Assembly (NCBI GenBank): GCA_963774955.1
Contig: CAVZGV010000004.1
Span: 296,716 to 360,715 of the forward strand
Origin: Candidatus Falkowbacteria bacterium
Lineage (GTDB): Bacteria > Patescibacteriota > Patescibacteriia > CAIXNZ01
Direction of reading: 5' to 3'
DNA: 64,000 nucleotides
Shown here: positions 1 through 64,000 of the stretch, in pieces
Layout: each line of letters opens with the position of its first letter
How positions within the stretch are numbered: position 1 is the stretch's first letter
Program-made: the position numbers and the translations under genes
Notes under the pieces: generated by a model
Told to the model about the DNA's origin: nothing
Seen by the model: the letters and a program-made list of their open reading frames with translations, nothing else
The model's database searches: none

Positions 1-486
1 GCCGATAATTCTGTAGATTTGGTTGCTTTTGGTAAAAATTAATAAAATGTTGATACCAGTTCTGTAAGATTTTTTCTTCTTCATTGTAAGGATTTGCAGT
101 GAATTTCAAAAAAGGCAGAATTTGAGGCCAGTCAGTATTTTGCCACCAGTGTAAGTCTTCCACTAATTTAGCTCCGGTTAGTTGGGTCCAAACTTTTACA
201 TCTTCGGCATCTGCTGGAACCCATGATCGATTGAGTATAAGCTGGTCTAGATGATGTAGTCCCAATTTGTCATACCAAAGATGTACTTGCCATCCCTTAA
301 TAAAAGCATCATCTAAAGATGAAATTAGCCCGGGTGCTATTCTTGTATGGGTCAATTTTCGTTCAAGTCCGGTCAAATATCTTGAATCAGGGTAAATAGT
401 TCCTGACAAGTATCTGGTTAAGTCGCGGGCCTTAACTAGTTCTTTAACACGGAGGGCGAATTGTAAATGGGAGGCTTGAAATGACA
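1..486 (-). CDS. hypothetical protein, N-terminal part; ORF runs off the window edge
   Basis: ATG at 486-484 on the minus strand. My manual translation (MSFQASHLQFALRVKELVKARDLTRYLSG...HLWYDKLGLHHLDQ...) shows no stop before position 1. No family recognised. Confidence 0.4.
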
Positions 487-515
487 TAAGTTATAGAGCT
501 ATTAGCCATTAGCAA

Positions 516-1001
516 TTAGCTATTAGCCAATACTTCGTGTTTTAAATAATTATTATTTTCATCAAAGAAAAATCTATATTTTATTTTTTGGCCGGCCAAA
601 GCGTCCAAGAGCCAGTATTTATCATCAGGCCACATTTGGTCCAAGGGGATTTTATCAATTTCCCACCATTGGGGCCGGCATTCATCAGATTCCTGCATTT
701 TTCCAGAAAAGTCTTTGGTTAAAAAGATATGGCAGACTTGGTTATTTTCAGGCTTATGCGGCCAGATAAATTCAATGTAACCCAGGTTATTTAAATTAAC
801 CGGTTTATAGCCGGTTTCTTCTTCAACTTCGCGCCTGGCCGCCTGTTCCGGATTTTCACCTGGTTTAACTTTGCCTCCCGGGCCGTTCCAGCGGCCAGCG
901 CCAAAACCTTTTTTCTTCATAATTAAAAGCACCTGGCCTTGATCATTAAGTAAGTAACATAAATTAGTTGTATAATTAAAGGTGTAGTGCATATTTGGCA
1001 A
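516..1001 (-). CDS. NUDIX hydrolase
   Basis: Nudix box GKVKPGENPEQAARREVEEETG (GX5EX7REVXEEXG pattern), 161 aa. Confidence 0.8.
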   Translation of the reverse strand: MPNMHYTFNYTTNLCYLLNDQGQVLLIMKKKGFGAGRWNGPGGKVKPGENPEQAARREVEEETGYKPVNLNNLGYIEFIWPHKPENNQVCHIFLTKDFSGKMQESDECRPQWWEIDKIPLDQMWPDDKYWLLDALAGQKIKYRFFFDENNNYLKHEVLANS

Positions 1002-1059
1002 AAGGTTAATTTAGGTATATCATAATATGAATTTCATTAATTGAAAAGGAGGTACGGCT

Positions 1060-1254
1060 ATGGCTAATGCGGGCGAAAAATTGGTGGCAGTGGAATTAGA
1101 GACATTATCCGATGCTGAATTAAAATTAAGGCAGGTATATAGGCAAGCGCAGCAACGGGAATATCCTCGTTGTAGAGTCTTGCTGGAAATAGTCGAGGCC
1201 GATTTAAATGCGATTTCTCTAGAGGCTCAAAAGCGCAACATAGTTCTTTCCTGA
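1060..1254 (+). CDS. small hypothetical protein (64 aa)
   Basis: SD AAAGGAGG 8 nt upstream of the ATG; followed by an intrinsic terminator. Confidence 0.45.
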   Translation: MANAGEKLVAVELETLSDAELKLRQVYRQAQQREYPRCRVLLEIVEADLNAISLEAQKRNIVLS

Positions 1255-1263
1255 ATCATGATC

Positions 1264-1295
1264 AGGAGTCCCGCCCAAGGGGACTCTTTTTATTT
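1264..1295 (+). terminator. rho-independent terminator
   Basis: ggagtcccc / ggggactc stem followed by tttttattt. Confidence 0.6.
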
Positions 1296-1409
1296 ATGTC
1301 ATATAATTTAGCAAACAGCAAATGATTGACAATCATCTAACTTTATGATATATTTATATGTTTGAAGGTAGTTCTTTCGGAACTTAATTTCAAATTCAGG
1401 AGGTAGCTT

Positions 1410-2237
1410 ATGATTAATCAGGCCCGGCTTAAAGAGTTAGAAAGATTGGTTCCCTCTAAGTTTGCCGCAATTGTTTTTGACATTGACGGCACCCTGACTT
1501 ACAACCTGAAAAATTGTCCGGCGGTTCTGGAATCAATGATTCGTCTGGTCAGTCTGAATCTGGTCCAGGTAGTTTTGATAACCGGCCGCCGCAATAAGAC
1601 TGCCGCTATATTTTACGATGAAATCGTAAAATCACCATTGGTTCCCCGGAATGCTCTAAAGAAATTGGATATTTATGTGTCCAATGGCTGTATGGGTTTT
1701 AATGCCTATTCCGGCGTTAGTAACCCTTATTACCTGATTCAGTTTGATGAGCTAGTCATTGCCCAGATCTGGAAATATCTCGCTCAGGATGAGTTTCAAA
1801 ACCGGCCGGAGTTTTTCCTAGAGCTGGTTGAAGATCGCAATAAATTCATCATCAGAGATCTACAGGTTGCACCTCAAAGTTTCTTCTGGGCTTTGCAAAA
1901 AAAAGTTTCTCATGATTTGAAGCGGCTGGGGCTGAAAGTAGAAGTCAAATATTCAGGCAATGCCATCGATATCACCCCTGAAGGTTATCATAAGGGTTTT
2001 GCCCTGGATCATCTGATGAAGCGGCTGCAGCTGACTGATGAACAAATAATTAAGGTCGGGGATAAAGGCGGTCAGGGCGGTAACGACTTCGAGTTGTTAT
2101 GCGGTCGTCACAGTTTCAGTGTCGATCAGTCCGATCCCGATAATCCTAATCAGGTCAATGTCTCAAAACTTTTAGACGAAAAATGTCCCGATGTAACCAA
2201 ATATCTAATTGATATTTTCGTCAAGAAGCTGAGCTAA
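1410..2237 (+). CDS. HAD-superfamily hydrolase (Cof / sucrose-phosphatase-like, subfamily IIB-like)
   Basis: Motif I FDIDGTLT; motif IV GDKGGQGGND; SD AGGAGG; terminator hairpin 2248-2285. Confidence 0.75.
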   Translation: MINQARLKELERLVPSKFAAIVFDIDGTLTYNLKNCPAVLESMIRLVSLNLVQVVLITGRRNKTAAIFYDEIVKSPLVPRNALKKLDIYVSNGCMGFNAYSGVSNPYYLIQFDELVIAQIWKYLAQDEFQNRPEFFLELVEDRNKFIIRDLQVAPQSFFWALQKKVSHDLKRLGLKVEVKYSGNAIDITPEGYHKGFALDHLMKRLQLTDEQIIKVGDKGGQGGNDFELLCGRHSFSVDQSDPDNPNQVNVSKLLDEKCPDVTKYLIDIFVKKLS

Positions 2238-2432
2238 AAAAAATAAAATCGTCCCTCTGTAAACCAGAGAGACGATTTTTTATTTTAGCTGTATTTTTTG
2301 CCTCTGCCTGATGCTTTTTCACGCCATTTCAATTTTGGGCATTTAATACCAGTGGAAATTTTTTTGCCTTTAGCCATATGTTTATATAGGTTATTTGAAC
2401 CACGAAATTAATACGTAAAAACTCCGGGTTAT

Positions 2433-2846
2433 TTATTGATTAATTTTATTTAAATCGTTGTTAATGATGGTGGGTTGGGATAACTTGACCTCCAGGCTGT
2501 ATCTTAGAATTTTTTCATCGGGTAGGTCATTTAAGATAAATATTTTTTTATCCAAGTATCTAGCCACGGCAATTTCCATTAAGGACGAACCTCCGATGTA
2601 ACCGGCAATGTTGTTTTTAGGGAAATTTAAAACTAAAATAGCATCACTGGCTTGAATTTTTTTAAAATGATCTCGCATGACATCATTAGCCAGGCAAAAT
2701 TCCAGATCTTCATTAAGACCATCCTGGGTCGTACATTGTTGGGTGGTGATCGGAATTTCAACTTCGTGCCCCTGGCTTTCAAGTTGTTTTTGGATGTCCA
2801 GCATTTCTTTGGCAAAAGCCATACTGCCGCAAATTGTGATTTTCAT
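2433..2846 (-). CDS. nucleoside 2-deoxyribosyltransferase-like protein (flavodoxin-like fold)
   Basis: MKITICGSMAF... and ...ASDAILVLNF...GYIGGSSLMEIAVARYLDKKIFIL resemble the PF05014 pattern. Weak. Confidence 0.4.
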   Translation of the reverse strand: MKITICGSMAFAKEMLDIQKQLESQGHEVEIPITTQQCTTQDGLNEDLEFCLANDVMRDHFKKIQASDAILVLNFPKNNIAGYIGGSSLMEIAVARYLDKKIFILNDLPDEKILRYSLEVKLSQPTIINNDLNKINQ

Positions 2847-2889
2847 ATTGTTACGAATCTACGAATTAGCTACAAATCTACTAAGTATA

Positions 2890-3639
2890 TTAATTTTTGA
2901 TTGCTTTTAGAATGAATGATATGGGGCAATCAGCATCATCTTTGAAGCGAGGAGCGGATTGTAATAGTTTCTTATTGATTTGCGGCTCGTAAATTTGTTC
3001 CAGATTAAAGCCTGTGTCCTTCAGGGCTTTTGTATAATCTGCAATTGTTCGGTTGTAATGCGGAGCTTTGATTATTTTGTGTGTTTCCAGCCCCAGAATA
3101 AAATTGCTTTTTCGGCTATCAAAATAATCTCTGGGTGGAATAATTTTTCTGGATTTTTGGCCGGTCAGTTTGGCTTGCAGATATTTTTTAAAGGTAAAGG
3201 CCGGGTGAACAATAGCAATTATGTAGACTCCATTTTTTTTAAGCAAACGATAGGTTTCTTGAATTGCCAGTTGAAAGTTCTGAATTTCTGATAAAACCAT
3301 GCTGGAAGTGACAATGCCAATCGAGTTAGATTTAAGCTTGATTTTTTTATTCAAATCAGCTTGAAAAAATTTTAATTTGCTGTTGCAACTTGGCAGATTG
3401 TTTTTCGCGCATTGCAGATTACCCTGAAAATAATCTAATAAGATTAATTCTTTAGGCTGAGAGCGAGCCATTTTTTTGGCTAAATGGCCATTACCGCAGC
3501 CCTGCTCTAAAATGATTTTATTTTTAACAGGCTGACACAGCTTTAAAATTAGGGGGTCAATTACAAATTTCTTATAAGGCTCCCCTTGACCCTGATTCCT
3601 TCGATTCCAAATTATGGCTTTGTGATCTTTTATTTCCAT
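2890..3639 (-). CDS. class I SAM-dependent methyltransferase
   Basis: Motif I LEQGCGNGHLA; 249 aa. Confidence 0.7.
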   Translation of the reverse strand: MEIKDHKAIIWNRRNQGQGEPYKKFVIDPLILKLCQPVKNKIILEQGCGNGHLAKKMARSQPKELILLDYFQGNLQCAKNNLPSCNSKLKFFQADLNKKIKLKSNSIGIVTSSMVLSEIQNFQLAIQETYRLLKKNGVYIIAIVHPAFTFKKYLQAKLTGQKSRKIIPPRDYFDSRKSNFILGLETHKIIKAPHYNRTIADYTKALKDTGFNLEQIYEPQINKKLLQSAPRFKDDADCPISFILKAIKN

Positions 3640-3640
3640 G

Positions 3641-3713
3641 TGACCCGGCCGGGGCTCGAACCCGGGACCCGCTGCTTAAGAGGCAGCTGCTCTACCAACT
3701 GAGCTACCGAGTC
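3641..3713 (-). tRNA. tRNA-Lys(CTT)
   Basis: Reverse complement reads GACTCGGTAGCTCAGTTGGTAGAGCAGCTGCCTCTTAAGCAGCGGGTCCCGGGTTCGAGCCCCGGCCGGGTCA. It has a 7 bp acceptor stem, a T-arm GGTTCGAGCC and anticodon loop CTCTTAA. No encoded CCA. Confidence 0.85.
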
Positions 3714-4007
3714 GTGTTGTGTTTTAAGTTACTCTTTCAATTTAAATTACTAGCGAAGTTGGTAGGCCGACCCTTCCAACCTTCTATTTTGCAACTGCCC
3801 GCCCGCCATAGCACGAAGTGCGAAGTCGGGAGCTACCGAGTCCAGATAAAAGTATACGTATTAGCATCATTAAACATTTTAAGACTACCCTAAGATATAA
3901 AAATGTTTTAAAAGTGTTATCACCTAAACTTTTATCTGGACGAGTCATAGCACACGGCAGGATTTGCCCGCCATGGGCGGGTCCGCCTCTGGCGGAAACC
4001 CACTTTA

Positions 4008-4082
4008 TGCACGCGGCAGGATTTGAACCCACGACCCCCTGGTCCGAAGCCAGGTGCTCTATCCAGCTGAGCTACGCGTGCC
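4008..4082 (-). tRNA. tRNA-Arg(TCG)
   Basis: Reverse complement reads GGCACGCGTAGCTCAGCTGGATAGAGCACCTGGCTTCGGACCAGGGGGTCGTGGGTTCAAATCCTGCCGCGTGCA. Anticodon loop CTTCGGA. Confidence 0.85.
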
Positions 4083-4255
4083 TCTAATAATTTAAAACTA
4101 ATAACTCAAAAGTCAAAAGTTCGTAATCATTTTAAATTTAAAAGCTCTAAGCTCAAAGCTCCGAGCAAAGAGCTTAATCTTATCTTAGCAGAATTTCATT
4201 ATTTAGTCAATGTTAAGAACTCGCCATTTATTGGCGATTTTGTTATAATTATCGC

Positions 4256-4795
4256 ATGATTATACTTCAAGCCTTGTATTTCCTTTTGCCGGCTTATTGC
4301 GCCAATATGGCGCCGGTTTTTGCAGCTAAGATTTTTGGTAATAAATATAGTACACCGCTTGATTTTGGCTATCAGTATCAGGGTAAGGATCTTTTAGGTA
4401 AAAACAAGACTTGGCGGGGGTTATTTTCCGGGATCATTGTTGGCATTTTTATAGTATCTCTGCAGGGATATTTATATCAGTTCGGATTTTTTAAAAAAAT
4501 CAGTATTATTAATTATGAAGCCATTGAGGCCATGGTCTACGGATTTTTATTCGGTTTTGGGGTCATCTTGGCTGATGCTATTAAAAGTTATTTTAAAAGA
4601 AGAAAAAACCTGAAGCCGGGTGCCAGGTGGTTTCCCTGGGATCAGCTGGATTTTGTCGGCGGTTTGATACTTATCTTGTTTGTTTTTTTACCGCCCTGGT
4701 ATATTTTTGTTTTAGGTTTAGTTATTTCTCCATTTTTACCCTTAGCCGCTAATTGGCTCGGATATAAATTAAAAATTAAAAAAGTAGCCTGGTAA
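4256..4795 (+). CDS. CDP-archaeol synthase (CarS, DUF46)-like CTP-transferase membrane protein
   Basis: 179 aa, multi-TM, GKNKTWRG motif typical of the CarS family. The -10 box TATAAT ends about 7 nt before the ATG, suggesting a leaderless mRNA. Confidence 0.5.
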   Translation: MIILQALYFLLPAYCANMAPVFAAKIFGNKYSTPLDFGYQYQGKDLLGKNKTWRGLFSGIIVGIFIVSLQGYLYQFGFFKKISIINYEAIEAMVYGFLFGFGVILADAIKSYFKRRKNLKPGARWFPWDQLDFVGGLILILFVFLPPWYIFVLGLVISPFLPLAANWLGYKLKIKKVAW

Positions 4796-4796
4796 T

Positions 4797-5420
4797 ATGA
4801 TTTTAGCAGCCTGGTATGAAAAATATAAAAAGTTTTCCATTAGTTTTCGGGCTCAATACTTTAAGCCCGTTTTAAAATTACTGGCTGGTTTGAAAATTAC
4901 TCCCAACCAAATTACGACTTTCCGTCTTATCTTTATTTTGCCAATAGTCTATTACTTTGCCACGGAAAATTTATGGGGGGTTTTTGTTTTTTATCTTCTG
5001 TTTTGGCTGTTTGATCTTGTTGACGGCGCTCTGGCTCGATATTTAAATCAAACCAATGACAAGGGCCGGTTTTTGGATACGTTGGTTGATAACTTTATGT
5101 ACGGAGTTTTAATGGTCGGCCTGATTCATTTACAGGTTGCCTGGATATCACTTTTGGCTATAAATATTGTTTTAGAATATATTGTCCAAATTCTGGCCAT
5201 GATTGTCCGTCAGCCTGAAATTAAAAGTGATTGGCTTTTTAAGGCCGAAGCCAACTTGCCTTATTTTAAATCAGTCAGTCATCTTGGCTTGTTTATGTAT
5301 CTGTTCGGTCTGAATTTTTTAAATTTTATTTATTATTTTTTAAATCTGGCCTTGCTCGGTTTGGCCGGATATTTTTATCTGCAGCTTAAAAATAAAGATT
5401 TAAATATTAACTCCAAGTAA
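4797..5420 (+). CDS. CDP-alcohol phosphatidyltransferase family protein
   Basis: Signature DGALARYLNQTNDKGRFLDTLVD matches D-G-x2-A-R-x8-G-x3-D-x3-D. Multi-TM. Translationally coupled to the upstream gene (TAATATG). Confidence 0.8.
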   Translation: MILAAWYEKYKKFSISFRAQYFKPVLKLLAGLKITPNQITTFRLIFILPIVYYFATENLWGVFVFYLLFWLFDLVDGALARYLNQTNDKGRFLDTLVDNFMYGVLMVGLIHLQVAWISLLAINIVLEYIVQILAMIVRQPEIKSDWLFKAEANLPYFKSVSHLGLFMYLFGLNFLNFIYYFLNLALLGLAGYFYLQLKNKDLNINSK

Positions 5421-5984
5421 ATGCTGGTTATTAGCATAGTCACTTTAATTAAATTATTTTTACTTCTTTTGGCCTTTCTGCTTTTAGGAACTGTCGGCTT
5501 TATTATGGGCAGTTTCCGAAACAAAGTGCCTTTTGTGCCCACGCCCAGGAGAATTATCAGAATTATGGTGGCCATGGCTGGTATTTTGCCCAATGAGAGA
5601 ATTTGCGATTTGGGGTCAGGGACCGGCAGGATACTTTTTTCAGTGGTTAGAAAAAACAAGCAAAATTTAGTGGTAGGCTTTGAAAAATCTTTTACTTTAA
5701 GGCTGGTCAGTAAGTTTTGGCTGGCTATACGGCCATGGCTGAAAAAAAGAGTCCGGATAGTTAATGCGAATTTTTTCAATCTTGACCTTTTTGAGTACGA
5801 CGTTATTTTTTGTTTTTTAACACCTGACGCCATGAGAATCTTAGCCCCGAAATTCCAGACTCTCAAGCCGGGCAGCCGTTTAATTTCCTATATGTTTCCT
5901 CTGGAAGAAACGCAGAATTTTCAGGAAGTCATAGAACATGTGGGCGATAAAGATAGCATTTACTATTATAAGAAGGTCTCATAA
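5421..5984 (+). CDS. SAM-dependent methyltransferase with N-terminal TM helix
   Basis: Motif I ICDLGSGTGRILF. Abuts the preceding stop (TAAATG). Confidence 0.65.
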   Translation: MLVISIVTLIKLFLLLLAFLLLGTVGFIMGSFRNKVPFVPTPRRIIRIMVAMAGILPNERICDLGSGTGRILFSVVRKNKQNLVVGFEKSFTLRLVSKFWLAIRPWLKKRVRIVNANFFNLDLFEYDVIFCFLTPDAMRILAPKFQTLKPGSRLISYMFPLEETQNFQEVIEHVGDKDSIYYYKKVS

Positions 5985-6075
5985 TAAATAAAGAATGAAG
6001 TCGGCTATATACTAATAACTAATAACTTATAACTAAGAACTAAAAACTTAGGAAGATTAATTTAATAGAATTAAT

Positions 6076-6855
6076 ATGCTAGTCAAACAATTACAACAAA
6101 TCGGCTTGACCGAAAAAGAGGCCAAAGTTTATGTCGGGGTCTTGGAGCTGGGGGAGGCGACTGCCCAAGAGGTGGCCCAAAAGACCGGCTTAAACCGGGC
6201 CACAACATATGTAACCTTGGAGTCTCTGCTGGCACAGCATCTGGTTAATCGGGTCGACAAACAGAAAAAAACTCTTTTTACCATTGAGCATCCTTTGCAG
6301 ATTTTGGATTTGTTGCATAAAGAAAAACAGGACGTGGAAATCCGCATTAATCTGGCCAAGGCCTTAATGCCTGAACTGGAAATGCTGGAAAAAGTAACCG
6401 GCGAAAGCGCCAAAGTCAGATTTTTTGAAGGTAAAGAAGGCCTTATGATGATGCAAAAAGATTTTGTGCGCAGTAATCCAAAATTTACAGATGAGATTTT
6501 TAATTTAAATCTTGCTTTAAAGCATTTTCCCGTTTCAGACCATGACCATCGGCAAATTATTAGAAAGAAACAAAAAGCCGGTAGAATGTTATTAATATAT
6601 AATCCCAAAATTCCAATTCCTTATTTTCCGCCATTCCCTGGAAAGGAGTTAAGATATTTACCTGAAAATAAAAATTTATTTCAAGCAGATATTGTTTTTT
6701 ATAATGATAAAGCAGCCATTTGTTCAGTTGAGGGTAAATTAATGGGTATTATCTTACAAAATAGAGCTATTATAGATGGTTTGAGATTTTTATTTGAATT
6801 GGCTTGGCAGGGTTCAGAAAAATACATGAAAGTTTCGGAAAATAAAAAACCCTAA
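6076..6855 (+). CDS. TrmB-family HTH transcriptional regulator
   Basis: N-terminal LTEKEAKVYVGVLELGEATAQEVAQKTGLNRATTYVTLESL is a TrmB-type wHTH. Confidence 0.7.
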   Translation: MLVKQLQQIGLTEKEAKVYVGVLELGEATAQEVAQKTGLNRATTYVTLESLLAQHLVNRVDKQKKTLFTIEHPLQILDLLHKEKQDVEIRINLAKALMPELEMLEKVTGESAKVRFFEGKEGLMMMQKDFVRSNPKFTDEIFNLNLALKHFPVSDHDHRQIIRKKQKAGRMLLIYNPKIPIPYFPPFPGKELRYLPENKNLFQADIVFYNDKAAICSVEGKLMGIILQNRAIIDGLRFLFELAWQGSEKYMKVSENKKP

Positions 6856-7514
6856 TATGGGGACATATTAAGGTTTTAGGAAGGCGCCAAAGTGTTTTGG
6901 CTCCTTTTATTTTCGCAATTATCAAAGCCGGCAATGACCAGCTCAGTTCGCTGTCAGGAAGAGATTCGTGGTAGCGAATGATAGGAGAAATAGGTTCCAA
7001 TAATTTTCCAGGGGTAAGCACATCCCTATAAAATTATTTGGACTGATTATAGCCTAGCGGCTTGGTTAAGCTTTCGGACTAAAAAGACATAATTCTGGCA
7101 AATATCCAGCATGTTCGCTGATGTCGGTGTGCTTCATCTTTGTGCGCAGGCTGAATTCATAAATATCCTGATTCTGTCCTGAAAAAGTTTTTTGATTCTG
7201 GCAGAAATTCAGTTGTCATACAATGGTAGCTAACCGCCACCAGGACAATGCGCAATCGGGCGTAAGAGCCAGCGTTTAAAAACATTAACGCTGTCTAAGT
7301 TATTAATCAACTTTCCCCTGAGAGCCATGGCTATAACTCTGATCTTTTCCTACATAGGAAAAGGGTTATAGATCGACATCGGCCCTGTTGTTGACTAATC
7401 ATTTTTTTTCTCCTTTCACTGTTTGATTTCATGTTAATGAACGATCAGGTTGATACTTATAGTATAGCAAATATTTGTCAAATTTAGATGTGGATAAAAG
7501 CGCCCTGGATATCT

Positions 7515-7546
7515 CTTTGTCAGTCAGCGGTTAATTTGCTATAATA
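7515..7546 (+). promoter_or_regulatory. sigma70-like promoter upstream of hsp20 (TTGTCA ... TGCTATAAT)
   Basis: -35 TTGTCA and extended -10 TGCTATAAT. The spacer is about 19 nt, slightly long. Confidence 0.4.
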
Positions 7547-7574
7547 GAATCAGTAAATATAGACATTTTATACT

Positions 7575-8054
7575 ATGGACGAGCAAACGCCCGTGTTTTT
7601 TACGAGTTTCGATGAATTAAAGGACAATTTGGAAAACGGTCATGGCGCTGACCGCTCTCTTTTGAGTTTTGACGGGCAGTCTTTGAAAAACAGGGACCAG
7701 GAAAATTGGTTTAACGAAGATTTTGAGGGAGAATTATCCGTCGATGTTTATCAAAGCGGAAATACTATTATTGTTAAATCCACGATTGCCGGAGTCAAGC
7801 CGGAAGACCTGGAAATTTATGTCCATAATGATTTGTTAACCATCAGAGGTAAAAGGGAAAGTGAAAGTGAAGAGGACGGTTCTGATTATTTTTTTAAAGA
7901 ATGCTACTGGGGCGGTTTTTCCCGCTCAATTATTCTGCCCGTGGAAGTCCAGGTTGATAAGATTGAAGCGACTTTAAAACATGGCATTTTAAAAATTGTG
8001 CTGCCGATTTCTCAAAAATCAAAATTAATTAATGTCCAGGTTCGCCAGGATTAA
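7575..8054 (+). CDS. Hsp20/alpha-crystallin family small heat-shock protein
   Basis: Alpha-crystallin domain (VDVYQSGNTIIVKSTIAGVKPEDLEIYVHNDLLTIRGKRE ... ATLKHGILKIVLP). Confidence 0.85.
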   Translation: MDEQTPVFFTSFDELKDNLENGHGADRSLLSFDGQSLKNRDQENWFNEDFEGELSVDVYQSGNTIIVKSTIAGVKPEDLEIYVHNDLLTIRGKRESESEEDGSDYFFKECYWGGFSRSIILPVEVQVDKIEATLKHGILKIVLPISQKSKLINVQVRQD

Positions 8055-8056
8055 GT

Positions 8057-8290
8057 ATGGCGCAAATATTTGTCACCATTGACCGTTTTGAGGGGGAAAA
8101 GGCTGTCATCATTTTAGATGATACTCAGACCTTGGTTGTAGCTAAAAAAGTTTTACCGCAAAATAGTAAAGAAGGCGATATTATAGAACTCAATTTTTCT
8201 GTTAGTCACTCACAAACAACGGCTGTCCGAAATTCCGCCGCAAAATTATTAAAAAAAATAATAAATCGCCAAGGCCATGAAAATACTTGA
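8057..8290 (+). CDS. DUF3006-like small protein
   Basis: MAQIFVTIDRFEGEKAVIILDD...LPQNSKEGDIIEL pattern. Its end overlaps the vanW-like start by 14 nt. Confidence 0.4.
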   Translation: MAQIFVTIDRFEGEKAVIILDDTQTLVVAKKVLPQNSKEGDIIELNFSVSHSQTTAVRNSAAKLLKKIINRQGHENT

Positions 8291-10223
8291 AATTTTAGGC
8301 ATTCAAAAAAAAGAGGAAAAACCCCAGAAAAGGTTAATGCTTGAGTTAACCGTTTTTTTTATTTTGCTGATCCTAATTATTTTGATCGCTACCCCGGTTA
8401 TTGCTTATGAAAAGTTATATAAGGATAAAATCTATTCCGGTGTTTATATTGACGGGATAAATATAGGTGGCCTGGAAAAAAATCAGGCCATTGATGAAGT
8501 AAACCGAAATTACGATAATATCAGAAATAACGGCTTGAGTTTTACTTTTAACAATCAAAATTTTAATCTGCCGATTACCGCTGTTTCACCGACTGATCCT
8601 GACTTGGCTTTTGAAGTTTTTCGCTTTAAGGTGGATGAAATGGTGGATAAGGCTTATTTGTATGGGCGGTCAGGTCGTTGGGATGAGAAATTTAGCCAGC
8701 AGTTGGTGGCCTTATTAAATGGGGCCGAGCTTCCTTTGGAGTATGATTTAAATAATGATGAGCTGATAAAATCCCTGATGGGGCGGTTCAGCCAATTTGA
8801 AAATCCTGCTCAGGATGCCAAAATTACCTTTGGTGATAATGGGGAAATTAAAATTTTACCGGATAATGACGGATTTGTCATCGATTACAACCAGGCAATT
8901 ACTGACTTGAAAAACAATTTTAATCTGATAGCTATTAACAGTATTCAATTGAAAACCAAGCCGGGCCTTGCCCAGGTGCGTAAGGCTGATGCTGAGAAAT
9001 TATTACCGAAGATTAAAGACATTATCGACAGGGAAAAGTTTGTTTTAAAATATCAGCCTTTAACCGACGATGATAAGATTTGGGAAATTAAAAACTCAGA
9101 ATACAGGAATTGGTTGGGTTTTGCCAAGGCCAATGATCAGATTAATGTTGTTTTTGAGGCAAATTTAATCAACGGTAAATTAGATGCTATCGCTCAGGAA
9201 ATCAATGTCGCGCCGCAAGATGCTAAGTTTCAGATGACCGACGGCAAGGTTACTGAGTTTAAGCCGGCTTTGCCGGGCTTGGAGCTTGATAAGGACGTAA
9301 GTTTGGTTCAGCTTAATCAGGGGTTTATTGCGGACAAAAAAACAGAAATCGAATTGGCAGTCAAGGAATCTGCACCAAATAATAAAACAGAAGATTCTAA
9401 TGACCTGGGTATCAAGGAATTAATCGGCAAAGGGGTTTCAGATTTTGCCGGCAGTCACACCAACAGAATTAAAAATATTAAAAATGCCGTCGAGCATCTG
9501 AATGGCTTGATTATTCCGCCGGGAGAATTTTCAACCGTTGACGCAATTGGTGAAGTTAATGCGGCTACTGGTTATTTTCAGGAATACGTGATTAAAGGTG
9601 ACCGGACCATACCCGAGTACGGTGGCGGTTTATGTCAGATAGGGACGACTATGTTTAGAGTAGCTTTATATAGCGGGTTACCAATTACAGAAAGAAGACC
9701 CCACTCATATATTGTTTCTTATTACAAACCAATCGGTATGGACTCGACAATTTATGGGCCGCATCCGGACTTGAAATTTTTAAATGATACTGGCCACAAC
9801 CTTTTATTACAGATAAAAATTGAAGGCACAGAATTAACTTTTGAATTTTGGGGCACTAGTGACGGTCGTAAAGTGGAAATCACTGATCCCGAGTTATATA
9901 ATTGGACCGGTATACCCGCTGACAGGCTGATTGAAAATCCGGCATTAAAGCCCGGTGAAAAGAAGAAAATGGAAACCGGACGTCGTGGCGCTGATTCCCA
10001 TTTTTATCGTTATTTGACCTTACCTAACGGTGAGAAAAAAGAAGAAATTTTCCGCAGTCATTATGTGGCCTGGCCAAATATTTATGAAGTCGGGATTACA
10101 CCCAAACCAGAAGAGCCGCCTGTAGAAACTGGTACTTCAGAGCCTAGTACTTCAGACAGTGCTTCTGCCGGCCAAAGCGGCACAGCCAATACAAATACCA
10201 ATACAAATACCAACTCTCAATAA
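8277..10223 (+). CDS. VanW-family protein (N-terminal TM, PG-binding-like region, VanW domain), low-complexity TN-repeat tail
   Basis: VanW core YGGGLCQIGTTMFRVALYSGLPITERRPHSY; C-terminal TNTNTNTNS. Confidence 0.75.
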   Translation: MKILEILGIQKKEEKPQKRLMLELTVFFILLILIILIATPVIAYEKLYKDKIYSGVYIDGINIGGLEKNQAIDEVNRNYDNIRNNGLSFTFNNQNFNLPITAVSPTDPDLAFEVFRFKVDEMVDKAYLYGRSGRWDEKFSQQLVALLNGAELPLEYDLNNDELIKSLMGRFSQFENPAQDAKITFGDNGEIKILPDNDGFVIDYNQAITDLKNNFNLIAINSIQLKTKPGLAQVRKADAEKLLPKIKDIIDREKFVLKYQPLTDDDKIWEIKNSEYRNWLGFAKANDQINVVFEANLINGKLDAIAQEINVAPQDAKFQMTDGKVTEFKPALPGLELDKDVSLVQLNQGFIADKKTEIELAVKESAPNNKTEDSNDLGIKELIGKGVSDFAGSHTNRIKNIKNAVEHLNGLIIPPGEFSTVDAIGEVNAATGYFQEYVIKGDRTIPEYGGGLCQIGTTMFRVALYSGLPITERRPHSYIVSYYKPIGMDSTIYGPHPDLKFLNDTGHNLLLQIKIEGTELTFEFWGTSDGRKVEITDPELYNWTGIPADRLIENPALKPGEKKKMETGRRGADSHFYRYLTLPNGEKKEEIFRSHYVAWPNIYEVGITPKPEEPPVETGTSEPSTSDSASAGQSGTANTNTNTNTNSQ

Positions 10224-10312
10224 GATCAATGAAAAAAGACAAACCGTCATTCAAAACGGAGTGAAGAATCCAGGACTTCATGGATTCCACGCTGCGCTCT
10301 GAATGGGTATAA

Positions 10313-11365
10313 GGGGTCCAAACTGGTTGGTGAATTAATGATTTTTGAAATGAATATACCAGCTAATGTAATTGTTTCTGTTATCTTTGCTTAATCCTGA
10401 ATGCTGGCGATACAATCTTTTTAAACGAGAAAAATATCCTTCAAGTTTATTCGTTGATTTGGCGATATTCGGATTATCTAAATAATGGAACATGTCGGGC
10501 AAGGCATGAATTACTAAGCTTCTAGTTCTTTGCAAATCACTAAAGACTTTGTGGTTACAGTCGAGTCTTGAAACCGCTTTGCCGAATTTTCTTTCCCACT
10601 TATGAAAATCTGAAATAAATTTATGTTTTTCCGGATAATTGTTAATGTTTGTTACCGCCAGTAATATCTTGCGTAATTGTATCGATGGCTCCAGTTTAGG
10701 ACGCATTCTTAACCAAGATAATCCCTGCCTCTGGATATGAACGATACAGCGCTGTATTACGATATTCGGCCATGCGTCCTTTAAGGCTCTAATTACGCTA
10801 GTATTACCGTCAATTGTAATGGCTGTAGGCTTGATTCCTTTATCTGACAGCTCCTTGAACAGCTCAAGGGCGGCAAAGTAATTTTCACGCCTTAAATACC
10901 TATTTGTGATGATTTGGCCATTGGCATTATTCATTGCCAGCATTAAGCAATTCATGCGGTGGAAATATGTACCATCAAAAAGCAGATATTTTATTCCGGT
11001 TTGTACGTTTAAAGGGCTCGGTAATTTTGCGAGCCAATAACTGATTATTCCCTTAATTGTTTTCCTGCTGTGGTGGCTAATTCCCGAAATTTGCCTGACT
11101 GAATATCCTTCGGCTATCCATAATTTAAACCATTTAAGTTGGCGGTTCAATTTATTCTTTGCATTGCGGAAAACAAACAGTCGATTGCACTTCCCGCACT
11201 TGAATCTTTGCCGTCCGCAATCATTTTGGCCATAAAAAATTACATTATTAGAGGAGCAATCTGGACAAGTTTTTTTTCATAATATTGAACCAGTTTAATA
11301 TTAAGTATCAATTTTAATCTAACCTTAACAGAAATTTTGTCTTTTCACCAACCAGTTTGGGTACC
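10313..11365 (-). mobile_element. IS1595-family (ISXO2-like) insertion sequence, about 1.05 kb
   Basis: Terminal inverted repeats: ccaaactggttggtgaa at 10318-10334 pairs with ttcaccaaccagtttgg at 11344-11360, a 17/17 match. They flank a single DDE transposase gene. Confidence 0.65.
10335..11150 (-). CDS. IS1595/ISXO2-like DDE transposase
   Basis: Motifs LFDGTYF, ITIDGNTSV, QRCIVHIQRQ and STNKLEGYFSRLKR match H...TNxxEgfwsxLKR. An in-frame upstream extension to about 11240 with no ATG encodes a Cys-rich zinc ribbon (DCGRQRFKCGKCNRLF), so the real N-terminus is probably upstream of the annotated M. Confidence 0.65.
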   Translation of the reverse strand: MNRQLKWFKLWIAEGYSVRQISGISHHSRKTIKGIISYWLAKLPSPLNVQTGIKYLLFDGTYFHRMNCLMLAMNNANGQIITNRYLRRENYFAALELFKELSDKGIKPTAITIDGNTSVIRALKDAWPNIVIQRCIVHIQRQGLSWLRMRPKLEPSIQLRKILLAVTNINNYPEKHKFISDFHKWERKFGKAVSRLDCNHKVFSDLQRTRSLVIHALPDMFHYLDNPNIAKSTNKLEGYFSRLKRLYRQHSGLSKDNRNNYISWYIHFKNH

Positions 11366-11470
11366 ATTTACCCTGAATGACAACCTGACGGTTTGTCTTT
11401 TTTTGTTTATTGACATATTTAATTTTTATGCTAAGCTGGAGTCAAACATTGAACAAAGGAGGAACGAATC

Positions 11471-11779
11471 ATGGCCCACAATGTCAGTAAGACAATTCTT
11501 CATGAAGCCAAAAGCCCTCAGGAACTGCTGGAGTTCCTGGCCGAGCACGCTGCCCGGTATCAGGCGGAAACGGAAATCGAGCATCCCGCCTATCAACTGC
11601 AATTGCTGATTGAGTTTCATGAAAAAACCGGCTACTGGATCCTTTATTCCCAGCGGGTCTTGAAGCCAGACTTCGGCGGCCAGGTCTATCAGGAGCAGAC
11701 AAGGGAACACCTGTTCGCCGTCCACGAAGCTTCAGTCAAACGCGGCCAGGATATGGCCAAAGTTCCGGACACTCTCTAA
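11471..11779 (+). CDS. hypothetical protein (102 aa), GC-rich coding sequence
   Basis: SD CAAAGGAGGA; strong terminator 11798-11830 (gcccccg / cgggggc + T-run). Codon usage is GC-biased relative to the neighbours. Confidence 0.5.
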   Translation: MAHNVSKTILHEAKSPQELLEFLAEHAARYQAETEIEHPAYQLQLLIEFHEKTGYWILYSQRVLKPDFGGQVYQEQTREHLFAVHEASVKRGQDMAKVPDTL

Positions 11780-11831
11780 CCAGAATCACAAAAATCACAG
11801 CCCCCGGGTTTTTTCTCGGGGGCTTTTTTAT

Positions 11832-12602
11832 TTATTTTTTATACTCTTTCGACCCCAGCCACAAGCCTTCAAACATGGCTTTAAAGAAGTCATTGATTTC
11901 CTTGGACTGAATCAGGATGGCTGAGAGTTCATCCAGGGAGGAGATTATGGCGACTTTATCGTCAAAGATGATCATGACTGATTGGAAATGGCCTTGCATA
12001 ATTTCAGGCAAATAGCGGGGATTGCGGTCTTTGATTTCTTCGGGTGTCAGGCTGCGGCGGCCGGGGTTGTTTTCCCAAAGCGAGCGGGCCGTGATCTGGC
12101 GGGTTTGACGGGTTTGGATGAAATAGTCCGCGTATTTTTTATCAAATTCCGAAAAGAAATTTTTATTGGGCGCGATAATATCCCAGTGCCGGGATTTGCA
12201 ATATAAGGCCTGTTCCACCACCAGCTTAATGCCGCTGATGCCTTCATAATGTAAAACATTAGCCTGGCCTAATTGCCGGGCATTTTTGGGTTGCAGCAAG
12301 GGCAGGACCTGGTCCAGTTCTTTTTGCTGGTCCTGCAAGACCTGAATCTGGCTGGTAATCAGGCGTTTGATGTCTTTGGGCTCGGTCATGATAAAAGCCA
12401 GACGGTTGGCCGTGCCTTTATTGGCGACCAGGCCTTTGTGCATTAGAGTGTTTAAAGCGTGGTAAATAGTAGTGCGCTTAATACCCGTGATTTTTTCCAG
12501 TTCCTTGACCCCGATACTGGGAAAATCCAAGCCGGCCAAGTAAATCGTGGTTTCAGTGGCGGTTAAGCCAAGGCTTTTTAAGATAGTCGTTATTTGATCC
12601 AT
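11832..12602 (-). CDS. TrmB-family HTH transcriptional regulator (second paralog)
   Basis: N-terminal LGLTATETTIYLAGLDFPSIGVKELEKITGIKRTTIYHALNTLMHKGLV. Confidence 0.7.
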   Translation of the reverse strand: MDQITTILKSLGLTATETTIYLAGLDFPSIGVKELEKITGIKRTTIYHALNTLMHKGLVANKGTANRLAFIMTEPKDIKRLITSQIQVLQDQQKELDQVLPLLQPKNARQLGQANVLHYEGISGIKLVVEQALYCKSRHWDIIAPNKNFFSEFDKKYADYFIQTRQTRQITARSLWENNPGRRSLTPEEIKDRNPRYLPEIMQGHFQSVMIIFDDKVAIISSLDELSAILIQSKEINDFFKAMFEGLWLGSKEYKK

Positions 12603-12861
12603 ATACTTAAATTTAGCTCATATATTTATTTTTGTCAATGATATGTTGAAAATTAAAATTGCTAATTTTAGCATAAAATAATCTTTGTCATTCAATGGTT
12701 ATAAACACGTATTGTAAGCAGGTCAGGGATTTTATATATTTTAAGCAGTAAAACTGGAACCTTGACAATTCAACCCAATACGCCTATGCTTAGAAGAATA
12801 TTAAATTGTTTGAAGGCCCGCCTTCGCTCCTACGGAGCTTCGGCGGGCAAGGAGGAAATCA

Positions 12862-13739
12862 TGAAGAAAATCGACTTTCACGCCCATACTTCGGATCATA
12901 AGCTTTGGGGTCTGCACACGCAGACTGCCACGATTTCTGATTTGGTGAAACTGGCCGCCAAATACGATTTGCATAAAATCGTTTTGCTGGCCACATATTT
13001 TCCCTTCAAAGGCAGCGGTCTAAAAAATCAAGAATTGTTGGAACGTATTACTGGTAATCCGCTTTTCTGCATGTTCGGCAGTTTGGATGTTCAAAATAAT
13101 TTTGAACAGGGTTTGCAGGAATTGCGGGAACTGGCAGCGCAAGGGAAAATCTGCGGGCTTAAATTGTATCCTGGCTATCAGGTTTTTTCTCCATCTGACC
13201 CGAAAGTTTTTCCGGTCTATGAACTGGCCAGGGAGTTTGATTTGCCGGTCATGTTTCATGGCGGCGAACTGCATCATTGTTGCCAAAAGGAAGATCGGCA
13301 AAAAGGTCTTTTCCGTTGCGGCCAGGCTTGCAAGATTGATCAGTTGGGACATTTGTCTCAGCCGCAATCTTTTGAGGGCGCGATTAAAAATTTTCCGTCA
13401 GTCAATTTCATCATCAGCCATCTGGCTAATCCCTATTTTGATGACCTAAGGCGGTTGATGAACCTTTACCCTAATATCTTCACGGACATATCCGGCCAGT
13501 TTTTGTCAGGCACTGACGAAGCCAGTTCGGCTTATCAGCAAATGGTGGTCGGTGAAATTAATAAATTTCTGCAAGTGTCCAATGGCCCTGACAGGTTATT
13601 GTTCGGCACTGATTGGCCCATCCAATCATATGACGACTCAATCAGACTGATTGAGTCGCTTAACCTCAGTGCAGCGGACCAAAATAAAATTTATTTTGCC
13701 AATGCTGCCAAACTTCTTAAACAAGCCCTCCTTCGCTAA
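12862..13739 (+). CDS. amidohydrolase-2 / TIM-barrel metal-dependent hydrolase family protein
   Basis: MKKIDFHAHT start preceded by GGAGG. The six-frame ORF starts at 12762, but that upstream part translates a conserved hairpin repeat. Confidence 0.65.
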
Positions 13740-13768
13740 AGCTACGGAGGGCAAAGGGAGGATTAGTC

Positions 13769-14432
13769 ATGAACAAAAAAGTATTGGTCACAGCAGGCTC
13801 GACCAGGGTTAGGATTGATCAGGTTCGGGTAATTTCCAATATCTTTAAAGGCACAACCGGTACGCAAATCGCCGCTTACTTTCAGAGATCAGGGCGATAG
13901 CGTAACTTTAATCACTTCCAACCCCAAACTGGCGGCGACTTTAAAGGTCTCTAAAGTTGATGATTATCGCACCTTTGATGAACTGGCTGACCTGATGGAA
14001 TCTTATATCACTGAACGTGATTTTGATGTCATCATTCACTCAGCTGCAGTCAGTGATTACAAAGTTACCGGCCTCTTTACCCGTGAATTTCCTGAAGGGG
14101 AACTTATCAGCGTGGATAATTCCGCCAAAGTTTCTTCTGCTCATGAGGAGTTATTTCTCAAGCTGTCACCGACTTCCAAACTTATTGATCAGATCCGTCA
14201 GCCCTGGAATTTTCAGGGCGTGCTGGTCAAATTCAAACTGCAGGTCGGCATGACCGACTGGAATCTGATTGATCTGGCCAGAGATAGCCTGCACTATTCC
14301 CATGCCGATCTTATCGTGGCCAATTGCCTGGAATGGGCTCGGGAATATGCTTATATCCTGGATAAAAAAAACAACGTCAAACAAGTAGACCGCGCTGATT
14401 TGGCGGCTGAGCTGTACAGGAGGACCAGATGA
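13769..14432 (+). pseudogene. coaB: phosphopantothenate-cysteine ligase CoaB (DFP domain), interrupted by a +1 frameshift near 13895
   Basis: Frame 1 reads MNKKVLVTAGSTRVRIDQVRVISNIFKGTTGTQIAAYFQRSGR* and stops at 13898-13900. Frame 2 continues DSVTLITSNPKLAAT...DVIIHSAAVSDYKV. CoaB homology is continuous across the two frames. Confidence 0.6.
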
Positions 14433-16183
14433 AAATTTTGCTGGGTGTAACATCTAGCGTGGCTGCCAAGCTGACTCCCAAACTGGTTAAGCTTTTGCTT
14501 AAACAGGGCCATATGGTTCAGGTGGTGGCCACGGAAAAATCTTTGTATTTCTGGCAACAGGAACAGCTGGAAATTCCGGTGGTGACTGAAGCTGATGAAT
14601 GGCCGGGTACTCAGTATGATCAGGACGCTCCCATTGCTCACATTGCTTTGCGGGAATGGGCTGATTTGATGCTGATTGCTCCGCTGACTGCCAATACTCT
14701 GGCCAAAATGGCCAATGGTCTGTGTGACAATTTGCTGTCCAGTATTGTCCGCTCCTGGGATCCACAAAAACCAGTCGTGATCGCGCCGGCCATGAACACT
14801 AAAATGTGGGAGCATCCGCTGACAGCTGAACAGCTGAAAAAGCTGGGTGAGTGGTATCCGCTTTCCGTTGTCCAGCCGATTGCTAAAAAATTAGCTTGCG
14901 GTGATTACGGACTTGGCGCCATGGCTGATTTGGACACGATCGTTCAGACAGTACAGGACGTCATCAATTCACTAAAGCAAAAAAAACAAGAACCCAAGAG
15001 CCCCAAAAAAATCACGGTCATCGGCGGTCCCATCAGCCAGGCCATTGATCCGGTGCTGAACCTTGTGCCGAGTGGCAGAGGTGAGCTGGCACATAAGATT
15101 GCCCTGGAATTTGAGCGACAATTTACTGATGTTGATCGCCTGGGTAATTTTGAGCAGAGCAAAAAGTGCGACTACGTTGATCTGGAGCAGGAAGTCATTA
15201 ATCTCAAGAGCGACGTGGTAATTTTCCTGCCCCATATTGCCAATGTCCTGGTGGACAAGCAGGCGACCAAGATTCGGGTGGCTGAAGGCGAGGAATCTGG
15301 TATCAAAGTTATCAGCGCGCCCAAGCTGGTCAATCTGGTCAAACAGTTTCATCCTGAAGTTCTGCTGGTTCCGTTCAAACTTGCAGAACAGGATATGGGC
15401 AAGGCGAAAATCGTTAAATGGATGTTGGAAGCCCATGCGGCTCTGGCGGTTTATTCCCGGCTGGGCAATTCCAAGTCATTCTGGATCATTGATGCTCTGG
15501 GAAATGAAACGCCCGTGGCCAAAGCTGATTTACCGGTTGAACTGGTTGCTCAGGTCCAAAAATATCTGCAGGCCATCAGACGCCGCAGTGTAAAAAAAGG
15601 CGAAGCCGTGCCACCGGTACCGCATCTTGAGGACTGGGTGAATTTTTCCCGGCAGATGCAGCCGGCTTTTAGCCAGATCATGGAACGAAATGTGGCTACT
15701 GGTCGCTGGCCAGGAAATTTTTCTTTCCGTTGCACGCACGGCTTTATGTCTGAACGTTGCGAGCAGGGCTTTGTCATCACCAAACGCAACGTGGCCAAAA
15801 GCGGTTTACAGCCTGATGACTTTGTCTTGGTCAATTTGGAACTGGAAGACGAGCAATTGTCTTATCAGGCTAAAGGCGAAGCCAAGCCCAGCATTGACGC
15901 GCCGATTCACCGTTTGATTTACGAAAAATTAAGTTGGGTCAAAAGCATTGTCCATGGCCATTTGCACATTGTTCTACCTCCGGAAGCTGATGTCATGCTC
16001 GAACAATGGCCTTGCGGTGCGGAAAACGAAGCCATCGAGCTTCTGGAAATCGCGCCACAGGAAAAAAGTCCTTTGTGGGTAGTTAATGTTACCGGCCACG
16101 GTTTCATTGCCCTCATCGGTGATGAAGATCCGTCTGCTTCTTTGGAGGAGCTAAGCCGGCTTGATTACAAAGTTACCTATTAA
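14429..16183 (+). CDS. fusion protein: phosphopantothenoylcysteine decarboxylase flavoprotein (CoaC) + CoaB-like domain + class II aldolase/adducin-like domain
   Basis: N-terminal flavoprotein (LLGVTSSVAAKL...PAMNTKMWEHP). Middle VIGGPISQAIDPVLNLVPSGRGELAHKIA matches the CoaB signature. C-terminal ITKRNVAKSGLQPDDFVLVNLE...KPSIDAPIHRLIY is aldolase class II-like. Confidence 0.65.
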   Translation: MKILLGVTSSVAAKLTPKLVKLLLKQGHMVQVVATEKSLYFWQQEQLEIPVVTEADEWPGTQYDQDAPIAHIALREWADLMLIAPLTANTLAKMANGLCDNLLSSIVRSWDPQKPVVIAPAMNTKMWEHPLTAEQLKKLGEWYPLSVVQPIAKKLACGDYGLGAMADLDTIVQTVQDVINSLKQKKQEPKSPKKITVIGGPISQAIDPVLNLVPSGRGELAHKIALEFERQFTDVDRLGNFEQSKKCDYVDLEQEVINLKSDVVIFLPHIANVLVDKQATKIRVAEGEESGIKVISAPKLVNLVKQFHPEVLLVPFKLAEQDMGKAKIVKWMLEAHAALAVYSRLGNSKSFWIIDALGNETPVAKADLPVELVAQVQKYLQAIRRRSVKKGEAVPPVPHLEDWVNFSRQMQPAFSQIMERNVATGRWPGNFSFRCTHGFMSERCEQGFVITKRNVAKSGLQPDDFVLVNLELEDEQLSYQAKGEAKPSIDAPIHRLIYEKLSWVKSIVHGHLHIVLPPEADVMLEQWPCGAENEAIELLEIAPQEKSPLWVVNVTGHGFIALIGDEDPSASLEELSRLDYKVTY

Positions 16184-16188
16184 CAACA

Positions 16189-16218
16189 AAGCCGTTCCGC
16201 GTTGCGGAACGGCTTTTT
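16189..16218 (+). terminator. rho-independent terminator
   Basis: gccgttccgc gtt gcggaacggc followed by ttttt. Confidence 0.6.
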
Positions 16219-16339
16219 AAAATTGCCGAAAACGGCAACGTTTACATAAAGTAGAGACGAGGTTAACCGCGTCTCTACCGTCCATTTACATAAAATACAG
16301 CCGTTTTCGTGGTTCCGGTCGGTTTTTTTACGCTAACTA

Positions 16340-16369
16340 TTGACAAAAAGTTTTAAATGTGCTATTATA
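16340..16369 (+). promoter_or_regulatory. consensus sigma70 promoter (TTGACA-18-TATTAT), promoter module copy 1
   Basis: ctaactattgacaaaaagt...gctattat; a near-identical copy is at 16791-16819. Confidence 0.55.
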
Positions 16370-16427
16370 TAGATACAAAAATAAGCGTCTGAACTTTTAA
16401 CTGCAACCTTTTCAAAGGAGGATACAT

Positions 16428-16697
16428 ATGTATACTCAGAGCAACTCGCAGACTTACGAACCCCCGACCATGCCCGGCAACTGGGAGCCGGAGGACCTCG
16501 CGCTGATGGATGCCGAGGAAGCTTCCTTTCCCTGCGATGAAGACGAAGCAGAATATGAAGAGGAAGAGCGTCAGGCCTTGGAGCGGCAGCGCCTGGAGGC
16601 CATCTACCAGGAGGATATCCTGGAGGCCTTCGCAGACCGCGATTGGCAGCATCAGTTGAGTGTGGCGTTTCTCGCCTCCCTCGACCCAGCGTACTAA
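16428..16697 (+). CDS. highly acidic small hypothetical protein (89 aa), GC-rich
   Basis: SD CAAAGGAGGA; D/E-rich; terminator 16711-16745. Confidence 0.5.
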   Translation: MYTQSNSQTYEPPTMPGNWEPEDLALMDAEEASFPCDEDEAEYEEEERQALERQRLEAIYQEDILEAFADRDWQHQLSVAFLASLDPAY

Positions 16698-16790
16698 AAA
16701 AATACCCTCACACCCCGGGAGACTTTTATCCCGGGTTTTTTATTTGTAAGCCATTTTCAGCGTTTATTTGAGGTTATTTCCCCCTAACTA

Positions 16791-16819
16791 TTGACAAAAA
16801 GTGAAATATATGCTATTAT
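16791..16819 (+). promoter_or_regulatory. consensus sigma70 promoter, promoter module copy 2
   Basis: ctaactattgacaaaaagt-N9-tgctattat, identical core to copy 1. Confidence 0.55.
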
Positions 16820-16876
16820 GTAATGATGTGTCTTTTTTAGGATTGATTGTTTTTACCACTATAACCAAGGAGGAAT

Positions 16877-17617
16877 GTGATGTCGAGTACTGAGGATAAT
16901 GGTGTTAAAGTGGAAACTACGGACAATGTTCATCATCATTTCGAAGATCCGCTGGGAGTTTTCGACGGCTATGGCGAATACGACGATCGTTATTTTGATG
17001 AAGAAGAAGACTGGTGCGATGAGGAGGATCGTCCACGGGAAGAAGATTCTATGGGGATTTTCGCCGGCTACGGCGAATTCGACGATCATTACTTTGCCGA
17101 GCCGCCCATGTGCAAATGGGAAGACGGCGACGATTTCCGTGACGAATGGCTGTACGGCGACGACTTTCCCACCCCGGCCAGATTTGCGGGCCTTGAAGTT
17201 CCTCCTCCCAAAACACGGTGTACCATCAACTTTGCGGAGGAGATAAAGACATCGCGAAATCGCCTTTGGCGAAAGCGTTGCCTCGGCAAGAATCCGAGGT
17301 ACAAATGCAAGCGCCAGGGCAAGCGGTTTTCCACCATCCTGCATGCTCATGTTGAGCTGACTCGGGAGGAGTGGTTCCTCTATGACCAGATGAACGCGCA
17401 GGAGCAGTCCTTCAGGGATCGAATGGAGGACGAGAATGAGAGCTTCGACGAGGACATGAGGAGTCTCAACCAAGATCTGGCCACCATTCAGCAGATGATA
17501 GCTGAAATGTGGGCAGACCGTATTCCCCGCTGGTTGATCGAGCTCCAGACCGAAATCGAGATCAAGATGTACGAGCGTCAACAGGAGTTCAATGAGCGGT
17601 ACCAAATGGCCGCCTAA
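16877..17617 (+). CDS. acidic hypothetical protein (246 aa) with an internal duplicated GxFxGYGE(Y/F)DDxYF motif, basic Cys-containing middle and coiled-coil C-terminus
   Basis: SD CCAAGGAGGA; GC-rich codon usage; terminator 17632-17665 (cccccggg / ccggggg). Confidence 0.55.
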   Translation: MMSSTEDNGVKVETTDNVHHHFEDPLGVFDGYGEYDDRYFDEEEDWCDEEDRPREEDSMGIFAGYGEFDDHYFAEPPMCKWEDGDDFRDEWLYGDDFPTPARFAGLEVPPPKTRCTINFAEEIKTSRNRLWRKRCLGKNPRYKCKRQGKRFSTILHAHVELTREEWFLYDQMNAQEQSFRDRMEDENESFDEDMRSLNQDLATIQQMIAEMWADRIPRWLIELQTEIEIKMYERQQEFNERYQMAA

Positions 17618-18316
17618 AAGCAACAACCTAACACCCCCGGGACTTTTACCGGGGGATTTTTTTATACAAAAAAACACCCCGTCAAACGAAGTGTCTTCAT
17701 CTATGCCGCTACGCGGCACTTTCCAAAATCTGCAGACAAGAATATCTGAAGAAGGAATAATCTAGCCGGAGCCGGATTGAAACCTTTTTCGGACACCCAT
17801 GCTTATCGTGCCTGCAGATTTTGAAAAACAATTTGATTAAATTGCTTCCCCAAAGTCGCCCAAAATGATGGTCATGCTGTTTTCAGGGGGAATAGAAACA
17901 GCTCTAACCGCCAATTGGACGATACTTAAACTTATCATAATACGGAAAACTTGTCAAGAGAATGACAAGTTTTCTATGTTTTTGGCTTATTTTAGAGGAA
18001 TTTTGTTTATTATTCTATTATCTGGAATTATGTTGTTTTTAAGCTAAATCTTGAATAAATCTGCCAGTCGGCTTCTTACTTTTTATAACTAAAAAGTAAG
18101 CAAAAAGTTTTGGGGGTGCTCAATGCGCTAGTGCATATGGTTAGTACGTGGTTTTGATAATGACGCTTAGTTCGCACCCCCAAACCCCCGGGGAGGGGTG
18201 AAAAACGTTTTGAGTAATAAGTTTAAGATTACTTTATGATTTTGTCTACCAGCCCATATTTAACTGCCTCTTTCCACCTTCGCTCCTGCTGGAGCTTCGG
18301 TGGATTTCGGTTTACA

Positions 18317-18922
18317 TTATTTAATAATCTTATCCACTAATCCGTATTTAACTGCCTCTTCAGCACTCATAAAAAAGTCCCGATCAGTGTCTTTTTCTAT
18401 TTTGTTAATCGGTTGGCCTGTATGATTAGCTAAAATAATGTTTAATTTGTCTTTAATTTTTAGGATATGTTCAGCTCGGATTCTAATATCAGAGGCCTGA
18501 CCTTCGGCTCCACCCATGACCTGATGGATCATGACTTCGGCATTAGGCAAAATAAGTCTTTTGCCTTTGGCTCCGCTAGCTAAAAGGACTGCACCCATTG
18601 AGGCGGCAATACCCAAGCAAATAGTAGAGACATCCGCTTTAACAAATTGCATGGTGTCATATATAGCTAAGCCCGCTGTCACTGACCCGCCCGGTGAATT
18701 GATATATAATTTAATATCTTTTTTCGAATCTTCACTGTCCAAAAAAAGCATTTGGGCAATAACGGTATTGGCCACGGCATCGTTAATCGGGGAACCCAGA
18801 AAAATAATTCGTTCTTTTAATAAGCGTGAATAAATATCATAAGCTCGTTCGCCCATGGATGATTTTTCGACTACGGTTGGGATTAAATAATCTTGAGTTT
18901 CGTTATTTTTTGATTTAGGCAT
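18317..18922 (-). CDS. clpP: ATP-dependent Clp protease proteolytic subunit
   Basis: Full-length ClpP homology (catalytic Ser in GIAASMG, His in MIHQ). Confidence 0.9.
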
Positions 18923-19055
18923 AGAATTTTGAAGGGTAAGAAGGGCGAAGAAGGGTAAGAGGAGAAAGAAGGGTCTACACTTCTTACTCTTCTTACTCTT
19001 TTTACTCTTCTTTCTCCTTTTTAGTTATTAATTTTAAAGTTATAGTTTTGAGTTT

Positions 19056-20066
19056 TTAGATTTGAGCTTTAAGTTTATCAATTATAGCATTTATAATGTA
19101 ATTTTTCCAATCGGTATTAGCGCCCATAATTTTTCGTTCAAGCTTGAAGCCCGCCGCTTTTTTATGGCCACCGCCGCCAAACAGGCCGGCAATTTGAGAA
19201 ACATCAAGATGATCTTTGGTTGTCCGCAAACTGCCTTTAATCGTCTGCTGATCACGTTCGGTCAAAACAGCAATAAAATCAATATCTTCCAGGGTCGATA
19301 GGAAATTAGATAAGCCGTCGCTGGCCTCATCTGCTGTCATTTGATATTCAATTAAATCAGCTTGAGCAATGACTGTATAGACGAAGTTGAATTCCTGATT
19401 GAATTCCAGCTGAGAAAAAACCTTGCCCCAAAGCTTCAGACTGAGCAAGTTTTTATTTTGACTGATGCTGCTGATGATTTGGTTGGATTTGGCGCCATAA
19501 TTAAGAAGTTTCGAGGCAATTTCCAGACTGTCTTGGGTGGTAGCGCCATTAGTAAAATTCATGGTATCAGTAATAATTCCGGTCATCAGACTGGTGGCCA
19601 TAAATTTATCAATTTCCATTTTGTTAAGTGTGAAAAGTTTGTAAAAAATTTCACAGGTGGAGGAAGCACTGGGAATAACCAGGTTTAGATGACCATAGTT
19701 ATCGTTGGTCTGATGATGGTCAATATTGATTATCTTGAGCCGGTCTTTTTGTTTGAGTAACTCCTGGCTAATGCCTGTTCTGGCAATAGTGCCACAATCA
19801 ATGATTATAACCAAGTCATGGTCAGCCAAATTAATCTGCTGATAATCGGTTATCAGGTTTTCAATTTTGGCCAGATAGTTAAAGTATTCCGGCGGTTTGT
19901 CTACACAGAAATGTTTATGAGGTTTATTGTTTTTATTAAAATAATGAGCCAGAGCTAAAGATGCACCGAGGGTGTCACCATCGGGCTTTTCATGCGAAAT
20001 CAGCAGGGGATGATTGGCATTCTGGATAGCATTCAGTATTTTCGGAGCTGTTTGTCGGTAAATCAT
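19056..20066 (-). CDS. nrnA: DHH/DHHA1 phosphoesterase (NrnA-like oligoribonuclease / pAp phosphatase)
   Basis: DHH motifs HEKPDGDTLGAS, IIIDCG, NIDHHQTN; DHHA1 GGGHKKAAG. Confidence 0.8.
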   Translation of the reverse strand: MIYRQTAPKILNAIQNANHPLLISHEKPDGDTLGASLALAHYFNKNNKPHKHFCVDKPPEYFNYLAKIENLITDYQQINLADHDLVIIIDCGTIARTGISQELLKQKDRLKIINIDHHQTNDNYGHLNLVIPSASSTCEIFYKLFTLNKMEIDKFMATSLMTGIITDTMNFTNGATTQDSLEIASKLLNYGAKSNQIISSISQNKNLLSLKLWGKVFSQLEFNQEFNFVYTVIAQADLIEYQMTADEASDGLSNFLSTLEDIDFIAVLTERDQQTIKGSLRTTKDHLDVSQIAGLFGGGGHKKAAGFKLERKIMGANTDWKNYIINAIIDKLKAQI

Positions 20067-20116
20067 CTTTATTTCGTATGGTTAATTAGATGTGATAAGC
20101 GGGATTTTTAAAGGTA

Positions 20117-20455
20117 TCATTCCTGTCGAATTTCGTCAAGAATTTGATCAATTTGATTGGCATATATCTCCTGATCGTCCATTAAAAAATGGAAATTAGG
20201 AATAATTTTTGTTTCCAATTCCGCCTTGAGTAATTCGTATAAATGTCGGCGATTTTTTCTTAAAAGTTCCAAAACTGTGCCGCGCAACTTGTCAGGTAGA
20301 ATAGTGACATAGATTTTGGCGTTTTTCATATCAGGCGTGGTTTCCACTCGGGTTATAGTTACCAGGCTATTTGCAGGCAGTTCAATATCTTTAATGATAA
20401 AGCGGCCCAATTCTTGTTTGACTAGTTCGTTAATGCGTTCAATGCGTTGAGACAT
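20117..20455 (-). CDS. rbfA: ribosome-binding factor A
   Basis: Typical RbfA sequence and length (112 aa). Confidence 0.8.
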   Translation of the reverse strand: MSQRIERINELVKQELGRFIIKDIELPANSLVTITRVETTPDMKNAKIYVTILPDKLRGTVLELLRKNRRHLYELLKAELETKIIPNFHFLMDDQEIYANQIDQILDEIRQE

Positions 20456-20992
20456 AAGTATTTTTGGTTAGTGATTTATTGGTGAATGGGTTAGGATGCT
20501 GGTTTGGTGAATAGTATAGAGTGTAAAGTGTATGAACCTTAACACCTGGCACATAACACCATCCTAACTTCTTTACCTATTCACATTTCACCTGTGGATG
20601 GTGAGTAGGTTGGGATTTTAGTGGAGAGTGTATTGTACTAGGCGATTTTACCTTAACACTAAACATGACAGACTATATTTGCCTCCTTGCTTATACACTT
20701 TTGATTGCTATGAATTTGGCTAATGTTAGGGTCTTTTAATAACTAACGATTTAACCTTACATATATAGACTATCTGAAATCAGGCTTCTTGGCAACCTGT
20801 GTGGGTAATATGTGAATAAACTTAGCCATTTTCTCTTGACAACCCCCAAAGGTTTTGGTAATATTAATATCACCAGAGAGTTCCCGCTATAAATCTAAAA
20901 AAATAAGTTGCAAAATAGTGGGCTTTATTTTTACTTCTTAATTTTATAATTTTTAATAAAACTCGTCTAATAAGTGAGACGAGGTATTTTTT

Positions 20993-23900
20993 ATGTCTAG
21001 CAAAAAAAATAATACTCAAATTCAACCGGGGAATCAAACAAAGCTTGAAAAAAGAAAATTTTTCAGTAAAGAGCATGAGGCCATGGACGTGCCTGATTTG
21101 GTTGAGGTTCAAAAAAATTCTTATAACTGGTTTATAAGGGAAGGTTTGCGTGAGCTTTTTGATGAAATAACTCCGATTAAGGATTTTGGCGGACGTAATC
21201 TGGAATTAGCCTTTAAAGATTATTATCTGGATGAACCGAAGTTTGATGAAAAAACTTCCCGGGCTAAAAACATTACTTATGAAGCTTCTTTGCGAATTAA
21301 AGCTGTTTTGTCCAATAAAAAGGATGATGTGCACAAAGAACAGGAAATTTATCTGGGTGATTTTCCGGTCATGACCGATCGCGGCACTTTTATTATCAAC
21401 GGCATTGAAAGGACAGTCATTTCTCAGATTATCAGATCTGCCGGTGTTTTCTTTACCTCTAATTATACCAGAGGTAAAAGATATTACGGAGCCAAAATAA
21501 TTCCAAATCGCGGTGCTTGGCTGGAAATCGAAACTGATGCCAATAATATTTTATGGGTCAAAATTGACCGTAAAAGAAAAGTTGCCTTAACTTCGTTATT
21601 GCGTGCTTTTGGTTATTCTTCAAGCGAAGAAATTTTAGAATTATTTAAGGACGCTGACAGCAACCCCAGTGTAAAATATATTCAAAATACTTTAGCCAAA
21701 GATATTGCCAAGAATATGGATGAAGGTTTGATTGAAGTCTATAAGAGAATCAGACCAGGCGATATGGCCACTGCAGATAATGCCAAGTCCCTGATTTATT
21801 CGATGTTTTTCCGTTTTGAACGTTATGATCTGGGCAAGGTTGGACGCTATAAGATTAATCAGCGTTTCAATTTAGATTTGGCCAATATACCGGATAACAG
21901 GATTTTACGTAAAGAAGATTTATTGGAAATTATTAAGGAAATTATCCGCTTAAATATTACCCAGGTTGATTCAGACGATGTTGATCATTTATCCAACCGT
22001 CGAATCAGGTCCGTAGGCGAATTGATTCAGAATCGTTTTCGTATTGGCTTGGCTCGTATGGAAAGAATTGTCAGGGATAAAATGAGTACGGTTGATATTG
22101 AATCAATGTCTCCCAGTAAATTAGTTAATGCCAAACCGGTCATGGGTGTGGTTAAAGAATTTTTCATGTCGTCCCAATTATCGCAGTTTATGGATCAGGT
22201 AAATCCATTAGCGGAATTGGAACATAAACGCAGAATTTCAGCTATGGGCCCGGGCGGTTTATCCAGAGAACGCGCCGGGTTTGAAGTTCGTGATGTGCAC
22301 ACTACTCACTATGGCAGAATTTGTCCGATTTCTACCCCAGAAGGTCCTAATATCGGTTTAGTCGGTCAGTTATCAAGCTTTGCCAAAGTCAATGAATACG
22401 GTTTTATCGAAACTCCTTATCGTGTCGTAGAAAGAATTGCCTTGGAAGATATTAAGGATCCGGAAACAAATAAAGTAGCTATTAAAAAGGGACAAAAAGT
22501 ACCCAAGGAAATCATAGATAAACTAAGAAATAAAAACGTGGGTTTTAGCGTTAAATCCAGAGTAACAGATGATGTGGTATATTTAAACGCCTTGGCCGAA
22601 GAAAGGTCTGTAACTACTGCGGCTACGACACCGCTTGATGAGTCCGGTCATTTTATAAAACCAAAGGCCGAAGTCAGAAAATTCGGCAAACCCGATTTTA
22701 CTCCTGTCAGCCAGGTTGATTATATGGATGTAGCTTCCAATCAGATTGTCAGTATTTCCACCTCTTGTATTCCGTTTCTGGAGCATGATGATGCTGTTAG
22801 AGCTTTGATGGGCACTAATATGCAACGTCAGGCAGTTCCTTGTATTCGACCTGTCCCGCCATTAGTGGGGACTGGCATGGAAAGTATGGCGGCTTTATAT
22901 TCAGGCTACTTAGCTATAAGCAAAGCAGACGGCAAGGTTGTTAATGTTGACGGCAGTGGCATTGAAGTTTTAGAGGATAAAGGCGATTTGAAATTTTATG
23001 ATTTAAATAAATTTGAGAGATCCAACGCTTCAACCTGCATCAACCAACATCCGACAGTCCAAAAAGATGAACGAGTTAAAAAAGGACAGATAATGTCTGA
23101 TGGCCCTTCAATTGCTGAAGCGGAATTAGCCTTGGGGCAGAATGTTTTAGTGGCTTTTATGGCTTGGGGCGGTTATAACTATGAAGATGCGGTTATTATC
23201 AATGAACGGGTGGTTCAAAAAGATTATTTTACTTCTATTCATATTGAAAATTATCAGGTGGAAGTTCGTGAAACCAAGCTGGGGTCTGAAGTCGTAACTT
23301 CTGATATACCCAATATTGCCGAAGAAAAATTAAAAAATTTAGATGAAAACGGTATTGTCCGAATCGGAGCTGAAGTTTCTTCAGGCGATATTTTGGTGGG
23401 TAAAATTACGCCCAAAGGTGAAACAGAGCTTTCAGCTGAAGAAAAATTATTGAGAGCGATTTTCGGTGAAAAAGCCCGTGATGTGCGCGATAGTTCATTA
23501 TATTTGGAACACGGCGATCACGGCAAAGTTATTGATATTAAAATTTTCACTCAAGAACACGGCGATAAATTATCTCCGGGCGTAACTCAAATGGTTCAGG
23601 TGGCTGTAGCTGATTTGAGAAAAATTCAGGTTGGCGATAAAATCGCCGGCCGTCACGGTAACAAAGGTATTGTTTCTAATGTTGTGCCGGCTGAAGATAT
23701 GCCATTTTTAGCCGATGGTACTCCCATTGATTTTATCTTGAGTCCGTTGGGGGTGATCTCTCGTATGAATTTGGGACAGATATTAGAAACTCATTTAGGC
23801 TTGGCTGTTCAAAAATTAGGGTTTAAAGTCGCCACGCCGGTTTTTTATGGAGTGAGTGAGGAAAAAATAAAAGAATTATTAACCCAAGCCGGGTTTCCGG

Positions 23901-24370
23901 AAAATGGCAAGCTGACATTATATGACGGACGTACCGGTGAACCTTTCGGTAACAAGGTGACTGTCGGTTATAAATATATTTTGAAATTGAATCATATGGT
24001 GGAAGATAAGATCCATCAAAGGTCTATCGGCCCCTACTCATTGATTACCCAACAGCCTTTGGGCGGTAAAGCGCAATTCGGCGGTCAGAGATTCGGTGAA
24101 ATGGAAGTTTGGGCCCTGGAAGGTTATGGCGCGGCGCATACTTTGCAGGAAATTTTAACGATTAAGTCAGATGATGTGCCTGGTCGCGCCAAAGCGTATG
24201 AGTCCATTATTAAAGGTGAACCTATCAGAAAATTAAATATTCCCGAGTCATTCAATGTTTTGGTCCGTGAACTTAAGGGTCTTTGTTTGGATGTGGAATT
24301 ATTGGACGGAAAAAATGTAATTGATGATTCAACTAAGGAAGATCCCAAGAAAATCAGGGAAAAACAATAA
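20993..24370 (+). CDS. rpoB: DNA-directed RNA polymerase subunit beta
   Basis: 1125 aa with conserved RpoB blocks (e.g. GDKIAGRHGNKG, NMQRQAVP). Confidence 0.95.
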   Translation: MSSKKNNTQIQPGNQTKLEKRKFFSKEHEAMDVPDLVEVQKNSYNWFIREGLRELFDEITPIKDFGGRNLELAFKDYYLDEPKFDEKTSRAKNITYEASLRIKAVLSNKKDDVHKEQEIYLGDFPVMTDRGTFIINGIERTVISQIIRSAGVFFTSNYTRGKRYYGAKIIPNRGAWLEIETDANNILWVKIDRKRKVALTSLLRAFGYSSSEEILELFKDADSNPSVKYIQNTLAKDIAKNMDEGLIEVYKRIRPGDMATADNAKSLIYSMFFRFERYDLGKVGRYKINQRFNLDLANIPDNRILRKEDLLEIIKEIIRLNITQVDSDDVDHLSNRRIRSVGELIQNRFRIGLARMERIVRDKMSTVDIESMSPSKLVNAKPVMGVVKEFFMSSQLSQFMDQVNPLAELEHKRRISAMGPGGLSRERAGFEVRDVHTTHYGRICPISTPEGPNIGLVGQLSSFAKVNEYGFIETPYRVVERIALEDIKDPETNKVAIKKGQKVPKEIIDKLRNKNVGFSVKSRVTDDVVYLNALAEERSVTTAATTPLDESGHFIKPKAEVRKFGKPDFTPVSQVDYMDVASNQIVSISTSCIPFLEHDDAVRALMGTNMQRQAVPCIRPVPPLVGTGMESMAALYSGYLAISKADGKVVNVDGSGIEVLEDKGDLKFYDLNKFERSNASTCINQHPTVQKDERVKKGQIMSDGPSIAEAELALGQNVLVAFMAWGGYNYEDAVIINERVVQKDYFTSIHIENYQVEVRETKLGSEVVTSDIPNIAEEKLKNLDENGIVRIGAEVSSGDILVGKITPKGETELSAEEKLLRAIFGEKARDVRDSSLYLEHGDHGKVIDIKIFTQEHGDKLSPGVTQMVQVAVADLRKIQVGDKIAGRHGNKGIVSNVVPAEDMPFLADGTPIDFILSPLGVISRMNLGQILETHLGLAVQKLGFKVATPVFYGVSEEKIKELLTQAGFPENGKLTLYDGRTGEPFGNKVTVGYKYILKLNHMVEDKIHQRSIGPYSLITQQPLGGKAQFGGQRFGEMEVWALEGYGAAHTLQEILTIKSDDVPGRAKAYESIIKGEPIRKLNIPESFNVLVRELKGLCLDVELLDGKNVIDDSTKEDPKKIREKQ

Positions 24371-24407
24371 TTCATTTATTTTTTCATTTAATATTAAATA
24401 GTTTTAT

Positions 24408-27400
24408 ATGATTTTCAACCAAACCAAGCCATTAGAATTTGACGGCATCAGGCTCAAGCTGGCTTCTCCTGACGTGATTAGAATTTGGTCACACGGCGAA
24501 GTAACTAAGCCGGAGACGATTAATTATCGGACTCAAAAACCTGAAAAAGACGGGTTATTCTGCGAGAAAATTTTCGGACCATCAAAAGATTGGGAATGCT
24601 ATTGCGGTAAATATAAAAAGATCAGGTATAAGGGGATTATTTGCGATAAGTGCGGAGTAGAAGTTACCCATTCCATGGTCAGACGCGAACGCATGGGGCA
24701 TATAGAATTATGTTCGCCAGTTTCGCATATTTGGTTTTTGCGCGGCGTGCCTTCCCGTTTAGGATTAGTCTTGGATATTTCAGTCCAAAGTCTGGAAAAG
24801 GTCATTTATTTTGCGAGTTTCGTAATTACTTCTGTTAATCAGGACCTGAAAAATCAGGCCATGGAACAGCTGAAGGAAGAATACAAAAATAAGAAGAAAC
24901 AAATAGAGGCTAATTTCAAAAACCGGGTTAATCAGATTAAAACCAATAAAGATCTCAAGGAAAAGGAACAGGACAAAAAGATCATTGAATTGAATAAAGA
25001 AAGAGATTTGGAATCAGCTGAATTCGAAAAAGAATATGTTAAAACCGAGACGGACTTAAAGGAGCTCAAAGTAAAAAAAATTATTTCAGAAGATCAATAT
25101 CAGGATTTATCTCTTAAATTCGGCCATCTTTTTGAAGTGGCTATTGGCGCTGAAGCAGTCAGGAAATTGCTGGAAGTGATTGATTTGGAAAAAACTATAA
25201 AAAGTTTAGACGCCGAATTGGAAGAGGCGATCGGCACAAAAAAAGAAAGAGCTGTTAAACGTATTAAATTAATCAAGAATCTGGTTAAAAATAAAATCAG
25301 ACCTGAATGGATGATCTTGAATATGATTCCGGTTATCCCGCCTGATTTAAGACCGATGGTTCCTTTGGATGGCGGTCGTTTTGCCACTTCTGATTTGAAT
25401 GATTTGTATCGCCGGGTTATTAATAGGAACAACCGTTTGAAAAAATTAAAGGAACTCAACGCTCCGGAAGTTATTATCCGCAATGAGAAAAGAATGCTTC
25501 AGGAAGCTGTCGATGCTCTCTTGGATAATAGCGCCAGACATTCAAAGACAACTACGGCTTCAACCGGCCAAAAACGCCAGTTAAAATCAATTGCTGATAT
25601 TTTAAAAGGCAAGCAAGGTCGCTTTAGACAGAATTTACTGGGTAAACGTACTGATTATTCTGGCCGCAGCGTTATTGTTGTCGGTCCAAATTTAAAACTT
25701 GGCCAATGTGGCTTGCCTAAACGTATGGCGCTGGAATTATTCAAACCGTTTGTAATCAGTCAGCTTATTAAACGTGAATTTGTCCATAATATCAGAAGTG
25801 CCAATAGGTTTATTGAAAGCAACCGTCCTGAAATTTGGGATATTCTGGAAGAAATAGTTAAAGACGCCCATGTCTTATTGAATCGCGCGCCGACTTTGCA
25901 TCGCTTGGGCATCCAAGCCTTTAAACCAACTTTGATTGAGGGTAAAGCTATTCAATTACATCCTTTGGTTTGCGCTGCCTTTAATGCTGACTTTGACGGT
26001 GATCAAATGGCAGTTCATGTGCCTTTAACAGACCAAGCAAAAAATGAAGCCAAGGAATTGATGCTTTCTTCCAAGAATTTATTAAAGCCGGCAACCGGCA
26101 ATCCAATCGCTACTCCAAGAATGGATATGGTCTGGGGTTGTTATTATATAACGGAATTAAAAAAGTTAAGGGAAAATCTCAGATCTTTTGGCTCATTTGA
26201 AGAAGCAGTCTTGGCTTATAATTCAAAAATTATTACTGTTTCTGAAGAAATCGAAGCGCGTGATATTTTGCCAGGTAAAAAGAAGCCGGAAAGAATTATT
26301 ACTAATGTCGGACGCATCTTATTCAACCGTTTATTACCTCCAGAACTCGGGTTTTTCAATGAACAAGTTACCAGCAAAAATCTGGGTGATTTAATTAAAT
26401 TTTCCCTGGAAATAGTGGGTAAGGATAGAACTGCAAAATTACTTGATGACATTAAAGACCTTGGCTTTAAGTTTTTAACTTTAAGCGGTTATTCCTGGGG
26501 TATGGAGGATTTGCCGGAATTGCCTGGTAAACAGATACTAGTAGATGCTGGGGATGTGCAGATTGATGAGGTTAATGATCAATTTCAACAAGGTTTACTG
26601 ACCAAAAGTGAGCGTCATTCTAAGATCATTGAAATTTGGACCGCGGTTAAGGATAAAATCGTACAATTAGGTAAGGATTCATTGAGTAAAGAAGGTCCTG
26701 TTTTTTCCATGGTTACTTCCGGTGCTCGCGGATCCTGGACCCAGGTGACTCAGATGGTGGGTATGAAAGGCTTAGTATCCAATCCCGCAGGTGAAATTAT
26801 TGAATTGCCTGTCAAAGCCAGCTTCAAAGAAGGGTTTGATGTTTTGGAATATTTTATTTCTACTCATGGTTCCAGAAAAGGCTTATCAGATACTGCTTTG
26901 AGAACCGCTAATGCCGGTTATTTAACCCGACGTTTAGTTGATGTGTCTCAGGACGTAGTCGTTCGGGAGGAAGATTGCGGTGATAAAAAAGGCATGCTTT
27001 ATACTAAAAAAGACAGCGATGAAATCGGAGTTAATATCATGGAGCGCGTCTGGGGCAGAGTCAGTCTGGAAAAAATCACTGATCCAAAAACAAACGAAGT
27101 AATCGTTGATAAAGATCAATTAATTACTGAGGCAGTGGTGCGTAAATTACTACCTTTAGATTTGGAACAGATTACTGTCCGCTCGGTTCTGACCTGTAAA
27201 ATGACCAAAGGACTATGCACCAAATGTTATGGCTACGATCTCGGTTATAATGAAATGGTTAAATTAGGCGTAGCCGTCGGTATTATCGCGGCTCAAAGTA
27301 TTGGTGAACCAGGCACTCAGCTGACGATGAGAACTTTCCATACCGGTGGTGTGGCTGGTACTGATATCACTCAAGGTTTACCTCGGGTGGAAGAACTTTT

Positions 27401-28295
27401 TGAAGCTCGTCCGCCTAAGCGTAAAGCTATATTGGCCGAAGAAGACGGCCTGGCTTCTATTTCTGATGCGCCCAAGAAAATTGAAGATGCCAAGGGCCGG
27501 GTTATATTTAGCTCCACCCATGGCCAAAAGATATTGAAGATAAAATTTGATGATGTGGAAGATGATTCATATTCCTTTAAAGGTCAAGCTCCGACCTTAA
27601 AAGTTAAAGAAGGGGACAAGGTCGTTAAAGATGAAGTTTTGTTTAAATTAGGTAAAACAGAAATGAAAGTTAAACGAGATGGCGTAGTTAAGATTACTGA
27701 AAAAACCGTAAAAGTAGTCTGTAATGTTGAAAAGGAAAAAGAATATCTCATCCCCTCAGGCTATCGTTTATGGATCAATGACGGAGATTTTGTAAAAAAA
27801 GGCGATCAACTGACAGAAGGCAGTTTGGATTTACATCAATTATATAAACTTAAAGGACGCGATGAAGTCAAGCGTTATGTGGTTAAAGAAATTCAGTATA
27901 TTTATGCTTCCCAAGGCCAGCGTTTAAATGAAAAGCATATTGAAGTTATTATTAAACAGTTGTTTAGCCGTGTCTTAATTAAAGATGCCGGTGATACCAA
28001 TTTATTGCCTGGCGAAATAGTGGAAAAAGCTGAAATGGATGAAGCTAATATAGAGATTGATAAAACCAAGGGCAAACAGGCCACTTCTGAAGAATTATTC
28101 CTGGGCATTACCAAAGTCTCATTGACTACCCGCAGTTTCTTGTCTGCCGCTTCTTTCCAGGAAACATCACGTGTCTTGATCAATGCGGCCTTGACCGGCA
28201 AGATTGATAAACTGGAAGGCTTGAAAGAAAATGTGATTATTGGCCGCTTGATTCCGGCCGGCACCGGCTTTAGGAAGAAAAGTAAAGATGAGTAA
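24408..28295 (+). CDS. rpoC: DNA-directed RNA polymerase subunit beta'
   Basis: 1295 aa with NADFDGDQMAVHVP and zinc-binding cysteines. Confidence 0.95.
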   Translation: MIFNQTKPLEFDGIRLKLASPDVIRIWSHGEVTKPETINYRTQKPEKDGLFCEKIFGPSKDWECYCGKYKKIRYKGIICDKCGVEVTHSMVRRERMGHIELCSPVSHIWFLRGVPSRLGLVLDISVQSLEKVIYFASFVITSVNQDLKNQAMEQLKEEYKNKKKQIEANFKNRVNQIKTNKDLKEKEQDKKIIELNKERDLESAEFEKEYVKTETDLKELKVKKIISEDQYQDLSLKFGHLFEVAIGAEAVRKLLEVIDLEKTIKSLDAELEEAIGTKKERAVKRIKLIKNLVKNKIRPEWMILNMIPVIPPDLRPMVPLDGGRFATSDLNDLYRRVINRNNRLKKLKELNAPEVIIRNEKRMLQEAVDALLDNSARHSKTTTASTGQKRQLKSIADILKGKQGRFRQNLLGKRTDYSGRSVIVVGPNLKLGQCGLPKRMALELFKPFVISQLIKREFVHNIRSANRFIESNRPEIWDILEEIVKDAHVLLNRAPTLHRLGIQAFKPTLIEGKAIQLHPLVCAAFNADFDGDQMAVHVPLTDQAKNEAKELMLSSKNLLKPATGNPIATPRMDMVWGCYYITELKKLRENLRSFGSFEEAVLAYNSKIITVSEEIEARDILPGKKKPERIITNVGRILFNRLLPPELGFFNEQVTSKNLGDLIKFSLEIVGKDRTAKLLDDIKDLGFKFLTLSGYSWGMEDLPELPGKQILVDAGDVQIDEVNDQFQQGLLTKSERHSKIIEIWTAVKDKIVQLGKDSLSKEGPVFSMVTSGARGSWTQVTQMVGMKGLVSNPAGEIIELPVKASFKEGFDVLEYFISTHGSRKGLSDTALRTANAGYLTRRLVDVSQDVVVREEDCGDKKGMLYTKKDSDEIGVNIMERVWGRVSLEKITDPKTNEVIVDKDQLITEAVVRKLLPLDLEQITVRSVLTCKMTKGLCTKCYGYDLGYNEMVKLGVAVGIIAAQSIGEPGTQLTMRTFHTGGVAGTDITQGLPRVEELFEARPPKRKAILAEEDGLASISDAPKKIEDAKGRVIFSSTHGQKILKIKFDDVEDDSYSFKGQAPTLKVKEGDKVVKDEVLFKLGKTEMKVKRDGVVKITEKTVKVVCNVEKEKEYLIPSGYRLWINDGDFVKKGDQLTEGSLDLHQLYKLKGRDEVKRYVVKEIQYIYASQGQRLNEKHIEVIIKQLFSRVLIKDAGDTNLLPGEIVEKAEMDEANIEIDKTKGKQATSEELFLGITKVSLTTRSFLSAASFQETSRVLINAALTGKIDKLEGLKENVIIGRLIPAGTGFRKKSKDE

Positions 28296-28325
28296 GCAGG
28301 ATTTAAAGAACAATACAATTAAATA

Positions 28326-28361
28326 GAAAAAACACCTCTCGGAAACGGGGGTGTTTTTTTT
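28326..28361 (+). terminator. rho-independent terminator of rpoC (copy 1 of a duplicated roughly 35 bp sequence)
   Basis: aaaaaacacctctcggaaacgggggtgtttttttt. Confidence 0.7.
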
Positions 28362-28493
28362 GTATTAATTTTTATGATGATTTTATAAAAATTTCATCTG
28401 TTTGCGGTATAATTAAGTCAAATTATGGCTTTACTGCCGCCTGCGCTTAAGTTATAATTAGTACAGGTATGCTTAATTATTTTTTAAAGTTTT

Positions 28494-28769
28494 ATGACTC
28501 TCAAATCCGCGCATTTTTCTCAAAAACTGACAATCACCTTGTTAGTTTTTTTATTTATCTTTTCCCAGCCTGGCATTTTGCTGGCGGCCGAAGAAGCTGT
28601 AAATGACAATACCGTTTCGGTTAACACGACCGAATCCCCGGCCGAACCGGCCACTGACACTTCAGCTCAGCCGGCTGTAACTCCTGAAACACCGACAGCC
28701 CAGACGGTTCAGATCAGGCTACGGCTGATGCGGTCAAAGCTGACACGGAAACGCCAGATCAAGGCATGA
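28494..28769 (+). CDS. signal-peptide-bearing N-terminal segment, probably the true N-terminus of the giant RHS protein separated by a frameshift
   Basis: Signal peptide MTLKSAHFSQKLTITLLVFLFIFSQPGILLAAEE plus a PT-rich linker. The last 20 residues (RLRLMRSKLTRKRQIKA) look out of frame. The giant ORF frame upstream of its ATG reads linker-like sequence (DGSDQATADAVKADTETPDQG). Confidence 0.4.
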   Translation: MTLKSAHFSQKLTITLLVFLFIFSQPGILLAAEEAVNDNTVSVNTTESPAEPATDTSAQPAVTPETPTAQTVQIRLRLMRSKLTRKRQIKA

Positions 28770-31700
28770 ATACTTTAGACAGTTCCGGAGGAGAGGTGTA
28801 CGGAGACGTCTCCAATATTACTGATTCGCCCAAAACCAATAAATCAAATTTGGAAGTTGATCAGAACTCTGGTGCCTTATTATATAAATACCCGATACAA
28901 GTTCCTCCGGGCAGAAACGGCCTGCAACCTGACTTGGCTTTGAGTTACAATAGTCAGGATTTAAAATACGACAGTGAATTCGGTTATGGCTGGGGTATAA
29001 CTATTCCATACATTGAAAGGTTGCTTAAAAAAGGTATTGATAAGGCGTATACTGAAAATTATTTTACATCGTCTTTGAGCGGAGAATTGGAAGATGTTAG
29101 TTTGAGCGATGGGCATCACGGCACTTATGGCGCTAAAGTTGATAGCGGAGATTTTCTTAAATACGAGTTTAATACCAGTAACTATTGGTTGGTAACCGAT
29201 AAAAAGGGGACTGTGTACAAATTTGGATACAATGCTTCAGCTCGCCAGAATGATCCTAGTGACAGCTCACATGTGTTTAAATGGATGTTGGAGGAAGTCC
29301 GCGATACCAATAATAATTACATTAAATATGAGTATTATAAAGATAATGGTCAGATTTATCCCTCGGCGATAAAATATACCGGCTATAATACGACTGACGG
29401 AATTTTCGAAATAGATTTTTTAAGAGAAAGCCGGAGCAATGACTACGTTTCTTATAAAGAGGGTTTTGAAGCAACAACTGGTTATAGGATTTATGAAATC
29501 CAGGCCAAAGTTAGTGGGACATGGGCTAGAAAATATGAGCTGGACTATACGGCATCAAGTGAAAATGATTGGCAGGAATTATTAACTTCTATAACTGAAA
29601 GTGGCAATGACGGTAGTCAGACAATCAGTTTACCAGTTACTACGTTTACTTACCAAACGAATGGAGGATACGTTTTTTATACTCAGGATCAGAATGTTGA
29701 TTTTCCAACTAAAGCATATAATGCGATGTGGAACGGTCATGCCAGCAACGGCACTTTTTCAACTGATGCAAATGGCGACGGCCTATCCGATATTGTCCAA
29801 TATAAAGTAGGTTATACAAACTGCCAATATTCTTTAAGCAGAAGTTTTTTAAGTAACGGGAACGGTTGGGATGAATCAAGTGAATGGACTTCATTTAATT
29901 TAGCTAAAGAACAATATTGCCATAGTAATGGAGATTTTAGCGTATATTTAAGACCTGCGATTTTTATCGATATAAACGGAGATGGTTTATCTGATTTTGT
30001 GAAAAGTGGAATTAGATTAAATAACTCTGCTAATCAAGACTATGTAAGTATCAGCTGGAATATTCCCTTATCATTAACCGATGCCAATGGCTATGGAATT
30101 CAAGACTACGTTCATCTTGGAGATTTTAACGGCGACGGACTAGTTGATTATTTTGCTAAATATTACATAAATGGAAATTGGCATATGGATATTATGCCCA
30201 ATTTAGGTAATGGCTGGTATGTTGATAATACTTGGAGTTTCCCAAGTTATCTGAGCGATGGCATAATTTATAATCACGGCATTAAATTCGCGGATATTAA
30301 CGGTGATAGCCTGGACGATATATTGGTATCGCAGAATGATGACCAATACGGGACAATAAGAAAAGTATATTTAAACACCGGTGCCAAAAGTTGGGCGGAA
30401 ACAACTGATTTTACAATTTCTAGCAGCCTTGTTTTTTTTATCAGGCATACAAATCCCGATCAAAATATGGTTATGCCTATAGAATTTAATGATCTAAACA
30501 AGGACGGTTTAACTGATGTTATTTATGACGAGAGTGTTTATATAAATGACGGTTCGACCTTTATTGATACTACTGATATTACCTCTTTTTATAGCCCTTA
30601 TTTTGGTCAAATCTCCGGCCGAAATTTCATGGAAATAAACGGAGATGGTATGCCCGATTATTCCATATCCTCCAAGTCAGGCATTGATGAATCATATTGG
30701 GTCGGTTCCCAATATGAAAATTCAGAAGATTTAAGTAGTATTTCTAAATCGGTGTATATTAATCAAAAAAAGCCTTCGGGATTATTGATAGGTGTTGAAA
30801 ATTCCAAAGGCGGGTCAATGGAAGTTACTTACAAAGGTTCGGGTGAATACAAAGGTAGTAATGATAATTTACTAAATCCGCATTTGCCGGTGATTGTCCA
30901 GACCGTCTCCCAGATCACCTACAATGACGGCCTAAATAATTCATGGTCGGAAAATTACCAGTACGCCAACGGTGAATACTATTTTTCTGACTACCTGAAT
31001 CGCAAGCTGGCGGGATTTGGTTTGGTGACAAAGACTGATGCGGGAGGGAATGTTACGAAGTCATATTTTCATCAGGGGAATACTACTGACTCAAGTCATG
31101 GCGAATATTCTGATGATGTTTCCAAGATCGGCAAGGTTTATCGCGCAGAAGTTTATGATGACTCGGATAACTTATATTCAAAGTCCATTAATAAATGGGA
31201 AAATTATGATTTGGGGAATGACAGGGATTTTGTGAAGTTAACGCAAACGATTAGTTTTAGTTATGACGGTAATACAAGTCATAAGGACAAGGCTGAAACT
31301 TACACTTATGACAATGCGACCGGCAATTTGACGCAGAAAGTTACCTGGGGCGAGGTGACGGGTTCGGATAACGGCACGTACACGGACACCGGAACGGATA
31401 AATTTACGACTGATATAGACTATGCGGCCACTACGGGTAGCGCAGTCATTGGCTTGCCAAGCCAGGAGACGACTGAAGATCAAAGCAGTAATAAAGTTAA
31501 GGAAACCAAGTATTATTATGACAGTCTGACTTTGGGCAATGTGGATAAAGGCAATCTGACCAAACAGGAAATGTGGAAATCAGGCACCAGTTATATTGAT
31601 GTTGAAAAGACATATAATTCTTACGGCATAGTTACCCAGGAAAAGGATCCGCGCGATAAGACAACGGATTATACTTATGATTCATATAATTTGTATCCGG

Positions 31701-34700
31701 CGACTGTTACTAATGCGTTAGACCTGGATACTGATTATGAATATGATTATTCTTCAGGCAAGCCGACCCAGGTGACTGATCCTAATGGGCGGGTGTTTCA
31801 GACAGTTTATGATGCCCTGGACAGGGTAAAACAGGAAAAACAGCCGGATTTAACCACGCCGAGTACTTTGGTGGTTAAAACTGAATATACATACACTGAT
31901 AATACCGTACCGAGCAAAGTTCAGCAGACAAATAATCTGGATTCTTCAACGAGTTTTGATATTTATACTTATCTTGACGGTTTTGGACGAAAAATTCAGG
32001 AAAGAAAAGAGGCCGAGGCTTCAAATACATTTAGTGTCAAAGATTTTGCTTACAATGACCTTGGCCTGGTGGACAGGGAATCTTTGCCGTACTTTTCGAC
32101 CGGCACATCCAGAACAACCGCCACCACTGATAATTCGCTTTATACCAGTTACACTTATGATCCTTTGCAAAGAGTCGCCACCTCAACTAATGCAGTTGGC
32201 ACCACCACGAATACTTATGACGACTGGAAACTGACCATTACTGACGCGGAAAGCAATGTTAAGGATTTGTACAAAGATGCTTATGATAATTTAGTCCAGG
32301 TTGATGAACATAATGACTCAAGTACCTATACCACGACTTACGGGTATAATGGTCTGGGAAATTTATTAAATATTACTGATTCTCAGGATAATGTCAGGAA
32401 TTTTACTTATGACGGACTTGGCCGCAGATTAACAGCCGAGGATTTGCATGATCCTGAAGACGAATATTTTGGCGAGTGGACGTATGGTTATGATGATTCA
32501 GGTAATTTAACTTCCAGAACTGACCCCAATTCCCAGACAGTAAACTGGACTTATGATGATTTGAACCGCGTTTTGACTGAGGATTACACGGGTCAAAGCG
32601 GAACCGAAGTGGCTTATGTTTATGACACTGGAACGGACGGAATTGGCAGGCTTTATACGGCCACAACACCTGACGTGGTTACGACTCATACTTACAATCC
32701 GCTGGGCGGAGTGAAAACTGAAAATAAATACATTGATTCAACCAATTATCTGACCGAGTTTGCTTATGACCGCCAGGGAAACCAGACCTTGATTACTTAT
32801 CCGAGCGAAGATGAAGTTAAATACGAATACAACACGGCCGGGCTTTTGGAAAAGATTCAAAATAAACCAGCCGGTGAACAGTCTTTTACAGACCTGGTCA
32901 GCGATTATGATTATTCGCCTTTGGAGCAGGTAACTTATCAGGAAGACGCCAATGGCGTTAAAACCTTTAATACTTATGACGAGCAAAAATTGTACCGCCT
33001 AAAAGAGAAAATCACAGCCAGTCCGGATGAAGGTGATTATGGTGAAGGGATGTTTAATATGGCAATGGCTGTCCCGAGCGCAGGTGTCATTCAGAGCGGT
33101 AGCGAAGAATCCATTGCCCCCGCCACAACCGGAATCCTTTCAGCGCTCGGCGTTACTGCGGATTCGCCGTTGACGAGCGCAGGTGTCATTCAGAGCGATA
33201 GCGTGGAATCCATTGCCCCCGCCACAACCGGAATCCTTTCAGCGCTCGGCGTTACTGCGGATTCTCCCTTAACCCCGCTCATAAACAGTGTAACCATGGC
33301 TACGGAAAGTTTAGGTCTGGTTAAGGATCCTCAAATAGAACCGTTACCGGTTAAGCCTGGGGAAAAAGTCCAGCGGGATTTCCTCGGCCGGCCGGTTGAT
33401 TATTCCAATTATCCCAAAGATACCACGGTTTACATTAAAACAGATCCAAACGCCAAATCTCAGGAATTGCCTAAAGAAGCGATTGAAGCCTATGATAAAG
33501 CGGCTGCCAAGCCTCAACCCGAGCCTGAATTAAAGACTTTATTGCCCCAGGAGGCTGTTGATTATTACAACAGTCAGGCTCAAACATCACCAGGCGACGG
33601 CTCCATGATGCTTTTGGAAAGCGTTAATCCACCTAATCCGTCAACGAATTTACAAACTGAAAATTTATGGAAAAGCGACAATATAATCTACAATTCCGGT
33701 TTTGAAGACGGATTTGCATACTGGCAGTGGCAAAATAAGCAGGGCGATACGCATACGGAAGATTGCACAGTTTCCTACAGCGGTTCCTGTTCGGAAAAAG
33801 TTACCATTGCCACTTCAGGTAATTTTTGGGAAACCCAAGTTTACCAGGTTTTAAGGCTGGATGAGAATATTAATTACAAACTGCGTTTTAAGGCCAAAGC
33901 TTCAACAGCCATCACATTTAGCCTGGAAGCCGTGCAAAACCACACGCCATTCAATGACCTGGGCTTGTGGAAAGGGGATTTAAGCATTGGCACTGACTGG
34001 CAGGAATACGAATATACTTTTACTGCTTTGGCAAGCGATCAGGACGCCAGAGTAACCTTTTATCTGGGCGCCAATGCGGCAGATTACTGGTTTGACGATA
34101 TTGAACTCATACCCGATGCTCTCAATATGCTGAAAAATACCAGTTTTGAAAACAATCTTGATAATTGGGAATTTTATGATTACAACAGCACCAGCGAAAA
34201 TACCCGAGACTGCGCAGAAGCGTCTGACGGCGACTGCAATAACAAGGTGGAAAATATGCAGAGCGGTGAATGGTGGCAGGTTTCCCTTAACCAGCCGATT
34301 TCAGTGGTGGCTGACCAGACCTATATTCTGACGTTTTACGCTCATTCCAATTACGATACTCGAATAGCCAAGGTGGCAATCGCCAAGAATTACAGTCCCT
34401 GGACTGATTTGACCGCCATTGCCGAATTTCACACCAACTGGAACGGCGGTTTTGCCAAATACCAGATTGAGCTGACCCCGAACGCCACTGAAAGCAACGC
34501 CCGCCTGATCTTTTATCTGGGCGATGATCAGGGCTGGATTAAGCTGGACAGTCTGCGCTTATGGCCTCAGCAGGCGACTAAGGTTTCAGATTCAACCCCT
34601 GAATTCTCCGCGATTTATGATGATCCGGATTCCGGGGATTATGCAACAGATTACCAGATACAATTAATCAAATATGATGGGAACTGGTCGAACCCCATCT

Positions 34701-36454
34701 GGGATAGTGGGAAGACATCGTTTAATTCTAACGTTTTAGAAGGTAACAGGACTGAAGACATTATTTATGACGGCGACGCCTTGCCTTTGGACGGCATGAA
34801 ATACAAGTGGCGCATCAAGTTATGGGACGAGTCGGATAATGAGGGTGTCTGGACTAATGGCGAGGACTTTTTCATTATGAATGGCAAGCGGATTCAGGAT
34901 TTAAGTTACACCTACGATGATGTGGGCAATATTACGCAGATTATTGACGAGTCTGAAACCAACACGAAGAAAGCCGCCAACTACGCTTATGATGATTTAT
35001 ATCGCTTAACATTGGCCACAATTACGGATTCCGCGACTGATGAGGATTACACTCAGACGTACACTTATGATTCATTAGGTAATTTTACAGACAGGTCAGA
35101 TGTCGGGGATTATGATTATGACGGCAATACCGGGACAAGTTATGCCAATCCGCATGCGGTTACCAGCGTACAGAATGACGCAGTAGCCATAAACTATGAT
35201 CATAATGGTAATTTAACCAGTGAGATTTTAAGCCAGTATCAATGGACGATCTTTGAGGCGGAGTGGGATTACAATAACCGGATGATAAGTTCAGGAGGCT
35301 GGTCAGCAGAAACCGTGTACAGCTATGATCACAGCGGGCAGAGGATTGTGAAGGACACCGGCGATGAATATAGCGGTATTACTACTATTTATGCGAACAA
35401 GTACTACAACGAGCGGACGAACAAGGAAACGTCGGAATTGACCAAGACATTGAATATTTATGACAATAAAGGGAATTTAGTTGCTACGGGCGAAGAAGTC
35501 GGAGAAACTAGTAATATTTATTACGTAAATGGTGACCATTTGGGAAGTTCCAGCGTTATGACGACTGATACAGGGGACATGGAACAGGTGGTTGACTATT
35601 TTCCGTATGGAAATATGCGGTTTAATGAGCAGAGAGTACAAAATGAAAGCTATGATCAGAAGGAAAAATTTTCCGGAAAAATTTTCGATCAGGATGCAGC
35701 TGGGTTGTCATATTTCGGAACCAGGTACTATTCTGGTGAAGCAGGGAAGTTTATTAGTGAGGATCCTGTGTTTTTAGCAGTTGGTGATAATGAAAATATA
35801 AAAAGGTTAGCAAGAATTGAATTACAGCAGTATTTATCCAATCCGCAGATAATGAATAGTTATTCATATTCCTATAACAATCCTTTGATTTATAAGGATG
35901 GTGATGGTAACTTTGCATTTTTGATCCCCATTGCTGCTTATGCAGTCGCTACTGCACCAGTATGGGTACCAGCAGTAATTACCTGGTCTGCCGCCACTAC
36001 TTTAGCCATTAGCACACCACTTGTCGGGGGACAAATATATTCATATGCTAAAGGAGATAATGCAACTGGGAATCAGATGGGTGATGTCGCGATGGGGGTT
36101 ATGGGGATTGAGGCAGGTGTAGCTGGCGGTATTATGTCCATAGATAAAATGTTGAGTTCATCTTATAATAAGCCGGCAAATAGAACAAAATCTAACAGTA
36201 AATCAGCCCCCCTTTTTTCAAGTCATGCACAAATGCGTATGGAGCAAAGAGGAATTTCGATAGATCAAGTTAAGAATGTAATGGAAAATAATAAACCATT
36301 TAATTATTATCACGAAAATAATTGGAAAACTGGGTATTATGATCAATCTAGTAAAGTATTCGTCGCACAAGCAAATGAAAGTGGGCAGGTCATAACCGTA
36401 ATAAACGATGTAAGTCCGCAATATATTAGTAATTTACAATCACTAAAACCATGA
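28766..36454 (+). CDS. giant TcB/TcC-like RHS-repeat polymorphic toxin (2562 aa): SpvB N-domain, FG-GAP repeats, RHS/YD repeats, 2 CBM4/9-like modules, RHS core, DUF4258-like C-terminal toxin
   Basis: SpvB-like LYKYPIQVPPGRNGLQPDLALSYNSQ...GYGWG. Six DxNGDGxxD FG-GAP repeats. Many YD repeats. NSGFEDG...W CBM-like modules. RHS core YYVNGDHLGSSSVMTTD...DYFPYGN...RYYSGEAGKFISEDP. C-terminal HAQMRMEQRGISIDQVKNV... resembles DUF4258. Confidence 0.85.
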   Translation: MNTLDSSGGEVYGDVSNITDSPKTNKSNLEVDQNSGALLYKYPIQVPPGRNGLQPDLALSYNSQDLKYDSEFGYGWGITIPYIERLLKKGIDKAYTENYFTSSLSGELEDVSLSDGHHGTYGAKVDSGDFLKYEFNTSNYWLVTDKKGTVYKFGYNASARQNDPSDSSHVFKWMLEEVRDTNNNYIKYEYYKDNGQIYPSAIKYTGYNTTDGIFEIDFLRESRSNDYVSYKEGFEATTGYRIYEIQAKVSGTWARKYELDYTASSENDWQELLTSITESGNDGSQTISLPVTTFTYQTNGGYVFYTQDQNVDFPTKAYNAMWNGHASNGTFSTDANGDGLSDIVQYKVGYTNCQYSLSRSFLSNGNGWDESSEWTSFNLAKEQYCHSNGDFSVYLRPAIFIDINGDGLSDFVKSGIRLNNSANQDYVSISWNIPLSLTDANGYGIQDYVHLGDFNGDGLVDYFAKYYINGNWHMDIMPNLGNGWYVDNTWSFPSYLSDGIIYNHGIKFADINGDSLDDILVSQNDDQYGTIRKVYLNTGAKSWAETTDFTISSSLVFFIRHTNPDQNMVMPIEFNDLNKDGLTDVIYDESVYINDGSTFIDTTDITSFYSPYFGQISGRNFMEINGDGMPDYSISSKSGIDESYWVGSQYENSEDLSSISKSVYINQKKPSGLLIGVENSKGGSMEVTYKGSGEYKGSNDNLLNPHLPVIVQTVSQITYNDGLNNSWSENYQYANGEYYFSDYLNRKLAGFGLVTKTDAGGNVTKSYFHQGNTTDSSHGEYSDDVSKIGKVYRAEVYDDSDNLYSKSINKWENYDLGNDRDFVKLTQTISFSYDGNTSHKDKAETYTYDNATGNLTQKVTWGEVTGSDNGTYTDTGTDKFTTDIDYAATTGSAVIGLPSQETTEDQSSNKVKETKYYYDSLTLGNVDKGNLTKQEMWKSGTSYIDVEKTYNSYGIVTQEKDPRDKTTDYTYDSYNLYPATVTNALDLDTDYEYDYSSGKPTQVTDPNGRVFQTVYDALDRVKQEKQPDLTTPSTLVVKTEYTYTDNTVPSKVQQTNNLDSSTSFDIYTYLDGFGRKIQERKEAEASNTFSVKDFAYNDLGLVDRESLPYFSTGTSRTTATTDNSLYTSYTYDPLQRVATSTNAVGTTTNTYDDWKLTITDAESNVKDLYKDAYDNLVQVDEHNDSSTYTTTYGYNGLGNLLNITDSQDNVRNFTYDGLGRRLTAEDLHDPEDEYFGEWTYGYDDSGNLTSRTDPNSQTVNWTYDDLNRVLTEDYTGQSGTEVAYVYDTGTDGIGRLYTATTPDVVTTHTYNPLGGVKTENKYIDSTNYLTEFAYDRQGNQTLITYPSEDEVKYEYNTAGLLEKIQNKPAGEQSFTDLVSDYDYSPLEQVTYQEDANGVKTFNTYDEQKLYRLKEKITASPDEGDYGEGMFNMAMAVPSAGVIQSGSEESIAPATTGILSALGVTADSPLTSAGVIQSDSVESIAPATTGILSALGVTADSPLTPLINSVTMATESLGLVKDPQIEPLPVKPGEKVQRDFLGRPVDYSNYPKDTTVYIKTDPNAKSQELPKEAIEAYDKAAAKPQPEPELKTLLPQEAVDYYNSQAQTSPGDGSMMLLESVNPPNPSTNLQTENLWKSDNIIYNSGFEDGFAYWQWQNKQGDTHTEDCTVSYSGSCSEKVTIATSGNFWETQVYQVLRLDENINYKLRFKAKASTAITFSLEAVQNHTPFNDLGLWKGDLSIGTDWQEYEYTFTALASDQDARVTFYLGANAADYWFDDIELIPDALNMLKNTSFENNLDNWEFYDYNSTSENTRDCAEASDGDCNNKVENMQSGEWWQVSLNQPISVVADQTYILTFYAHSNYDTRIAKVAIAKNYSPWTDLTAIAEFHTNWNGGFAKYQIELTPNATESNARLIFYLGDDQGWIKLDSLRLWPQQATKVSDSTPEFSAIYDDPDSGDYATDYQIQLIKYDGNWSNPIWDSGKTSFNSNVLEGNRTEDIIYDGDALPLDGMKYKWRIKLWDESDNEGVWTNGEDFFIMNGKRIQDLSYTYDDVGNITQIIDESETNTKKAANYAYDDLYRLTLATITDSATDEDYTQTYTYDSLGNFTDRSDVGDYDYDGNTGTSYANPHAVTSVQNDAVAINYDHNGNLTSEILSQYQWTIFEAEWDYNNRMISSGGWSAETVYSYDHSGQRIVKDTGDEYSGITTIYANKYYNERTNKETSELTKTLNIYDNKGNLVATGEEVGETSNIYYVNGDHLGSSSVMTTDTGDMEQVVDYFPYGNMRFNEQRVQNESYDQKEKFSGKIFDQDAAGLSYFGTRYYSGEAGKFISEDPVFLAVGDNENIKRLARIELQQYLSNPQIMNSYSYSYNNPLIYKDGDGNFAFLIPIAAYAVATAPVWVPAVITWSAATTLAISTPLVGGQIYSYAKGDNATGNQMGDVAMGVMGIEAGVAGGIMSIDKMLSSSYNKPANRTKSNSKSAPLFSSHAQMRMEQRGISIDQVKNVMENNKPFNYYHENNWKTGYYDQSSKVFVAQANESGQVITVINDVSPQYISNLQSLKP

Positions 36455-36681
36455 AAATCACTTATGACAAATCTATAGATGCGGTATACATATATTTAAT
36501 TCCTAATCAAAGAATCCACCCGGGATGGTCTAAAAAAACTTATCCTTGTGACCCCAAAGAAGTAAATGGCATGATTAATTTAGACTTTGATAATAAAGGT
36601 AGGCTGGGTGGGATTGAAATAATTGGAGCTAGTCAAAAATTACCAAAAGAAATTATCGATTCAGCTGAAGTTATTGGTTAG
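36451..36681 (+). CDS. DUF2283-like immunity/antitoxin protein (cognate to the DUF4258 toxin tip)
   Basis: MKITYDKSIDAVYIYL...INLDFDNKGRLGGIEIIGAS matches the DUF2283 pattern. ATGA overlap with the toxin stop. Confidence 0.6.
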   Translation: MKITYDKSIDAVYIYLIPNQRIHPGWSKKTYPCDPKEVNGMINLDFDNKGRLGGIEIIGASQKLPKEIIDSAEVIG

Positions 36682-36789
36682 TCCACAGTAATCGGTTTAG
36701 TTTTCATAAATACTGATAAATAGAGTTGTTCAAAATAGAATGAGTAAATAGCTAAGTTCTTTTAAAACTTAACAATTTAATTAATTTAA

Positions 36790-38605
36790 CCAATTACAAT
36801 TAATCAAATATGACGGGGCGTGGTCGAACCCTGTTTGGGACTCTGGCAAAACAAGTTTTACAAGTTCAGTTTTAGAAGGCGATAGGACGGAGGATATTGC
36901 GTATGACGGCGATGCATTGCCTTTGGACGGCATGAGGTACAATTGGAGGATTAAGCTGTGGGACGAATCTGATAATGAGGGCGAGTGGACCAATGGCGAA
37001 GATTTTTTCATCATGCAGGGCAAGAGAATTCAGGATTTGAGTTATACTTACGATGACGTAGGGAATATAATGCGAATAGATGACCAATCGGAGACAAATA
37101 CCAGGAAAACCGCTGAATACGAATATGACGAATTATATCGCTTAACCAGCGCCACAATTACCGATTCCGCCACTGAAGAAGATTACACGCAGACTTATAC
37201 GTATGACAGCTTGGGCAACTTTACTAATCGTTCCGATGTCGGTGATTATGAGTATGAGGGCAATCAGGGAACCAACTATGCCAATCCGCATGCGGTTACC
37301 AGCGTACAGAATGATGCAGTGGTCATAAACTATGACCATAATGGCAATCTGTTGTCAGAAATTATTTCTGGGTATAACTGGACAATATTTGAAGCCGGGT
37401 GGGATTATAATAACCGGATGATAACAAGCGGAGGTTGGTCAGCAGAAACCTTGTACCGCTATGATCACAGCGGGCAGAGGATTCTAAAGGATACCGGCGA
37501 TGAATATAGCGGCATTACGTCCATTTATGCTAATCAGTACTACAACGAGCGGACAAATAAGGAAACATCGGAATTGACCAAGACATTGAATGTGTATGAC
37601 AACAAAGGTAATTTAGTCGCCACCGCAGAAGAAGCCGGTGAGACAAATAATCTTTACTATGTGAATGGTGATCATTTGGGAAGTTCCAGCGTGATGACGA
37701 CTGACGAGGGTGAGCAAGAGCAGGTGGTTGATTATTTCCCGTTTGGGAATATGCGGTTTAATGAGCAGAGGATACAAAATGAAAGCTATGATCAGAAGGA
37801 AAAATTTTCCGGAAAAATTTTCGATCAGGATGCCGCGGGGTTAAGTTACTTTGGGGCGAGATACTATTCGGGGGAGGCCGGGAAGTTCATTAGTCAGGAC
37901 CCTGTATTTTTAGCAGTTGGGGATGGTGAAGGTTATAAGAAATTGACTAATTTTAAATTTGAACTTTATCTTTCCAATCCCCAATTACAAAATTCCTATG
38001 CGTATGCAGCTGATAATCCTTTAAAATTTATTGATACAAAAGGCAATATTGCTGAAACAGTCTGGGATGCCGGATGTGTAGCATTTGACATTGGTAGCTA
38101 CTTCCATAATGAGTTGAAAGCTGTTGGTGCTTTATTCCGAGGCGATCTTAGTGGCGCGGTCAATCATACAAACGAAGCAATGGGCTTTCTGTTAAATCTC
38201 GGAGTAGATACTGGGTCTGCTATGATCCCTTTTGTTCCCGCTGGGTTATCGCATGTTGATGATGCGGCTAAAGCGACATCATTAGTTAGACAGAACTGGG
38301 CTAAGGGTATGCAGTTTGAGAATAAAGTCTTGAATTTATTGGGAGAATCTAAAAACACTCAAAAGATTTCTACTCAATTTGGTAATGTGATACCTGATAT
38401 TTATAATAAGGCAGGAAATATTATTGGTGAGATAAAAAATACTGCGTATGCATCCCTAACAAATCAATTTAAGGGTATTTTAGAAATGGTAGAAAAAGGG
38501 AAATCCCAATTTACATTATATGTAAATCAAAATACTAAAATTTCTGGGCCGTTACAAAAAGCGATAGATACCATTAAAGGAACAGTACAAAGAATAACTC
38601 ATTGA
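36790..38605 (+). CDS. orphan RHS-core cassette with alternative C-terminal toxin (PD-(D/E)xK nuclease-like); longest ATG-ORF is 36917..38605
   Basis: About 90% identical to the giant gene's 3' region from the junction caattaatcaaatatgacgggg onward. The tail diverges after NPLKFIDTKGN, with IPDIY...GEIK suggesting a REase fold. Confidence 0.65.
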
Positions 38606-38632
38606 ACTTTAAAAATTTGATATTTTAAATAT

Positions 38633-39592
38633 ATGAAATTTATTGTGTTAAATATATATACCTTAATTGATATTAGAAAGGAGGAAATCGCTAAAAAGTT
38701 TTACAAATTAATTGTTAAATATGGTTATACGCCTGACAAAATTGGCATTGTTGAACCTTTGAAGAAGACATTTAATGTAAGTAATTTGGCTGATACTATA
38801 AATATGTGGATGCATACAGATTCTGAAAAATATCATACCTTTAGTGGTACTGTTATACTATTAAAGAAAAAACCTCGGATTTTATTCATGGCTCATTGGA
38901 TTAAGGGAAAGAATGCGGAATTCAATTGGGTATCAATAGATATTTCTGAAAGATTTTTAGCTAATGGCACGGAACTGAATAAATTTATTAAATTTATTAA
39001 TGAAATGTATAAATTATTCAATCCAATATTAATATATAGTAGCCATGATGATGTTAAAGAACAACAAATTAGAATAGTTACTGTTGATGAACGTGGTTGG
39101 GAGAGCTCAAGAATAACAGGTACGATAATTGAATGTATCCCTGGTATTTTCTGGTTGAATTATTTCGGGCCAGTTTTTGTGGATTTTGTAGGCCGCGATA
39201 AATTTAAAAATGCACCTTGCTATAAAAAGGAAGAAATGCCCGATGGGGGATATATGCTAATGACGGCAGAGGATCCATTTAATCCAAATGACCAAATGAA
39301 AAGAAAAGCGGAACAGGATTTAAAGGAATATTTTGGGTTAGAGTATTTTGGCAACCCAAAACAGCCTGGCAAAAAATGCAAAATGCCCGATTTTGACTTT
39401 AGTGATCTTAGAGGCGATTATAAAGAATTAACTCCTGAAGAAGAAAAGAACCAAATTTTAGAGCATTTTAAGAAAACAGGGCTTGAATTGGTTGAAGAGG
39501 AAGGCGATGGCACTTTAGTCTTTAGGAGTAAAAGAGGCAAACACGATATCGTAAAATTTAAAAAAGGAAGTATTGATTATTTTAAAAAGTAA
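38633..39592 (+). CDS. hypothetical protein, putative immunity protein for the preceding orphan toxin
   Basis: Position immediately 3' of the toxin module. 319 aa, no recognisable domain. Confidence 0.4.
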   Translation: MKFIVLNIYTLIDIRKEEIAKKFYKLIVKYGYTPDKIGIVEPLKKTFNVSNLADTINMWMHTDSEKYHTFSGTVILLKKKPRILFMAHWIKGKNAEFNWVSIDISERFLANGTELNKFIKFINEMYKLFNPILIYSSHDDVKEQQIRIVTVDERGWESSRITGTIIECIPGIFWLNYFGPVFVDFVGRDKFKNAPCYKKEEMPDGGYMLMTAEDPFNPNDQMKRKAEQDLKEYFGLEYFGNPKQPGKKCKMPDFDFSDLRGDYKELTPEEEKNQILEHFKKTGLELVEEEGDGTLVFRSKRGKHDIVKFKKGSIDYFKK

Positions 39593-39598
39593 CAAAAT

Positions 39599-42500
39599 AT
39601 GTCTAAACTCAAAATTTGGTTGGGTACCATTTTATTTGCCATAAGTAGCATCCCGAATATTTCTTTGGCAAATATTTCTGATGGGCAAATCAATCTTGAT
39701 AAAACTGATTTTTTTGAAATCGGGTATGTTTTTGCTGGAAACGAGCCAATAGCATTAGTTCTATCAGAGAAGAAGGATGCGGAATTTAAACAACTAATAG
39801 TCCTTCCAGAACAAAAGGTTCAGCACGACTTTCTCGGACGTCCTGTTGATTACCAGAATTACCCCCAGGACAAAACAGTGTATCTGAAAGCTGATCCTAA
39901 TGTTAAGCCCCAAGCCTTGCCCAAAGAGGCGATTGAGTCGTTTGATAAGGCGAGCGAGAAATGGAACCAAAAGCCGGAGTTAAAGACATTGTTGCCCCAG
40001 GAGGCTGTTGATTATATGTCCAAGCAGGAAACAGCCAAGGGTATGAATATGCTGCTTTCAGGTACTCCGCCTAATCCGTCCACTAATTTGAATTCCAATG
40101 ATTTATGGCTGAGTCAAAATTTAATCACCAATCCGGGCTTTGAAGACGGGTTTAATAACTGGAGCTGGCAGAATAAACAGGGGGACACGCACCAGGAAGA
40201 CTGCACGGTTTCATACAGTGGCAGTTGTTCGGAAAAGGTTTCAGTTGCCTCAGCCGGTAATTTCTGGGAAACCCAGGTCTTTCAGGTTTTAAGATTAGAT
40301 CAGAATACGGATTATAAACTGCGCTTTAAGCTTAAGGCGTCAACAAGCGCAAGTTTTTCACTGGAAGCGGTGCAAAACCACACGCCGTTTAATAACTTGG
40401 GCTTATGGAAATACCAGCTGACCGCAAGTACTGACTGGCAGGAATACGAATTTTATTTTAGCGGACTGGCAACTGATCAGGATGCCAGACTGACCTTTTA
40501 TTTGGGTGAAAGCGCCGCTGATTATTGGTTTGACGACATAGAATTGATTCCTGACAATTTTAACCGCCTGAAAAACCCGAGTTTTGAAAATGGTACTACG
40601 AGCTGGGATTTTTACATCTACTCTCAGGGACAGGGCACTTTAAGCACCGATACAGGCGCCATGCCTGACGGCAATACAGCCGCCAAAATAGACTTTACCG
40701 GGGCAGGAGAAAACTGGGAAGTCAATCTGGCCCAGGGAATAGGGGCAGTAAGTTCGGCTAAGACTTATGCGGTTACCTTTTACGCCCGTTCTTTTTATCA
40801 GAACCGGCTGGCTTATGTGGCTCTGGCGCAGAATTATAGTCCCTGGTCAGATTTGACTGATGAGGTAGAATTTACAGCTACGCCTGACTGGCAAAAGTAT
40901 GAAATAGATTTTACTCCAAGTTCTTCGGATTCCAATGCCCGGGTAATTTTCCTGCTGGGTACTGACACGATCAGCATTGAGTTTGACGACATTCATGTCT
41001 TTGAAAAACAGGTGACCAGGTTTGACACTGAACCCACTTTTAGCGCGATTTACGATGATCCGGATTCAGGGGATTATGCAGAATATTACCAAGTTCAAAT
41101 AATAAAGTATGACGGGGCCTGGTCGAACCCCGTCTGGGACTCTGGCAAAACAAGTTTTACAAGTTCAGTTTTAGAAGGCGATAGGACGGAGGATATTGCG
41201 TATGACGGCGATGCCTTGCCTTTGGACGGTATGAAGTACAACTGGAGGATAAAGTTATGGGACGAATCTAATAATGAAGGCGCCTGGACTAATGGCGAAG
41301 ATTTTTTCATCATGAATGGCAAGAGGATTCAGGACTTGTCTTATTCGTATGACAACGTTGGCAACATTGCCCAGATAATTGATCAATCGGAGACAAATAC
41401 CAGAAAAACCGCTGAATTACGAATATGACGAATTGTATCGCCTAACGTTCGGCTACGATTAGCGGACAGCTGCGACAAATGAGGATTACACTCAGACATA
41501 TACTTATGATTCTTTGGGTAACACTACTAGATCAGGTCTGATGTAGGCGATTACGATTATGAAGGCAATACAGGTTCAAATTACGCCAATCCGCATGCGG
41601 TAACCAGCGTACAGAATGACGCAGTGGTAATAAACTATGACCAAAATGGAAATCTGATCGACGAAGTTTTAAGCCAGTATCAATGGACTATTTTTGAGGC
41701 GGAGTGGGATTATAATAACCGGATGATAACAAGCGGAGGTTGGTCAGCAGAAACCTTGTACCTCTATGATCATAGCGGGCAGAGGATTCTAAAGGATACC
41801 GGCGATGAATATAGCGGCATTACGTCCATTTACGCTAATCAGTACTACAACGAGCGGACAAACAAGGAAACCTCGGAATTGACCAAGACATTGAATGTGT
41901 ATGACAACAAAGGTAATTTAGTTGCCACCGCAGAAGAAGCCGGCGAGACAAATAATCTTTACTATGTGAATGGTGATCATTTGGGAAGTTCCAGCGTGAT
42001 GACGACTGACGAGGGTGAGCAAGAGCAGGTGGTTGATTATTTCCCGTTTGGGAATATGCGGTTTAATGAAAGAAGCGATGCGGAGAATTGGTCCTTTGAC
42101 GAAAAGAAAAAGTTCACGGGGCATGAGTATGACGCGGACGCCGCTGGCCTTACTTATATGGGAGCACGCTATTATAGTGGAGAGGCGGGTAAATTCATAA
42201 GTCAGGATCCATTATTTTGGATTGTTGGTGATAAAGACTATAATGATATGTGGAGAGAAAAATTATTTTCCCCGCAGTCGTTAAATTCATATTCTTACGG
42301 TCTAAATAATCCGATGATATATTTAGATCCAACGGGTTTAGATAGTGATGTATTTTACACAAAACCTTTCTCATCTCAGGCATCAGCTGAACAAAGTAGA
42401 TTATCTTCAGCATATGGAGAACCAGTGTATATGCATGAAGTTTCAACTGTTAATCAATTTACATCTGCCTGGAATGGTATGGGTAAAAATGGTTCAGATA

Positions 42501-42955
42501 TAGATGAGGTTACTATTCTGTCGCATAGTGATGCGAATAATATTTACTTGAATGGAGATAAAGAAAAACTTACCACAACACCAAATATGTTTAATGTAGA
42601 TCCCAAAACCCTAGGAACCTCAATTGATTCATTAAGTAAAAAAGATATCGGTCAGATAAATTTATATACATGCGAAGGGGGTAATATAAGCCACGCCACG
42701 AATTTAGCCAAAGCCTTTGCTACTTCACAGCAAACTACTGTGATGGGTTTTGATGGTAGATTATCTTTTGTTCCATTTTTAGGAAGTCCCATGTTTTCAC
42801 TTCGAGGGCAATTAAAACATTACAATGAATACGGCAGAGCTCCGTTAGGTTGGGTTACTTACAGTAAAAATGGAAGCTATAGTGTCGGAAATGATTCACA
42901 GCGTCCGCCTTATATTTATAAGTGGATAGGTTATTTTGCTGGTTTTAATAATTAA
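39599..42955 (+). pseudogene. second secreted RHS-like toxin gene (signal peptide + CBM-like modules + RHS core + distinct C-terminal toxin), disrupted by indels around 41400-41620
   Basis: ORFs 39599..41428 and 41624..42955 are colinear with giant protein residues about 1530-2400. Region 41400-41620 has scrambled/indel versions of sequence that is intact at 46908-46990. Canonical NPMIYLDPTGL precedes the toxin tip. Confidence 0.6.
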
Positions 42956-42967
42956 TTAGATATATAT

Positions 42968-43522
42968 ATGGATAATTTAGTCATAAATTTTATATTTTTA
43001 TCAGTGCCTTTATTTGTTTCTGTTTTTATTGTCCTACTAATCTTTACTTTAAGGACATTGAGACAGAAACGAAACATTTATCAAGGTAATATGAAAATGA
43101 AAATTGGGTTGCTTGTTATTATTATAATAATACTAGTTATCCCTTTCCTATATAGTTATTTTGACGGTTTATCGTTAAGGCTGGAATATCTAGGCATGAA
43201 TAAACTAGGTACGGAAAGTCCTAATATGAATTATGGTGATTGGGGTTTTATAAGATCCGAAGAAGAACAAAAAAATATAGAAAATAAATTAGATATTAAT
43301 TTGACCTACGATATAAATTACTCGAAGGAAATGGAACTTGTAAGTTACGGTAGAAAAATTTATAAAATAAATTATAGTTTGTTCTCCAGGTGGTTCAATA
43401 ATAATTTGCCGGTTACAATATTTGCCGACAATAAGAACGAATCGGATAGTATTTTTATTTATAAGGTTGATGATAACTTCTCACCTAGTGAACAGGGCAG
43501 TAGTTATCGAATTAACAGATAG
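42968..43522 (+). CDS. hypothetical membrane-anchored protein (immunity candidate)
   Basis: N-terminal TM segments; AT-rich; located after the toxin tip. Confidence 0.35.
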   Translation: MDNLVINFIFLSVPLFVSVFIVLLIFTLRTLRQKRNIYQGNMKMKIGLLVIIIIILVIPFLYSYFDGLSLRLEYLGMNKLGTESPNMNYGDWGFIRSEEEQKNIENKLDINLTYDINYSKEMELVSYGRKIYKINYSLFSRWFNNNLPVTIFADNKNESDSIFIYKVDDNFSPSEQGSSYRINR

Positions 43523-43569
43523 AGCTTTATTACTCGGTTGTATCAAATAATAATTGTATATATAAAATT

Positions 43570-43920
43570 ATGTTCGACAAAACAAAACAATTCTTCGTTA
43601 ATTTAAAAAGGCCTTATCGTTATTTAGTCTTTATTTTGAGTTATTTCCTGTTGAATCTAATATTATTGATTTTGGCAATTTATATTAAGAGCTTATCCTC
43701 ATCTTTATATGAGATTGTATTCATCTTTTACTTTTTCGCATTATTGTTGATTGTTGCAGCTGTTTTGGGATGGGGATATGTTTTAATGTCGTTATCCAAG
43801 GAAATAAAAGATATGACATTCTTTGCATTAACTATAATCTTAGCGGTTATTTTTTTCATAATTTGGCCTATGATTTTATATTACTTATCGGTTTATGGCT
43901 GGGATGTGTTAAGTGGATAG
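43570..43920 (+). CDS. small multi-TM membrane protein (immunity candidate)
   Basis: Roughly four predicted TM helices in 116 aa. Confidence 0.4.
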   Translation: MFDKTKQFFVNLKRPYRYLVFILSYFLLNLILLILAIYIKSLSSSLYEIVFIFYFFALLLIVAAVLGWGYVLMSLSKEIKDMTFFALTIILAVIFFIIWPMILYYLSVYGWDVLSG

Positions 43921-43953
43921 AAATATTTTAAGAATAATTAATAAAAAAATGAG

Positions 43954-44352
43954 ATGAGGTTTTTTATGTCCGGAGAAGTAAGTGGCGAAGCTCACGAAAA
44001 ATTCAGAGTATTAATGCTCGAAATTGAAAAACAAATTAAAAGTTTGATGAATATTAATGATTATGGGGATGCAGTTTCTGAGATTGCCATAATACCTACT
44101 ATATTTTCCGCTGAATTTTTAACAGCTTTGCCCTATAAAGAACGCAAGCGATTTTCACCTAAAACGAAAGTAGGTGAGTTTAGATTAAGGATAGATTACG
44201 ATAAATTTGTTAAGGCAAACGAAGATAGTAAACGTAGATTAATAGTGCAAAATATTATTGATTCAATCAGGATTCTAAAAACAAAAGTTAAAAAAGGATT
44301 TGATGGCGACAAATTGGAAAAAGATATTAGAGAATTATTCAAAATAGAATAG
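43954..44352 (+). CDS. hypothetical protein (immunity candidate)
   Basis: 132 aa, SD-like GAGATGAGG upstream. No domain recognised. Confidence 0.4.
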   Translation: MRFFMSGEVSGEAHEKFRVLMLEIEKQIKSLMNINDYGDAVSEIAIIPTIFSAEFLTALPYKERKRFSPKTKVGEFRLRIDYDKFVKANEDSKRRLIVQNIIDSIRILKTKVKKGFDGDKLEKDIRELFKIE

Positions 44353-44394
44353 ACGGATAATTCGGTTCTTTTAAAATTAAATAAATTAATTAAT

Positions 44395-46220
44395 ATTACC
44401 AAGTTCAAATAATAAAGTATGACGGGGCGTGGTCGAACCCTGTTTGGGACTCTGGCAAAACAAGTTTTACAAGTTCAGTTTTAGAAGGCGATAGGACGGA
44501 GGATATTGCGTATGACGGCGATGCCTTGCCTTTGGACGGTATGAAGTACAACTGGAGGATAAAGTTATGGGACGAATCTAATAATGAAGGCGCCTGGACT
44601 AATGGCGAAGATTTTTTCATCATGAATGGCAAGAGGATTCAGGACTTGTCTTATTCGTATGACAACGTTGGCAACATTGCCCAGATAATTGATCAATCGG
44701 AGACAAATACCAGAAAAACAGCCGAATACGAATATGACGAATTATATCGCCTAATTTCAGCGACAATTACGGATTCCGCCACAGAAGAGGATTACACCCA
44801 GACCTATACTTATGATTCTTTGGGTAACACTACTTATCGTTCTGATGTAGGCGATTATGATTATGAGGGCAATACAGGTTCAAATTACGCCAATCCGCAT
44901 GCGGTAACTAGCGTACAGAATGACGCAGTGGTAATAAACTATGACCAAAATGGAAATCTGACCGACGAAGTTTTAAGCCAGTATCAATGGACTATTTTTG
45001 AGGCGGGGTGGGATTATAATAACCGAATGGCGACATCAGGAGGTTGGTCGGATTCTGCTGTTTATAAATATGACCATAGCGGACAACGAATATGGCAGGA
45101 GACCGGAGGCCAGTATTATGGCGTAAAAACAATTTACCCGAATAAATACTATAATGAAAGGACGGATAAGTTTCTGGCTGAGACTGTTGACACCTTGCAA
45201 ATATATGATAATAAAGGGCAGTTAATAGCTACCGGGGAGGAAAACGGAGAAACTTCAAATATTTACTTTGTCCATAATGATCATCTAGGTTCTTCCAGTG
45301 TAATGACAAAAAGTGACGGGAATGTTGAGCAGGTAATCGATTACTACCCGTTTGGTGATATCAGATTCAACGAAAGAAGTGATCCTGATAATAATTCCTT
45401 TGACGAGCGCGTCAAGCATTCTAACCATTTGTACGATGACAATACGTCATTAACATACATGGGGGCTAGGTATTACACAGGAGCCGGGGGAAAATTTGCG
45501 AGTCAAGATGAGGCATATTTAGCTGTTGGTAGTAGTCAATTAAGGGATCTAACTAATAGAAGTTTAAGCGAATATTTAGGCGATCCTCAGAATTTAAATT
45601 CTTATACTTACGCACGAAACAATCCTATAATAAATATTGACCCCACTGGCAATTTTTGGTGGTATGGATTTTATAATTGGAGCGGATATAATGGTTTCAG
45701 TGGTTTCATGATGAAGGCGGGGGAAGTTTTAGGCGGTCATAATCGAGCGATGAATGTAATTCAGCAGAATCAAACTATAATAAATGAAACAAGCGATAAA
45801 TATGGGGTTAATCCCAATTTAACCAACGCAATTATTTATGAAGAGCAGTCTCATCTAACTCCAGATGAAGTTGTGGGAAGAGAGCAACTATTGCCTGATG
45901 TAGGGAGTGGTGGCGTGGGTGTAATGCAAGTAAGTGCAAAAGTCGGTGAAGAATTTGGGTATAGTAAAAGTGATTTAGCTCGCGATCCGGTTAAGAATAT
46001 AAATGCGGGAATTCAGAATTTATCTAAAGAGCAGAATGTATCTAATTCAGCAGCAGTTACAGCAAGTAAATATAATAATAGCCAAGCTACTAATATTACA
46101 AATTATGGATTAAGAGTAGAAGCTCAATTAAACAATCCCAGTTATAACCGCAATATTATAACTGATGTTAAGAATTCGGTTTCAGCGATTAAATCACTGT
46201 ATAATTTAATAAGTAAATAA
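44395..46220 (+). CDS. orphan RHS-core cassette with lytic transglycosylase (SLT)-like C-terminal toxin; longest ATG-ORF is 44526..46220
   Basis: Homology to the giant gene starts at ccaagttcaaataataaagtatgacgggg. The tail after NPIINIDPTGN contains IYEEQSHL...GSGGVGVMQVS, an SLT-like catalytic-Glu context. Confidence 0.6.
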
Positions 46221-46221
46221 T

Positions 46222-46563
46222 ATGACTAATAAAAATTCGAAGTTATTTATTATTACAATAGTTACGTTAATTCTTTGGATATTGCCTTTCGTTATTTATT
46301 TCTTTGAGAAAAGTATGGGCTTTTTATCTGATCAGAAAAGTTGGTATGAATTAGGAATAAATCATGGGCCTTGGAGAGGGAGGATAGAAAGTATAATTTT
46401 ATTTTATCCACTTATAGTAGTGGCAATTACTACTCTAATTCTTGCCACACTTCAGATAGTAAGGAAAAATTTTAAGATTTTTGTTTTACTCTTCCTTTTG
46501 TTTATTGTTCAGCTATTATTAATTTTTATCCAAGTATACTTTTTAATTTGGATGATTGATTAA
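46222..46563 (+). CDS. small 3-TM membrane protein (immunity candidate for the SLT-like toxin)
   Basis: ATG overlaps the toxin stop (TAATATG). Confidence 0.4.
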   Translation: MTNKNSKLFIITIVTLILWILPFVIYFFEKSMGFLSDQKSWYELGINHGPWRGRIESIILFYPLIVVAITTLILATLQIVRKNFKIFVLLFLLFIVQLLLIFIQVYFLIWMID

Positions 46564-46569
46564 ATTAAG

Positions 46570-47655
46570 ATGTTTATAAATACCAAATATTACCAAGTTC
46601 AAATAATAAAGTATGACGGGGCCTGGTCGAACCCCGTCTGGGACTCTGGCAAAACAAGTTTTACAAGTTCAGTTTTAGAAGGCGATAGGACGGAGGATAT
46701 TGCGTATGACGGCGATGCCTTGCCTTTGGACGGTATGAAGTACAACTGGAGGATAAAGTTATGGGACGAATCTAATAATGAAGGCGCCTGGACTAATGGC
46801 GAAGATTTTTTCATCATGAATGGCAAGAGGATTCAGGACTTGTCTTATTCGTATGACAACGTTGGCAACATTGCCCAGATAATTGATCAATCGGAGACAA
46901 ATACCAGAAAAACCGCTGAATACGAATATGACGAATTATATCGCCTAACGTCCGCCACGATTACGGACAGCGCCACTGAAGAGGATTACACCCAGACATA
47001 TACTTATGATTCATTGGGCAACACTACTTATCGTTCTGATGTAGGCGATTATGATTACGAGGGCAATACAGGTTCAAATTATGCCAATCCGCATGCGGTT
47101 ACCAGCGTACAGAATGACGCAGTGGTCATAAATTATGACCAAAATGGAAATCTGACCGACGAAGTTTTAAGCCAGTATCAATGGACTATTTTTGAGGCGG
47201 GGTGGGATTATAATAATAGGATGATAACAAGCGGAGGCTGGTCTGCAGATACCGTGTACAGCTATGATTACAGCGGGCAGAGAGTCTTTATGGAAACCGG
47301 TGATGAGTATTCGGGCAAGGTCAATATTTATGCTAATAAGTACTATAGTGAAACAACTGACAAGGAAGCATCGGAACTTACCAAGACTCTGTACGTCTAT
47401 GATAATAAAGGCAATTTAGCGGCCACCGGGGAAGAAAAAGGAGAAACCAGCAATCTTTACTTTGTCAGTGGAGATCATTTAAGTTCGTCCAGTGTCATGA
47501 CAACGGATCAAGGCGAAATAGAGGAAGTGATTGATTATTATCCTTACGGCAATTTGAGGTTTAATGAAAGAAGCGATGCGGAGAATGGGTCCTTTGATGA
47601 AAAGAAAAAGTTTTTGGAAAGATTAATTATTCTTAATATATTAATTAATAATTAA
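46570..47655 (+). pseudogene. truncated orphan RHS-core cassette (no toxin tip)
   Basis: Colinear with the other cassettes but ends ...NERSDAENGSFDEKKKF then junk. Confidence 0.55.
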
Positions 47656-47667
47656 CTTTTCAAAAAT

Positions 47668-48285
47668 ATGAAATTTTATTACATTTTTGAGCAAGAAGAA
47701 GATTTGAAATATGTTCCTTTAGTGAGTAATAAATATACAGTTTACGGGTTGAAAGATTATGAACTTGAGGAAGGCAAATTTATTAAGAGATGGGATAACC
47801 GAAATGTGTTGTATTATGACAAAGAAGGTATTTGCGAGGATTTTTTATCAAACACGCTATTTGCTCCGGTTATTTCCCAAAGAATTAAAGATATTCTTGA
47901 AAAAGAGCTAGGGATAAAAGGTATTCAATTTTTTCCTATATCTATTAAGCACACCAAGAGTGATAAGGTTGTGTATGGTTATTATGTTATGAACGTTACA
48001 AATTTAGTTAGAGATGCCCTTGATAGGGAAAAATCTATATTTAGTGTTACGGAGTTACCAAAACTGAATATCAGATCAGAAACTGTGATGTTTTATACGT
48101 TAGATGTAGATAGGTTAAGGGGACAAGACGTTTTTCGTGTGGGAGATGGTAGATTATTTGTATCTGAAAGAGTAAAGGATGCATTTGATAAATCTGGTGT
48201 GACGGGCATAGCTTATGGAGGGACTTGGCTATCCGGTGATAAAAATAGACCTTGGGAGAAAAAGAAGTTAAAATATAACTTATGA
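47668..48285 (+). CDS. hypothetical protein (possible orphan immunity gene)
   Basis: 205 aa; no recognisable domain. Confidence 0.35.
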   Translation: MKFYYIFEQEEDLKYVPLVSNKYTVYGLKDYELEEGKFIKRWDNRNVLYYDKEGICEDFLSNTLFAPVISQRIKDILEKELGIKGIQFFPISIKHTKSDKVVYGYYVMNVTNLVRDALDREKSIFSVTELPKLNIRSETVMFYTLDVDRLRGQDVFRVGDGRLFVSERVKDAFDKSGVTGIAYGGTWLSGDKNRPWEKKKLKYNL

Positions 48286-48289
48286 GATA

Positions 48290-48485
48290 TTGTTTTATAC
48301 AATTAATCAAATATGATGGGACCTGGTCGAACCCCATCTGGGACTCTGGCAAAACAAGTTTTACAAGTTCAGTTTTAGAAGGCAACAGGACTGAAGACAT
48401 TATTAAAAATAGGAAAACCCCCGGCTTTAGCCGGGGAGACTTGAAAAGCTTTGAGCGTTCCTTTGGGGCGCGTATATTTGCTTAA
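48290..48485 (+). pseudogene. remnant of a further RHS cassette junction (about 110 bp of homology) ending in a terminator hairpin
   Basis: caattaatcaaatatgatgggacctggtcgaacccc...gttttagaaggcaacaggactgaagacattatt, then cccccggctttagccgggg. Confidence 0.5.
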
Positions 48486-48537
48486 ATTAAAAAAATCGGC
48501 TATAATATTGATATAATACAAAATTTAACCTAAATAT

Positions 48538-48822
48538 ATGTCTAAAATAAACTTAGAATTTAAATTACCCGTGTCTTTTTTGCGTGAAGGAAATAAGTAC
48601 ATCGCTTATACTCCTGCGCTAGATTTATCTACTTCCGGCAAAACTTATAAAGAAACAAAAAAAAGATTTGAAGAAATTTCGCAGATTTTTTTTGAGGAAC
48701 TAATAAAAGAGGGTACTGTAGATAGCGTTTTGACTGATTTAGGCTGGAAAAGGGTTCGGTCCAGATGGAATCCGCCGGTTTTAATTTCCCAAGAATCCCA
48801 GCTAATTAAAATGGCTGCCTAG
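48538..48822 (+). CDS. hicB: HicB-like antitoxin (UPF0150/DUF1902-like)
   Basis: KYIAYTPALDLSTSGKTYKETKKRFEE pattern; adjacent to HicA. Confidence 0.5.
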   Translation: MSKINLEFKLPVSFLREGNKYIAYTPALDLSTSGKTYKETKKRFEEISQIFFEELIKEGTVDSVLTDLGWKRVRSRWNPPVLISQESQLIKMAA

Positions 48823-48827
48823 TTTAT

Positions 48828-49058
48828 ATGCCTCATTTAACTCCTATCGCCTGGAAGAAATTTGAAAAATTTTTATTATTTGTAGGCTGTAATTTTACAA
48901 GGGAAAAGGGCGACCATCGGGTATATTGGCGCGAAGGACTGAAAAGACCTGTAGTTATTCCGCGAAGCGGGGATTTACCAATTTTTATCATAAGAAATAA
49001 TTTAAGAGTATTGGGAATTAGTCCAGATGAATACATTGAAATATTGAAACAGGTATAA
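48828..49058 (+). CDS. hicA: HicA-like mRNA interferase toxin (YcfA family)
   Basis: REKGDHRVYWREGLKRPVVIPRSGDLPIFIIRNNLRVLGISPDEY matches the GSH...P.h PF07927 pattern. Confidence 0.6.
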   Translation: MPHLTPIAWKKFEKFLLFVGCNFTREKGDHRVYWREGLKRPVVIPRSGDLPIFIIRNNLRVLGISPDEYIEILKQV

Positions 49059-49145
49059 GAAAAACCGCTCATGATATGGGGCGGTTTTTTTGTTCGAAAT
49101 ATAGTATAATTTCTTCAGGCTTGATGAGCGAAAGGAAATTATATC

Positions 49146-49544
49146 ATGCATGATTATCAAAGCTTATCTCATTCAAAATGGGACTGCAAATATCATTTGG
49201 TTTTTATTCCCCAGGGTCGGCGAAAAATACTTTTCGGCAAAATAAGAAAGTACTTGGGTAATATTTTCCACGAACTGGCAAAGTATAAAAGTTGCACAAT
49301 TTTAGAAGGACATTTTATGTTGGATCATGTTCATATGTGCATTCAGATACCGCCCAAATTTTCCGTGGCTTCAATCGTGGGCTATCTCAAGGGTAAAAGC
49401 GCCATCATGATCGCCAGGCAGTTTGGCGGCAAAGAAAGAAATTTTAACGGCGAACATTTTTGGGCGCGCGGTTATGCTGTTTCAACCGTGGGATTTGAAG
49501 TTAATCGGATTAGGCAATATATTAGGGAGCAGGATTTGCATTAA
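49146..49544 (+). CDS. tnpA: IS200/IS605-family TnpA (Y1 transposase)
   Basis: YHLVFIPQGRRKIL, HVHMCIQIPPK (HuH) and GYAVSTVG (catalytic Y); 132 aa. Confidence 0.8.
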   Translation: MHDYQSLSHSKWDCKYHLVFIPQGRRKILFGKIRKYLGNIFHELAKYKSCTILEGHFMLDHVHMCIQIPPKFSVASIVGYLKGKSAIMIARQFGGKERNFNGEHFWARGYAVSTVGFEVNRIRQYIREQDLH

Positions 49545-49628
49545 CTAATTATAAATGATACTCATCAGGCATATAAAAGAAAAAGCGTTTAGATATAAAG
49601 GTGAAAAATTACTTTTTAATATAGATAT

Positions 49629-49666
49629 AAAAAACACCTCTCGGAAACGGGGGGCGTTTTTTTTTA
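49629..49666 (+). terminator. rho-independent terminator (copy 2 of the duplicated rpoC-terminator sequence)
   Basis: aaaaaacacctctcggaaacggggggcgttttttttt; 34/35 identical to 28326-28361. Confidence 0.65.
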
Positions 49667-49898
49667 AGTCTAAAGTATAAAGTCTAAGATCTAAAGTAGG
49701 TATAGTTGAATTAGTTATTTCTAAAATTAGCCTTTAGCCTTGTTTGGTTTATTTTGGTCAAATCAGGCTGACAAATACAGGGATACATTCTTGGTATTTA
49801 TCTAATATTAGCTAAAATGTAATCTGGGGGTATTGACAAGTCTCTTTAGATATGATATAGTGGCAAATCACGCTGAAAAAAGCTATTAGGCGTCCTCC

Positions 49899-49928
49899 TT
49901 GACAAATTGTCAAAAGTGTGCTATACTA
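49899..49928 (+). promoter_or_regulatory. consensus sigma70 promoter (TTGACA-18-TATACT) with TTGACAATTGTCAA palindrome; a second one at 49833-49861 (TTGACA-17-TATAGT)
   Basis: Direct sequence reading; both point into the GC-rich island. Confidence 0.5.
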
Positions 49929-50247
49929 ATAAATCATGAAATTTGAAAAATAAACACTTTAGTGACCAGCAATATGGGGGTAGTAGTGCATTAGGTCAGT
50001 AGAGTTTTCCGGCTCAGCTAGAAAACTTCTACGCCTGGTGTTTAACTGATAAGGCTCTGTCCTATATCAGTCGTCTCGCTTCGCGGGACAACACCTCCAT
50101 ATTCTTGGTCATTAAAATAGTTCGAGCTTCTAACAAAGGGCACAGAGTTCCATTTAAATTTAAAATGTACTTTTTAAACAGCGGGACTTCTTAAGCCCTT
50201 TGTCAGGATCTTGAACGCTTTGTCTAACTGCAAGAAAGGAGAAAAGA

Positions 50248-50409
50248 ATGAAACCGGAAATAAACAAGACGAATAAGAAACCCATGGCCTGGATCATGCG
50301 CGTTCGTGACGAAGTCGTGGCGCAGGTGCCCCTGGGAGTGGCTCGCCACTACCAGAAGATCGGTACGGCGATGATCATCGCCTTTTGCGTCAACGGCAAG
50401 ATCCACTAA
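50248..50409 (+). CDS. small GC-rich ORF (53 aa)
   Basis: SD AAAGGAGAAAAG. MKPEINKTNKKPMAWIMRVRDEVVAQVPLGVARHYQKIGTAMIIAFCVNGKIH. Confidence 0.3.
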   Translation: MKPEINKTNKKPMAWIMRVRDEVVAQVPLGVARHYQKIGTAMIIAFCVNGKIH

Positions 50410-50588
50410 GCCGAGATCCACAGCACGAGGGACTGTCAAAAGTCCCTACTTCACCCCAAGACGGGATAGTCTCGCGTAGATTATTTTGTCTTGAGGCGAG
50501 GTCTTAAGTGATCTTTCAAAATTGTTGGTGGAGAAATCCACGCCTATCAGGGAGCAATTCCTGATATACAAAAAAGGAGGAGACGCCC

Positions 50589-51413
50589 ATGACCGAACCC
50601 AATACCGCGACCGATACGACCGCGACCGAACCCGTGATCGAACCCACCGCCGGCGAGCAGGTTTTCACCTGCGCCTGTTGCGGGCACGAAGCCACGGCCG
50701 AAGACGGCGTCGTGACCAGCATGGTCAACGGTCGGTCCAAGATTACCGACGCGACCATGTGGGCCGCGGCCGGCCAAGTCGGATCCGAAACCACGCTCGA
50801 GGTCTTCTGCAAGAAATGCGTGACCGAAGGCGAGGAAGACGGACAGGTGTTCTTCCCGTTGAAGAACGCCCTGGCCTACGCCGACCGCGTCAAACGGCAC
50901 TTTCCCAAGCGCGAGCGACTGCTCGAGTCGGCGAGAGAGCCGGAGATGCGGGAGTCCAGGCCCGAGATGGTCTGCAAAAACTGCGGCAAGCGCCACGGCC
51001 AGATCGACAACTACCGCGGCGACGTGACCATCATCCGCAAGGCTCTGCGAATCGACTTCCAAAAGAAGCCCTTCATCGCCGAGTTCCTCTGCGGAGAGTG
51101 TCTGGCCAAGCTCGGTCTGCTGCCCAAGAAGAACGCCGATGGCAGCTTCACGCAGCCGCAGGGCCTCTTCCCCCCGTGGAAGACGCTGACGATGGCCAAG
51201 GCCGCCGAAGCTGAGCGTCTCGAGCGTATCGCTCGAAACGATGAGGCCAGGCAGCGGAAAGCCGCACAGCGCCAGCGGGAAGACGAGATCCGTCAGCAGG
51301 CGCTGGCTCCCAAGCCCAGCCCCCAGACCAGGGTCTTCTATCGACCCGCGGGCAAGCCCGGCACCGGCAGCATGAGCCATCACGCCAACCGTAAGGCCGG
51401 CAACGGCAATTAA
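50589..51413 (+). CDS. GC-rich (about 63%) Cys-rich hypothetical protein with two CxxC...CxxC zinc-ribbon-like modules and a charged coiled-coil tail
   Basis: SD AAAGGAGGAG 8 nt upstream. Modules FTCACCGHE...FCKKCV and VCKNCGKRHG...LCGECL. Confidence 0.5.
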   Translation: MTEPNTATDTTATEPVIEPTAGEQVFTCACCGHEATAEDGVVTSMVNGRSKITDATMWAAAGQVGSETTLEVFCKKCVTEGEEDGQVFFPLKNALAYADRVKRHFPKRERLLESAREPEMRESRPEMVCKNCGKRHGQIDNYRGDVTIIRKALRIDFQKKPFIAEFLCGECLAKLGLLPKKNADGSFTQPQGLFPPWKTLTMAKAAEAERLERIARNDEARQRKAAQRQREDEIRQQALAPKPSPQTRVFYRPAGKPGTGSMSHHANRKAGNGN

Positions 51414-51414
51414 C

Positions 51415-51672
51415 AAATCTTAGCTTTCGCTAAGTTGGGACAAATGGTTGTTTTGACAACCCCCCGGTCCTGTTAAACGATGGGTTTGGAAAACGTTCCT
51501 AATATCCACAGGATAACTGAGGATAGCGAGGAACAATTGGAGAGGATCCAATCTGCCAAAGCAATGATGGTCAAAGACCATATCATTCCTTAAGCAGACA
51601 TCCCCTCGGGTAGAGACCAAACGTCCTGCCCAACCCTTTGAGCCCATAAAGCAATTTGTGGTTTCAAACAGG
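51415..51672 (+). repeat. roughly 250 bp structured repeat element, copy 1 (starts right after the stop codon)
   Basis: Aligns with 51850-52094 (aaatcttag..ctaag hairpin, ggYtgttttgacaRcc hairpin, caattggagaggatccaatc, ccRtaaagYaatttgYggttt). Confidence 0.55.
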
Positions 51673-51707
51673 TTAATAAAAAACAATAATCCCCAGCCAA
51701 GGAGAAA

Positions 51708-51848
51708 ATGATGCCCAAGTTTCTGCAGGTCATGTTGGCGAATATTCCTTTCCTCGAAGGCAATCAGCCCGACGGTCGCATCCGGCACTATATCTTCCCG
51801 GACGGCCATGTCCTCGAGATCAACCTGGACGCGCTCCCGGCTCTCTGA
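51708..51848 (+). CDS. small GC-rich ORF (46 aa)
   Basis: SD CAAGGAGAAAATG. MMPKFLQVMLANIPFLEGNQPDGRIRHYIFPDGHVLEINLDALPAL. Confidence 0.3.
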   Translation: MMPKFLQVMLANIPFLEGNQPDGRIRHYIFPDGHVLEINLDALPAL

Positions 51849-51849
51849 A

Positions 51850-52094
51850 AAAATCTTAGGCACACTGCTAAGTTTGGGCAAATGGCTGTTTTGACAGCCA
51901 ACCCGGCCCAGTAAAACGAGGGGTATCAACGCGCTCCATTATTTCCGCCTAAGAATTAGGAAATGATCAGGAGCAAATTGGAGAGGATCCAATCCTGTTG
52001 CGGCAAAGCGCTAAAACAGGAAAATATCCTGGGGCGAAACCTTGTTTCGCCCGACTTTCTGAGACCGTAAAGTAATTTGCGGTTTGAGAAAGGG
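51850..52094 (+). repeat. roughly 250 bp structured repeat element, copy 2
   Basis: See copy 1. Compensatory changes in two hairpins (ggttgt/acaacc versus ggctgt/acagcc). Confidence 0.55.
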
Positions 52095-53364
52095 AAAGGT
52101 CAAAAGTTGCATACAACTTTGACACCTTATCTTAGAACGGAAAGCTTGCTAAAGTAATTAAATGCTGATTCAGCAGCCAAACAAGTTTGCGTTCTTAGAT
52201 AAGGAAGTATTTTGAAAATATTTTAAAAGGAGGAAACGTGAACCGGAAGGCTTTTTTCCGCGCCAAAAGCAGGGGACCGCCCTGAAATTAGTCCGAGGAG
52301 ACAGTATAAAACTCCCGGTCATCGCCGAAAAGGAGCCAAAATGCGCTGGAAACTCAAGTTGACCGCGGGGACCTGAGACCCCGAGTACACTCAGGTACTG
52401 TTTAAGAGCAATCTTAGGCAGTAAGGTAATGTAGTCGCGTCAGCACAGATTGGCGGGAATCGCCCACCCTGGGCAAATCCGGATTTGGACGCGGCGTTTT
52501 ACCTCGCCGGATCACCTCAAGCTCCACAGGAGGGAAAACATGACCTTCCACAGCGGTTTCACCTAGGTACACATTAACAGACAGAACCTGACTGAACACC
52601 GACATGATCTTTTTTTCGTCCGTAATACTGTTGTCTGCCGGCAAAGGTTGTCGGAGCATTAGGCGGCAGTCCCTGCCAGGTTTGACCCCCGGTCTCGGGC
52701 CTCTTCGCCCAGCAGTCAAACCGGCTCATCGTCATCATCCCCAGGAGGGTGCCCATGAGACGACTTCACGGACGGGGTTCCTGGATCCCCTGAATTCAAA
52801 TACCAGGATCAGTCTCTGCGCTCCCAAAAAGGAGCAAGAACCAGACCTCCTAAGGGTCACTGTTCCGTTCGACTTTTCATACCCGACAAAAATTTGCAGC
52901 ACTTACTCTTAAAAAGGGTTACGGCCGCGACATAAATCCATGTGGTATACCACTAGTGATCTTGTACGCGATTGCCAATGCCCAAAAAGTAATAATCAGA
53001 GAAGTATGCAAAAGCTTTTGCGGGTTCCGTTGCTTGAACACGCCGGCCTTGGCACCGATATTTCGGTAGCTACTACCGGCACGGACTCGCGCGAGTATGG
53101 TGGCTATCCGGCCCCCTCCACGCTGCGATTGCCCATCGTAGCGTTCCTCTCATCGCCGGAAGAATGGCCACGGCGGGGACCGGGGCGAGGATCCCTCGCT
53201 CCGGCCCCGCACCCCAATCGCAGGCGAAAAAAATCGGACCAAAATCGGACAAGATCGGACAATGACAAGGAGAAGGACAAATGAAACGAAGTTACCGTCG
53301 CCCCAGTTATTGCTGACCCCGACACCGGCTTCGGCCCCGGGTTGCCTCTGTACCCTAAACAGAG

Positions 53365-53397
53365 GGCGCCAAGCTCACAGCTTGGCGTATTTTTTTT
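53365..53397 (+). terminator. rho-independent terminator closing the GC-rich island
   Basis: gcgccaagct caca agcttggcg followed by tattttttttt. Confidence 0.65.
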
Positions 53398-53630
53398 GGT
53401 GAAAAAGTGTTAGGGTAAGGATGCTAGTTAAGTGAATAGTGAAAAGTGTGGATGGTTAATTCTATACACTTTAAACACTCAATACCTTACTATCTACTAG
53501 ATTCATTGACGATTCACCAGGAATAAAAAAACAGCCTAATAATCAGACCGAGTGAAACGAGGGAAATAGATTCTTCGCTTCGCTCTGAATGACTACTAGG
53601 CTGTTTTATATGTGGGTAGTAGTTTATCAA

Positions 53631-53942
53631 TTAAGCTTCAGGAGTAACAGCTGCTGGTTCAGATTTACCTTTGAGAGCATCTTTTAACGCCTTGCCTGAT
53701 TTGAATTTAGGGATAATTACTTCAGGAATATCAATCTTTTCACTGGGTTTTTGAGGATTAACACCTTTGCGTGCATGTCTGGTTTTGGCTGAAAAGGTAC
53801 CAAATCCCGTCAAGACGACTTCTTCGCCTTTTTGTAATGATTCAGTAATGGAATTCAGCATGGTTTCCAAAACTTCTTCAATTTGTTTTTTTGTTAATTT
53901 TGTTTTTGAGGCCACGACCTCAATTAAAGCGGCTTTGTTCAT
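53631..53942 (-). CDS. hup: DNA-binding protein HU
   Basis: MNKAALIEVVASKTKLTKKQ...GFGTFSAKTRHARKGVNPQ; 103 aa. Confidence 0.9.
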   Translation of the reverse strand: MNKAALIEVVASKTKLTKKQIEEVLETMLNSITESLQKGEEVVLTGFGTFSAKTRHARKGVNPQKPSEKIDIPEVIIPKFKSGKALKDALKGKSEPAAVTPEA

Positions 53943-54062
53943 ATAATAGATTTTAGAGCTTAGATTTTTCCGCCAGAGGCGGATCCGCCTTTGGCGGAAG
54001 AGTATAGTTAATTATTAAAATTTAGCCAATGTTACCTTAAATACATTATATACCATGTCAAA

Positions 54063-54866
54063 TTAGATAGCAACATCTATCCACACCCTCTCAATTTTAA
54101 CAGCTTTTTGGGTTTTGGGGTTAATTTCCAAATAAACTCCGTTGATTTGACAGATTCCGCTTTCCGGAATCTCTCCCGGGTCATTAACTTGGCTTAAAAA
54201 GTTCTTTATAATGATTCTTTTATCCAGACCAATGACAGAATCTTTGGCGCCGGTCATACCAACGTCGGAAATGTAGGCAGTGCCTTGTTCTAGAATTTGT
54301 TCATCGGCTGTTTGGACGTGCGTATGGCTGCCGATAAAGGCGGAAATGCGACCGTCGAGATAAAAACCCAACGCCCTTTTTTCACTGGTAGCTTCGGCAT
54401 GGAAATCAACAATAATGGCAGCTAAATTTTCATGTTTATGTTTTTGTAAAATTTCATCAACAGCGCGGAAAGGATCATCAAAATCTTCTCGGAAAAAGAC
54501 GCGGCCGACTAAATTTATAATTAAAACAGATTTTAAACCTACTGAAATTACTTTATCACCGCTGCCTGGTGTTCCTTTGGGATAATTAGCCGGTCTAACT
54601 AAGGGAAAGTCTGCTTTATTCAAGAGGATATAGGCATCTTTTTTGTCCCAGACATGATTGCCGGAAGTAAAAAAATCAATGCCCGCGGACATCATTTCCT
54701 TGGTGGTTGTTTCGGTTAAACCTTTGCCGTGAGACAGATTTTCACCATTGGCAATGACTAAATCAGGCTCATATTTTTTTTTGAGCTTGGGCAGACCGGC
54801 AATCACTGCCTGACGCCCGATTTTGCCGAAGATATCGCCGAGGAATAATATTTTTAGGTTAGACAT
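54063..54866 (-). CDS. ymdB: YmdB-like metallophosphoesterase (2',3'-cNMP phosphodiesterase family, TIGR00282)
   Basis: MSNLKILFLGDIFGKIGR...ANGENLSHGKG; conserved synteny with rny. Confidence 0.8.
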   Translation of the reverse strand: MSNLKILFLGDIFGKIGRQAVIAGLPKLKKKYEPDLVIANGENLSHGKGLTETTTKEMMSAGIDFFTSGNHVWDKKDAYILLNKADFPLVRPANYPKGTPGSGDKVISVGLKSVLIINLVGRVFFREDFDDPFRAVDEILQKHKHENLAAIIVDFHAEATSEKRALGFYLDGRISAFIGSHTHVQTADEQILEQGTAYISDVGMTGAKDSVIGLDKRIIIKNFLSQVNDPGEIPESGICQINGVYLEINPKTQKAVKIERVWIDVAI

Positions 54867-54880
54867 TGTCGGATAGATTA

Positions 54881-55255
54881 TTAATTGTCAGGGAAACGCT
54901 TCTTTATAGTGTCCATCATTTGGGTTATTATCTGCTCATTGGAGCTAGTAATTTTTGGTTCATTTTCGACCCTATCAAAATCAGGCAATACGCCATCAGT
55001 GTCTTCAATAATTTGACCGTCTTTCCTAACGATTAGAGTTTTTCTTGCATACTTGCGATCGCGCAAAAACAAGCCAAGAGAAACGGAACTTTTTTCCGGC
55101 TCAAAAATTATTAGATCCAGCTCATTACCATCAATTGTAATCGGCATGGCGTTTTCCGCTCCAGATAAACCTTCTGGAAATCTTGTTGCCAGCCAATGGT
55201 AATAACCCTCAAATTTGTTAGGTTGTTGATTAAGCTCAAGGCTTTTTTCTGGCAT
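54881..55255 (-). CDS. hypothetical protein (124 aa) inserted between rny and ymdB
   Basis: ORF with a 14 nt gap to ymdB; no domain recognised. Confidence 0.4.
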   Translation of the reverse strand: MPEKSLELNQQPNKFEGYYHWLATRFPEGLSGAENAMPITIDGNELDLIIFEPEKSSVSLGLFLRDRKYARKTLIVRKDGQIIEDTDGVLPDFDRVENEPKITSSNEQIITQMMDTIKKRFPDN

Positions 55256-55362
55256 ATTTTTTGTATTACGTTATTCGGTAACGTTTTGCGTTTCGTTATA
55301 CGTCACGTTATACGTCAAATGATAAACGTAGCGATTGTCGATACCGTAATACGAGACACGAA

Positions 55363-56886
55363 TTAGCGAGCGTACTCAGTCACTCTCATTTCACGAATGA
55401 CATTAACTTTTATTTCACCGGGATATTTCAAATCTTCCTCGATTTTACGAGCAATGCTTTGGGCCAGTTTGGCAGCTTCCAGATCATTAATCTGATCAGG
55501 CATAACAAAGACGCGGATTTCGCGGCCGGCCTGAATTGCATATGATTTGGAAACTCCAGGGAAGGTGTTAGCCACATTTTCCAGTTCTTCCAATCTTTGT
55601 AAATATCTTTCATAGGTATCTTTGCGGGCTCCTGGTCTGGCGCCGGAAATGGCATCAGCCACTTTAACAATAATGCCTTCCAGGGTTTTGGGATTATCTT
55701 CATGATGGGCAATACAAATGTAGGCAATTTCTTCGGGCACATTAAATTTCCTCATAATGTCATGGCCGATTTCCGGATGACCGCCTTTGACTTCATGGTC
55801 AACGGCTTTACCAATATCATGAAAAAGTCCGCCTTTTTTACAGATAGTTACATCAGCATGGAGTTCCTCAGCCAATAAGCCTGATAAATGAGCGACTTCT
55901 AAGGAATGTAATAAGACATTGTGGCCGTAGCTGGTTCTAAATTTTAAACGTCCCAGAATTTGGACCAGTTTAGGATCAATGCCGGTAATACCCATTTCAA
56001 AAACAGAATCTTCGCCGGCTTTTTTAATTTCCACGGCTAATTCTTTTTTCGCATTTTCAATCGCTTCTTCTATTTTGGTCGGATGAATACGGCCGTCTAA
56101 AATTAAAGCCTGTAAAGCGCGTTTGGCAACTTGGCGGCGAATTGGTGAAAAGCCGGAAATAGTAATAGCCATAGGCGTATCGTCAACTACGATTTCTACG
56201 CCGGTTAATTGTTCAATGGCGCGGATATTTCTGCCTTCACGTCCGATAATTCTGCCTTTCATTTCATCGCTAGGCAGATCAACAGTAGAGGTGGTGATTT
56301 CCTGAGCATGGGAAATAGAACAGCGTTGAATAGCTAAAGCCAGAATATCTCGGGCTTTTTTGTCCAGTTCATCCTGTCCTTCGGCCTGGACTTTTTTAAA
56401 TCTGGCCAAAATATCTTCTTTAATCATTTTTTCAGTATTATCCAAGAGCACTTTAGCGGCTTCGTCCTTGGTCATTTTGGCGATTTTTTCAAGTTTTTCC
56501 AGCTGTTCTTCTCTGACTTTATTTATTTTTTCTTTGACTTCTTCAACCTCCTTGGCGCGATCAAGCAGTCGTTGCTGCTTATTTTCCAAATCTAAAAGCT
56601 TTTGGTCAAAAACGCTTTCGCGTTTTTCCAGTCTTTGTTGAAGATAACTTAATTCCTTGCGCCTTTGCTGTTCTTCACGTTTTGCATCGTCAATAATCGC
56701 CAAGGCTCTATCCTTGGCCTGTAAAAGCAATTCTTTTTGTTTGTTTTTAGCTTCGGTAATCAGGTTTTCAGCTTTGGCTTCTGCGCCTTCTATTTCTCTT
56801 TTACCGATAAATTTCCTGATAAAATATCCGGCAGCAAAACCAAGAACAATGATCACTGCCGAGACAATAAAAATAAGGGGATCCAT
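55363..56886 (-). CDS. rny: ribonuclease Y
   Basis: N-terminal TM, coiled coil, KH domain (GRIIGREGRNIRAIEQLTG), HD domain (HSLEVAHL...HDIGK). Confidence 0.9.
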   Translation of the reverse strand: MDPLIFIVSAVIIVLGFAAGYFIRKFIGKREIEGAEAKAENLITEAKNKQKELLLQAKDRALAIIDDAKREEQQRRKELSYLQQRLEKRESVFDQKLLDLENKQQRLLDRAKEVEEVKEKINKVREEQLEKLEKIAKMTKDEAAKVLLDNTEKMIKEDILARFKKVQAEGQDELDKKARDILALAIQRCSISHAQEITTSTVDLPSDEMKGRIIGREGRNIRAIEQLTGVEIVVDDTPMAITISGFSPIRRQVAKRALQALILDGRIHPTKIEEAIENAKKELAVEIKKAGEDSVFEMGITGIDPKLVQILGRLKFRTSYGHNVLLHSLEVAHLSGLLAEELHADVTICKKGGLFHDIGKAVDHEVKGGHPEIGHDIMRKFNVPEEIAYICIAHHEDNPKTLEGIIVKVADAISGARPGARKDTYERYLQRLEELENVANTFPGVSKSYAIQAGREIRVFVMPDQINDLEAAKLAQSIARKIEEDLKYPGEIKVNVIREMRVTEYAR

Positions 56887-57322
56887 AAGTTTTCCTATGT
56901 TAGAAATAGAGTCCGTATTGTCGTAAAGGAACTAAAAAATTAAACCCGTTGGGCTTTGAGAAAAAGAATGAAGTCTTTTTGTGTGGTATATGAGAACATG
57001 AGTAAAATTTGTCTAAGATTCGGATTTAATTAGATGTTATTGTTTTTTTACTAAATAACTGAAAACTCTATTTGCTTATTGATTTAGTATTTTTATCTTA
57101 GCATAATTATTTATTTTTAGCAAGTTAAAGCCTTAAAATTGACTTTTTTCATTTAATTACGTATATTTAATTAGTAAAAGGATGACAAGTCCTTATTTTT
57201 AGTAGTATTAGGTGTTGAGGTTAAGAAGTTAGTTAAGTGTTTAGTGTATGGTGTAAAGTTTTAAGATACACTAATCACCTTAAATAAAACCTACATCTTT
57301 ACCCATTCACTATCCACTAAAT

Positions 57323-59323
57323 ATGAATGTCTCCGAATTAGCGCGAAAACTTAAAGTCAACAGCACAGAACTTTTGGATATATTGCCGGAGTTTGGTTTT
57401 GATATTGGTAAACGAGCGATTAAGGTGGATGAAAAAGTGGCGCAAAAAATCATAAAACTGGGCGCTAAAATCCAGGATCGGCTTATTTCCCTGCAAAAAG
57501 AAAAAATAGCCAGCTTGGAAAAGTTAACTGCGGTTGCGACTGAACCAATAGAACAAAAGGAAATTCAAATACCCCCGGTGATTACCGTGAGGGAATTAGC
57601 TCAGGTTATAAATCGGCCAATCAGTGAGGTTCTTAAACAATTAATGAAAAATGGAGTTTTGGCCTCTTTAAACGAGAGGATTGATTTTGAAACCGCCGCT
57701 ATTATGGCTGATGAATTTGGCCTTAAAATTATTCCAGCCGAAGCTCCGGAAACTCAGCAATTGCAGGACGTGGGTTCAAGAATAAAGGAGGTTTTGGCTC
57801 AAGAAACAAAGAGTCAGCTAAAAGTACGCCCGCCGGTAGTGGTTGTTATGGGTCATGTTGACCATGGCAAGACAAAATTATTAGATACGATAAGAAAAAC
57901 AAATATTATTGATACTGAAGCCGGTGGTATTACCCAGCATATTGGCGCATATCAGGTGACTAAAAAAGGCAAGGTAATTACTTTTATTGATACTCCCGGC
58001 CATGAGGCCTTTACGGCCATGCGCGCCCGCGGCGCCAAAGTGGCGGATATTGCTATTTTAGTTGTGGCTGCCAATGACAGTGTTAAACCTCAGACAGTGG
58101 AGGCGATTAAGATAATCCAGCAAGAACAGCTGCCTCTGATTGTGGCGATTAATAAAATAGATTTGCCTGAAGCTGATATTGAAAAAGTAAAAAAGGATTT
58201 AAGCTCTTTAAATCTGATACCTGAAGATTGGGGCGGTAAAACCATTTGTCAGCCTATTTCCGCCAAGGGTAATATCGGTATCGATGATTTATTGGATACC
58301 ATTATTTTAATTGCGGAAATGGAAAAAGATAAAATCTTGGCTAATCCTCAGGGTGCGGCTATTGGGACAATTATTGAAGCTCATGTTGATAAAGGGGAAG
58401 GTCCTGTCGCCACTGTCTTAATCCAGAACGGTACCTTGAAAGTCGGAGATAATTTATGTATTAATAACAACTTTTTTGGTAAAGCGCGGGCGCTTAAAGA
58501 TTTCTTGAATCATGAAGTCAAAGAAGTGATTCCGGCTATGCCTGTTAAAATAATCGGTTTAAAATATGCCCCGAAGGTCGGAGATTTGGTGGAAGTTACC
58601 TGTGAAATTGAACGCCGACATAAGAAGGTAAAGGAACACGAATTAACCAAAGATAGCCAGCAACTTACTCGGGTTACTCAACAAATAGAAGAAGGTAAGG
58701 ATGAAAGTGTCAAGAAATTAAATTTGGTTATCAGGGCTGATGTCCTCGGTTCTTTGGAGGCAATTGCCGAGTCATTGGAGAAGATCGATTCTCGGGAAGT
58801 TAAAGCCAGTATACTTTCTAAAGGTTTGGGTAATATCACTGCTGCAGATATTGATTTGGCGGCTTCAAGCAATGCAATAATTTTAGGCTTTAAATCTAAG
58901 GCTGCTCCGGCAGTCGCAGATGTGGCCAGAGAAAAAAAGGTGGAGATAACATATTATGAGATTATTTATAAATTGATTGAGGAGGTCAAAGGCAAAATGT
59001 CAGCCTTACTTGAGCCGGAAATTATCAGAAAGGTTTTAGGCCAGGGTGAAGTTTTGGCCATATTCAAATCTGAGCCCAAAAAGGCAATCATTGGCGTTAA
59101 AATTTTAAGCGGGAAAATCAACAAAGGCATTAAAGTAGATATTTTTCACAAAAAAGAACTGGTTGATACGGCTGAAATTGAAGAACTTAAAATCGGCAAA
59201 GAAAAAGTAGCAGAAGTGGCTGAAGGACAGGATTGCGGGGTCAGTCTGCTAACTAAACAAGAAATTCAAGTTGGAGATAGTTTGGAATTTTATATAGAAG
59301 AAAATATTATTAAAAAATTATAA
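57323..59323 (+). CDS. infB: translation initiation factor IF-2 (short form, 666 aa)
   Basis: G-domain [17 protein letters not shown] and DTPGHEAF; C-terminal IF2 domains. Confidence 0.9.
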
Positions 59324-59366
59324 TAAAAAATGGCGACTCCTCGTTAAGGAGCCGCCGGTTTAAAAG

Positions 59367-59666
59367 TTACGGGCTATCCTGGTTAAAATAGTTTTTGCTG
59401 CCTGTTATAAGGGAAATTGTCCTGGCGAATCTACCGGGGCCGAAGATCAAAATCAACCAGATACCGAGGCAGAAACCTAGGAAGACAAGCAGACGCCAGA
59501 CCACGTACCAGTATACAGCTCCGAAATGGAGAAGTCCCCAGCCGATAAAGAATGCCGGGATCCCGAGAACGAGGCATAATAAGGTTTTTCGGCCTTCCAC
59601 CCGGATGAGAATCCAGATGATTATAAACATGGCAACAAAAATTAGTGCGATCAGACCATTTTCCAT
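59367..59666 (-). CDS. small membrane protein (3 TM), hypothetical
   Basis: Hydrophobic 99 aa ORF; SD GAGGGT upstream. Confidence 0.4.
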   Translation of the reverse strand: MENGLIALIFVAMFIIIWILIRVEGRKTLLCLVLGIPAFFIGWGLLHFGAVYWYVVWRLLVFLGFCLGIWLILIFGPGRFARTISLITGSKNYFNQDSP

Positions 59667-59776
59667 GGTACCCTCCTTTTCTTATGGTTAATATGCGGTT
59701 GTTTGGTCAATCTGACTATTTAAATTATAGCATAAATTAAATATTTTGTCAATATTAACGATTAAATTTACTATCT

Positions 59777-60097
59777 ATGGAAATAAAGCTAAATTTAGCT
59801 AATTTTGATCAAGAAGTTTTAAAAAGTAAAGACCTGGTACTGGTTGATTTTTGGGCTGAATGGTGCGGCCCTTGTAAGATGATGGGGCCGGTCCTCGAAG
59901 AATTAGCTAAGGAAATTGAAGGTAAAGGCATTAAAATTGCCAAATGTAATGTTGATGAAAATAATGAGTTGGCGCAAAAGTACGAGATTATGTCTATCCC
60001 GGCATTTAAAGTTTTTAAAGGCGGTAATATCGTTGATGAGTGGGTGGGAGCTCAGCCAAAGGATGCAATAAAACAGAGACTTGAAAAACTATTATAA
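59777..60097 (+). CDS. trxA: thioredoxin
   Basis: WCGPC active site; 106 aa. Confidence 0.85.
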   Translation: MEIKLNLANFDQEVLKSKDLVLVDFWAEWCGPCKMMGPVLEELAKEIEGKGIKIAKCNVDENNELAQKYEIMSIPAFKVFKGGNIVDEWVGAQPKDAIKQRLEKLL

Positions 60098-60216
60098 TTT
60101 ATATAAGTCTAAAGGTTAAAGTATGAAGGCTAAAGTTAGGAATATTTTATATTTGAATCATACATAAAAATTCCAAAACTAAGACTTTAGACTTTTTACT
60201 TTTGACTTAAATCTTT

Positions 60217-61176
60217 ATGTCTGAAAATATTCACGATCTCATTATAATCGGAGGCGGACCAGCCGGACTTACTGCCGGAATTTATGCCTCGCGTCGCAAC
60301 CTGAAAAATTTAATAATCACCAAGGACATTGGCGGTCAGGCTTCAACCACCAATTACGTGGAAAATTATCCCGGCTATGACAAGGTCGGCGGTTTTGAAT
60401 TAATGCAAAAATTTCAAAATCAGGCTGAAAGTTTTGGCAGTCAGTTTAAATATGAGGAAGTTGCTAAAGTTGAAAAAAATGACAATAAATTTTTAATTGA
60501 GACTGTTAGCGGTAATAAATATCAGGCCCTGGCTTTGATTCTGACCTTTGGTAAAACGCCCAGTAATTTAAATGTACCGGGTGAAAAAGAATTTACCGGC
60601 AAGGGCGTGGCTTATTGCGCGACTTGCGACGGTCCGTTATATAAAAATAAAACTGTGGCCGTAATTGGTGGCGGCAATGCAGCTTTGGAGTCAGCAGATT
60701 ATCTGGCGCAAATTTGCACTAAGGTTTATCTGATTCATCGCCGGGCTGAATTTCGCGGTGAAGAAATGCTGGTTGATAAAGTTAAGGCCGTTAAAAACGT
60801 GGAAATTATTTTAAATCAGGTAGTTAATAGTATTAGCGGCGAAAAATTTGTTAAAGGCCTGGAGATTGAAGATGTTAAGACGAAAGAAAAAAGGAAAATT
60901 GATTTGGATGGTATTTTTATTGAAATCGGGCACACTGTTAATGCCGCTCCGATCAGGGAACTGGTTAAAATCAATGAGAATAATGAAATTATTGTTGATC
61001 TGGACGGCCAAACCAGCGAAGCTGGAATTTTTGCTGCCGGCGATGTGACCAATATTAAATATAAACAAATCGTAATCTCAGCCGGTGATGGCGCTAAGGC
61101 GGCTTTATCAGCTTATAAATACATTTCGCAGCTTAAAGGTTTGAAAGAGCCGGTTTTTGACTGGGGCAAGAAATAG
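60217..61176 (+). CDS. trxB: thioredoxin-disulfide reductase
   Basis: GGGPAG FAD motif, CATC redox motif, GGGNAA NADPH motif. Confidence 0.9.
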   Translation: MSENIHDLIIIGGGPAGLTAGIYASRRNLKNLIITKDIGGQASTTNYVENYPGYDKVGGFELMQKFQNQAESFGSQFKYEEVAKVEKNDNKFLIETVSGNKYQALALILTFGKTPSNLNVPGEKEFTGKGVAYCATCDGPLYKNKTVAVIGGGNAALESADYLAQICTKVYLIHRRAEFRGEEMLVDKVKAVKNVEIILNQVVNSISGEKFVKGLEIEDVKTKEKRKIDLDGIFIEIGHTVNAAPIRELVKINENNEIIVDLDGQTSEAGIFAAGDVTNIKYKQIVISAGDGAKAALSAYKYISQLKGLKEPVFDWGKK

Positions 61177-61334
61177 CTTAAAACTCACAACTAAGAATTC
61201 AGAACTAAAACTAAGAACTTATAACGATGATTTAGAAATAGCAGACCTAAGTATGGGGTCGGAAAGGGCAGTTGTGTCCTTTTTTGTTTTATTATAAAAT
61301 AGGATTAAGTAATTAGTAATAGGCAGAAAGGTAT

Positions 61335-61733
61335 ATGGACAAAGAAAAAATGCAAGAATTTATTAATAAGGATTTTGTTTACGCGGTAGTTGGGGCGACT
61401 CAAAATCAGGACAAGTATGGATATAAGGTTTTGCTTGATTTAAAAAATAAAGGCTATAAAGTCGTGCCTATTAATCCTAAATATAATGAAGTGGCGGGTT
61501 TAACCTGTTATCCTGATTTGATTTCTATGGAAGAAAGGCCGGACGTAGTTGTTTTGGTCTTGGGCGAAGAAAATTCCAAAAAAATTGTACAAAATTGTAT
61601 TGATATGGCCTTAACAAAACTTTGGTTTCAGCCCGGATCTGAATATGATGAGGCTGTGGCTCTCGCCAAGTCAGCCGGTTTAGATATGGTCATCGCTGAA
61701 TGTATTATGGTGGAAACAGATCAAGAAGTTTAA
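61335..61733 (+). CDS. CoA-binding domain protein
   Basis: YAVVGATQNQDKYGYKVLLDLKNKGYKVVPINP is a PF13380-type CoA-binding fold. Confidence 0.55.
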   Translation: MDKEKMQEFINKDFVYAVVGATQNQDKYGYKVLLDLKNKGYKVVPINPKYNEVAGLTCYPDLISMEERPDVVVLVLGEENSKKIVQNCIDMALTKLWFQPGSEYDEAVALAKSAGLDMVIAECIMVETDQEV

Positions 61734-61770
61734 CCAACCAGTTGAAGCCTAATTAGAAAGACAGGAGGGA

Positions 61771-62280
61771 ATGATGCATTTATCAGGAAACTGTAGATTT
61801 GAAGACGGCGTGGTACATTTTCCTTCAGGGGAAATAAACCCCAACGCCTGTATCTTGGAGGATTTCAAACCCATTGTCGGTAATGTGCCGGCAGCGGTAA
61901 GCGGGCAGCTTCAAAACCAGGTGGTATTCCGCCATTCATTGGGTAGTCTGAGATTACTTTTCAATCCCGAGGACGAACCAGAAGAAAAATCGCCAGTGGT
62001 CATGTTTCAAATCGAACTGACTCAGCCCATTCATCTGGGCGAACTGCTAAGGCAGTACCAGGCAAAGGCCAAGTTTATGTATGAAGTGGTTGAAGATGAA
62101 AATGGCGAAGAGTTGACGATTCATACTGCAGTCTTCAGTCCGAATTTCGGGGCCCAGTTTGATCCGCAGACCATGATGGTGGATACTCTGATTTTCGTCA
62201 GGTTGGATCATATTTTGGGCTGCAAATGTCAGTCATGTGCCTGGATCAGGCAGGAATTTGGCCTGCCTCATCCGGCCTAA
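61771..62280 (+). CDS. hypothetical protein (169 aa)
   Basis: SD AGGAGGG; terminator 62288-62315 (caccccgcg / cgcggggtg). Confidence 0.45.
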   Translation: MMHLSGNCRFEDGVVHFPSGEINPNACILEDFKPIVGNVPAAVSGQLQNQVVFRHSLGSLRLLFNPEDEPEEKSPVVMFQIELTQPIHLGELLRQYQAKAKFMYEVVEDENGEELTIHTAVFSPNFGAQFDPQTMMVDTLIFVRLDHILGCKCQSCAWIRQEFGLPHPA

Positions 62281-62382
62281 ACAACTTATCACCCCGCGAC
62301 GCGGGGTGATTTTTCTTGCAAAAATATAAGAATTAAAGTAATCTTTATAAAAATTAGCTCAGGGCTGATAAGGAGGAATCAG

Positions 62383-62868
62383 ATGGATTTACCCTATGAA
62401 AAAAGAGGTAAACTTTGTTGGGGCAGTATCAGACTGGAACTCAATAATTGCAGTTTTGGTCAGATTCGGTCAGTCATCAGTATGCCGGATTTTTATCAGG
62501 CGCAAGACTATCAGTATGCACTTTTTGTCGCTGATATTGAATTGGGTGAAATTCAGGTGCTGATAGATATGCTGGATGACCGTTTGCTGCAATTGGAACT
62601 GGAGCTTTTTGAAGATTTGCCCCTCAATCAGGTTATGCTTTTTTTGAAGGAGGAGGGAATAATTTCTGATAGCAATTTCGGTTATGTGGAAGATGAAGGC
62701 GAGATTTACCTGGTTTTCAATCTTCATTTCATGATGAGGCTGACGGCTGATACCAACAAGATTTGTACTTTCGTTTTCTACAATTCTGATTTTATGCGTC
62801 AGAATGAAGATGAGTTTGCGGTGAAAATCAGGACAGCTGCCAAACAAAAAAAACAGGATTTAAATTAA
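62383..62868 (+). CDS. acidic hypothetical protein (161 aa)
   Basis: SD AAGGAGGAATCAGATG; hairpin 62867-62891. Confidence 0.45.
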   Translation: MDLPYEKRGKLCWGSIRLELNNCSFGQIRSVISMPDFYQAQDYQYALFVADIELGEIQVLIDMLDDRLLQLELELFEDLPLNQVMLFLKEEGIISDSNFGYVEDEGEIYLVFNLHFMMRLTADTNKICTFVFYNSDFMRQNEDEFAVKIRTAAKQKKQDLN

Positions 62869-62999
62869 CCCCCGCCTCACGGGGGTTTTAAATTTGAAAA
62901 AAATCTAAATCTAATGTAAGATTAAGTAAATTTAGCATATAGCATATGGCGTATAGCGTATAGCCATTGGCCATAAGCAATAAGCCATAAACAAACATT

Positions 63000-64000
63000 A
63001 TGAAACAATATAATCCATCCGAAATCGAGCCCAAGTGGCAAAAATACTGGGAAGATAAAAAATTAAACCAGGCCGAGGATTTTTCCAAAAAACCCAAGTT
63101 TTATTGTTTGATTGAATTTCCTTATCCTTCAGGCGAAGGTCTGCATTGCGGCCATCCTCGTTCATTTACGGCCCTGGATATTTTGGCGCGCAAACGCCGA
63201 ATGCAGGGTTATAATGTCTTATACCCGATCGGCTGGGACGCTTTTGGCTTGCCGGCTGAAAATTATGCCATCAAAACTCAGACGCATCCGAAAATTTCTA
63301 CGGCCAAAAATATTGCTAATTTCACCCGTCAGATTAAATCGCTCGGACTGTCTTTTGACTGGTCGCGCGAAATAAATACCACTGATCCGGAATATTACAA
63401 ATGGACTCAATGGATTTTTTTGCAGCTTTATAAAAAAAATCTGGCCTATAAATCAAAAATAGATATTAACTGGTGTACCAAGTGCAATATCGGCTTGGCC
63501 AATGAGGAAGTGGTTTTCGGCAAATGCGAACGTTGCGGGGGCGAAGTGATCCGCAAAGAAAGAGAACAGTGGATGCTGAAAATCACAGAGTATGCTGACC
63601 GCCTAATTGCTGATTTGGATACAGTTGACTATCTGGAAAAAATTAAAAAGCAGCAGATTGACTGGATCGGTAAAAGTTATGGCGCCCAGGTTGTTTTTAA
63701 AATTAAAAGTCAAACCATGCTTAAGGGCGAACATATGTATGATTTAGCGGTTTATACTACCAGGCCCGATACGTTATTTGGCTGTACTTATATGTGTGTA
63801 GCGCCGGAGCATGAATTGATTGATAAGTTTGCCGACCAAATTGATAATTATAATGAGGTGTTGGACTACCGTGAGCAAACCAAATGCAAAACTGAATTTG
63901 AAAGATCAAATTTGGAAAAAACCAAAACCGGAGTTGAACTGCACGGCTTGAAAGCGATTAATCCTGTTAATGGTCAGGAAATTCCTATCTTTGCCGCGGA
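63000..64000 (+). CDS. leuS: leucine-tRNA ligase, N-terminal part (continues beyond the window)
   Basis: [22 protein letters not shown]...[23 protein letters not shown] (HIGH-type motif, CP1 zinc-finger cysteines). Confidence 0.85.

Follow-up and report, generated by a model that had tools for sequence, protein, structure and literature searches.

What kind of locus separates rpoC from the genes downstream of it in a Candidatus Parcubacteria (CPR) bacterium with a small genome, how did it arrive there, and what might it do? In the stretch of DNA analyzed here (64,000 nucleotides, referred to as the window), the genes for RpoB (20993–24370) and RpoC (24408–28295) lie upstream, and hup, ymdB and rny (53631–56886, minus strand) downstream, of a 21.3-kb insertion at 28363–49666. 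A preliminary description had interpreted this insertion as an RHS locus for polymorphic toxins that includes an array of orphan toxin/immunity cassettes, located at the rpoC terminator of a CPR-like host; the organism is indeed a Parcubacterium, and the families, modules and tips reported below confirm the nature of the locus. We regard it as a horizontally acquired RHS-type polymorphic-toxin island of the TcdB/TcaC class, with tip swapping as its proposed mode of variation, a reading to which we assign a probability of roughly 0.85.

The insertion was delimited by comparison with the closest genome, L001, which does not carry the island and has ~98 bp between the equivalent flanks. By blastn, both flanks were collinear (window 20835–28360 with L001 3833–11352; window 49750–51664 with L001 11451–13388). 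The rpoC terminator hairpin, present as a single copy in L001, brackets the island in two copies that share a 25-nt exact core, AAAAAACACCTCTCGGAAACGGGGG, at 28327–28351 and 49629–49653 (chance expectation, 0). Relative to L001, the insertion point is exactly the rpoC terminator, as had been proposed, and the two sequences form a clean natural before/after pair. Neither RHS, HicBA nor IS200 genes were found downstream of rpoC in any of the 18 rpoC-linked loci examined. Flanking direct repeats are a feature of integrase-type genomic islands; neither the ORF list nor family searches revealed an integrase or recombinase ORF within this one. The island proteins are known from one assembly only, on a single 455-kb contig.

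Table 1. Features of the island and its borders (window coordinates; aa, amino acids)
Feature	Position	Strand	Remark
Left rpoC terminator hairpin, left direct repeat	28324–28362	+	terminator-like
Promoter-like site before toxin gene	28430–28458	+	TTTACT-17-TATAAT, 10/12 matches; consensus match alone
5' part of giant gene: Sec-type signal peptide, Pro/Thr-rich linker	28494–28769	+	
Giant RHS toxin gene body	28766–36454	+	2562 aa; TcB-like/TcC-like fusion
TcB-like part	28868–33175	+	SpvB domain, FG-GAP beta-propeller, first RHS shell segment
Two tandem 99-nt units (33-aa repeat)	33075–33272	+	94–96% identical; linker from TcB-like part to CBMs
Two CBM_4_9-type carbohydrate-binding domains, then Ig-like (Ig_Rha78A_N) domain	33725–34882	+	
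TcC-like RHS cap and RHS-associated core	34862–35908	+	region common to orphans
Main-gene toxin tip	35909–36451	+	hydrophobic stretch, then DUF4258 (BECR RNase) domain
DUF2283 gene	36451–36681	+	presumed immunity protein of DUF4258 tip; Pfam E 2.6e-11
Orphan module M1: Ig-fragment, RHS cap and core, Tox-REase-7 tip	36785–38605	+	tip 5.7e-13
319-aa ORF	38633–39592	+	candidate immunity protein for Tox-REase-7; role from position alone
Second gene: signal peptide, 2 x CBM_4_9, Ig, RHS cap/core (module M2), tip	39599–42955	+	
Two small membrane-protein genes (184 aa, 116 aa)	42968–43920	+	candidate immunity for M2 tip; hydrophobic
Imm44 immunity gene	43954–44352	+	no matching toxin in array; Pfam E 2.6e-25
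Orphan module M3: Ig-fragment, RHS cap and core, SLT (lytic transglycosylase) tip	44394–46220	+	2.3e-8
113-aa membrane protein	46222–46563	+	presumed immunity for SLT tip
Module M4	46564–47655	+	truncated inside RHS core, no tip
Imm11 immunity gene	47668–48285	+	toxin lost; Pfam E 7.2e-18
Module remnant M5	48279–48404	+	~125 bp; cut off by HicBA-IS200 unit
HicBA-IS200 unit	48405–49562	+	separate unit; abuts array
Hairpin	48418–48437	+	
HicB-like gene	48538–48822	+	
hicA	48828–49058	+	
Hairpin	49063–49092	+	
IS200-type tnpA	49146–49544	+	
Right rpoC terminator hairpin, right direct repeat	49626–49666	+	

The main gene encodes a giant protein that is 100% identical to the database protein P0001. 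Profile searches against Pfam and NCBIfam returned significant matches to the families predicted for it, namely SpvB (E 2.7e-17) and RHS (RHS_repeat PF05593, 1.7e-22; TIGR01643, 9e-8), as well as to the RHS-associated core (Rhs_assc_core TIGR03696, 1.4e-9), DUF4258 (5.5e-7) and Ig_Rha78A_N. The proposed FG-GAP front stood only in part on profile scores, since FG-GAP_3 (E 1.1e-5) reached 26.4 bits, 0.5 bit under the Pfam cut-off of 26.9, but the beta-propeller is backed by a TcB fold match and by repeated DxNGDGxxD motifs. Within the TcB-like part, the SpvB domain spans aa 35–200, the propeller aa ~300–650 and the RHS shell extends to aa ~1470. An AF2 model of aa 1–1200 (pLDDT 82.7, pTM 0.85) gave TcdB1, TcdB2-TccC3 and YenB as top Foldseek matches (E 1e-48 to 6e-52, TM 0.69–0.77), in contrast to T6SS Rhs proteins, for which TM was ~0.2 at most. 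Sequence matches in the PDB comprised YenB, YenC2, RhsA and SpvB. Thus, both sequence and fold bear out a TcB-like front joined to a TcC-like rear, and, as modelled, the first ~1470 aa of the main protein fold like TcB.

The gene had also been described as intact. However, as assembled, the leader ORF (28494–28769) is out of frame with the body, the frame change falling between 28686 and 28709 by tblastn, and therefore the gene is not intact as assembled; the homologues P0002, P0003, P0004, P0006 and P0007 have the leader fused to the body. With its signal peptide out of frame, the main toxin might remain unexported, except if the shift reflects an assembly error or can be bypassed.

Behind the TcB-like part, the CBM region matched the CBMs of laminarinase 16A and of a GH10 enzyme by sequence in the PDB, and CBM_4_9 was detected at E 7.6e-29 in the paralogous second gene. 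The C-terminal unit found its best fold matches in TcC chains and tandem CBMs; its CBM and Ig domains were modelled with pLDDT 80–95 and a tandem-CBM22 fold match, but the global pTM of this model was 0.43 (low confidence), with the tip unmodelled, and the placement of the CBM/Ig domains relative to the shell is putative. The last ~530 aa comprise the TcC-like RHS cap, the RHS core and the toxin tip: aa 2033–2350 match YenC2 351–678 (E 2.5e-12), and TIGR03696 covers aa 2278–2381. The Asp and Gly of the core motif are near-invariant in 46-sequence family alignments; the demarcation motif of the main gene reads KDGDGN, not DPxGL, and autoproteolytic cleavage is putative. DUF4258, which is a BECR-fold RNase family (PMC11980606; bioRxiv 10.64898/2026.08.28.747851), was recovered on the isolated tip at E 5.9e-8. 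The start of the DUF2283 gene overlaps the toxin stop (ATGA), a position that suggests an immunity role.

In and downstream of the main gene, a repeat search and blastn identified six in-register module copies (M0, within the main gene, to M5) starting at 34636, 36772, 41071, 44381, 46575 and 48275, with ~1.0–1.14 kb in common at 74–88% identity. The junction motif ATHAARTATGAYGGRR occurs six times, once per module, compared with 0.15 occurrences expected, in agreement with the earlier proposal that the modules restart at one junction. The count of five further RHS-core modules was likewise correct: two are full orphans, another belongs to a broken gene, and the last two are a truncated copy and a remnant. 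TIGR03696 scored above its cut-off of 32.5 bits in M0, M1, M2 and M3 (38–54 bits), and was not matched in the truncated M4 in the NCBIfam profile search. The SxDP and NNPxxxxDxxG[NL] motifs are kept in M0–M3, and similarity ends right after them, giving way to tips of different activity as had been predicted: DUF4258, Tox-REase-7, SLT and, in M2, one without a family match above threshold (best DUF4347 at 0.0028, sub-threshold). M1, whose 5' end has no ATG, is preceded by an Imm44 3'-end relic and linker resembling the flank upstream of M3. The second gene carries five small insertions at 41417–41545 and stop codons, and is thus broken; among 1.84 billion representatives, its N-terminal 140 aa matched only a single relative, a 143-aa fragment.

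Small immunity-like genes had been proposed to follow the modules. This applies to DUF2283, Imm44 and Imm11 but not to the gene after M1, which at 319 aa and without a Pfam or NCBIfam family is neither small nor recognizable as an immunity gene. Profile searches found no family for the 184-aa and 116-aa membrane proteins either, whose immunity role is presumed. Imm44 is a partner of Tox-URI1/2 toxins (PMC3482391). Because each module has its own tip and its own immunity gene, the modules are not assembly duplicates, a possibility the preliminary description had raised; exact repeats of 336 and 275 bp between modules do mean that cassette order and small indels are still provisional.

Identity among the modules forms a patchwork, in which M2, M3 and M4 are 100% identical over ~300 bp, M1 and M2 are 97–100% identical further on, and M0 and M1 share 89–97% at the core end. 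At the sequence level, this patchwork shows gene conversion between modules, and the copies are mosaics of one another. The Imm44 relic ahead of M1 likewise points to recombination. Exchange also seems to reach across genomes. The M3 tip and the expressed tip of P0011, a main gene from another CPR genome, share 69% identity, compared with 52% over the whole module alignment, and tip and immunity gene are co-conserved in that locus (L021), where the gene directly after P0011 is 41% identical to the 113-aa membrane protein. The DUF4258 tip of the main gene recurs on P0109, P0019, P0027 and P0101, and both REase-7 and DUF4258 tips are present on other main genes of the family. The main-plus-orphans layout is repeated on other CPR contigs, with a main gene and three orphans in L019 and orphan fragments in L020, L021 and L023.

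From these data, a working scheme can be drawn for the island. The toxin protein would be exported by Sec, with its RHS shell enclosing the C-terminal tip, which would be released by cleavage after the DxxG motif, in the manner of Tc and Rhs toxins. The CBM/Ig insert may be displayed outside the shell and bind surface glycans of a neighbouring cell, into or onto which the tip (an RNase, a DNase or a cell-wall lytic enzyme) would be delivered, and the adjacent immunity gene would protect sister cells. The orphan copies are promoterless and start-less, each consisting of the last ~1 kb of the scaffold, a different tip and its own small gene or genes. Homologous recombination over this shared ~1-kb module could bring an orphan tip, along with its immunity gene, into position behind the expressed scaffold; such an exchange would change the weapon, and retained immunity genes would guard against the toxins of neighbours. 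No TcA-like injector or other delivery device was found within the 64-kb window, and neither the window nor the surroundings of the homologues in L019–L023 contained a TcA-type family or a further large ORF; the Tc-like cocoon apparently works without TcA.

Several known systems resemble the island. Polymorphic toxins of the TcdB/TcaC class, which Zhang, Aravind and co-workers defined in 2012 (PMC3482391), have in common with it the signal peptide, SpvB, an integrin-like beta-propeller, RHS repeats and a variable tip, along with stand-alone tip cassettes and an immunity gene downstream; Tox-REase-7, Imm11 and Imm44 are all in that catalogue, whose hosts did not include CPR/Patescibacteria. Unlike in that class, two CBM_4_9 domains and an Ig-like domain split the RHS shell of the island protein, and the recombination junction lies inside the Ig-like domain. 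Natural B–C fusions are known among Tc toxins (PMC7861908). On the Tc BC sub-complex (YenB/YenC2, 4igl; TcdB2-TccC3, 4o9x and 6h6e), the front 1200 aa superpose (TM 0.69–0.77), and YenC2 351–678 is the counterpart of the RHS cap and core at the rear; an Asp/Gly motif, putatively one for cleavage in the island protein, precedes the hypervariable tip in both. In contrast to Tc toxins, which act on insect cells, the island protein has no nearby TcA, contains about half a TcC, carries CBM/Ig domains at the B/C seam and a Sec leader, and its tips come with immunity genes and have presumably bacterial targets.

Orphan core-extension/immunity pairs have reportedly been described at the Rhs loci of E. 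coli and Salmonella (Jackson in 2009, Koskiniemi in 2014). In these enterobacterial loci, as in the island, a main gene is followed by 5'-truncated copies with the shared core end, other tips and immunity genes; recombination over a shared stretch swaps the tip, as is proposed for the island. However, enterobacterial Rhs proteins are T6SS cargo with PAAR/VgrG-linked N-termini, whereas the island protein is TcB-like with a Sec leader, and its shared stretch is ~1 kb long and begins in the Ig-like domain. Silent arrays of toxin tips and immunity genes downstream of one expressed gene also occur in the CDI (cdiA-CT/cdiI) and Neisseria MafB systems, which resemble the island in their conserved junction motif and silent cassettes but use filamentous haemagglutinin repeats or MafB as scaffold rather than an RHS shell, and another export route. 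Within CPR genomes, the 2487-aa RHS/YD toxin of the Saccharibacterium 'T. rhizospherense', to which one sentence of its paper is devoted (PMC6031116), is likewise a giant RHS toxin with sugar-binding domains and a neighbouring immunity gene, although these domains are PA14 and galactose-binding instead of CBM_4_9/Ig, and that paper describes no orphan array, insertion site or Tc-like fold.

The combination of a Tc-like N-terminus with an orphan array had been put forward as novel. This was overstated: the class is that of PMC3482391, a protein search returned 2121 homologues of the giant protein at E<=1e-10, most of the named top matches being from Patescibacteria, and the layout recurs on other CPR contigs. 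The island is a well-preserved representative of a type of bacterial weapon locus already known, rather than of a new type, and it overturns nothing, since its architecture and the logic behind it had been reported from other phyla in 2012.

Part of the island is decaying, as the broken second gene, M4 and M5 indicate, and the whole might be regarded as a relic, an acquired toxin system now inactive, of which some immunity genes still protect against neighbours. The out-of-frame signal peptide, the insertions and stop codons of the second gene, the truncation of M4 in its core, the 125-bp stub of M5, the presence of Imm44 and Imm11 without cognate toxins and the IS unit that cuts the array would all agree with this. 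Nevertheless, in the absence of selection a 7.7-kb stop-free frame is unlikely to last long, the reading frames of M1 and M3 run on through their tips, and every immunity gene is intact; moreover, the lone frameshift and the indel cluster just past the 336-bp exact repeat could be assembly errors. We therefore consider inactivity of the whole system unlikely. An assembly or binning artefact, in which foreign RHS DNA was joined to a CPR contig or one cassette was multiplied, would account for the exact 336- and 275-bp repeats, the indel cluster at a repeat border and the confinement of the island proteins to a single 455-kb contig. It is very improbable, given that collinearity with L001 extends on either side as far as the duplicated host terminator, the giant gene has its closest homologues among Patescibacteria proteins, every module differs in tip and downstream gene, and independent CPR contigs have a matching layout.

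The choice of target is a further matter. The toxins may be used mainly against the bacterial host of the CPR cell rather than against kin, with immunity serving for self-protection during synthesis. CBM and Ig domains suit the binding of a foreign surface, an SLT tip would open peptidoglycan, and RHS loci adjoin type IV pilus genes in L019, L020 and L024; type IV pili serve host attachment in cultivated CPR bacteria. Against this, the producer would already be protected from its own tip by the RHS shell, and orphan Imm44 and Imm11 together with high tip diversity are a signature of conflict with kin or near-kin (PMC3482391). A mainly host-directed role is possible, though we favour it less than not; the two uses are compatible with each other, and the present evidence fits both. 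A true Tc (ABC) toxin against eukaryotic cells, with its TcA injector elsewhere in the genome, is suggested by the best fold matches, which are TcB and TcC subunits of insecticidal Tc toxins. Yet there is no TcA-like gene in the window or beside the L019–L023 homologues, the protein carries a Sec leader of its own as well as domains for surface binding, and a nuclease, an RNase and a peptidoglycan-lytic enzyme serve as tips, all accompanied by immunity genes, which argues for bacterial targets; this explanation seems scarcely credible.

CPR/Patescibacteria make up a large share of bacterial diversity and live attached to other cells with very small genomes, and little is known of how they fight or feed. 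Against this background, ~21 kb is devoted to a single weapon system, and the only contig on record for this genome measures 455 kb. Database matches suggest that the toxin protein family is common across the group, about which the searchable literature on RHS toxins holds almost nothing. In its sequence, the island also gives direct evidence that cassettes have been shuffled, both within and between genomes; this, the insertion pair and the apparently TcA-independent cocoon make it useful for experiments on epibiont toxin delivery. More speculatively, and in our view rather doubtfully, Patescibacteria might possess their own large branch of TcA-independent, Sec-exported B–C fusion cocoons, in which a swappable surface-binding insert picks the target and a ~1-kb module swaps cap, tip and immunity gene as a set. 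If so, the insert at the B/C seam would be CBM_4_9, LamG, PKD or Ig, the islands would change sites and frequently adjoin type IV pilus genes, and they would be a main tool of epibiotic CPR cells against hosts or rivals, this one occupying ~2–4% of the genome, assuming a typical CPR size of 0.6–1 Mb.

Finally, HicBA and IS200 genes had been thought to close the island. They are present at its distal end, but as a separate unit that truncates an RHS module both in the window and on another contig (L024), where the unit adjoins a differently truncated RHS module; it may be a mobile or addiction element that cut into the array. The window and L024 have a common left boundary, a hairpin conserved with a compensatory change that lies upstream of hicBA and not directly upstream of tnpA; comparison of the two revealed no conserved hairpin at the right end. 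The transposase was assigned with Y1_Tnp PF01797 (E 2.4e-35) and NF033573 (3.8e-40, 137 bits vs. a cut-off of 55). HicA was confirmed by PF07927 (E 3.5e-9, 37.1 bits vs. a cut-off of 27), but the 94-aa 'HicB' ORF had no Pfam or NCBIfam match and is called HicB-like from its position and its 82% identity to the partner of another HicA. This ORF accompanies HicA in 77 of 80 related loci, and its location upstream of hicA is the reverse of the classical hicAB order.

Within the genome that carries the window, GC is low (~0.38) and, when one genome per species was scanned with the RpoC C-terminus, the nearest relative was 'Candidatus Parcubacteria bacterium LacPavin_0920_SED3_MAG_40_21' (L001; 94% amino-acid identity), followed by another Lac Pavin Parcubacteria MAG (L002; 77%); the remaining matches were all Patescibacteria at 60% identity or less. 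On these grounds, the preliminary description was right in taking the DNA for that of a CPR-like, low-GC genome. By blastn, window positions 20835-28360 corresponded to L001 3833-11352 and positions 49750-51664 to L001 11451-13388, the gap between the aligned blocks being ~98 bp in L001 vs. 21.4 kb in the window. Further, the rpoC terminator hairpin, a single copy in L001, was found twice in the window, with a 25-nt exact core (AAAAAACACCTCTCGGAAACGGGGG) at 28327-28351 and 49629-49653 (0 expected by chance). Counted with one copy of the repeat, the island covers 28363-49666, in agreement with the end coordinate proposed earlier. In L002, too, rpoC is followed by the same downstream genes with no RHS gene in between. 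The 18 rpoC-linked loci likewise contained nothing related to the giant gene, the shared module, HicBA or IS200. The island is a genuine insertion located at the rpoC terminator. Integrase-mediated insertion is unsupported, since no integrase is encoded within the island. The features of the region are collected in the table.

Features of the RHS island and its flanks (window coordinates; aa, residues of the giant ORF)
Feature	Position	Remarks
rpoB	20993-24370	upstream flank
rpoC	24408-28295	upstream flank
Leader ORF	28494-28769	
Giant (main) RHS ORF	28766-36454	2562 aa
SpvB	aa 35-200	E 2.7e-17
FG-GAP_3		26.4 bits, just below the cut-off of 26.9
DUF6443		sub-threshold
RHS repeats		E 1.7e-22
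Ig_Rha78A_N	aa 1938-2031	
RHS-associated core TIGR03696	aa 2278-2381	
DUF4258	aa 2484-2546	
M0	starts ~34650	module copy of the giant gene
DUF2283 gene		overlaps the stop of the main gene
M1	36785-38605	Tox-REase-7 tip; open throughout, no 5' ATG
Gene 2	39599-42955	second RHS gene
M2	starts ~41080	rear of gene 2; tip of no family
M3	44394-46220	SLT tip; open throughout, no 5' ATG
M4	starts ~46564	ends inside the core
M5	starts ~48279	125-bp stub
319-aa ORF		between modules; no known family
Two small membrane proteins and Imm44		between modules
113-aa membrane protein		between modules
Imm11		between modules
hicA	48828-49058	94-aa HicB-like ORF directly before
hup, ymdB, rny, then infB		downstream flank, minus strand

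Neither the island nor the GC-rich block that follows it had a match in an Rfam search. This block, located between the island and hup (50200-53500; GC 0.45-0.63 vs. 0.38 for the genome), is not part of the island because it is syntenic in both L001 (12200-15100) and L002 (12700-14800). It contains a CxxC-rich ORF of 274 aa without a family (50589-51413; 71% identical in L001), followed by ~2.1 kb with no convincing ORF and with a 49-nt direct repeat (51429/51867).

The HMM searches proposed in the preliminary description recovered the RHS, SpvB and DUF4258 content claimed for the giant gene, together with TIGR03696; FG-GAP was matched as well, although with a score under the cut-off. In a PDB sequence search, aa 36-194 matched YenB (TcB), aa 1677-1805 matched CBM4-type modules (laminarinase, xylanase) and aa 2033-2350 matched residues 351-678 of YenC2 (TcC; E 2.5e-12), while the DUF4258 tip, i.e. 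the variable C-terminal toxin domain, returned nothing useful. When aa 1-1200 were modelled with AlphaFold from 45 homologues, the model was confident (pLDDT 82.7, pTM 0.85), and its best structural matches were all TcB chains (TcdB1, TcdB2-TccC3 and YenB; E 1e-48 to 6e-52, TM 0.69-0.77), in contrast with a TM of just ~0.2 against T6SS Rhs proteins or teneurins. In the model of aa 1600-2562, two CBMs, an Ig-like domain and the RHS sheet were well formed (pLDDT 60-95), with low global confidence and the tip unmodelled; here, the best structural matches were TcC chains and a tandem CBM22. Taken together, these matches show the giant protein to be a natural fusion of the TcB-TcC type. A linker occupies the seam, where a 2 x 33-aa tandem repeat is followed by the two CBMs and then the Ig-like domain. 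At the nucleotide level, a perfect-register 99-nt tandem duplication (33 aa, 94-96% identical) was observed at 33075-33272, in the linker that joins the TcB-like part to the first CBM.

The giant gene had been described as intact, which it is not as assembled. The leader ORF, whose frame differs from that of the body, codes for a typical Sec leader (…LLVFLFIFSQPGILLAAEEAV…) plus a Pro/Thr-rich linker, whereas leader and body are fused in the homologues P0002, P0003, P0004, P0006 and P0007. The single-base frame change, placed by tblastn between 28686 and 28709, could be a genuine mutation or an artefact of assembly.

According to repeat finding, blastn and motif searches alike, the final ~1 kb of the scaffold is present in six in-register copies, that of the giant gene (M0) and five further modules, which had been proposed to share one junction (M1-M5; six occurrences of the junction motif vs. 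0.15 expected). They begin inside the Ig-like domain (…QLIKYDGxWSNPxWDSGK…) and run through the TcC-like cap and the core to a conserved NNPxxxxDxxG[NL], beyond which the sequences are unrelated between modules. In line with the preliminary description, M1 and M3 are two orphans (modules with a tip and no scaffold front of their own) with different tips, M4 is truncated and M5 is a remnant. The M2 tip reached DUF4347 below threshold (E 0.0028) and gave nothing useful in the PDB sequence search. A junction hairpin (GACGGGG...CCCCGTC) was rejected as a recombination signal since it is present in the modules of the window and of one related RHS contig (L020), is absent from three others (L019, L021 and L023) and follows from the D-G...P-V codons. 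Near-identical antisense ORFs of 75-80 aa, found in each module on the minus strand (36781-37023, 41095-41322, 44405-44632 and 46599-46826), arise because the coding sequence is repeated and are not separate genes. A scan of viral contigs with the shared module revealed no relatives.

The modules are mosaics. M2, M3 and M4 share 100% identity across their first ~300 bp. Further on, M1 and M2 agree at 97-100% over another ~300 bp, where M3 reaches just 50-62% with either; at the core end, identity between M0 and M1 is 89-97%. Upstream of M1, a relic of ~65-70 nt (36722-36790) resembles the end of the Imm44 gene and the linker at 44331-44394 upstream of M3, which shows that M1 once stood behind an Imm44-type gene. 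These alignments provide evidence that cassettes recombine within the array. Cassettes are also exchanged between genomes: the orphan M3 tip corresponds to the expressed tip of a main gene on a 779-kb CPR contig (P0011, locus L021), with 69% identity vs. 52% when the entire module is aligned. The membrane protein after P0011 is 41% identical to the one after the M3 tip. REase-7 and DUF4258 tips were also found on other main genes of the family.

With regard to the genes between modules, the partner tips given in a 2012 catalogue are URI nucleases for Imm44 and AHH nucleases for Imm11. The island has neither tip; Imm44 and Imm11 are immunity genes that outlived their own toxins. DUF4258 is a BECR-fold RNase family that overlaps Ntox49. 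The gene following P0063, a homologue with a REase-7 tip, encodes 230 aa.

Gene 2 had been described as a second, pseudogenised secreted RHS-like gene, and it indeed carries a signal peptide of its own as well as two CBM_4_9 domains (E 7.6e-29), an Ig-like domain and M2, and is interrupted as assembled by five small insertions (6 nt in total) within 41417-41545. These directly follow a 336-bp stretch identical to M4, and the cluster could reflect decay or a polishing artefact. Gene 2 might instead represent a separate TcC-like subunit family; however, an exhaustive representative search for intact short relatives of the form signal peptide-CBM-CBM-Ig-RHS-tip sharing its leader yielded a single 143-aa fragment. 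We therefore read gene 2 as a lineage-specific rearrangement.

The HicBA pair and the IS200 element do lie at the distal end of the island, as noted before, but form an element of their own. A pair of genes located ~0.8 kb ahead of the giant gene homologue in L019 shares 86% and 82% identity with HicA and the 94-aa ORF, respectively. A general HicBA-RHS linkage was discarded, given that RHS sequences occurred in just two of 80 HicA-related metagenome loci (45 of the 80 with at least 3 kb of flank), both being the closest relatives, the L019 contig and L024; the link is lineage-specific and not a rule. L024 (Ga0315289_10040468, 1-5941) has the same order as window 48279-49562, namely truncated RHS module, hairpin, HicB-like gene, hicA and IS200 tnpA; next come genes of a type IV pilus (PilB-like ATPase, PilC-like protein, pseudopilin) in place of the rpoC/hup flank. 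The RHS module is cut after ~125 bp in the window and after ~390 bp in L024, and in both the adjoining sequence starts from the same point. The hairpins differ by a compensatory change (CCCCCGG/CCGGGG vs. CCCCCAG/CTGGGG), and similarity stops just past tnpA. We read ~48405-49562 as a discrete hairpin-HicBA-IS200 unit that intruded into the array and is no component of the toxin system.

A protein search with the giant gene yielded 2121 proteins at E<=1e-10. Among the top 120, every score exceeded 1370 bits; these proteins measured 1900-3500 aa and combined SpvB, FG-GAP and RHS, often with Ig_Rha78A_N and with CBM_4_9, LamG or PKD, and with many different tips. Those named among these 120 were mostly Patescibacteria (Ryanbacteria, Doudnabacteria, Paceibacterota, Parcubacteria), with a few Acidobacteriota and one Methanoperedens archaeon. 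Genomic contexts differ between the homologous loci. L019 has a main gene and three orphans at ~2-kb spacing, with the junction 72 aa further downstream than in the window, and L020, L021 and L023 have shorter orphan fragments, which makes the main-plus-orphans layout typical of the family in CPR. The earlier claim of novelty was consequently too strong, also in view of the number of homologues and because the class (signal peptide, SpvB, integrin-like beta-propeller, RHS and tip, with TcdB/TcaC export) was defined in 2012 from many phyla, CPR not included. Natural tcB-tcC fusions are mentioned in PMC7861908. For CPR, literature searches turned up only passing remarks, among them a single sentence about the RHS toxin of a Saccharibacterium (2487 aa; PMC6031116) and a mention of 'Rhs family' genes among transferred genes (PMC10031880). 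This kind of locus is abundant in databases for the CPR group and barely described in papers.

Domain content, fold, motifs, insertion and mosaicism are demonstrated by these results. Apart from the frameshifted leader and the separate HicBA-IS200 unit, the observation in the preliminary description is confirmed, and its RHS polymorphic-toxin reading of the island is supported. In a working model drawn from established Tc and Rhs toxins, the giant protein would be exported by Sec and its tip encapsulated by the RHS shell and released by cleavage after the DxxG motif; the CBM/Ig insert would attach to the target cell, into or onto which an RNase, DNase or muramidase would be delivered. The producer and its kin would be protected by the adjacent gene, and the tip could be changed by recombination across the 1-kb module. 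No TcA-like gene was found in the window or beside the homologues. The targets may be rival CPR cells or the bacterial host: the leftover immunity genes speak for kin conflict, and the CBMs, the SLT tip and the proximity of related loci to pilus genes leave room for attack on a host.

Type IV pilus/T2SS-type genes (T2SSE, T2SSF, PilM, prepilin peptidase, pseudopilins) adjoin the RHS loci in L019 (25272-28039), L020 (5850-9926) and L024 (2431-5776), which may be chance or a preferred neighbourhood.

Elsewhere in the window, two neighbouring ORFs of 169 and 161 aa without a Pfam family lie at 61771-62868. A second stretch of raised GC (10335-17719; 0.44-0.50) starts with a Mutator-family transposase fragment (10335-11150, minus strand), also encodes a TrmB-type regulator, an amidohydrolase, DFP/flavoprotein genes and a class II aldolase domain, and may be another acquired block. 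At 4256-5420, a CarS-like CDP-archaeol synthase family protein (PF01864, E 2.6e-32) adjoins a CDP-alcohol phosphatidyltransferase in this bacterial genome.

What the first reader, a model, noticed from the sequence alone, without database searches (positions are those of the whole stretch)
28766..36454. Unusual domain insertions inside the RHS shell protein: two CBM4/9-like modules plus an alpha-L-rhamnosidase-N-like/FN3-like module between the YD-repeat region and the RHS core
Between the YD repeats and the conserved core (YYVNGDHLGSS...DYFPYGN) sit two modules starting N(S/P)GFE(D/N)G...W...FDDIELIP. They resemble carbohydrate-binding modules of family 4/9. A further block, YDDPDSGDYATDYQIQLIKYDGNWSNPIWDSGKTSF...YDGDALPLDGMKYKWRIKLWDE, resembles the N-terminal beta-sandwich of bacterial alpha-L-rhamnosidases. 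Carbohydrate-binding modules inside an RHS cage protein would suggest glycan-mediated target recognition. The same modules recur in the second, shorter secreted gene at 39599.
Basis: partly seen in the sequence, partly recalled or inferred. Interest (0 to 1): 0.6.

Follow-up and report, generated by a model that had tools for sequence, protein, structure and literature searches.

The report
Sugar-binding modules on an RHS toxin cage
A giant secreted toxin-cage protein of an ultra-small (Patescibacteria) bacterium carries two real carbohydrate-binding modules and an Ig-like domain at a fixed seam in its shell, most likely as outward-facing grappling hooks for target cells; similar decorated cages are already known.

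Summary
The 2562-aa ORF (28766-36454) reads SpvB, FG-GAP propeller, RHS shell, a roughly 620-aa insert, a short RHS C-part with core, hydrophobic helices, then a DUF4258 toxin. A DUF2283 immunity gene follows. The insert holds a linker, two CBM_4_9 modules and one Ig_Rha78A_N domain. Pfam, PDB sequence hits (CBM4 of T. maritima Lam16A) and AlphaFold plus Foldseek (CBM22 tandem, CBM4) all agree.

Comparison with about 60 relatives, nearly all Patescibacteria MAGs, shows one precise, permissive site. Some relatives have 3-4 residues there. Most have 450-1130 aa of variable modules ending in 1-3 Ig domains. About ten lineages carry the same CBM pair.

In two metagenome contigs the protein is split at exactly this site into a B-like and a C-like gene, each with its own signal peptide. 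The "insert" is therefore the N-terminal appendage of a TcC-like half.

The "second secreted gene" at 39599 is an orphan C-like cassette with its own signal peptide. It is disrupted by small indels and belongs to an array of 4-5 orphan toxin cassettes.

Glycan-mediated targeting is plausible but untested. Precedents exist (mosquito SGS1; a Saccharibacteria RHS toxin with PA14 and galactose-binding domains). I rate it a new variant of a known kind, of moderate interest.

The parts
28494..28769 (+). 91-aa ORF that carries the Sec signal peptide of the toxin. A single frameshift (somewhere in about 28686-28766) separates it from the main ORF.
   Evidence: Its N-terminus (LLVFLFIFSQPGILLAAEEAV) matches the in-frame N-terminus of the L001 orthologue (LLVFLFIFTSQPGLVLAAEEAV). 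It has a hydrophobic core at aa 11-36.
28766..36454 (+). Main ORF of 2562 aa: a fused TcB/TcC-like RHS cocoon toxin.
28868..29365 (+). SpvB/TcB N-terminal domain (aa 35-200).
   Evidence: Pfam SpvB, 63.3 bits. PDB sequence hits to SpvB 6p0x and YenB 4igl_A.
29720..30715 (+). FG-GAP beta-propeller region (about aa 320-650; Pfam best stretch 510-586).
   Evidence: Pfam FG-GAP_3, 26.4 bits, borderline. The L001 orthologue scores 58 bits.
30803..33013 (+). N-terminal part of the RHS/YD shell (about aa 680-1416). It ends at the seam '...LYRLKEKIT'.
   Evidence: RHS_repeat, 79.7 bits. It is colinear with all relatives up to aa ~1417.
33014..33685 (+). Junction and linker (aa 1417-1640). It includes a 99-bp tandem repeat x1.9 at 33075-33264. 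The stretch aa 1506-1640 is shared with the mature N-terminus of cassette B.
   Evidence: No Pfam hit. TRF result. 59% identity to P7 residues 41-172.
33686..34120 (+). CBM_4_9 module 1 (aa 1641-1785), with a conserved Cys pair and the GFE...DD motif.
   Evidence: 55.3 bits. 1gui E 6e-10. AF2 pLDDT about 70-90 and Foldseek CBM4 1gu3 TM 0.80. Invariant residues.
34127..34573 (+). CBM_4_9 module 2 (aa 1788-1936).
   Evidence: 46.6 bits. 1gui E 1.6e-3. The top Foldseek hit for the pair is tandem CBM22-1/CBM22-2, 4xup, E 4e-11.
34577..34885 (+). Ig_Rha78A_N-like (FN3/Ig) domain (aa 1938-2040). Across the family it sits directly before the shell resumes.
   Evidence: 31.3 bits as a segment. Relatives score 44-114 bits. 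All-beta, with 10-residue-block pLDDT 48-82.
34886..35911 (+). C-terminal part of the RHS shell plus RHS core (aa 2041-2382: YYVNGDHLGSS, DYFPYGN, RYYSGEAGKFISEDP, NNPLIYKDGDGN).
   Evidence: Aligns to YenC2 351-678, E 2.5e-12. Conserved in all cassettes.
35912..36145 (+). Post-core hydrophobic, glycine-rich helices (aa 2383-2460). These are the only strongly hydrophobic stretches in the protein.
   Evidence: Hydropathy scan. Conserved in P0002, which has a different toxin tip.
36215..36403 (+). DUF4258 toxin tip (aa 2484-2546).
   Evidence: Pfam, 30.2 bits.
36451..36681 (+). DUF2283 small protein. I take it to be the cognate immunity/antitoxin.
   Evidence: Pfam, 44 bits. Its start overlaps the toxin's stop codon.
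36791..38605 (+). Orphan cassette A. Homology to P1 aa 1964-2453 (73%), with a Tox-REase-7 tip. The 319-aa ORF at 38633-39592 follows.
39599..42955 (+). Orphan C-like cassette B: own signal peptide, linker, CBM x2, Ig, RHS-C and a different tip. Four small insertions at about 41414-41540 interrupt it.
43954..44352 (+). Imm44 immunity gene downstream of cassette B.
   Evidence: Pfam, 89.5 bits.
44397..46220 (+). Orphan cassette C (P1 aa 1963-2383, 70%) with an SLT lytic-transglycosylase tip. The membrane ORF 46222-46563 follows.
46591..47655 (+). Orphan cassette D (P1 aa 1963-2302, 79%), truncated in the core. The Imm11 gene 47668-48285 follows.
48297..48404 (+). Fragment E: a 36-codon remnant of the Ig domain (P1 aa 1965-2000, 92%).

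Best explanation
The gene encodes a Sec-secreted, self-contained Tc 'BC'-like RHS cocoon toxin of a Patescibacteria (Parcubacteria-type) bacterium.

The SpvB domain, the FG-GAP propeller and about 740 aa of YD repeats form a B-like part. About 340 aa of YD repeats plus the RHS core form a C-like part, which closes the cage around the hydrophobic helices and the DUF4258 toxin.

A flexible linker, two CBM4/22-type beta-jelly-roll modules and an Ig/FN3 spacer are attached at the seam between the two parts. Inference: these modules lie on the outside of the cage. There they act as a bivalent glycan- or receptor-binding head that docks the loaded cage onto the envelope of a target or host cell. The payload is then released and translocated with the help of the hydrophobic helices.

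The seam is a plug-in slot. Relatives carry other modules there, or none, or are split there into two secreted subunits.

Downstream orphan cassettes supply alternative toxin tips by recombination. One of them, cassette B, also supplies an alternative CBM pair.

Shown: domain identities, the exact insertion site, its variability, the split forms, the signal peptides, and the toxin/immunity/orphan organisation.

Inferred: the outward position, glycan binding, and the targeting role.
For: Domain identity:
- Pfam CBM_4_9 twice and Ig_Rha78A_N, all above cut-off.
- PDB sequence hits to CBM4 modules.
- AF2 model with CBM and Ig blocks at pLDDT about 65-90.
- Foldseek hits to tandem CBM22 (4xup, E 4e-11) and CBM4 (1gu3, TM 0.80, rmsd 2.3 A), and to the CBM-like receptor domains of Cry1 and Vip3 toxins.

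Exact, permissive site:
- In 7 of 36 genome or representative relatives, and 4 of 29 metagenome relatives, the two flanking anchors are 3-4 residues apart.
- The others hold 160-1132 aa there; inserts of 446 aa or more contain 1-3 Ig domains.
- The CBM pair sits at the same site in L001, L083 and eight 50%-identity cluster representatives at 34-66% identity, so the arrangement is maintained.

Seam:
- In L080 the B-like ORF stops at '...LYRLTNIFTD*', which corresponds to P1 aa 1417. A downstream gene encodes signal peptide, LamG, Ig, LamG, Ig, RHS-C and HNH.
- In L094 a B-like gene with a signal peptide stops 16 aa after the seam. It overlaps the start of a C-like gene that has its own signal peptide.

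Secretion: the signal-peptide ORF is orthologous to the N-terminus of L001.

Toxin system: DUF4258 with DUF2283, Tox-REase-7, an SLT tip, Imm44 and Imm11.

Faster divergence of the CBMs: against the orthologue, the shell is 81% identical but the CBMs 57-66%. Against cassette B, CBM2 is 44% while Ig and RHS-C are 81-83%.

Conserved Cys pairs and a GFE...DD motif fit extracellular, folded modules.

Precedent: cryo-EM of mosquito SGS1 shows a CBM and a lectin domain inserted in the Rhs/YD sequence and sitting on the outside of the shell, with TM helices stored inside (PMC9935623).
Against: - No binding data exist, and the ligand cannot be read from the sequence.
- The outside position is inferred only. 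The grounds are the size of the insert, the low-complexity linker, the 0-1130 aa variability, the split forms and the SGS1 analogy. The structure tool returns no coordinates, and the RHS-C part of the model was poor (pLDDT about 40-55).
- The main gene has a frameshift between the signal peptide and the body in this assembly. It may be an assembly error, or the gene may be newly inactivated.
- No TcA-like partner or other translocon is in the window, so the entry route of the toxin is unknown.
- Faster CBM divergence would also fit relaxed constraint.
Confidence: 0.6

Rival explanations
1. Self-anchoring. The CBM pair binds a polysaccharide of the producer's own envelope. The secreted cage, which has no LPXTG, SLH or membrane anchor, then stays on the cell surface and is delivered on contact, as with wall-associated WapA-type toxins.
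For: The protein is Sec-secreted and has no other retention signal. The only hydrophobic stretches are the signal peptide and the post-core helices. Patescibacteria are thought to live attached to other cells (established knowledge). CBM1 is fairly conserved between the two in-genome copies, at 77%.
Against: The slot's content differs greatly between close relatives and is empty in some. That is unexpected for a housekeeping anchor. The CBMs diverge faster than the shell, which is more typical of receptor-binding parts.
Confidence: 0.2
2. The modules have a CBM fold but do not bind sugars. They recognise a protein receptor, or they serve only as spacers or solubility domains at a tolerant seam.
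For: Foldseek also matches CBM-like domains of Cry1 and Vip3 toxins, whose partners are not only glycans. Other family members carry non-CBM modules at the same slot, namely LamG and unannotated domains.
Against: There is clear sequence-level homology to bona fide glucan-binding CBM4, including a conserved Trp and a QNH motif aligned with 1gui. These residues are invariant or at least 90% conserved in 11 orthologues.
Confidence: 0.12
3. Artefact. The 'insertion' is a chimeric assembly or an accidental gene fusion in this MAG, with no biological meaning.
For: The region is repetitive, with five related cassettes. The contig shows a frameshift at the 5' end and indels in cassette B.
Against: The same continuous architecture occurs in an independent genome (L001, 58% identity over aa 22-2381; Pfam finds CBM_4_9 twice) and in eight further cluster representatives.
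Confidence: 0.03

Closest known systems
Tc (ABC) toxin BC subcomplex, e.g. YenB/YenC2 (PDB 4igl), and the 'TcdB/TcaC-type' polymorphic toxins of Zhang et al. 2012 (PMC3482391)
   Same: Both have, in this order, an N-terminal SpvB domain, an integrin-like FG-GAP propeller, an RHS cocoon, an RHS core and a variable C-terminal toxin. Both exist as two subunits or as a fusion. In both, alternative C-parts carry different toxins.
   Different: No TcA is in the window. The protein has a Sec signal peptide. The C-like part corresponds only to YenC2 351-678, so the seam is not at the canonical TcB/TcC junction. The seam carries lectin-type modules. Immunity genes and an orphan array mark it as an interbacterial polymorphic toxin.
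Mosquito salivary protein SGS1 (cryo-EM, PMC9935623)
   Same: It is a Tc-like Rhs/YD cocoon whose sequence is interrupted by a CBM and a lectin-CRD that sit on the outside of the shell. Hydrophobic helices follow the core and are stored inside the cage.
   Different: No sequence relationship was detected (no PDB hit). SGS1 is eukaryotic, its modules are of a different type and position, and no orphan cassettes or immunity genes are described for it.
Saccharibacteria 2487-aa RHS/YD 'secreted toxin' with PA14 and galactose-binding domains (Starr et al. 2018, PMC6031116)
   Same: It is also a Patescibacteria giant RHS toxin with lectin-like domains and a neighbouring immunity gene.
   Different: The paper only mentions it from annotation. 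The domain types differ, and neither the position in the shell nor the seam was analysed.
CBM4/CBM22 modules of glycoside hydrolases (1gui, 1gu3, 4xup)
   Same: Same fold and family (PF02018), also arranged in tandem.
   Different: They are attached to a toxin cage rather than to an enzyme, and the ligand is unknown.
Teneurins and bacterial teneurin-like proteins
   Same: A YD shell decorated with extra domains (NHL propeller, FN-plug) that are used for partner recognition (PMC9935623 discussion).
   Different: The domains and positions differ, and the toxin module of teneurins is degenerate.

Membership tests
CBM_4_9 (PF02018; CAZy CBM4/9/16/22) | Profile match above the curated cut-off | tested here: met
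   55.3 and 46.6 bits against a cut-off of 25.9 for the two isolated segments. The L001 orthologue scores 62.5 bits with 2 stretches. The whole-protein scan of P1 did not list the family, presumably because HMMER's filters dropped it in this long repetitive protein.
CBM_4_9 (PF02018; CAZy CBM4/9/16/22) | Beta-jelly-roll fold | tested here: met
   AF2 gives all-beta modules with 10-residue-block pLDDT about 55-91. Foldseek: 4xup E 4e-11, 1gu3 TM 0.80 with rmsd 2.3 A, 1gui TM 0.70.
CBM_4_9 (PF02018; CAZy CBM4/9/16/22) | Carbohydrate binding in the concave cleft | not testable with these tools
   Only indirect evidence. A Trp aligned with W59 of the 1gui chain and the QNH motif are conserved in the orthologues. 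That these are ligand contacts is from my memory only.
Ig_Rha78A_N (PF25788) | Profile match above the cut-off | tested here: met
   31.3 bits against 27.4 as a segment and 24.6 bits in the whole protein. Equivalent domains of relatives score 44-114 bits.
RHS/YD polymorphic toxin | YD/RHS repeats and an RHS core preceding a variable C-terminal toxin | tested here: met
   RHS_repeat 79.7 bits and a DUF4258 tip. The core aligns to YenC2. The tips differ between cassettes.
RHS/YD polymorphic toxin | Aspartyl autoprotease motif (DPxGL type) at the end of the core | tested here: inconclusive
   P1 reads NNPLIYKDGDGN|FAF. Cassette B reads NNPMIYLDPTGL and cassette C NNPIINIDPTGN. The P1 variant lacks the Pro, and cleavage was not tested.
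RHS/YD polymorphic toxin | Adjacent immunity gene and orphan toxin cassettes | tested here: met
   DUF2283, Imm44 and Imm11. There are 4-5 orphan cassettes.
Tc toxin BC subcomplex (TcB+TcC) | SpvB N-terminal domain and FG-GAP beta-propeller in the B part | tested here: met
   SpvB 63.3 bits; FG-GAP_3 26.4 bits against 26.9, borderline. The orthologue is clear, with FG-GAP_3 at 58 bits. L041 also hits TcdB_toxin_midN.
Tc toxin BC subcomplex (TcB+TcC) | A TcA pentamer partner encoded nearby | tested here: not met
   There is no TcA-like ORF in the 64-kb window. The neighbours are rpoB, rpoC, IF-2, RNase Y and similar genes. The rest of the genome was not seen.
Tc toxin BC subcomplex (TcB+TcC) | The B/C boundary at the canonical TcB/TcC junction | tested here: not met
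   The C-like part aligns only to YenC2 351-678. The natural split in L080 and L094 is at P1 aa ~1417. It works like a BC pair but is cut elsewhere.
SGS1-type decorated cocoon | Sequence homology to SGS1 | tested here: not met
   No SGS1 chain appeared among the PDB sequence hits at E<=0.001. It is an analogue, not a member.

The most novel reading that the evidence does not exclude
The seam is a dedicated, exchangeable receptor-binding slot of a two-part Patescibacteria toxin cage. B-like and C-like halves can be made as separate secreted subunits and assemble outside the cell. Orphan C-like genes such as cassette B (own signal peptide, alternative CBM pair, different toxin) would then let a cell switch target specificity and payload together. 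This would give ultra-small episymbionts a programmable, TcA-independent delivery device and would point to the surface glycans they recognise on partner cells.
Probability: 0.2. Interest if true: 0.7.

Novelty: new variant of a known kind. Interest (0 to 1): 0.45.

Why it matters
How Patescibacteria (CPR) cells recognise and act on other cells is largely unknown, and few are cultured. This family offers a defined, comparable slot in a widespread secreted toxin where recognition modules are swapped. The modules include CBM4/22 pairs, LamG and several unannotated domains.

If the modules do bind target glycans, their ligands could be found with recombinant domains, without culturing the organism.

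The natural fused and split versions also give a simple system for asking how RHS cocoons assemble, and how a BC-type cage delivers its cargo without TcA.

For annotation, the 609-aa 'secreted CBM protein' should be read as part of an orphan toxin cassette, not as a glycan-degrading accessory.

Tried and rejected
- **Whole-protein Pfam scan of P1.** It did not list CBM_4_9. Rescanning the isolated segments recovered both modules. I attribute the miss to HMMER's filters on a long repetitive protein, not to absence.
- **Bac_rhamnosid_N.** It gave no hit. The match is to Ig_Rha78A_N.
- **First word-indexed homologue search with the insert.** It found only 6 proteins. That database appears to return only proteins up to about 1.2 kb of residues, so the giant relatives were missed. 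The exhaustive HMMER search and the genome and metagenome scans found them.
- **Idea that the insert sits at the canonical TcB/TcC junction.** Rejected, because RHS-C aligns to YenC2 351-678.
- **Idea that cassette B uses a recoded stop.** Rejected. The break consists of four small insertions (+1, +1, +2, +2) relative to the sister cassettes.
- **Synteny of rpoB/rpoC with relatives' loci.** None found. Taxonomy came from RpoB homologues instead.
- **The look-up of encoding contigs and the listing of cluster members for P7.** They gave no record or organism name.
- **AF2 of aa 1636-2345.** It gave usable CBM and Ig domains, but the isolated RHS-C was poor and pTM was 0.33. It says nothing about how the modules sit relative to the cage.
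- **Residue-level check of the CBM4 ligand site in the literature.** The one open paper (PMC3975366) gives no residue list.

Full report
**1. What is in the sequence**

The ORF 28766-36454 (+) encodes 2562 aa. Pfam on the whole protein finds the following:
- SpvB (aa 35-200, 63 bits)
- FG-GAP_3 (aa 510-586)
- RHS repeats (80 bits)
- a sub-threshold Ig_Rha78A_N (aa 1938-2031)
- a C-terminal DUF4258 toxin domain (aa 2484-2546)

The whole-protein scan did not list CBM_4_9. Scanning the three suspected modules separately did find them:
- CBM_4_9, 55.3 bits (E 1e-14)
- CBM_4_9, 46.6 bits (E 6e-12), against a cut-off of 25.9
- Ig_Rha78A_N, 31.3 bits, against a cut-off of 27.4

By sequence alone, CBM1 finds the solved CBM4-2 of Thermotoga maritima laminarinase 16A (1gui, E 6e-10), GH10-associated modules and C. 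fimi CenC CBM4. CBM2 finds 1gui more weakly.

I built an AlphaFold2 model of aa 1636-2345 from an alignment of 11 orthologous segments. It has three all-beta modules with 10-residue-block pLDDT mostly 55-91, and a poorly defined isolated RHS tail. Foldseek against the PDB returns these hits:
- the tandem CBM22-1/CBM22-2 of Xyn10C (4xup, E 4e-11)
- CBM4 modules (1gu3, TM 0.80, rmsd 2.3 A; 1gui; 3p6b)
- the CBM-like receptor domains of Cry1 and Vip3 toxins

**2. It is a true insertion at one exact site**

A scan of one genome per species returned 79 loci, almost all from Patescibacteria MAGs: Parcubacteria, Nomurabacteria, Saccharibacteria, Dojkabacteria and others. RpoB of the window is 95% identical to a Candidatus Parcubacteria MAG protein, so the window belongs to that phylum.

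Relatives of 2200-3100 aa are colinear with P1 over aa ~20-1417 and again from aa ~2041. I used anchors on either side of the site to measure what lies between them:
- 7 of 36 relatives have only 3-4 residues between the anchors (for example L041, L017, L018, L023).
- 2 have about 206-225 aa.
- The rest have 446-1093 aa, with one or two Ig_Rha78A_N domains placed directly before the shell resumes.

A metagenome scan gives the same picture, with 4 of 29 uninterrupted.

The CBM pair occupies this slot in L001 (58% identity to P1 over aa 22-2381; Pfam confirms CBM_4_9 twice) and in L083. It also occupies the slot in eight representatives of 50%-identity clusters found by an exhaustive HMMER search. 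The architecture is therefore maintained in about ten lineages and is not an assembly artefact.

Other relatives carry modules without any Pfam match at the slot, or LamG-type domains. Ig-containing insertions also occur at two other points in some relatives, at roughly P1 aa 115 and aa 835.

**3. The site is a subunit seam**

In metagenome contig L080 the upstream ORF aligns to P1 aa 497-1417 and stops at '...LYRLTNIFTD*'. P1 reads '...LYRLKEKIT' at that point. A 136-aa membrane ORF follows. After it comes a gene for signal peptide, LamG, Ig, LamG, Ig, RHS-C and an HNH toxin, and then an immunity-type gene.

In L094 a 2076-codon B-like ORF with an N-terminal signal peptide stops 16 residues after the seam. 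It overlaps the start of a 1039-codon C-like gene whose product begins MTTMNNINKKLTIISVLFGLLIPTVLFAAS and contains Ig, RHS-C and a toxin.

The same cage is therefore made either as one chain or as two secreted chains cut exactly here. This resembles TcB/TcC, but the cut is at a different place, because P1 aa 2033-2350 aligns to YenC2 residues 351-678.

Read this way, the CBM-CBM-Ig block is the N-terminal appendage of the C-like half. In fused proteins it appears as an internal insertion.

**4. The neighbourhood**

The 91-aa ORF 28494-28769 carries a signal peptide orthologous to the in-frame N-terminus of the L001 protein. One frameshift in about 28686-28766 separates it from the body. The protein is thus meant to be Sec-secreted, as are its relatives.

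A DUF2283 gene (36451-36681) follows the DUF4258 tip. Downstream lie the orphan cassettes:
- A, 36791-38605, with a Tox-REase-7 tip
- B, 39599-42955
- C, 44397-46220, with an SLT tip
- D, 46591-47655
- remnant E, 48297-48404

They are interleaved with Imm44, Imm11 and other small genes. Cassettes A, C, D and E all begin within about 10 nt of the same point, inside the Ig domain at P1 codon ~1963.

Cassette B is different. It starts with its own signal-peptide-like N-terminus. It then contains the linker, both CBMs, the Ig, RHS-C and a distinct tip. It is interrupted at 41414-41540 by four small insertions relative to its sisters.

The window holds no TcA-like gene.

**5. How it most likely works**

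Shown: this is a secreted BC-type RHS cage with a cargo made of hydrophobic helices plus a toxin. The helices (aa 2383-2460) are the only strongly hydrophobic stretches in the protein. Also shown are the cognate immunity candidate, the recombination cassettes, and a slot at the seam filled with two bona fide CBM-fold modules and an Ig spacer.

Inferred: the modules lie outside the cage. My reasons are these:
- The slot tolerates 0-1130 aa.
- It starts with a low-complexity linker that contains a 99-bp tandem repeat.
- It can be a free N-terminus in the split forms.
- The modules have conserved Cys pairs.
- A cage of about 1000 aa could not also house 68 kDa of folded domains.

Also inferred: the modules dock the cage to a glycan on a target or host envelope. 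Three things fit a recognition role. The CBMs diverge faster than the shell (57-66% against 81% with the orthologue). CBM2 is the most divergent part between the two in-genome copies (44% against 81-83% for Ig and RHS-C). The slot's content changes between relatives.

I give this explanation 0.6. The rivals are:
- anchoring to the producer's own wall, 0.2
- non-glycan binding or a mere spacer, 0.12
- artefact, 0.03, which the orthologues effectively exclude

**6. Comparison with what is known**

Zhang et al. 2012 define the TcdB/TcaC-type class of polymorphic toxins as signal peptide, SpvB, integrin-like propeller and RHS (PMC3482391). P1 belongs to that class.

Cryo-EM of mosquito SGS1 showed a CBM and a lectin-CRD inserted in the Rhs/YD sequence and placed on the outside of the shell, with TM helices stored inside (PMC9935623). 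This is the closest mechanistic analogue, but no sequence relationship was detected.

A Saccharibacteria genome paper mentions a 2487-aa RHS toxin with PA14 and galactose-binding domains and a neighbouring immunity gene (PMC6031116). My searches found no paper describing the fixed slot, its Ig cap, the CBM4/22 clade or the split forms in Patescibacteria.

**7. Verdict**

The finding is real, and the domain calls are right. The functional reading is plausible but unproven. The 'second gene' is an orphan cassette. Lectin-decorated RHS cages are already known, so this is a new variant of a known kind. The added value is the seam or slot concept across a CPR-wide family. Interest: 0.45.

Noticed in passing
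window 28494-28800: The signal-peptide ORF and the main RHS ORF are in different frames. A single frameshift in a low-complexity stretch (about 28686-28766) separates them, whereas the L001 orthologue is in one frame. This is either an assembly error or a recent inactivation.
   Followed up: partly
window 33075-33264: A 99-bp tandem repeat of 1.9 copies at 96% match. It encodes two 33-aa units (SAGVIQS.S.ESIAPATTGILSALGVTADSPLT) in the junction just after the seam.
   Followed up: partly
window 36791, 44397, 46591, 48297 (vs 34650): Four orphan cassettes start their homology to the main gene within about 10 nt of the same point, inside the Ig domain at codon ~1963. Cassettes A and C also share about 30 nt upstream of it. 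This suggests serial duplication of one unit or a preferred breakpoint.
   Followed up: partly
window 41414-41540: Cassette B carries four small insertions (+1, +1, +2, +2 nt) relative to cassettes A, C, D and the main gene. They produce stops and a temporary frame change, and the frame is restored afterwards.
   Followed up: yes
L080 1-6730; L094 108-9450: These are natural two-gene versions of the same cage. A B-like gene ends at the seam, and a C-like gene with its own signal peptide follows. In L094 the two overlap; in L080 a 136-aa membrane ORF lies between them.
   Followed up: yes
L016, L029, L068, L076 (near P1 aa ~115); L017, L018, L023, L027, L069 (near P1 aa ~835): Relatives carry Ig_Rha78A_N-containing insertions at two further fixed points of the protein, so there seem to be three slots in the family.
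   Followed up: partly
L002, L003, L006, L008, L015, L024 slot regions (e.g. L002:8417-10324): The slot of many relatives holds a conserved module of about 450 aa (motifs such as YPV(R/T)TDA and SYYAGSGDG; duplicated in L015). It has no significant Pfam match. L007 gives only a weak CBM96 hint (E 0.003). It may be an undescribed domain.
   Followed up: partly
window 35912-36145 and P0002: A hydrophobic, glycine-rich segment directly after the RHS core is conserved between P1 and P0002, although their toxin tips differ. It may be a shared translocation module, comparable to the helices stored inside SGS1.
   Followed up: partly
window 48538-49544: The cassette array ends with two small ORFs (94 and 76 aa, not examined) and an IS200-type transposase (Y1_Tnp, 121.7 bits).
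   Followed up: partly
window 50000-52000 and 14000-18000: G+C rises to 0.54 and 0.47-0.49 against about 0.39 elsewhere. At 50.5-51.4 kb, long ORFs overlap on both strands. This may be foreign or unusual DNA.
   Followed up: no
window 28766-36454 (method note): hmmscan of the full 2562-aa protein did not report CBM_4_9 at all, although both modules score 46-55 bits when cut out. Domain calls on giant repetitive proteins can miss clear modules.
   Followed up: yes

Follow-up and report, generated by a model that had tools for sequence, protein, structure and literature searches.

A predicted colicin-like RNase tip and its DUF2283 partner at the C-terminal end of an RHS polymorphic toxin

The locus analysed here very probably encodes the toxin and immunity portion of an RHS polymorphic toxin of the conventional type, with a colicin-like RNase tip of the BECR fold and an immunity protein of the DUF2283 family. 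In the window, i.e. the whole stretch of 64,000 nucleotides under analysis, both family memberships, the conservation of the candidate catalytic residues, the RHS architecture, the cassette array and the invariant adjacency of toxin and DUF2283 gene were directly established, and the BECR fold of the tip is predicted from a structure model. The features are compiled in Table 1.

Table 1. Features of the rhs island in the window (positions of the whole stretch; empty cells, nothing reported).
Feature	Position	Strand	Evidence or remark
91-aa ORF: Sec-type signal peptide and Pro/Thr/acidic linker	28494..28769	+	translation
rhs gene, 2562 aa	28766..36454	+	ORF translation, Pfam, NCBIfam
~1.1-kb repeated block: end of Ig domain, last RHS repeats, core	34650..35790	+	blastn
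RHS-associated core domain, aa 2278-2381	35597..35911	+	TIGR03696, alignment A2
Pre-toxin segment	35912..36211	+	hydropathy profile
Toxin tip, aa 2483-2562 and stop, DUF4258/Ntox49, predicted BECR fold	36212..36454	+	clade alignment, structure model
Putative immunity gene, 76-aa DUF2283 protein	36451..36681	+	Pfam, AF2 model, adjacency, co-divergence
Orphan-cassette array: rhs C-terminal cassettes with immunity genes	36789..48485	+	domain searches, blastn
Tox-REase-7 tip cassette	36917..38605	+	followed by 319-aa ORF
Broken SP-CBM-Ig-RHS gene	39599..41428 and 41624..42955	+	no family match for tip
Imm44 gene	43954..44352	+	
SLT-domain tip cassette	44526..46220	+	
Truncated cassette	46570..47655	+	
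Imm11 gene	47668..48285	+	
Cassette remnant	48282..48485	+	

As the earlier note had proposed, the giant protein is an RHS toxin. It matched RHS_repeat (PF05593; 79.7 bits in six stretches), TIGR01643 (32.3 bits), Rhs_assc_core (TIGR03696; 38.3 bits, cut-off 32.5) and SpvB (63.3 bits), and FG-GAP was also present in the Pfam search. Its domains are, in order, SpvB, an FG-GAP propeller, RHS repeats, a CBM_4_9-like/Ig insert, terminal RHS repeats, the RHS core, a hydrophobic pre-toxin segment and the toxin tip, with the translated C-terminus reading ...SSHAQMRMEQRGISIDQVKNV...VITVINDVSPQYISNLQSLKP before the stop. In an alignment with the orphan cassettes (A2), the end of the core, NNPLIYKDGDGN, falls on the PxxxxDPxGL autoproteolysis motif, and its P, D and G align with the motif of the cassettes (NNPMIYLDPTGL and similar). 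The motif is degenerate in the core (KDGDGN versus DPxGL), P being replaced by G and L by N, with D and G kept. Hydrophobic sequence rich in Gly and Ala makes up two parts of the pre-toxin segment (aa about 2383-2425 and 2440-2458; maximum Kyte-Doolittle value 1.65), and a polar linker of Ser, Asn and Lys comes after them; the relatives have analogous Gly/Ala-rich hydrophobic sequence between RHS core and toxin.

The rhs gene probably begins with the 91-aa signal-peptide ORF, separated from the remainder by an apparent -1 frameshift. The RHS frame is open from 28688 with an upstream part that resembles a linker, and the nearest full-length relative (P0075) has a signal peptide and a linker, followed by SpvB at aa 131. 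Given that the two ORFs lie in different frames (-1) in the assembly, the gene as assembled may not be exported. This offset, together with the breakage of the second rhs-type gene (39599-42955), the truncated cassettes and IS200 in the island and the persistence of DUF2283 genes without toxins elsewhere (L001/L002, L003, L006), would fit a decaying relic that lost its signal peptide by frameshift and delivers nothing, with DUF2283 kept only as a protective orphan immunity gene against the toxins of neighbours. We consider such decay rather unlikely, however: a 7.7-kb ORF without any stop would hardly last in a pseudogene, every clade-conserved residue of the toxin is intact, and frame errors of one base are a common artefact where a metagenome assembly crosses A-rich, low-complexity sequence.

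The tip lies within a classic rhs island that adjoins rpoBC and holds four to five orphan tip/immunity cassettes. The ~1.1-kb block preceding the tip recurs four to five times downstream with 77-81% identity (blastn; 36789-37924, 41044-42069, 44395-45049 and 46589-47567, with a remnant at 48297-48404) and is likely the recombination substrate for tip switching. In the DNA, homology to four downstream cassettes stops at about 35790; in alignment A2 it ends with the RHS core. The tip cassette starts exactly where this homology ends. The downstream cassettes each carry a different tip (Tox-REase-7, SLT or one of unassigned family) and are accompanied by Imm44 or Imm11 genes. An IS200 element is present within the island as well. 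The closest homologues of the DUF2283 and RHS proteins are of Patescibacteria origin, and the assignment to this group is based on them. The use of UGA as a sense codon (code 25, known from some CPR lineages), by which the stop would be read through, was rejected since translation table 11 leaves both rpoB and rpoC intact and of full length.

The isolated tip matched DUF4258 (PF14076) with an E-value of 1.2e-8 and 35.5 bits at a gathering threshold of 25, and the whole RHS protein did so with 30.2 bits (gathering 25; aa 2484-2546, about nt 36215-36403). The product of the downstream ORF (MKITYDKSIDAVYIYL...LDFDNKGRLGGIEII...EVIG) matched DUF2283 (PF10049) with an E-value of 2.6e-11 and 44 bits (gathering 23; residues 2-61, model positions 1-49 fully covered), and its 63 homologues are all annotated as PF10049. 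Each was the sole Pfam match at E<=1, and judged by these scores both are far beyond chance. The two family assignments made previously were thus borne out by the Pfam models, and the span given with them, 36200-36681, is right to within about 12 nt (toxin domain at nt 36212-36451). Searches of NCBIfam returned nothing significant for tip or immunity protein, and PDB sequence searches with single sequences and profiles returned only chance matches for both. PADLOC found nothing, and therefore no link to known anti-phage systems emerged.

DUF4258 overlaps Ntox49, an RHS-linked polymorphic-toxin domain described in 2012 (PMC3482391; bioRxiv 10.64898/2026.08.28.747851) and defined by a conserved His and a [KR] signature (Zhang et al. 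2012, PMC3482391). The BECR reclassification equates DUF4258 roughly with Ntox49 and places it in the colicin-like branch, most characterised members of which are tRNases (bioRxiv 10.64898/2026.08.28.747851). E. coli CdiA-CTs with DUF4258 carry the annotation 'tRNase (?)' (PMC11630599), and no member of DUF4258 has been biochemically characterised (PMC11980606). The residues conserved in the clade of the tip are all intact (H2487, R2491, R2495, Y2514, H2516, K2521, G2523, D2526, T2544 and Y2553), including the Ntox49 His/[KR] signature and RG[IV] motif, represented by H2487 (97% in the clade), R2491 (90%) and R2495-G-I (97%). In the AlphaFold (AF2) model of the tip (pLDDT 96.5), helices 4-13 and 17-26, four strands and a C-terminal helix make up a BECR fold that includes a pre-alpha helix, and the predicted topology, pre-alpha, alpha, beta1-beta4, is colicin-like. 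Fold and conserved residues together predict an RNase domain.

The claim that the tip is RelE/BrnT-like stood at the level of the BECR superfold only. One might picture the tip as an mRNA interferase that depends on the ribosome, like RelE, or as a gyrase poison, like ParE, instead of a colicin-like tRNase, and RelE, ParE and BrnT structures score only slightly behind the best matches to the model. These best matches, however, which head the results of both structure methods used independently, are colicin E5, colicin D and CdiA-CT tRNases; the pre-alpha helix with its near-invariant His, Arg and Arg has the layout of a colicin-like active site (bioRxiv 10.64898/2026.08.28.747851), and no RelE, ParE, BrnT, HigB or YoeB Pfam model (PF05016, PF06296, PF04365 and related) matched the tip at E<=1. 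A RelE- or ParE-like action is accordingly unlikely.

The ATG of the DUF2283 gene (36451-36453) overlaps the RHS stop TGA (36452-36454) as ATGA, and a scan for promoters and terminators around tip and immunity gene gave nothing above the shuffled expectation. Among 15 distinct loci with the tip, spread over about eight phyla, every one has a DUF2283 gene directly downstream, at 0-25 nt. Because it follows immediately at every locus with a related tip, it behaves as the cognate immunity gene, and by this genomic pattern it almost certainly is one. Toxin and DUF2283 divergence are correlated (r=0.42, Mantel p about 0.008). The description of DUF2283 as the usual partner is therefore correct for the clade of the tip; it does not hold for the literature, in which the partners of DUF4258 toxins are HicB, MqsA-type proteins and CdiI (PMC4963859, PMC11980606, PMC11630599) and DUF2283 was not found as a partner in the papers searched.

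The DUF2283 model (pLDDT 94.8) is a small beta-sheet with short helices that matched no known antitoxin fold and no structural analogue among known immunity proteins, and a DNA-binding domain (HTH, RHH, AbrB and similar) was recognised neither by Pfam nor in the model. The lack of an analogue, and a conservation above that of the toxin (identity to the window pair 39-72% versus 40-59%), uncommon among immunity proteins, could be taken to mean that DUF2283 is an accessory factor such as a chaperone, stabiliser or cocoon-loading adaptor. This is highly improbable in view of its distribution and properties: an orphan DUF2283 gene occurs in a poly-immunity array downstream of an RHS gene with a different tip (L004), and others stand away from any toxin, as immunity genes do (L001/L002, after mreB; L006). 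Moreover, the adjacency extends to small secreted toxins without a cocoon (L016), the toxin is exported but DUF2283 carries no signal peptide, and the DUF2283 clade is acidic and the toxin basic (median pI 4.6 and 8.9), unlike the near-neutral pair of the window (6.5 and 6.9).

Word-index searches with the tip alone gave no matches, nor did a scan of genome contigs with the single tip yield relatives; 315 relatives then came from an exhaustive phmmer search of representatives. As alignment A3 was too diverse for DNA patterns, the narrower A4 was used for the locus search. The DUF4258 model was matched by 57 of 62 clade members at E<=0.01; as the clade scores only 20-36 bits against it, it is a divergent subfamily. 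Among the best 150 of the 315 relatives, the domain sits at the extreme C-terminus in 147, and more than 60 residues precede it in 112 of 151 (74%). RHS repeats are present in every one of the five long relatives that were scanned, three of which also have SpvB/FG-GAP or PT-TG, and PT-HINT was found in two mid-size relatives. Sec signal peptides occur in 11 relatives (7%).

These distributions do not support the view that a TA module was recruited as the toxin/immunity pair, since the clade is overwhelmingly C-terminal in larger exported proteins and Ntox49 has been an RHS-linked polymorphic-toxin domain since its definition in 2012 (PMC3482391). In that view, the pair would be a genuine type II TA module for addiction or defence, recently captured by the rhs gene, and DUF2283 a classical labile, autoregulating antitoxin. 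It could draw on the listing of DUF4258 among the TA toxins of the RelE/ParE superfamily (PMC11980606), on free-standing two-gene toxin-DUF2283 modules (L011, with an 87-aa toxin) and on stand-alone forms in 12 of 151 relatives. However, the toxin domain in the window is the C-terminus of a 2562-aa protein and not a free-standing small cytoplasmic toxin, and the stand-alone forms are scattered and provide no source clade. The 11 relatives with signal peptides are exported, so that their site of action would lie outside the producer. No DNA-binding domain is recognisable in DUF2283, and the order is toxin-first in all loci (ATGA overlap or 0-25 nt), whereas the DUF4258 TA modules listed by Gerdes have the antitoxin first and partners of MqsA type. 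A recently captured TA module is thus distinctly unlikely. The nearest neighbour of 9 of the 12 stand-alone forms is embedded, which equals the 74% background and indicates non-clustering but nothing on the direction of recruitment.

Under the preferred reading of a conventional polymorphic toxin, the 2562-aa protein would form a YD-repeat cocoon, probably Sec-exported and displayed on the surface, that encloses the C-terminal region (aa about 2383-2562) until its probable release by autoproteolysis at the RHS core motif. The hydrophobic pre-toxin segment may help membrane passage into the target cell, in whose cytoplasm the 80-aa DUF4258/Ntox49 domain would most likely act as a metal-independent endoribonuclease, with tRNA as the most probable substrate. 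H2487, R2491 and R2495 on the pre-alpha helix and T2544 on strand beta4 form the predicted active site, with K2521 and H2516 nearby. The translationally coupled DUF2283 protein would bind and block the toxin one-to-one and so protect the producer.

The likely payload of this RHS protein is thus a predicted colicin-like BECR RNase, and the DUF2283 protein is the candidate antidote. Two families of unknown function gain a concrete relationship, a tip of the DUF4258 clade followed by DUF2283 in all 15 loci, and the idea of a recruited TA module is corrected in that the clade is primarily a polymorphic-toxin tip. Otherwise the system appears to be a fairly ordinary inter-bacterial weapon in a textbook rhs island and leaves the understanding of such systems unchanged. 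It is conceivable, though we put this forward tentatively, that DUF2283 is an unrecognised multi-phylum cognate immunity family for a distinct clade of Ntox49/DUF4258 tRNases; that the pair arms a Sec-exported, CBM-decorated TcB/TcC-like RHS cocoon in a presumably patescibacterial (CPR) genome; and that the Gly/Ala-rich segment is a self-contained device carrying the RNase across the membrane of a host or competitor. If this holds true, the locus would be a contact weapon of an ultra-small epibiont.

With Ntox49/DUF4258 the tip shares a match above gathering, the H and [KR] signature, the predicted BECR fold with a pre-alpha helix and the C-terminal place after RHS repeats, while relatives of the tip follow PT-HINT or PT-TG. 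For Ntox49, the 2012 account names Imm22 as the sole immunity family (PMC3482391), in contrast to the DUF2283 partner of the tip, which all 15 related loci share. The C-terminal tRNase domains of colicin E5 and colicin D with ImmE5/ImmD are among the closest known systems, as are the E. coli CdiA-CT tRNases of NC101 (PDB 5i4q) and O32:H37 (PDB 8ey4) and the DUF4258-type one of strain FHI89. CdiA-CTs depend on type V (CdiB/CdiA) secretion in proteobacteria, whereas an RHS protein carries the tip here, and they use an N-terminal cytoplasm-entry domain in place of the hydrophobic Gly/Ala-rich segment; their partners are CdiI proteins and not DUF2283, and some require EF-Tu as a cofactor. The RelE, ParE and BrnT TA toxins have an active-site layout other than that of the tip's pre-alpha helix, and their Pfam models are unmatched. 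Unlike them, the tip is fused to a 2.5-kaa exported carrier, and its partner has no DNA-binding domain. Bacillus subtilis WapA/WapI, studied by Koskiniemi et al. in 2013, is reportedly a Sec-exported, wall-associated tRNase toxin with YD/RHS repeats. Its toxin and immunity families differ from tip and DUF2283, and in comparison with WapA the carrier described here has a TcB-like N-terminal half with SpvB and FG-GAP, a CBM/Ig insert and a signal peptide that is out of frame in the assembly. Both are RHS/YD-repeat carriers that bear a Sec signal peptide and belong to a bacterium lacking an outer membrane, and both end, beyond the RHS core, in a C-terminal tip of tRNase type (predicted for the tip described here) that is directly followed by an immunity gene.

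The tip, the C-terminal toxin domain of the 2562-aa RHS protein, matched only DUF4258 (PF14076) when scanned in isolation against Pfam (E 1.2e-8, 35.5 bits against a gathering score of 25). The 76-aa ORF that follows, whose ATG overlaps the TGA of the rhs gene as ATGA, likewise gave a single match, to DUF2283 (PF10049; E 2.6e-11, 44 bits against 23, full model covered). The earlier note had assigned the two ORFs to these families, with a lack of family-level hits for either as the outcome that would speak against it; both assignments hold above the curated thresholds, and the two sequences it quoted were found where it had placed them. By class, the system is an RHS polymorphic toxin whose tip is Ntox49/DUF4258.

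An indexed homologue search with the tip returned no relatives, and an exhaustive phmmer search against 1.84 billion representatives retrieved 315 proteins at E<=1e-3 and 176 at E<=1e-10. Lengths among the best 150 of these 315 run from 56 to 2354 aa; in 147 of them the C-terminus lies no more than 13 residues beyond the end of the domain, and in 48 the domain is preceded by the NPxxxxDxxG motif of the RHS core. When the window tip was added to this set, 112 of the 151 sequences had more than 60 residues upstream of the domain, 12 were stand-alone proteins of ~80 aa and 11 were short proteins with Sec signal peptides. Forms of ~110-125 aa that consist only of a Sec signal peptide and the DUF4258-clade domain (P0080, P0107, P0126, P0148, P0169, P0182, P0210) look, from their sequences, like small secreted toxins without an RHS carrier; a similar short toxin in an Elusimicrobia MAG (L016, 2093-2934) still has DUF2283 downstream. 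All five long relatives scanned contain RHS repeats, two of them in the SpvB, FG-GAP, DUF6443 and RHS layout of the window protein, while another carries PT-TG; a PT-HINT pre-toxin module was found in two mid-size relatives. DUF4258 was matched by 57 of 62 clade members. Zhang et al. 2012 described Ntox49 as a BECR fold with a conserved H and [KR] and an association with RHS and HINT (PMC3482391), and the findings on the tip agree with this description. A DUF4258 annotation, with "tRNase (?)", is also given to one class of CdiA-CT toxins from E. coli (PMC11630599).

An AlphaFold2 model of the tip, built with 62 clade sequences, reached a pLDDT of 96.5 and consists of two helices (4-13 and 17-26), four strands and a C-terminal helix. 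Structure comparison scored the colicin E5 RNase domain highest (7.6), followed by the hypothetical protein 6l7q (6.9), colicin D (6.4) and CdiA-CT O32:H37 (6.2), with RelE, ParE and YoeB at 5.3-6.2 and BrnT at 5.4, so that the margin of the colicin-like matches over RelE-like folds is modest. Foldseek placed CdiA-CT NC101 and colicin E5 on top (probability 0.99-1.0, TM 0.55-0.67). The RelE/BrnT likeness claimed in the earlier note holds only for the BECR superfold: membership in the RelE, ParE or BrnT families was ruled out because no HMM of these families matched the tip. Conserved in the clade are H2487, R2491 and R2495 in the first helix and T2544 in the last strand, as well as Y2514, H2516, K2521, G2523, D2526 and Y2553, and the window tip keeps every one of them. 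The pre-alpha and beta4 layout of the model is that of the active site in colicin-like BECR RNases; most of those characterised are tRNases (bioRxiv 10.64898/2026.08.28.747851). Judged from the model, the tip is likely an RNase, and whether it would be a tRNase is close to an even call.

Adjacency of tip and DUF2283 was checked in both directions, from homologues of each. A Doudnabacteria locus (L005) encodes an RHS protein ending in a clearly homologous tip and then DUF2283, an RHS gene of 2778 aa overlaps its DUF2283 gene by 4 nt, and for each of three tip homologues, encoded on five contigs, the next gene is DUF2283, again overlapping by 4 nt. With local HMMs, 11 MAG loci from Bacillota, Deltaproteobacteria, Chloroflexi, Actinomycetota, Elusimicrobia, Acidobacteria and Gemmatimonadota had the DUF2283 gene 0-25 nt downstream of the tip homologue. 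DUF2283 was the partner in 15/15 distinct toxin loci, and pairwise identities of toxins and partners were correlated (r=0.42, Mantel p ~0.008). Toxins of the clade are basic and partners acidic (median pI 8.9 and 4.6), unlike the window's own pair, which is near neutral. Away from tip homologues, DUF2283 was solitary at L003 and L006 and stood fourth in an immunity-type array at L004, after an RHS gene with a different tip. On two metagenomic contigs, the closest homologue of the window immunity protein (84% identity; L001 5001-5237, L002 2050-2286) follows mreB after 8 nt and has no toxin gene in its neighbourhood, an orphan of the putative immunity gene in housekeeping surroundings. Obligatory presence beside the toxin and orphan copies elsewhere make up the pattern expected of a cognate immunity gene. 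In an Anaerolineae MAG (L017, DAOUBF010000001.1, 2480-2929), tip and DUF2283 share one ORF with no stop (...ENLKSLCYEVTYDPAADTVYIYL...) and the usual ATGA is out of frame; this reflects either a natural fusion of toxin and immunity protein or an assembly error of 1 nt.

That DUF2283 is the usual partner of DUF4258, as the earlier note had it, thus holds at these toxin loci, but the partners reported for DUF4258 or Ntox49 are Imm22, HicB, MqsA-type proteins and CdiI (PMC3482391, PMC4963859, PMC11980606, PMC11630599), and no paper linking DUF2283 to either was found in the literature searched. The same note had proposed that a type II toxin-antitoxin module was recruited by the rhs gene. Two defining features of such modules failed, since the toxin is not free-standing and the partner has no DNA-binding domain, and recruitment is not supported; it keeps a low probability, since two-gene free-standing versions exist (L011).

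The main gene is followed by an array of orphan rhs 3' cassettes of the classic type. The array holds four to five copies of a ~1.1-kb block of the main gene (34650-35790) with 77-81% identity, and the homology runs out where the RHS core ends, at its NNPLIYKDGDGN motif, which aligns with NNPxxxxDPTG[LN] of the orphans. Tip and immunity gene therefore coincide precisely with the variable cassette of the rhs gene that is expressed.

Features of the rhs island, the encoded proteins and the flanking DNA (window positions unless given as aa)
Feature	Position	Match or remark
Hairpin and T-run	28325-28360	directly after rpoC
91-aa ORF	28494..28769	Sec signal peptide, Pro/Thr/acidic linker; -1 frame relative to rhs
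rhs gene, + strand	28766..36454	2562 aa; directly preceded by rpoB and rpoC
SpvB domain	RHS protein	63 bits
FG-GAP repeats	RHS protein	domain scan
RHS repeats	RHS protein, six stretches	79.7 bits
Middle insert	RHS protein	resembles CBM_4_9 and Ig domains
RHS-associated core	aa 2278-2381	TIGR03696, 38.3 bits (cut-off 32.5)
DUF4258 in full-length protein	aa 2484-2546	Pfam scan
Immunity gene	36451..36681	76 aa
Orphan array	36.8 to 48.5 kb	Tox-REase-7 tip; tip without recognised family; SLT-domain tip; truncated cassette; Imm44 and Imm11 genes
319-aa ORF	38633-39592	no Pfam family
Second rhs-type gene	39599-42955	ORFs 39599..41428 and 41624..42955
HicB-like ORF	48538..48822	no Pfam match
HicA toxin gene	48828..49058	PF07927, 37 bits
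IS200-type Y1 transposase gene	49146..49544	
Hairpin and T-run	49627-49665	directly after the transposase gene
G+C-rich block	50200-53500	49-54% G+C (~38% in remaining window)

The RHS shell is broken at 33300-34650 (aa ~1540-1960) by a duplicated low-complexity repeat of 32 aa (SAGVIQS.SEESIAPATTGILSALGVTADSPLT, two copies) and by two CBM_4_9-like domains and an Ig-like domain, ahead of the last RHS repeats. At the same place, an inserted domain is also found in patescibacterial relatives (L004, L005), and the insert may be a receptor-binding module. In the second rhs-type gene, a signal peptide is followed by two CBM_4_9 domains and an Ig domain, then by a short RHS region and the core, and lastly by a tip without recognised family; its DNA homology to the main gene (41044-42069) is unbroken over the gap between its ORFs, and it is therefore frameshifted or a pseudogene. 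Lying directly 3' of the orphan Tox-REase-7 tip, the 319-aa ORF is presumed by position to be its immunity gene.

The two near-identical copies of a ~38-nt hairpin and T-run (AAAAAACACCTCTCGGAAACGGGGG...TTTTTTT), the only ones in the window, flank an island of ~21.3 kb and could represent a duplicated rpoC terminator marking its insertion. The HicB-like, HicA and transposase genes form the distal end (48538-49544); at L003, the DUF2283 gene likewise adjoins an IS200 transposase gene. Long ORFs overlapping on both strands of the G+C-rich block had no Pfam match, nor did the block match Rfam; it may be of foreign origin or stem from a chimeric assembly.

At the 5' end, the 91-aa ORF overlaps the rhs start codon as ATGA, and the rhs frame is open for 26 codons upstream of this start (28688-28766), with a linker-like translation. 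Signal peptide and RHS protein are therefore separated by a -1 frameshift, which may be real, programmed or an assembly error; in P0075, the closest full-length relative, signal peptide and linker are in frame. From this signal peptide and linker, we hypothesize that the RHS protein would be exported by Sec and that the RHS cocoon would hold the C-terminal region inside until autoproteolysis at the core motif frees aa ~2383-2562. Two hydrophobic Gly/Ala-rich stretches, found at an equivalent position in relatives too, may aid membrane passage. The 80-aa BECR domain would then cleave RNA in the target cytoplasm, while the translationally coupled DUF2283 protein would protect the producer.

New here are only a further member, from a genome that is probably CPR, and the pairing of the DUF4258 clade with DUF2283, which is robust though undocumented. 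In its predicted way of working, the system resembles the tRNase/immunity pairs of colicin E5, colicin D and CdiA-CT.

Follow-up and report, generated by a model that had tools for sequence, protein, structure and literature searches.

In AT-rich genomes, large structured noncoding RNAs such as OLE, GOLLD, ROOL and HEARO came to light as long intergenic stretches of high GC content, and it is by such GC-richness that GC-IGR screens classically recognize structured RNA. Other transcripts are processed by RNase III, among them the early RNA of phage T7 and the leaders of rRNA operons, with their tandem P1/P2 promoters. Arrest peptides of the RAPP/RGPP type, namely SecM, MifM, ApdA/ApdP and CruR, control a downstream ORF (PMC12992588, PMC10987492), and RGPP is a validated arrest motif (PMC12992588). 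Here we describe a unit of ~3.5 kb that shares features with each of these systems. It lies in a 64,000-nucleotide stretch of DNA from Candidatus Falkowbacteria (the window). On comparative grounds, we conclude that this unit is a native conserved locus of Parcubacteria, which are very small symbionts, and not a foreign island. We lean towards reading it as a vertically inherited, lineage-specific and strongly transcribed expression platform combined with a structured polycistronic RNA, characteristic of a Parcubacteria clade.

Like OLE, GOLLD, ROOL and HEARO, the unit has a lineage-specific, covariation-supported structure of some hundreds to thousands of nt, with a GC content above that of the genome, and is presumably abundant. 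Unlike them, it includes ORFs under purifying selection, whose translation is inferred from sequence; its 5′ part is universal and its 3′ part lineage-specific, which makes it modular; and it is GC-rich even at coding third positions. No Rfam model matched the unit, even at E ≤ 10. As in RNase III-processed polycistronic transcripts, tandem strong promoters are combined with long, near-perfect hairpins of ~20-25 bp between functional segments. Unlike in those transcripts, the sequences of the hairpins are strongly conserved, suggesting a specific binding partner.

In ~28 independent Parcubacteria assemblies the unit occupies a fixed slot, between rpoB-rpoC and the convergent hup-ymdB-rny genes, and every relative with sufficient context has it there, 3′ of rpoC and facing hup-ymdB-rny; all compared sequences derive from MAGs or metagenomes. 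In the window, rpoC is displaced from the unit by a 21 kb toxin island. The terminator at the upstream boundary of the unit (Table 1) is homologous to that directly 3′ of rpoC in two relatives (L001 and L002), and also to positions 28327-28372 of the window; duplicated rpoC terminators bound this 21 kb insertion, which is separate from the unit and includes an IS200 tnpA gene. The universal parts of the unit are two near-consensus promoters, a leader RNA of ~255 nt, the element B hairpin, and a GC-rich cargo gene. The 3′ half, with two structured modules of ~280 nt, the 46 aa ORF and micro-ORFs with conserved peptides, is found only in the subclade of the window. Because of this restriction, the modules and most of the micro-ORFs cannot represent the core function.

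Table 1. Features of the unit and of its upstream boundary, in window positions.
Feature	Position	Strand	Observation
Second copy of rpoC terminator	49625..49661	+	scored as terminator; ancestral upstream boundary of unit
Promoter P1, TTGACA-17-TATAGT, extended -10 TG	49833..49861	+	sigma-70 score 11/12
Promoter P2, TTGACA-17-TATACT, extended -10 TG	49899..49927	+	sigma-70 score 11/12
Leader RNA domain D1	49960..50114	+	long closing stem capping multi-hairpin junction
Leader RNA domain D2, long hairpin, invariant apical AAAUGUAC	50121..50215	+	alignment A6
SD-led 53 aa ORF	50248..50409	+	slot variable between lineages
Element B, 24-bp hairpin, CNNGU loop	50449..50501	+	32 distinct copies compared
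274 aa double zinc-ribbon cargo protein	50589..51413	+	four CxxC pairs
Structured RNA module, copy 1	51405..51690	+	fold z-scores -3.0 to -3.8
46 aa small protein, ...EGxQPDGRIRHYxFPDGxxLEINLDxLPAL	51708..51848	+	pN/pS 0.27-0.40
Structured RNA module, copy 2	51838..52105	+	fold z-scores -3.4 to -5.6
Conserved long hairpin, apical UGCUGAUUCAGCA	52125..52205	+	inverted repeat I3, 89% complementary
Micro-ORF VNRKAFFRAKSRGPP (stop), AFF-x4-RGPP arrest-type motif	52238..52285	+	peptide kept in 4 genomes
Micro-ORF MRWKLKLTAGT (stop)	52341..52376	+	kept in window, L001, L007; extended in L002
Micro-ORF MTFHSGFT (stop)	52540..52566	+	SGF peptide kept in 7 loci
Micro-ORF MRRLHGRGSWIP (stop)	52755..52793	+	C-terminal RG[S/C]WIP (stop) kept in window, L001, L007
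Lineage-variable GC-rich structured 3′ region	52800..53360	+	fold z-scores down to -5.2 at 53080
Intrinsic terminator of unit	53366..53397	+	10-bp stem (53366-53388) then T8

A prior sequence-only reading had proposed two consensus promoters, tandem structured repeats and a terminator near 53365, and all three are borne out. The promoters are the two best sigma-70 matches of the region; the P1 hexamers and P2 are kept in all six aligned loci, and P2 was also matched by regular expression in L007 and L009. In the leader, the closing stem of D1 consists of helix P1 and the invariant helix P2 (UAUGGGGGU/ACCUCCAUA); this domain has a minimum free energy of -74.3 kcal/mol (z = -9.6) and shows compensatory changes in helices 1, 4, 6 and 7 across nine loci. 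Helices 8 and 9, in D2, comprise 25 pairs, of which 8 show double changes. Over the whole leader, double changes affect 21 of 72 pairs, and 95% of cells are paired, versus 37-52% with slid partners, a result matched by none of 500 shuffles. Element B, preceded by a small hairpin at 50428-50447, has 96.2% of cells paired, versus 42-51% with slid partners, and double changes in 8 pairs (at pair 29-35, for example, 26 copies have UA and 6 have CG). At seven other loci element B lies between a promoter and an SD, i.e., in the 5′ UTRs of other genes. The probe for element B had a single viral match; this is without the stem and was rejected as due to chance. The repeats correspond to the two modules, in which 93% of cells are paired, versus 34-51% with slid partners (six copies from three genomes); double changes occur in 15 pairs, a result again reached in 0/500 shuffles. 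The long hairpin downstream of the modules is kept in L001, L002, L007 and L003, and the terminator in L001 and L007. The 3′ region between the last conserved micro-ORF and the terminator is poorly conserved with L001 and L007, and includes GGA-rich tandem units at 53232-53262.

The GC content of the interval 49830-53400 is 0.522, compared with 0.404 for the window and 0.397 for the window minus this interval. The elevation reported earlier is thus real, but the value of ~60% assigned to the whole interval applies only to 50230-51420 (0.595), with 0.46 at 51420-52300 and 0.54 at 52300-53400. The mean GC excess of the cargo over 20 loci is +0.17. The gene for the 274 aa protein has a GC3 of 0.83, versus 0.28-0.46 in the flanking genes, and this value stays at 0.82-0.85 across three genomes despite a dS of 0.56-0.83. 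Its four-fold-site changes (S-S:S-W:W-W) are 16:16:3, 15:15:1 and 21:17:0; the expectation at a stationary GC3 of 0.83 is 0.34:0.28:0.014, and host genes give 4:64:12. This pattern fits a GC-richness that is maintained at a stationary equilibrium, rather than the decay of an import. Fold z-scores average -1.8 over the interval, versus -0.24 ± 1.06 for rpoC/rny. Across the coding region the structure excess is only moderate (z = -1.6, 9 windows). A GC3 of 0.83 may be more than RNA structure can account for by itself.

As had been warned, ORFs cannot be called reliably in such GC-rich DNA. An antisense ORF of 289 aa, whose differences fall 56/41/92 by plus-strand codon position, is a by-product of GC-rich coding. 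SD-led starts are commoner than chance and strand-specific, with 23 on the plus strand versus 3 on the minus strand; dinucleotide shuffles yield 4.4 ± 2.8, and 0/300 reach the observed count. The three longer ORFs described before are all present. That of 53 aa has a 42 aa homolog in L001 (pN/pS 0.53), and unrelated small ORFs occupy its position in other loci. In the 46 aa ORF third-position changes dominate; L002 and L007 have homologs of its product, and L009 has a weaker one. In the 274 aa protein, the eight cysteines of the CxxC pairs are invariant in 10 homologs, a long charged helix spans residues 196-239, and both terminal tails are disordered (AF2 model, pLDDT 79.5). The dN/dS of 0.30-0.49 and indels in multiples of three indicate that this ORF is truly coding. 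Its family amounts to only 8 clusters among 1.84 billion representatives; the protein falls below the cut-off of every Pfam model, and no relative in Pfam, PHROG, NCBIfam or the PDB, nor any fold match, was found. Matches to zinc-ribbon or treble-clef modules, as in ribosomal Zn-ribbon proteins, ZZ domains and HNH-associated CxxC pairs, never extend beyond a single module, and none of the HNH catalytic residues is conserved. Neither the RNA nor the proteins match a described family, in agreement with the sequence-only reading, whose last suggestion, a novel RNA-plus-small-protein system, is the one that gains support.

All three micro-ORFs listed earlier exist, but that at 53281-53316 (MKRSYRRPSYC), in the variable 3′ region, is unconserved in relatives; two conserved ones, MTFHSGFT and MRRLHGRGSWIP, had been missed. 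The SGF peptide is retained despite switches of serine between AGC and TCN and the use of all four glycine codons, and the reverse-strand control shows no such conservation. The stop codon of MRWKLKLTAGT lies within conserved hairpins. The micro-ORF at 52238 resembles the RAPP/RGPP arrest peptides in its C-terminal RGPP with fixed upstream spacing, and in the pairing of part of the putative arrest ORF with the SD of the ORF that follows: the GGCUUUUUU codons pair with the SD AAAGGAGCC over 9 bp, invariantly. Unlike SecM, MifM, ApdA/ApdP and CruR, it encodes just 15-23 aa, with no signal peptide or transmembrane segment, and the candidate regulated ORF is a micro-ORF of 11 aa, not a sec/yidC or metal-homeostasis gene. 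A ribosome stalled at RGPP would lie ~25 nt beyond the AFF arm on its 3′ side, so that the geometry leaves some doubt whether the stall could directly unmask the SD that follows.

It is conceivable, though unlikely, that the main functional product is the ~3.5 kb structured RNA as such, a dual-function giant RNA or RNP serving as scaffold, sponge or particle RNA; we are equally tentative about the corollary that it assembles with the encoded nucleic-acid-binding proteins, the ORFs mainly supplying such partners. Conservation within the unit is highest in the non-coding blocks, with the leader ~98% identical where the CDS is 72-76%, and covariation is strong in three separate RNA elements. The GC-richness relative to an AT-rich genome, the basic disordered arms and Lys-rich tails of both cargo families, and locus L027, which keeps element B and has no cargo, point the same way. 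Against this proposal, the ORFs have strong SDs and are under purifying selection, the 3′ modules are not universal, RNA-protein binding is a prediction, and no known large RNA family is matched.

Somewhat more doubtful is a hotspot in which promoters, leader and element B provide a fixed high-expression site for exchangeable host-interaction effector genes. In other genomes the slot holds an unrelated cargo family (hhalign probability 0.1%), so that at least two occur there; because these are interleaved among hosts of similar RpoC identity, some cargo replacement or exchange must have occurred, a point against our preferred reading. The zinc-ribbon gene exceeds its flanking genes 3-5 times in dN, two paralogous cargo genes are present in L003, and Parcubacteria are considered host-dependent (PMC11665869). 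The fast-evolving cargo would be swapped by recombination, and the C-terminal [KR]TGT[DN]/ATGTDD motif and basic tail common to both families would act, with comparable doubt, as a sorting or export signal. However, no signal peptide or transmembrane segment is seen in the cargo proteins, and the locus has no linked secretion genes. Identities to the window for RpoC and the zinc-ribbon protein fall together (94/71, 89/41, 85/30, 81/32, 80/24 and 77/27%), which points to mainly vertical descent within this family. The GC-rich composition and structured RNA would also be left unexplained.

A recently acquired foreign island was the leading idea of the earlier reading. Whether taken as an integron-like cassette array or as what is left of a plasmid, phage or other mobile element, it is very improbable and already largely refuted. 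As in acquired islands, the composition anomaly is sharp (+0.12 to +0.27), the genes are orphans with homologs confined to a narrow group, and in the window the IS200 tnpA adjoins the unit immediately upstream. Unlike such islands, the unit keeps a fixed syntenic position, diverges with its host, has a stationary GC3 that is not ameliorating, and contains no mobility machinery; its promoters and SDs are host-type and invariant, and the IS200, part of the separate insertion, is absent from all other loci. Blastn against phage and plasmid collections gave no matches to the unit, and neither the leader nor either of the cargo families has a relative among 2.9 million viral contigs. As in integron arrays, cargo that is exchangeable and promoterless sits at a fixed site behind a single promoter region; in contrast to them, the unit has no IntI or other integrase, no transposase and no attC-like repeats, and element B, upstream of the cargo, also occurs in the 5′ UTRs of unrelated genes. 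An assembly chimera or contaminant, also considered earlier and favored by nothing but the composition jump, is virtually excluded, as an independent Logan contig (ERR15459710, 5093 nt) crosses the IS200 junction from tnpA through the 53 aa and 274 aa to the 45 aa ORF, and dozens of contigs from NCBI, ENA, JGI and Logan span rpoC-leader-cargo-hup.

Our preferred reading is that of an expression platform with a structured polycistronic RNA. From the sequence alone, the entire ~3.5 kb would be a single, highly expressed transcript, running from the two promoters through D1 and D2, element B and the GC-rich cargo gene. In the subclade of the window, it would extend through the modules, the 46 aa ORF, the long hairpin and the chain of micro-ORFs to the strong terminator. 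The long perfect hairpins (the D1 closing stem, D2, element B and the module stems) may be processing, stabilizing or protein-binding sites, RNase III-type cleavage being a guess, and element B, which other genes share, may be a general 5′-UTR control element. The RGPP micro-ORF would be a putative ribosome-arrest switch; that is, while ribosomes occupy it, the AFF codons could not occlude the SD of the following micro-ORF. For the zinc-ribbon protein we predict nucleic-acid binding, possibly to its own RNA. Lastly, the GC-richness of the unit would be kept by selection on the RNA, for stability or structure in an AT-rich cell, rather than reflect a foreign origin.

All of the evidence presented here is computational and draws on MAGs and metagenomes. 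Related loci were gathered with a leader 20-mer and a degenerate element B probe, which yielded 4 genomic and 36 metagenomic loci. About 28 distinct loci share the order leader RNA, element B (a 24-bp hairpin) and GC-rich ORF, i.e., the cargo gene. In all relatives with context, the unit occupies the same slot: rbfA/nrnA point away on the left, rpoB and rpoC read towards the unit, and hup, ymdB and rny face it from the right. rpoC is found on the upstream side in 22 loci, and hup on the downstream side in 12. The identities of RpoC and of the 274 aa zinc-ribbon (Zn) cargo protein to those of the window fall together (94 and 71%, 89 and 41%, 85 and 30%, 81 and 32%, 80 and 24%, 77 and 27%, respectively), as predicted by vertical descent of a fast-evolving gene.

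The sequence-only reading had interpreted the segment as a foreign island. Against this interpretation stand the fixed slot between the rpoC terminator and hup in relatives, the stationary GC3 of the cargo gene, and the lack of mobility genes; that is, no integrase, transposase or relaxase was found within 49830-53400. No variable insertion site was found among the relatives, all of which have the unit between the rpoC terminator and hup, and there is no identifiable donor lineage, with no homologs beyond Parcubacteria/Patescibacteria. An origin from a phage or plasmid, also suggested earlier, is contradicted by blastn, which returned no matches, and by scans of viral contigs with the leader and both cargo families, which returned no relatives; the element B probe matched a single viral sequence (L047, identical to L036), which has no stem and represents a chance match, like that in L013. 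A chimeric assembly is contradicted by a separate Logan assembly, in which the same sequence runs across the IS200/island junction. One locus with the architecture of the window (L005, CAZHFK010000003.1) is deposited as 'uncultured Gammaproteobacteria'. Its rpoC, hup, ymdB and rny are of Parcubacteria type, with 60-80% amino-acid identity to those of the window, and the contig is probably mis-binned.

In the window, a polymorphic-toxin island of about 21.3 kb separates rpoC from the unit and is bracketed by two copies of the rpoC terminator. Because these copies bracket the island that bears the IS200 tnpA, the position of this element beside the unit is incidental; it is not part of the conserved unit, and no other locus has it.

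Features of the unit and of the region upstream of it (window coordinates)
Feature	Position	Remark
rpoB and rpoC	20993-28295	
rpoC terminator, first copy	28327-28372	
Polymorphic-toxin island	28373-49624	
SpvB+RHS giant protein	28766-36454	2562 aa
Tox-REase-7 protein	36917-38605	
CBM_4_9 protein	39599-41428	
SLT transglycosylase	44526-46220	
Orphan RHS tip	46570-47655	
Imm11 immunity	47668-48285	beside orphan RHS tip
HicB-like/HicA pair	48538-49058	
IS200 tnpA	49146-49544	without tnpB
rpoC terminator, second copy	49625-49661	
Promoters	49833-49861, 49899-49927	
Leader domain D1	49960-50114	
Leader helix P2	49974-49982 with 50097-50105	
Leader domain D2	50121-50215	
Element B	50449-50501	
Cargo (Zn) gene	50589-51413	274 aa
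Long-range complementarity	50689-50721 with 53311-53343	33 nt, 76%
Structured modules	51405-51690, 51838-52105	about 280 nt each
Conserved hairpin	52125-52205	
RGPP micro-ORF	52238	
MRWK micro-ORF	52341	
AAUCGGACAA-like units	53232-53262	three in tandem, about 10 nt each
Terminator	53366-53388	followed by T8

The jump in base composition reported earlier is real, but the segment is not uniformly at about 60% GC. The GC content is 0.522 over 49830-53400, compared with 0.404 for the window and 0.397 for the remainder of the window, so that the composition is indeed unlike that of the host; within the unit it is 0.595 at 50230-51420, 0.46 at 51420-52300 and 0.54 at 52300-53400. The Zn gene has a GC3 of 0.82-0.85 in three genomes (0.83 in the window) despite a dS of 0.56-0.83, and the flanking host genes have a GC3 of 0.28-0.46. 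Changes at four-fold sites of the Zn gene split into S-S, S-W and W-W as 16:16:3, 15:15:1 and 21:17:0, close to the 0.34:0.28:0.014 predicted for a stationary GC3 of 0.83; the same split in host genes is 4:64:12 and 22:139:25. No drift of the Zn gene towards the composition of the host, i.e., amelioration, was found in these changes. Across 20 loci the mean GC excess is +0.17, and it is smallest in the loci L010 and L042. Because the excess is widespread and the four-fold sites are near a stationary GC3, we conclude that the GC-richness is kept up and is not a relic. As to its cause, our best guess would be selection for a stable, structured RNA, a proposal qualified by the only moderate excess of fold structure over the CDS: the mean fold z is -1.8 for the island, -1.6 for the CDS and -3 to -5.6 for non-coding blocks, relative to -0.24 +/- 1.06 for rpoC/rny. 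In practical terms, native loci under unusual selection can be flagged by composition-based 'foreign island' calls.

The expression signals described from the sequence hold up. The two promoters rank above all other sigma-70 matches of the region, each matching at 11/12 positions with an extended -10 TG; the terminator at the end of the unit is its strongest; and the ORFs of 53, 274 and 46 aa and the micro-ORFs are all found. Starts led by a Shine-Dalgarno sequence (SD) number 23 on the plus strand versus 3 on the minus strand, and none of 300 shuffles, which average 4.4 +/- 2.8, reached as many. The unit would be read as a single transcript of about 3.5 kb, and it appears to rank among the strongest transcription units in these genomes.

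The leader RNA folds into two domains. D1 consists of an interrupted closing stem of about 20 bp over a multi-hairpin junction (MFE -74.3, z = -9.6), and D2 forms a long hairpin whose apical AAAUGUAC is invariant. In nine loci, 95% of cells are paired versus 37-52% with slid partners, double changes occur in 21 of the 72 pairs, and none of 500 shuffles matches this. Between genomes that share 72-76% identity in the cargo CDS, the leader shares about 98%. Helix P2, in which UAUGGGGGU is paired to ACCUCCAUA, is invariant, and its 3' strand holds CACCUCC, the core of the 16S anti-Shine-Dalgarno; this identity may be a coincidence or an SD/anti-SD mimic. The conserved hairpins could act as sites of processing, stabilisation or binding.

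Element B is one continuous 24-bp hairpin with a CNNGU loop. A stem with a conserved loop of 25 nt is ruled out by co-variation within the supposed loop. Among 32 distinct copies, 96.2% of cells are paired versus 42-51% when slid, with double changes in 8 pairs. Positions 23-46 are set by the probe, and their invariance is therefore not evidence; the pair 29-35, which the probe left free, is U-A in 26 copies and C-G in 6, with no mismatch combination. Seven further copies lie outside the island, elsewhere in Parcubacteria genomes; they closely follow TGnTATTAT-type promoters and precede an SD and start codon (positions in the oriented loci: L016, 682; L020, 392; L025, 2620; L030, 3241; L037, 7023; L040, 2804; L046, 1033). 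Their layout is promoter, GGGGAU..AUCCCC hairpin, element B, AAAGAGCUUUGCUCUUU hairpin and SD. Element B is therefore a general 5'-UTR element: a covarying structure between promoter and SD that precedes several unrelated genes, namely small membrane proteins without characterisation and the cargo genes. We regard it as a candidate for a new cis-regulatory RNA motif that has a regulon of its own and might confer shared control of translation or stability. In one locus (L027, 396-1193), the end of hup comes about 450 nt after element B, with no cargo ORF in between; the cargo seems to have been lost, and the hairpin kept, in at least one lineage.

Three signals show that the 274 aa ORF is coding: its differences fall 56/41/92 across the codon positions, its dN/dS is 0.30-0.49, and its indels are multiples of three. 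The same pattern of substitutions by codon position rules out the antisense ORF of 289 aa as a true gene. The non-synonymous rate of the Zn gene is 3-5 times that of hup, ymdB and rny. The 46 aa ORF is under purifying selection as well (pN/pS 0.27-0.40). Among 5.8 billion clusters, only three are close relatives of the Zn protein, and a full HMMER pass over 1.84 billion representatives gave eight families. Ten homologs, with identities down to 25%, all keep an HG dipeptide and eight Cys residues arranged as four CxxC pairs. The AF2 model (pLDDT 79.5) comprises two beta-rich Zn modules, disordered ends and a long charged helix (residues 196-239). Searches of Pfam, PHROGs and NCBIfam for a function gave sub-threshold Zn-ribbon noise only, and a sequence search of the PDB gave no match. 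An HNH or beta-beta-alpha-Me endonuclease is not supported, in that H136 is the sole invariant residue of the catalytic His...Asn...His/Asn, there are no Pfam HNH matches, and structural matches have E >= 0.04 and a TM of about 0.1.

By all-against-all BLAST the cargo ORFs fall into a Zn family (14 members) and a non-Zn family (9), which is as rare and likewise without annotation; homology between the two is ruled out by hhalign (probability 0.1%). GC3 is 0.55-0.89 in both families, and many members of both have basic or Gly-rich N-terminal arms. In subsets of both, the C-terminus is [KR]TGT[DN] or ATGTDD with a Lys-rich tail (L005, L009, L015, L019, L024, L033, L041 and L042). One locus, L003, encodes two Zn paralogs. 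The MRWK micro-ORF of the window's subclade also terminates in AGT or TGT.

The tandem structured repeats noted earlier are two modules with ten helices; 93% of cells are paired, double changes occur in 15 pairs and none of 500 shuffles matches. Within the Zn CDS, a stretch of 33 nt is complementary to another 2.6 kb away, just ahead of the terminator, and by sequence the two could pair over this distance and so close the transcript as a whole. GGA-rich AAUCGGACAA-like units, which resemble clustered GGA protein-binding motifs, lie just upstream of the final micro-ORF, which is not conserved.

In the window's subclade, four micro-ORF families are conserved (AFF-x4-RGPP, MRWK..GT*, ..SGF[TNGA]* and ..RG[SC]WIP*), and none on the reverse strand; they occur in this subclade only and are not universal features. 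MKRSYRRPSYC, singled out in the sequence-only reading, is not conserved. For SGF it is the peptide that is conserved: Ser is encoded by AGC or TCN and Gly by any of its four codons, and the flanking nucleotides diverge. All four orthologs carry RGPP, an R-[AG]-P-P motif like that of RAPP-like arrest peptides, between 0 and 8 residues before the stop; its AFF-x4 spacing is fixed. In experiments RGPP arrests ribosomes robustly and is refractory to EF-P; proteomes avoid the motif, and it is enriched at the C-terminal ends of small upstream ORFs (PMC12992588). In silico, the AFF codons GGCUUUUUU pair with the SD of the next ORF, AAAGGAGCC, over 9 bp that are invariant in four genomes; since these pairs never vary, they provide no covariation support. 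As a further caveat, the stall site would be about 25 nt 3' of the AFF pairing arm. The RGPP micro-ORF is a candidate minimal arrest switch, in which the AFF codons would pair with the next SD. Neither an N-terminal localisation signal nor a downstream sec/yidC or metal-homeostasis gene, either of which would be expected of RAPP-like arrest peptides, is found here: the 15 aa RGPP peptide lacks a hydrophobic segment, and an 11 aa micro-ORF follows it.

As the sequence-only reading had anticipated, no part of the locus belongs to any described family; the parts recall known kinds, i.e., structured leaders, arrest uORFs and Zn ribbons. We know of no described system with the whole architecture, and nothing comparable was found in the literature on structured or regulatory RNAs of Patescibacteria and Parcubacteria. 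The proposed cassette array or integron is at odds with the absence of a recombinase at the loci examined and with the repeats, which are multi-helix modules of a single subclade. A diversity-generating retroelement is rejected, as the copies of the repeat differ by every kind of change (G>T, A>G, T>C, CC>AA) and the unit contains no RT. A CRISPR/TIGR-like array, a retron and a type III toxin-antitoxin are rejected likewise, as there is no RT, Cas/Tas or toxin and the size and substitutions of the repeats do not fit. An rRNA operon or other housekeeping RNA is ruled out by Rfam (gathering scores and E <= 10) and ARAGORN: with Rfam 15 (families considered: OLE, GOLLD, ROOL, HEARO, rRNA, RNase P, tmRNA, 6S and SRP), the window contains two tRNAs only at gathering score, the best match of the region at E <= 10 is 25.9 bits against a threshold of 95 bits, and ARAGORN found no tmRNA.

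Taken together, these data demonstrate a locus with conserved promoters, RNA structures, coding signals and stationary GC. It is a long shot that it represents a new class of bacterial dual-function giant RNA, about 3.5 kb in length, clade-wide in Parcubacteria, with RNA-selected GC and forming an RNP. Were this so, selection on the RNA itself would hold the composition off the genomic equilibrium, including at coding third positions, and the RNA would join its encoded basic-tailed nucleic-acid-binding proteins in an abundant RNP. Such an RNP might be a packaged or exported particle serving episymbiont-host dealings, with the common C-terminal TGTDD/Lys-rich tail as a tag for assembly or export.

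A GC3 of 0.83 at equilibrium within a genome of 40% GC is hard for standard mutation-selection models; high GC3 is found in unrelated genes that use one expression site, and the cause of the equilibrium is open to direct testing. Patescibacteria (CPR) account for much of bacterial diversity, and to our knowledge almost nothing is known of their regulatory RNAs and lineage-specific abundant gene products. For these organisms, the locus yields three new covariation-supported RNA elements (a leader of about 255 nt, a 24-bp hairpin and a repeated module of about 280 nt), two new orphan protein families, and several micro-ORFs whose peptides are conserved.
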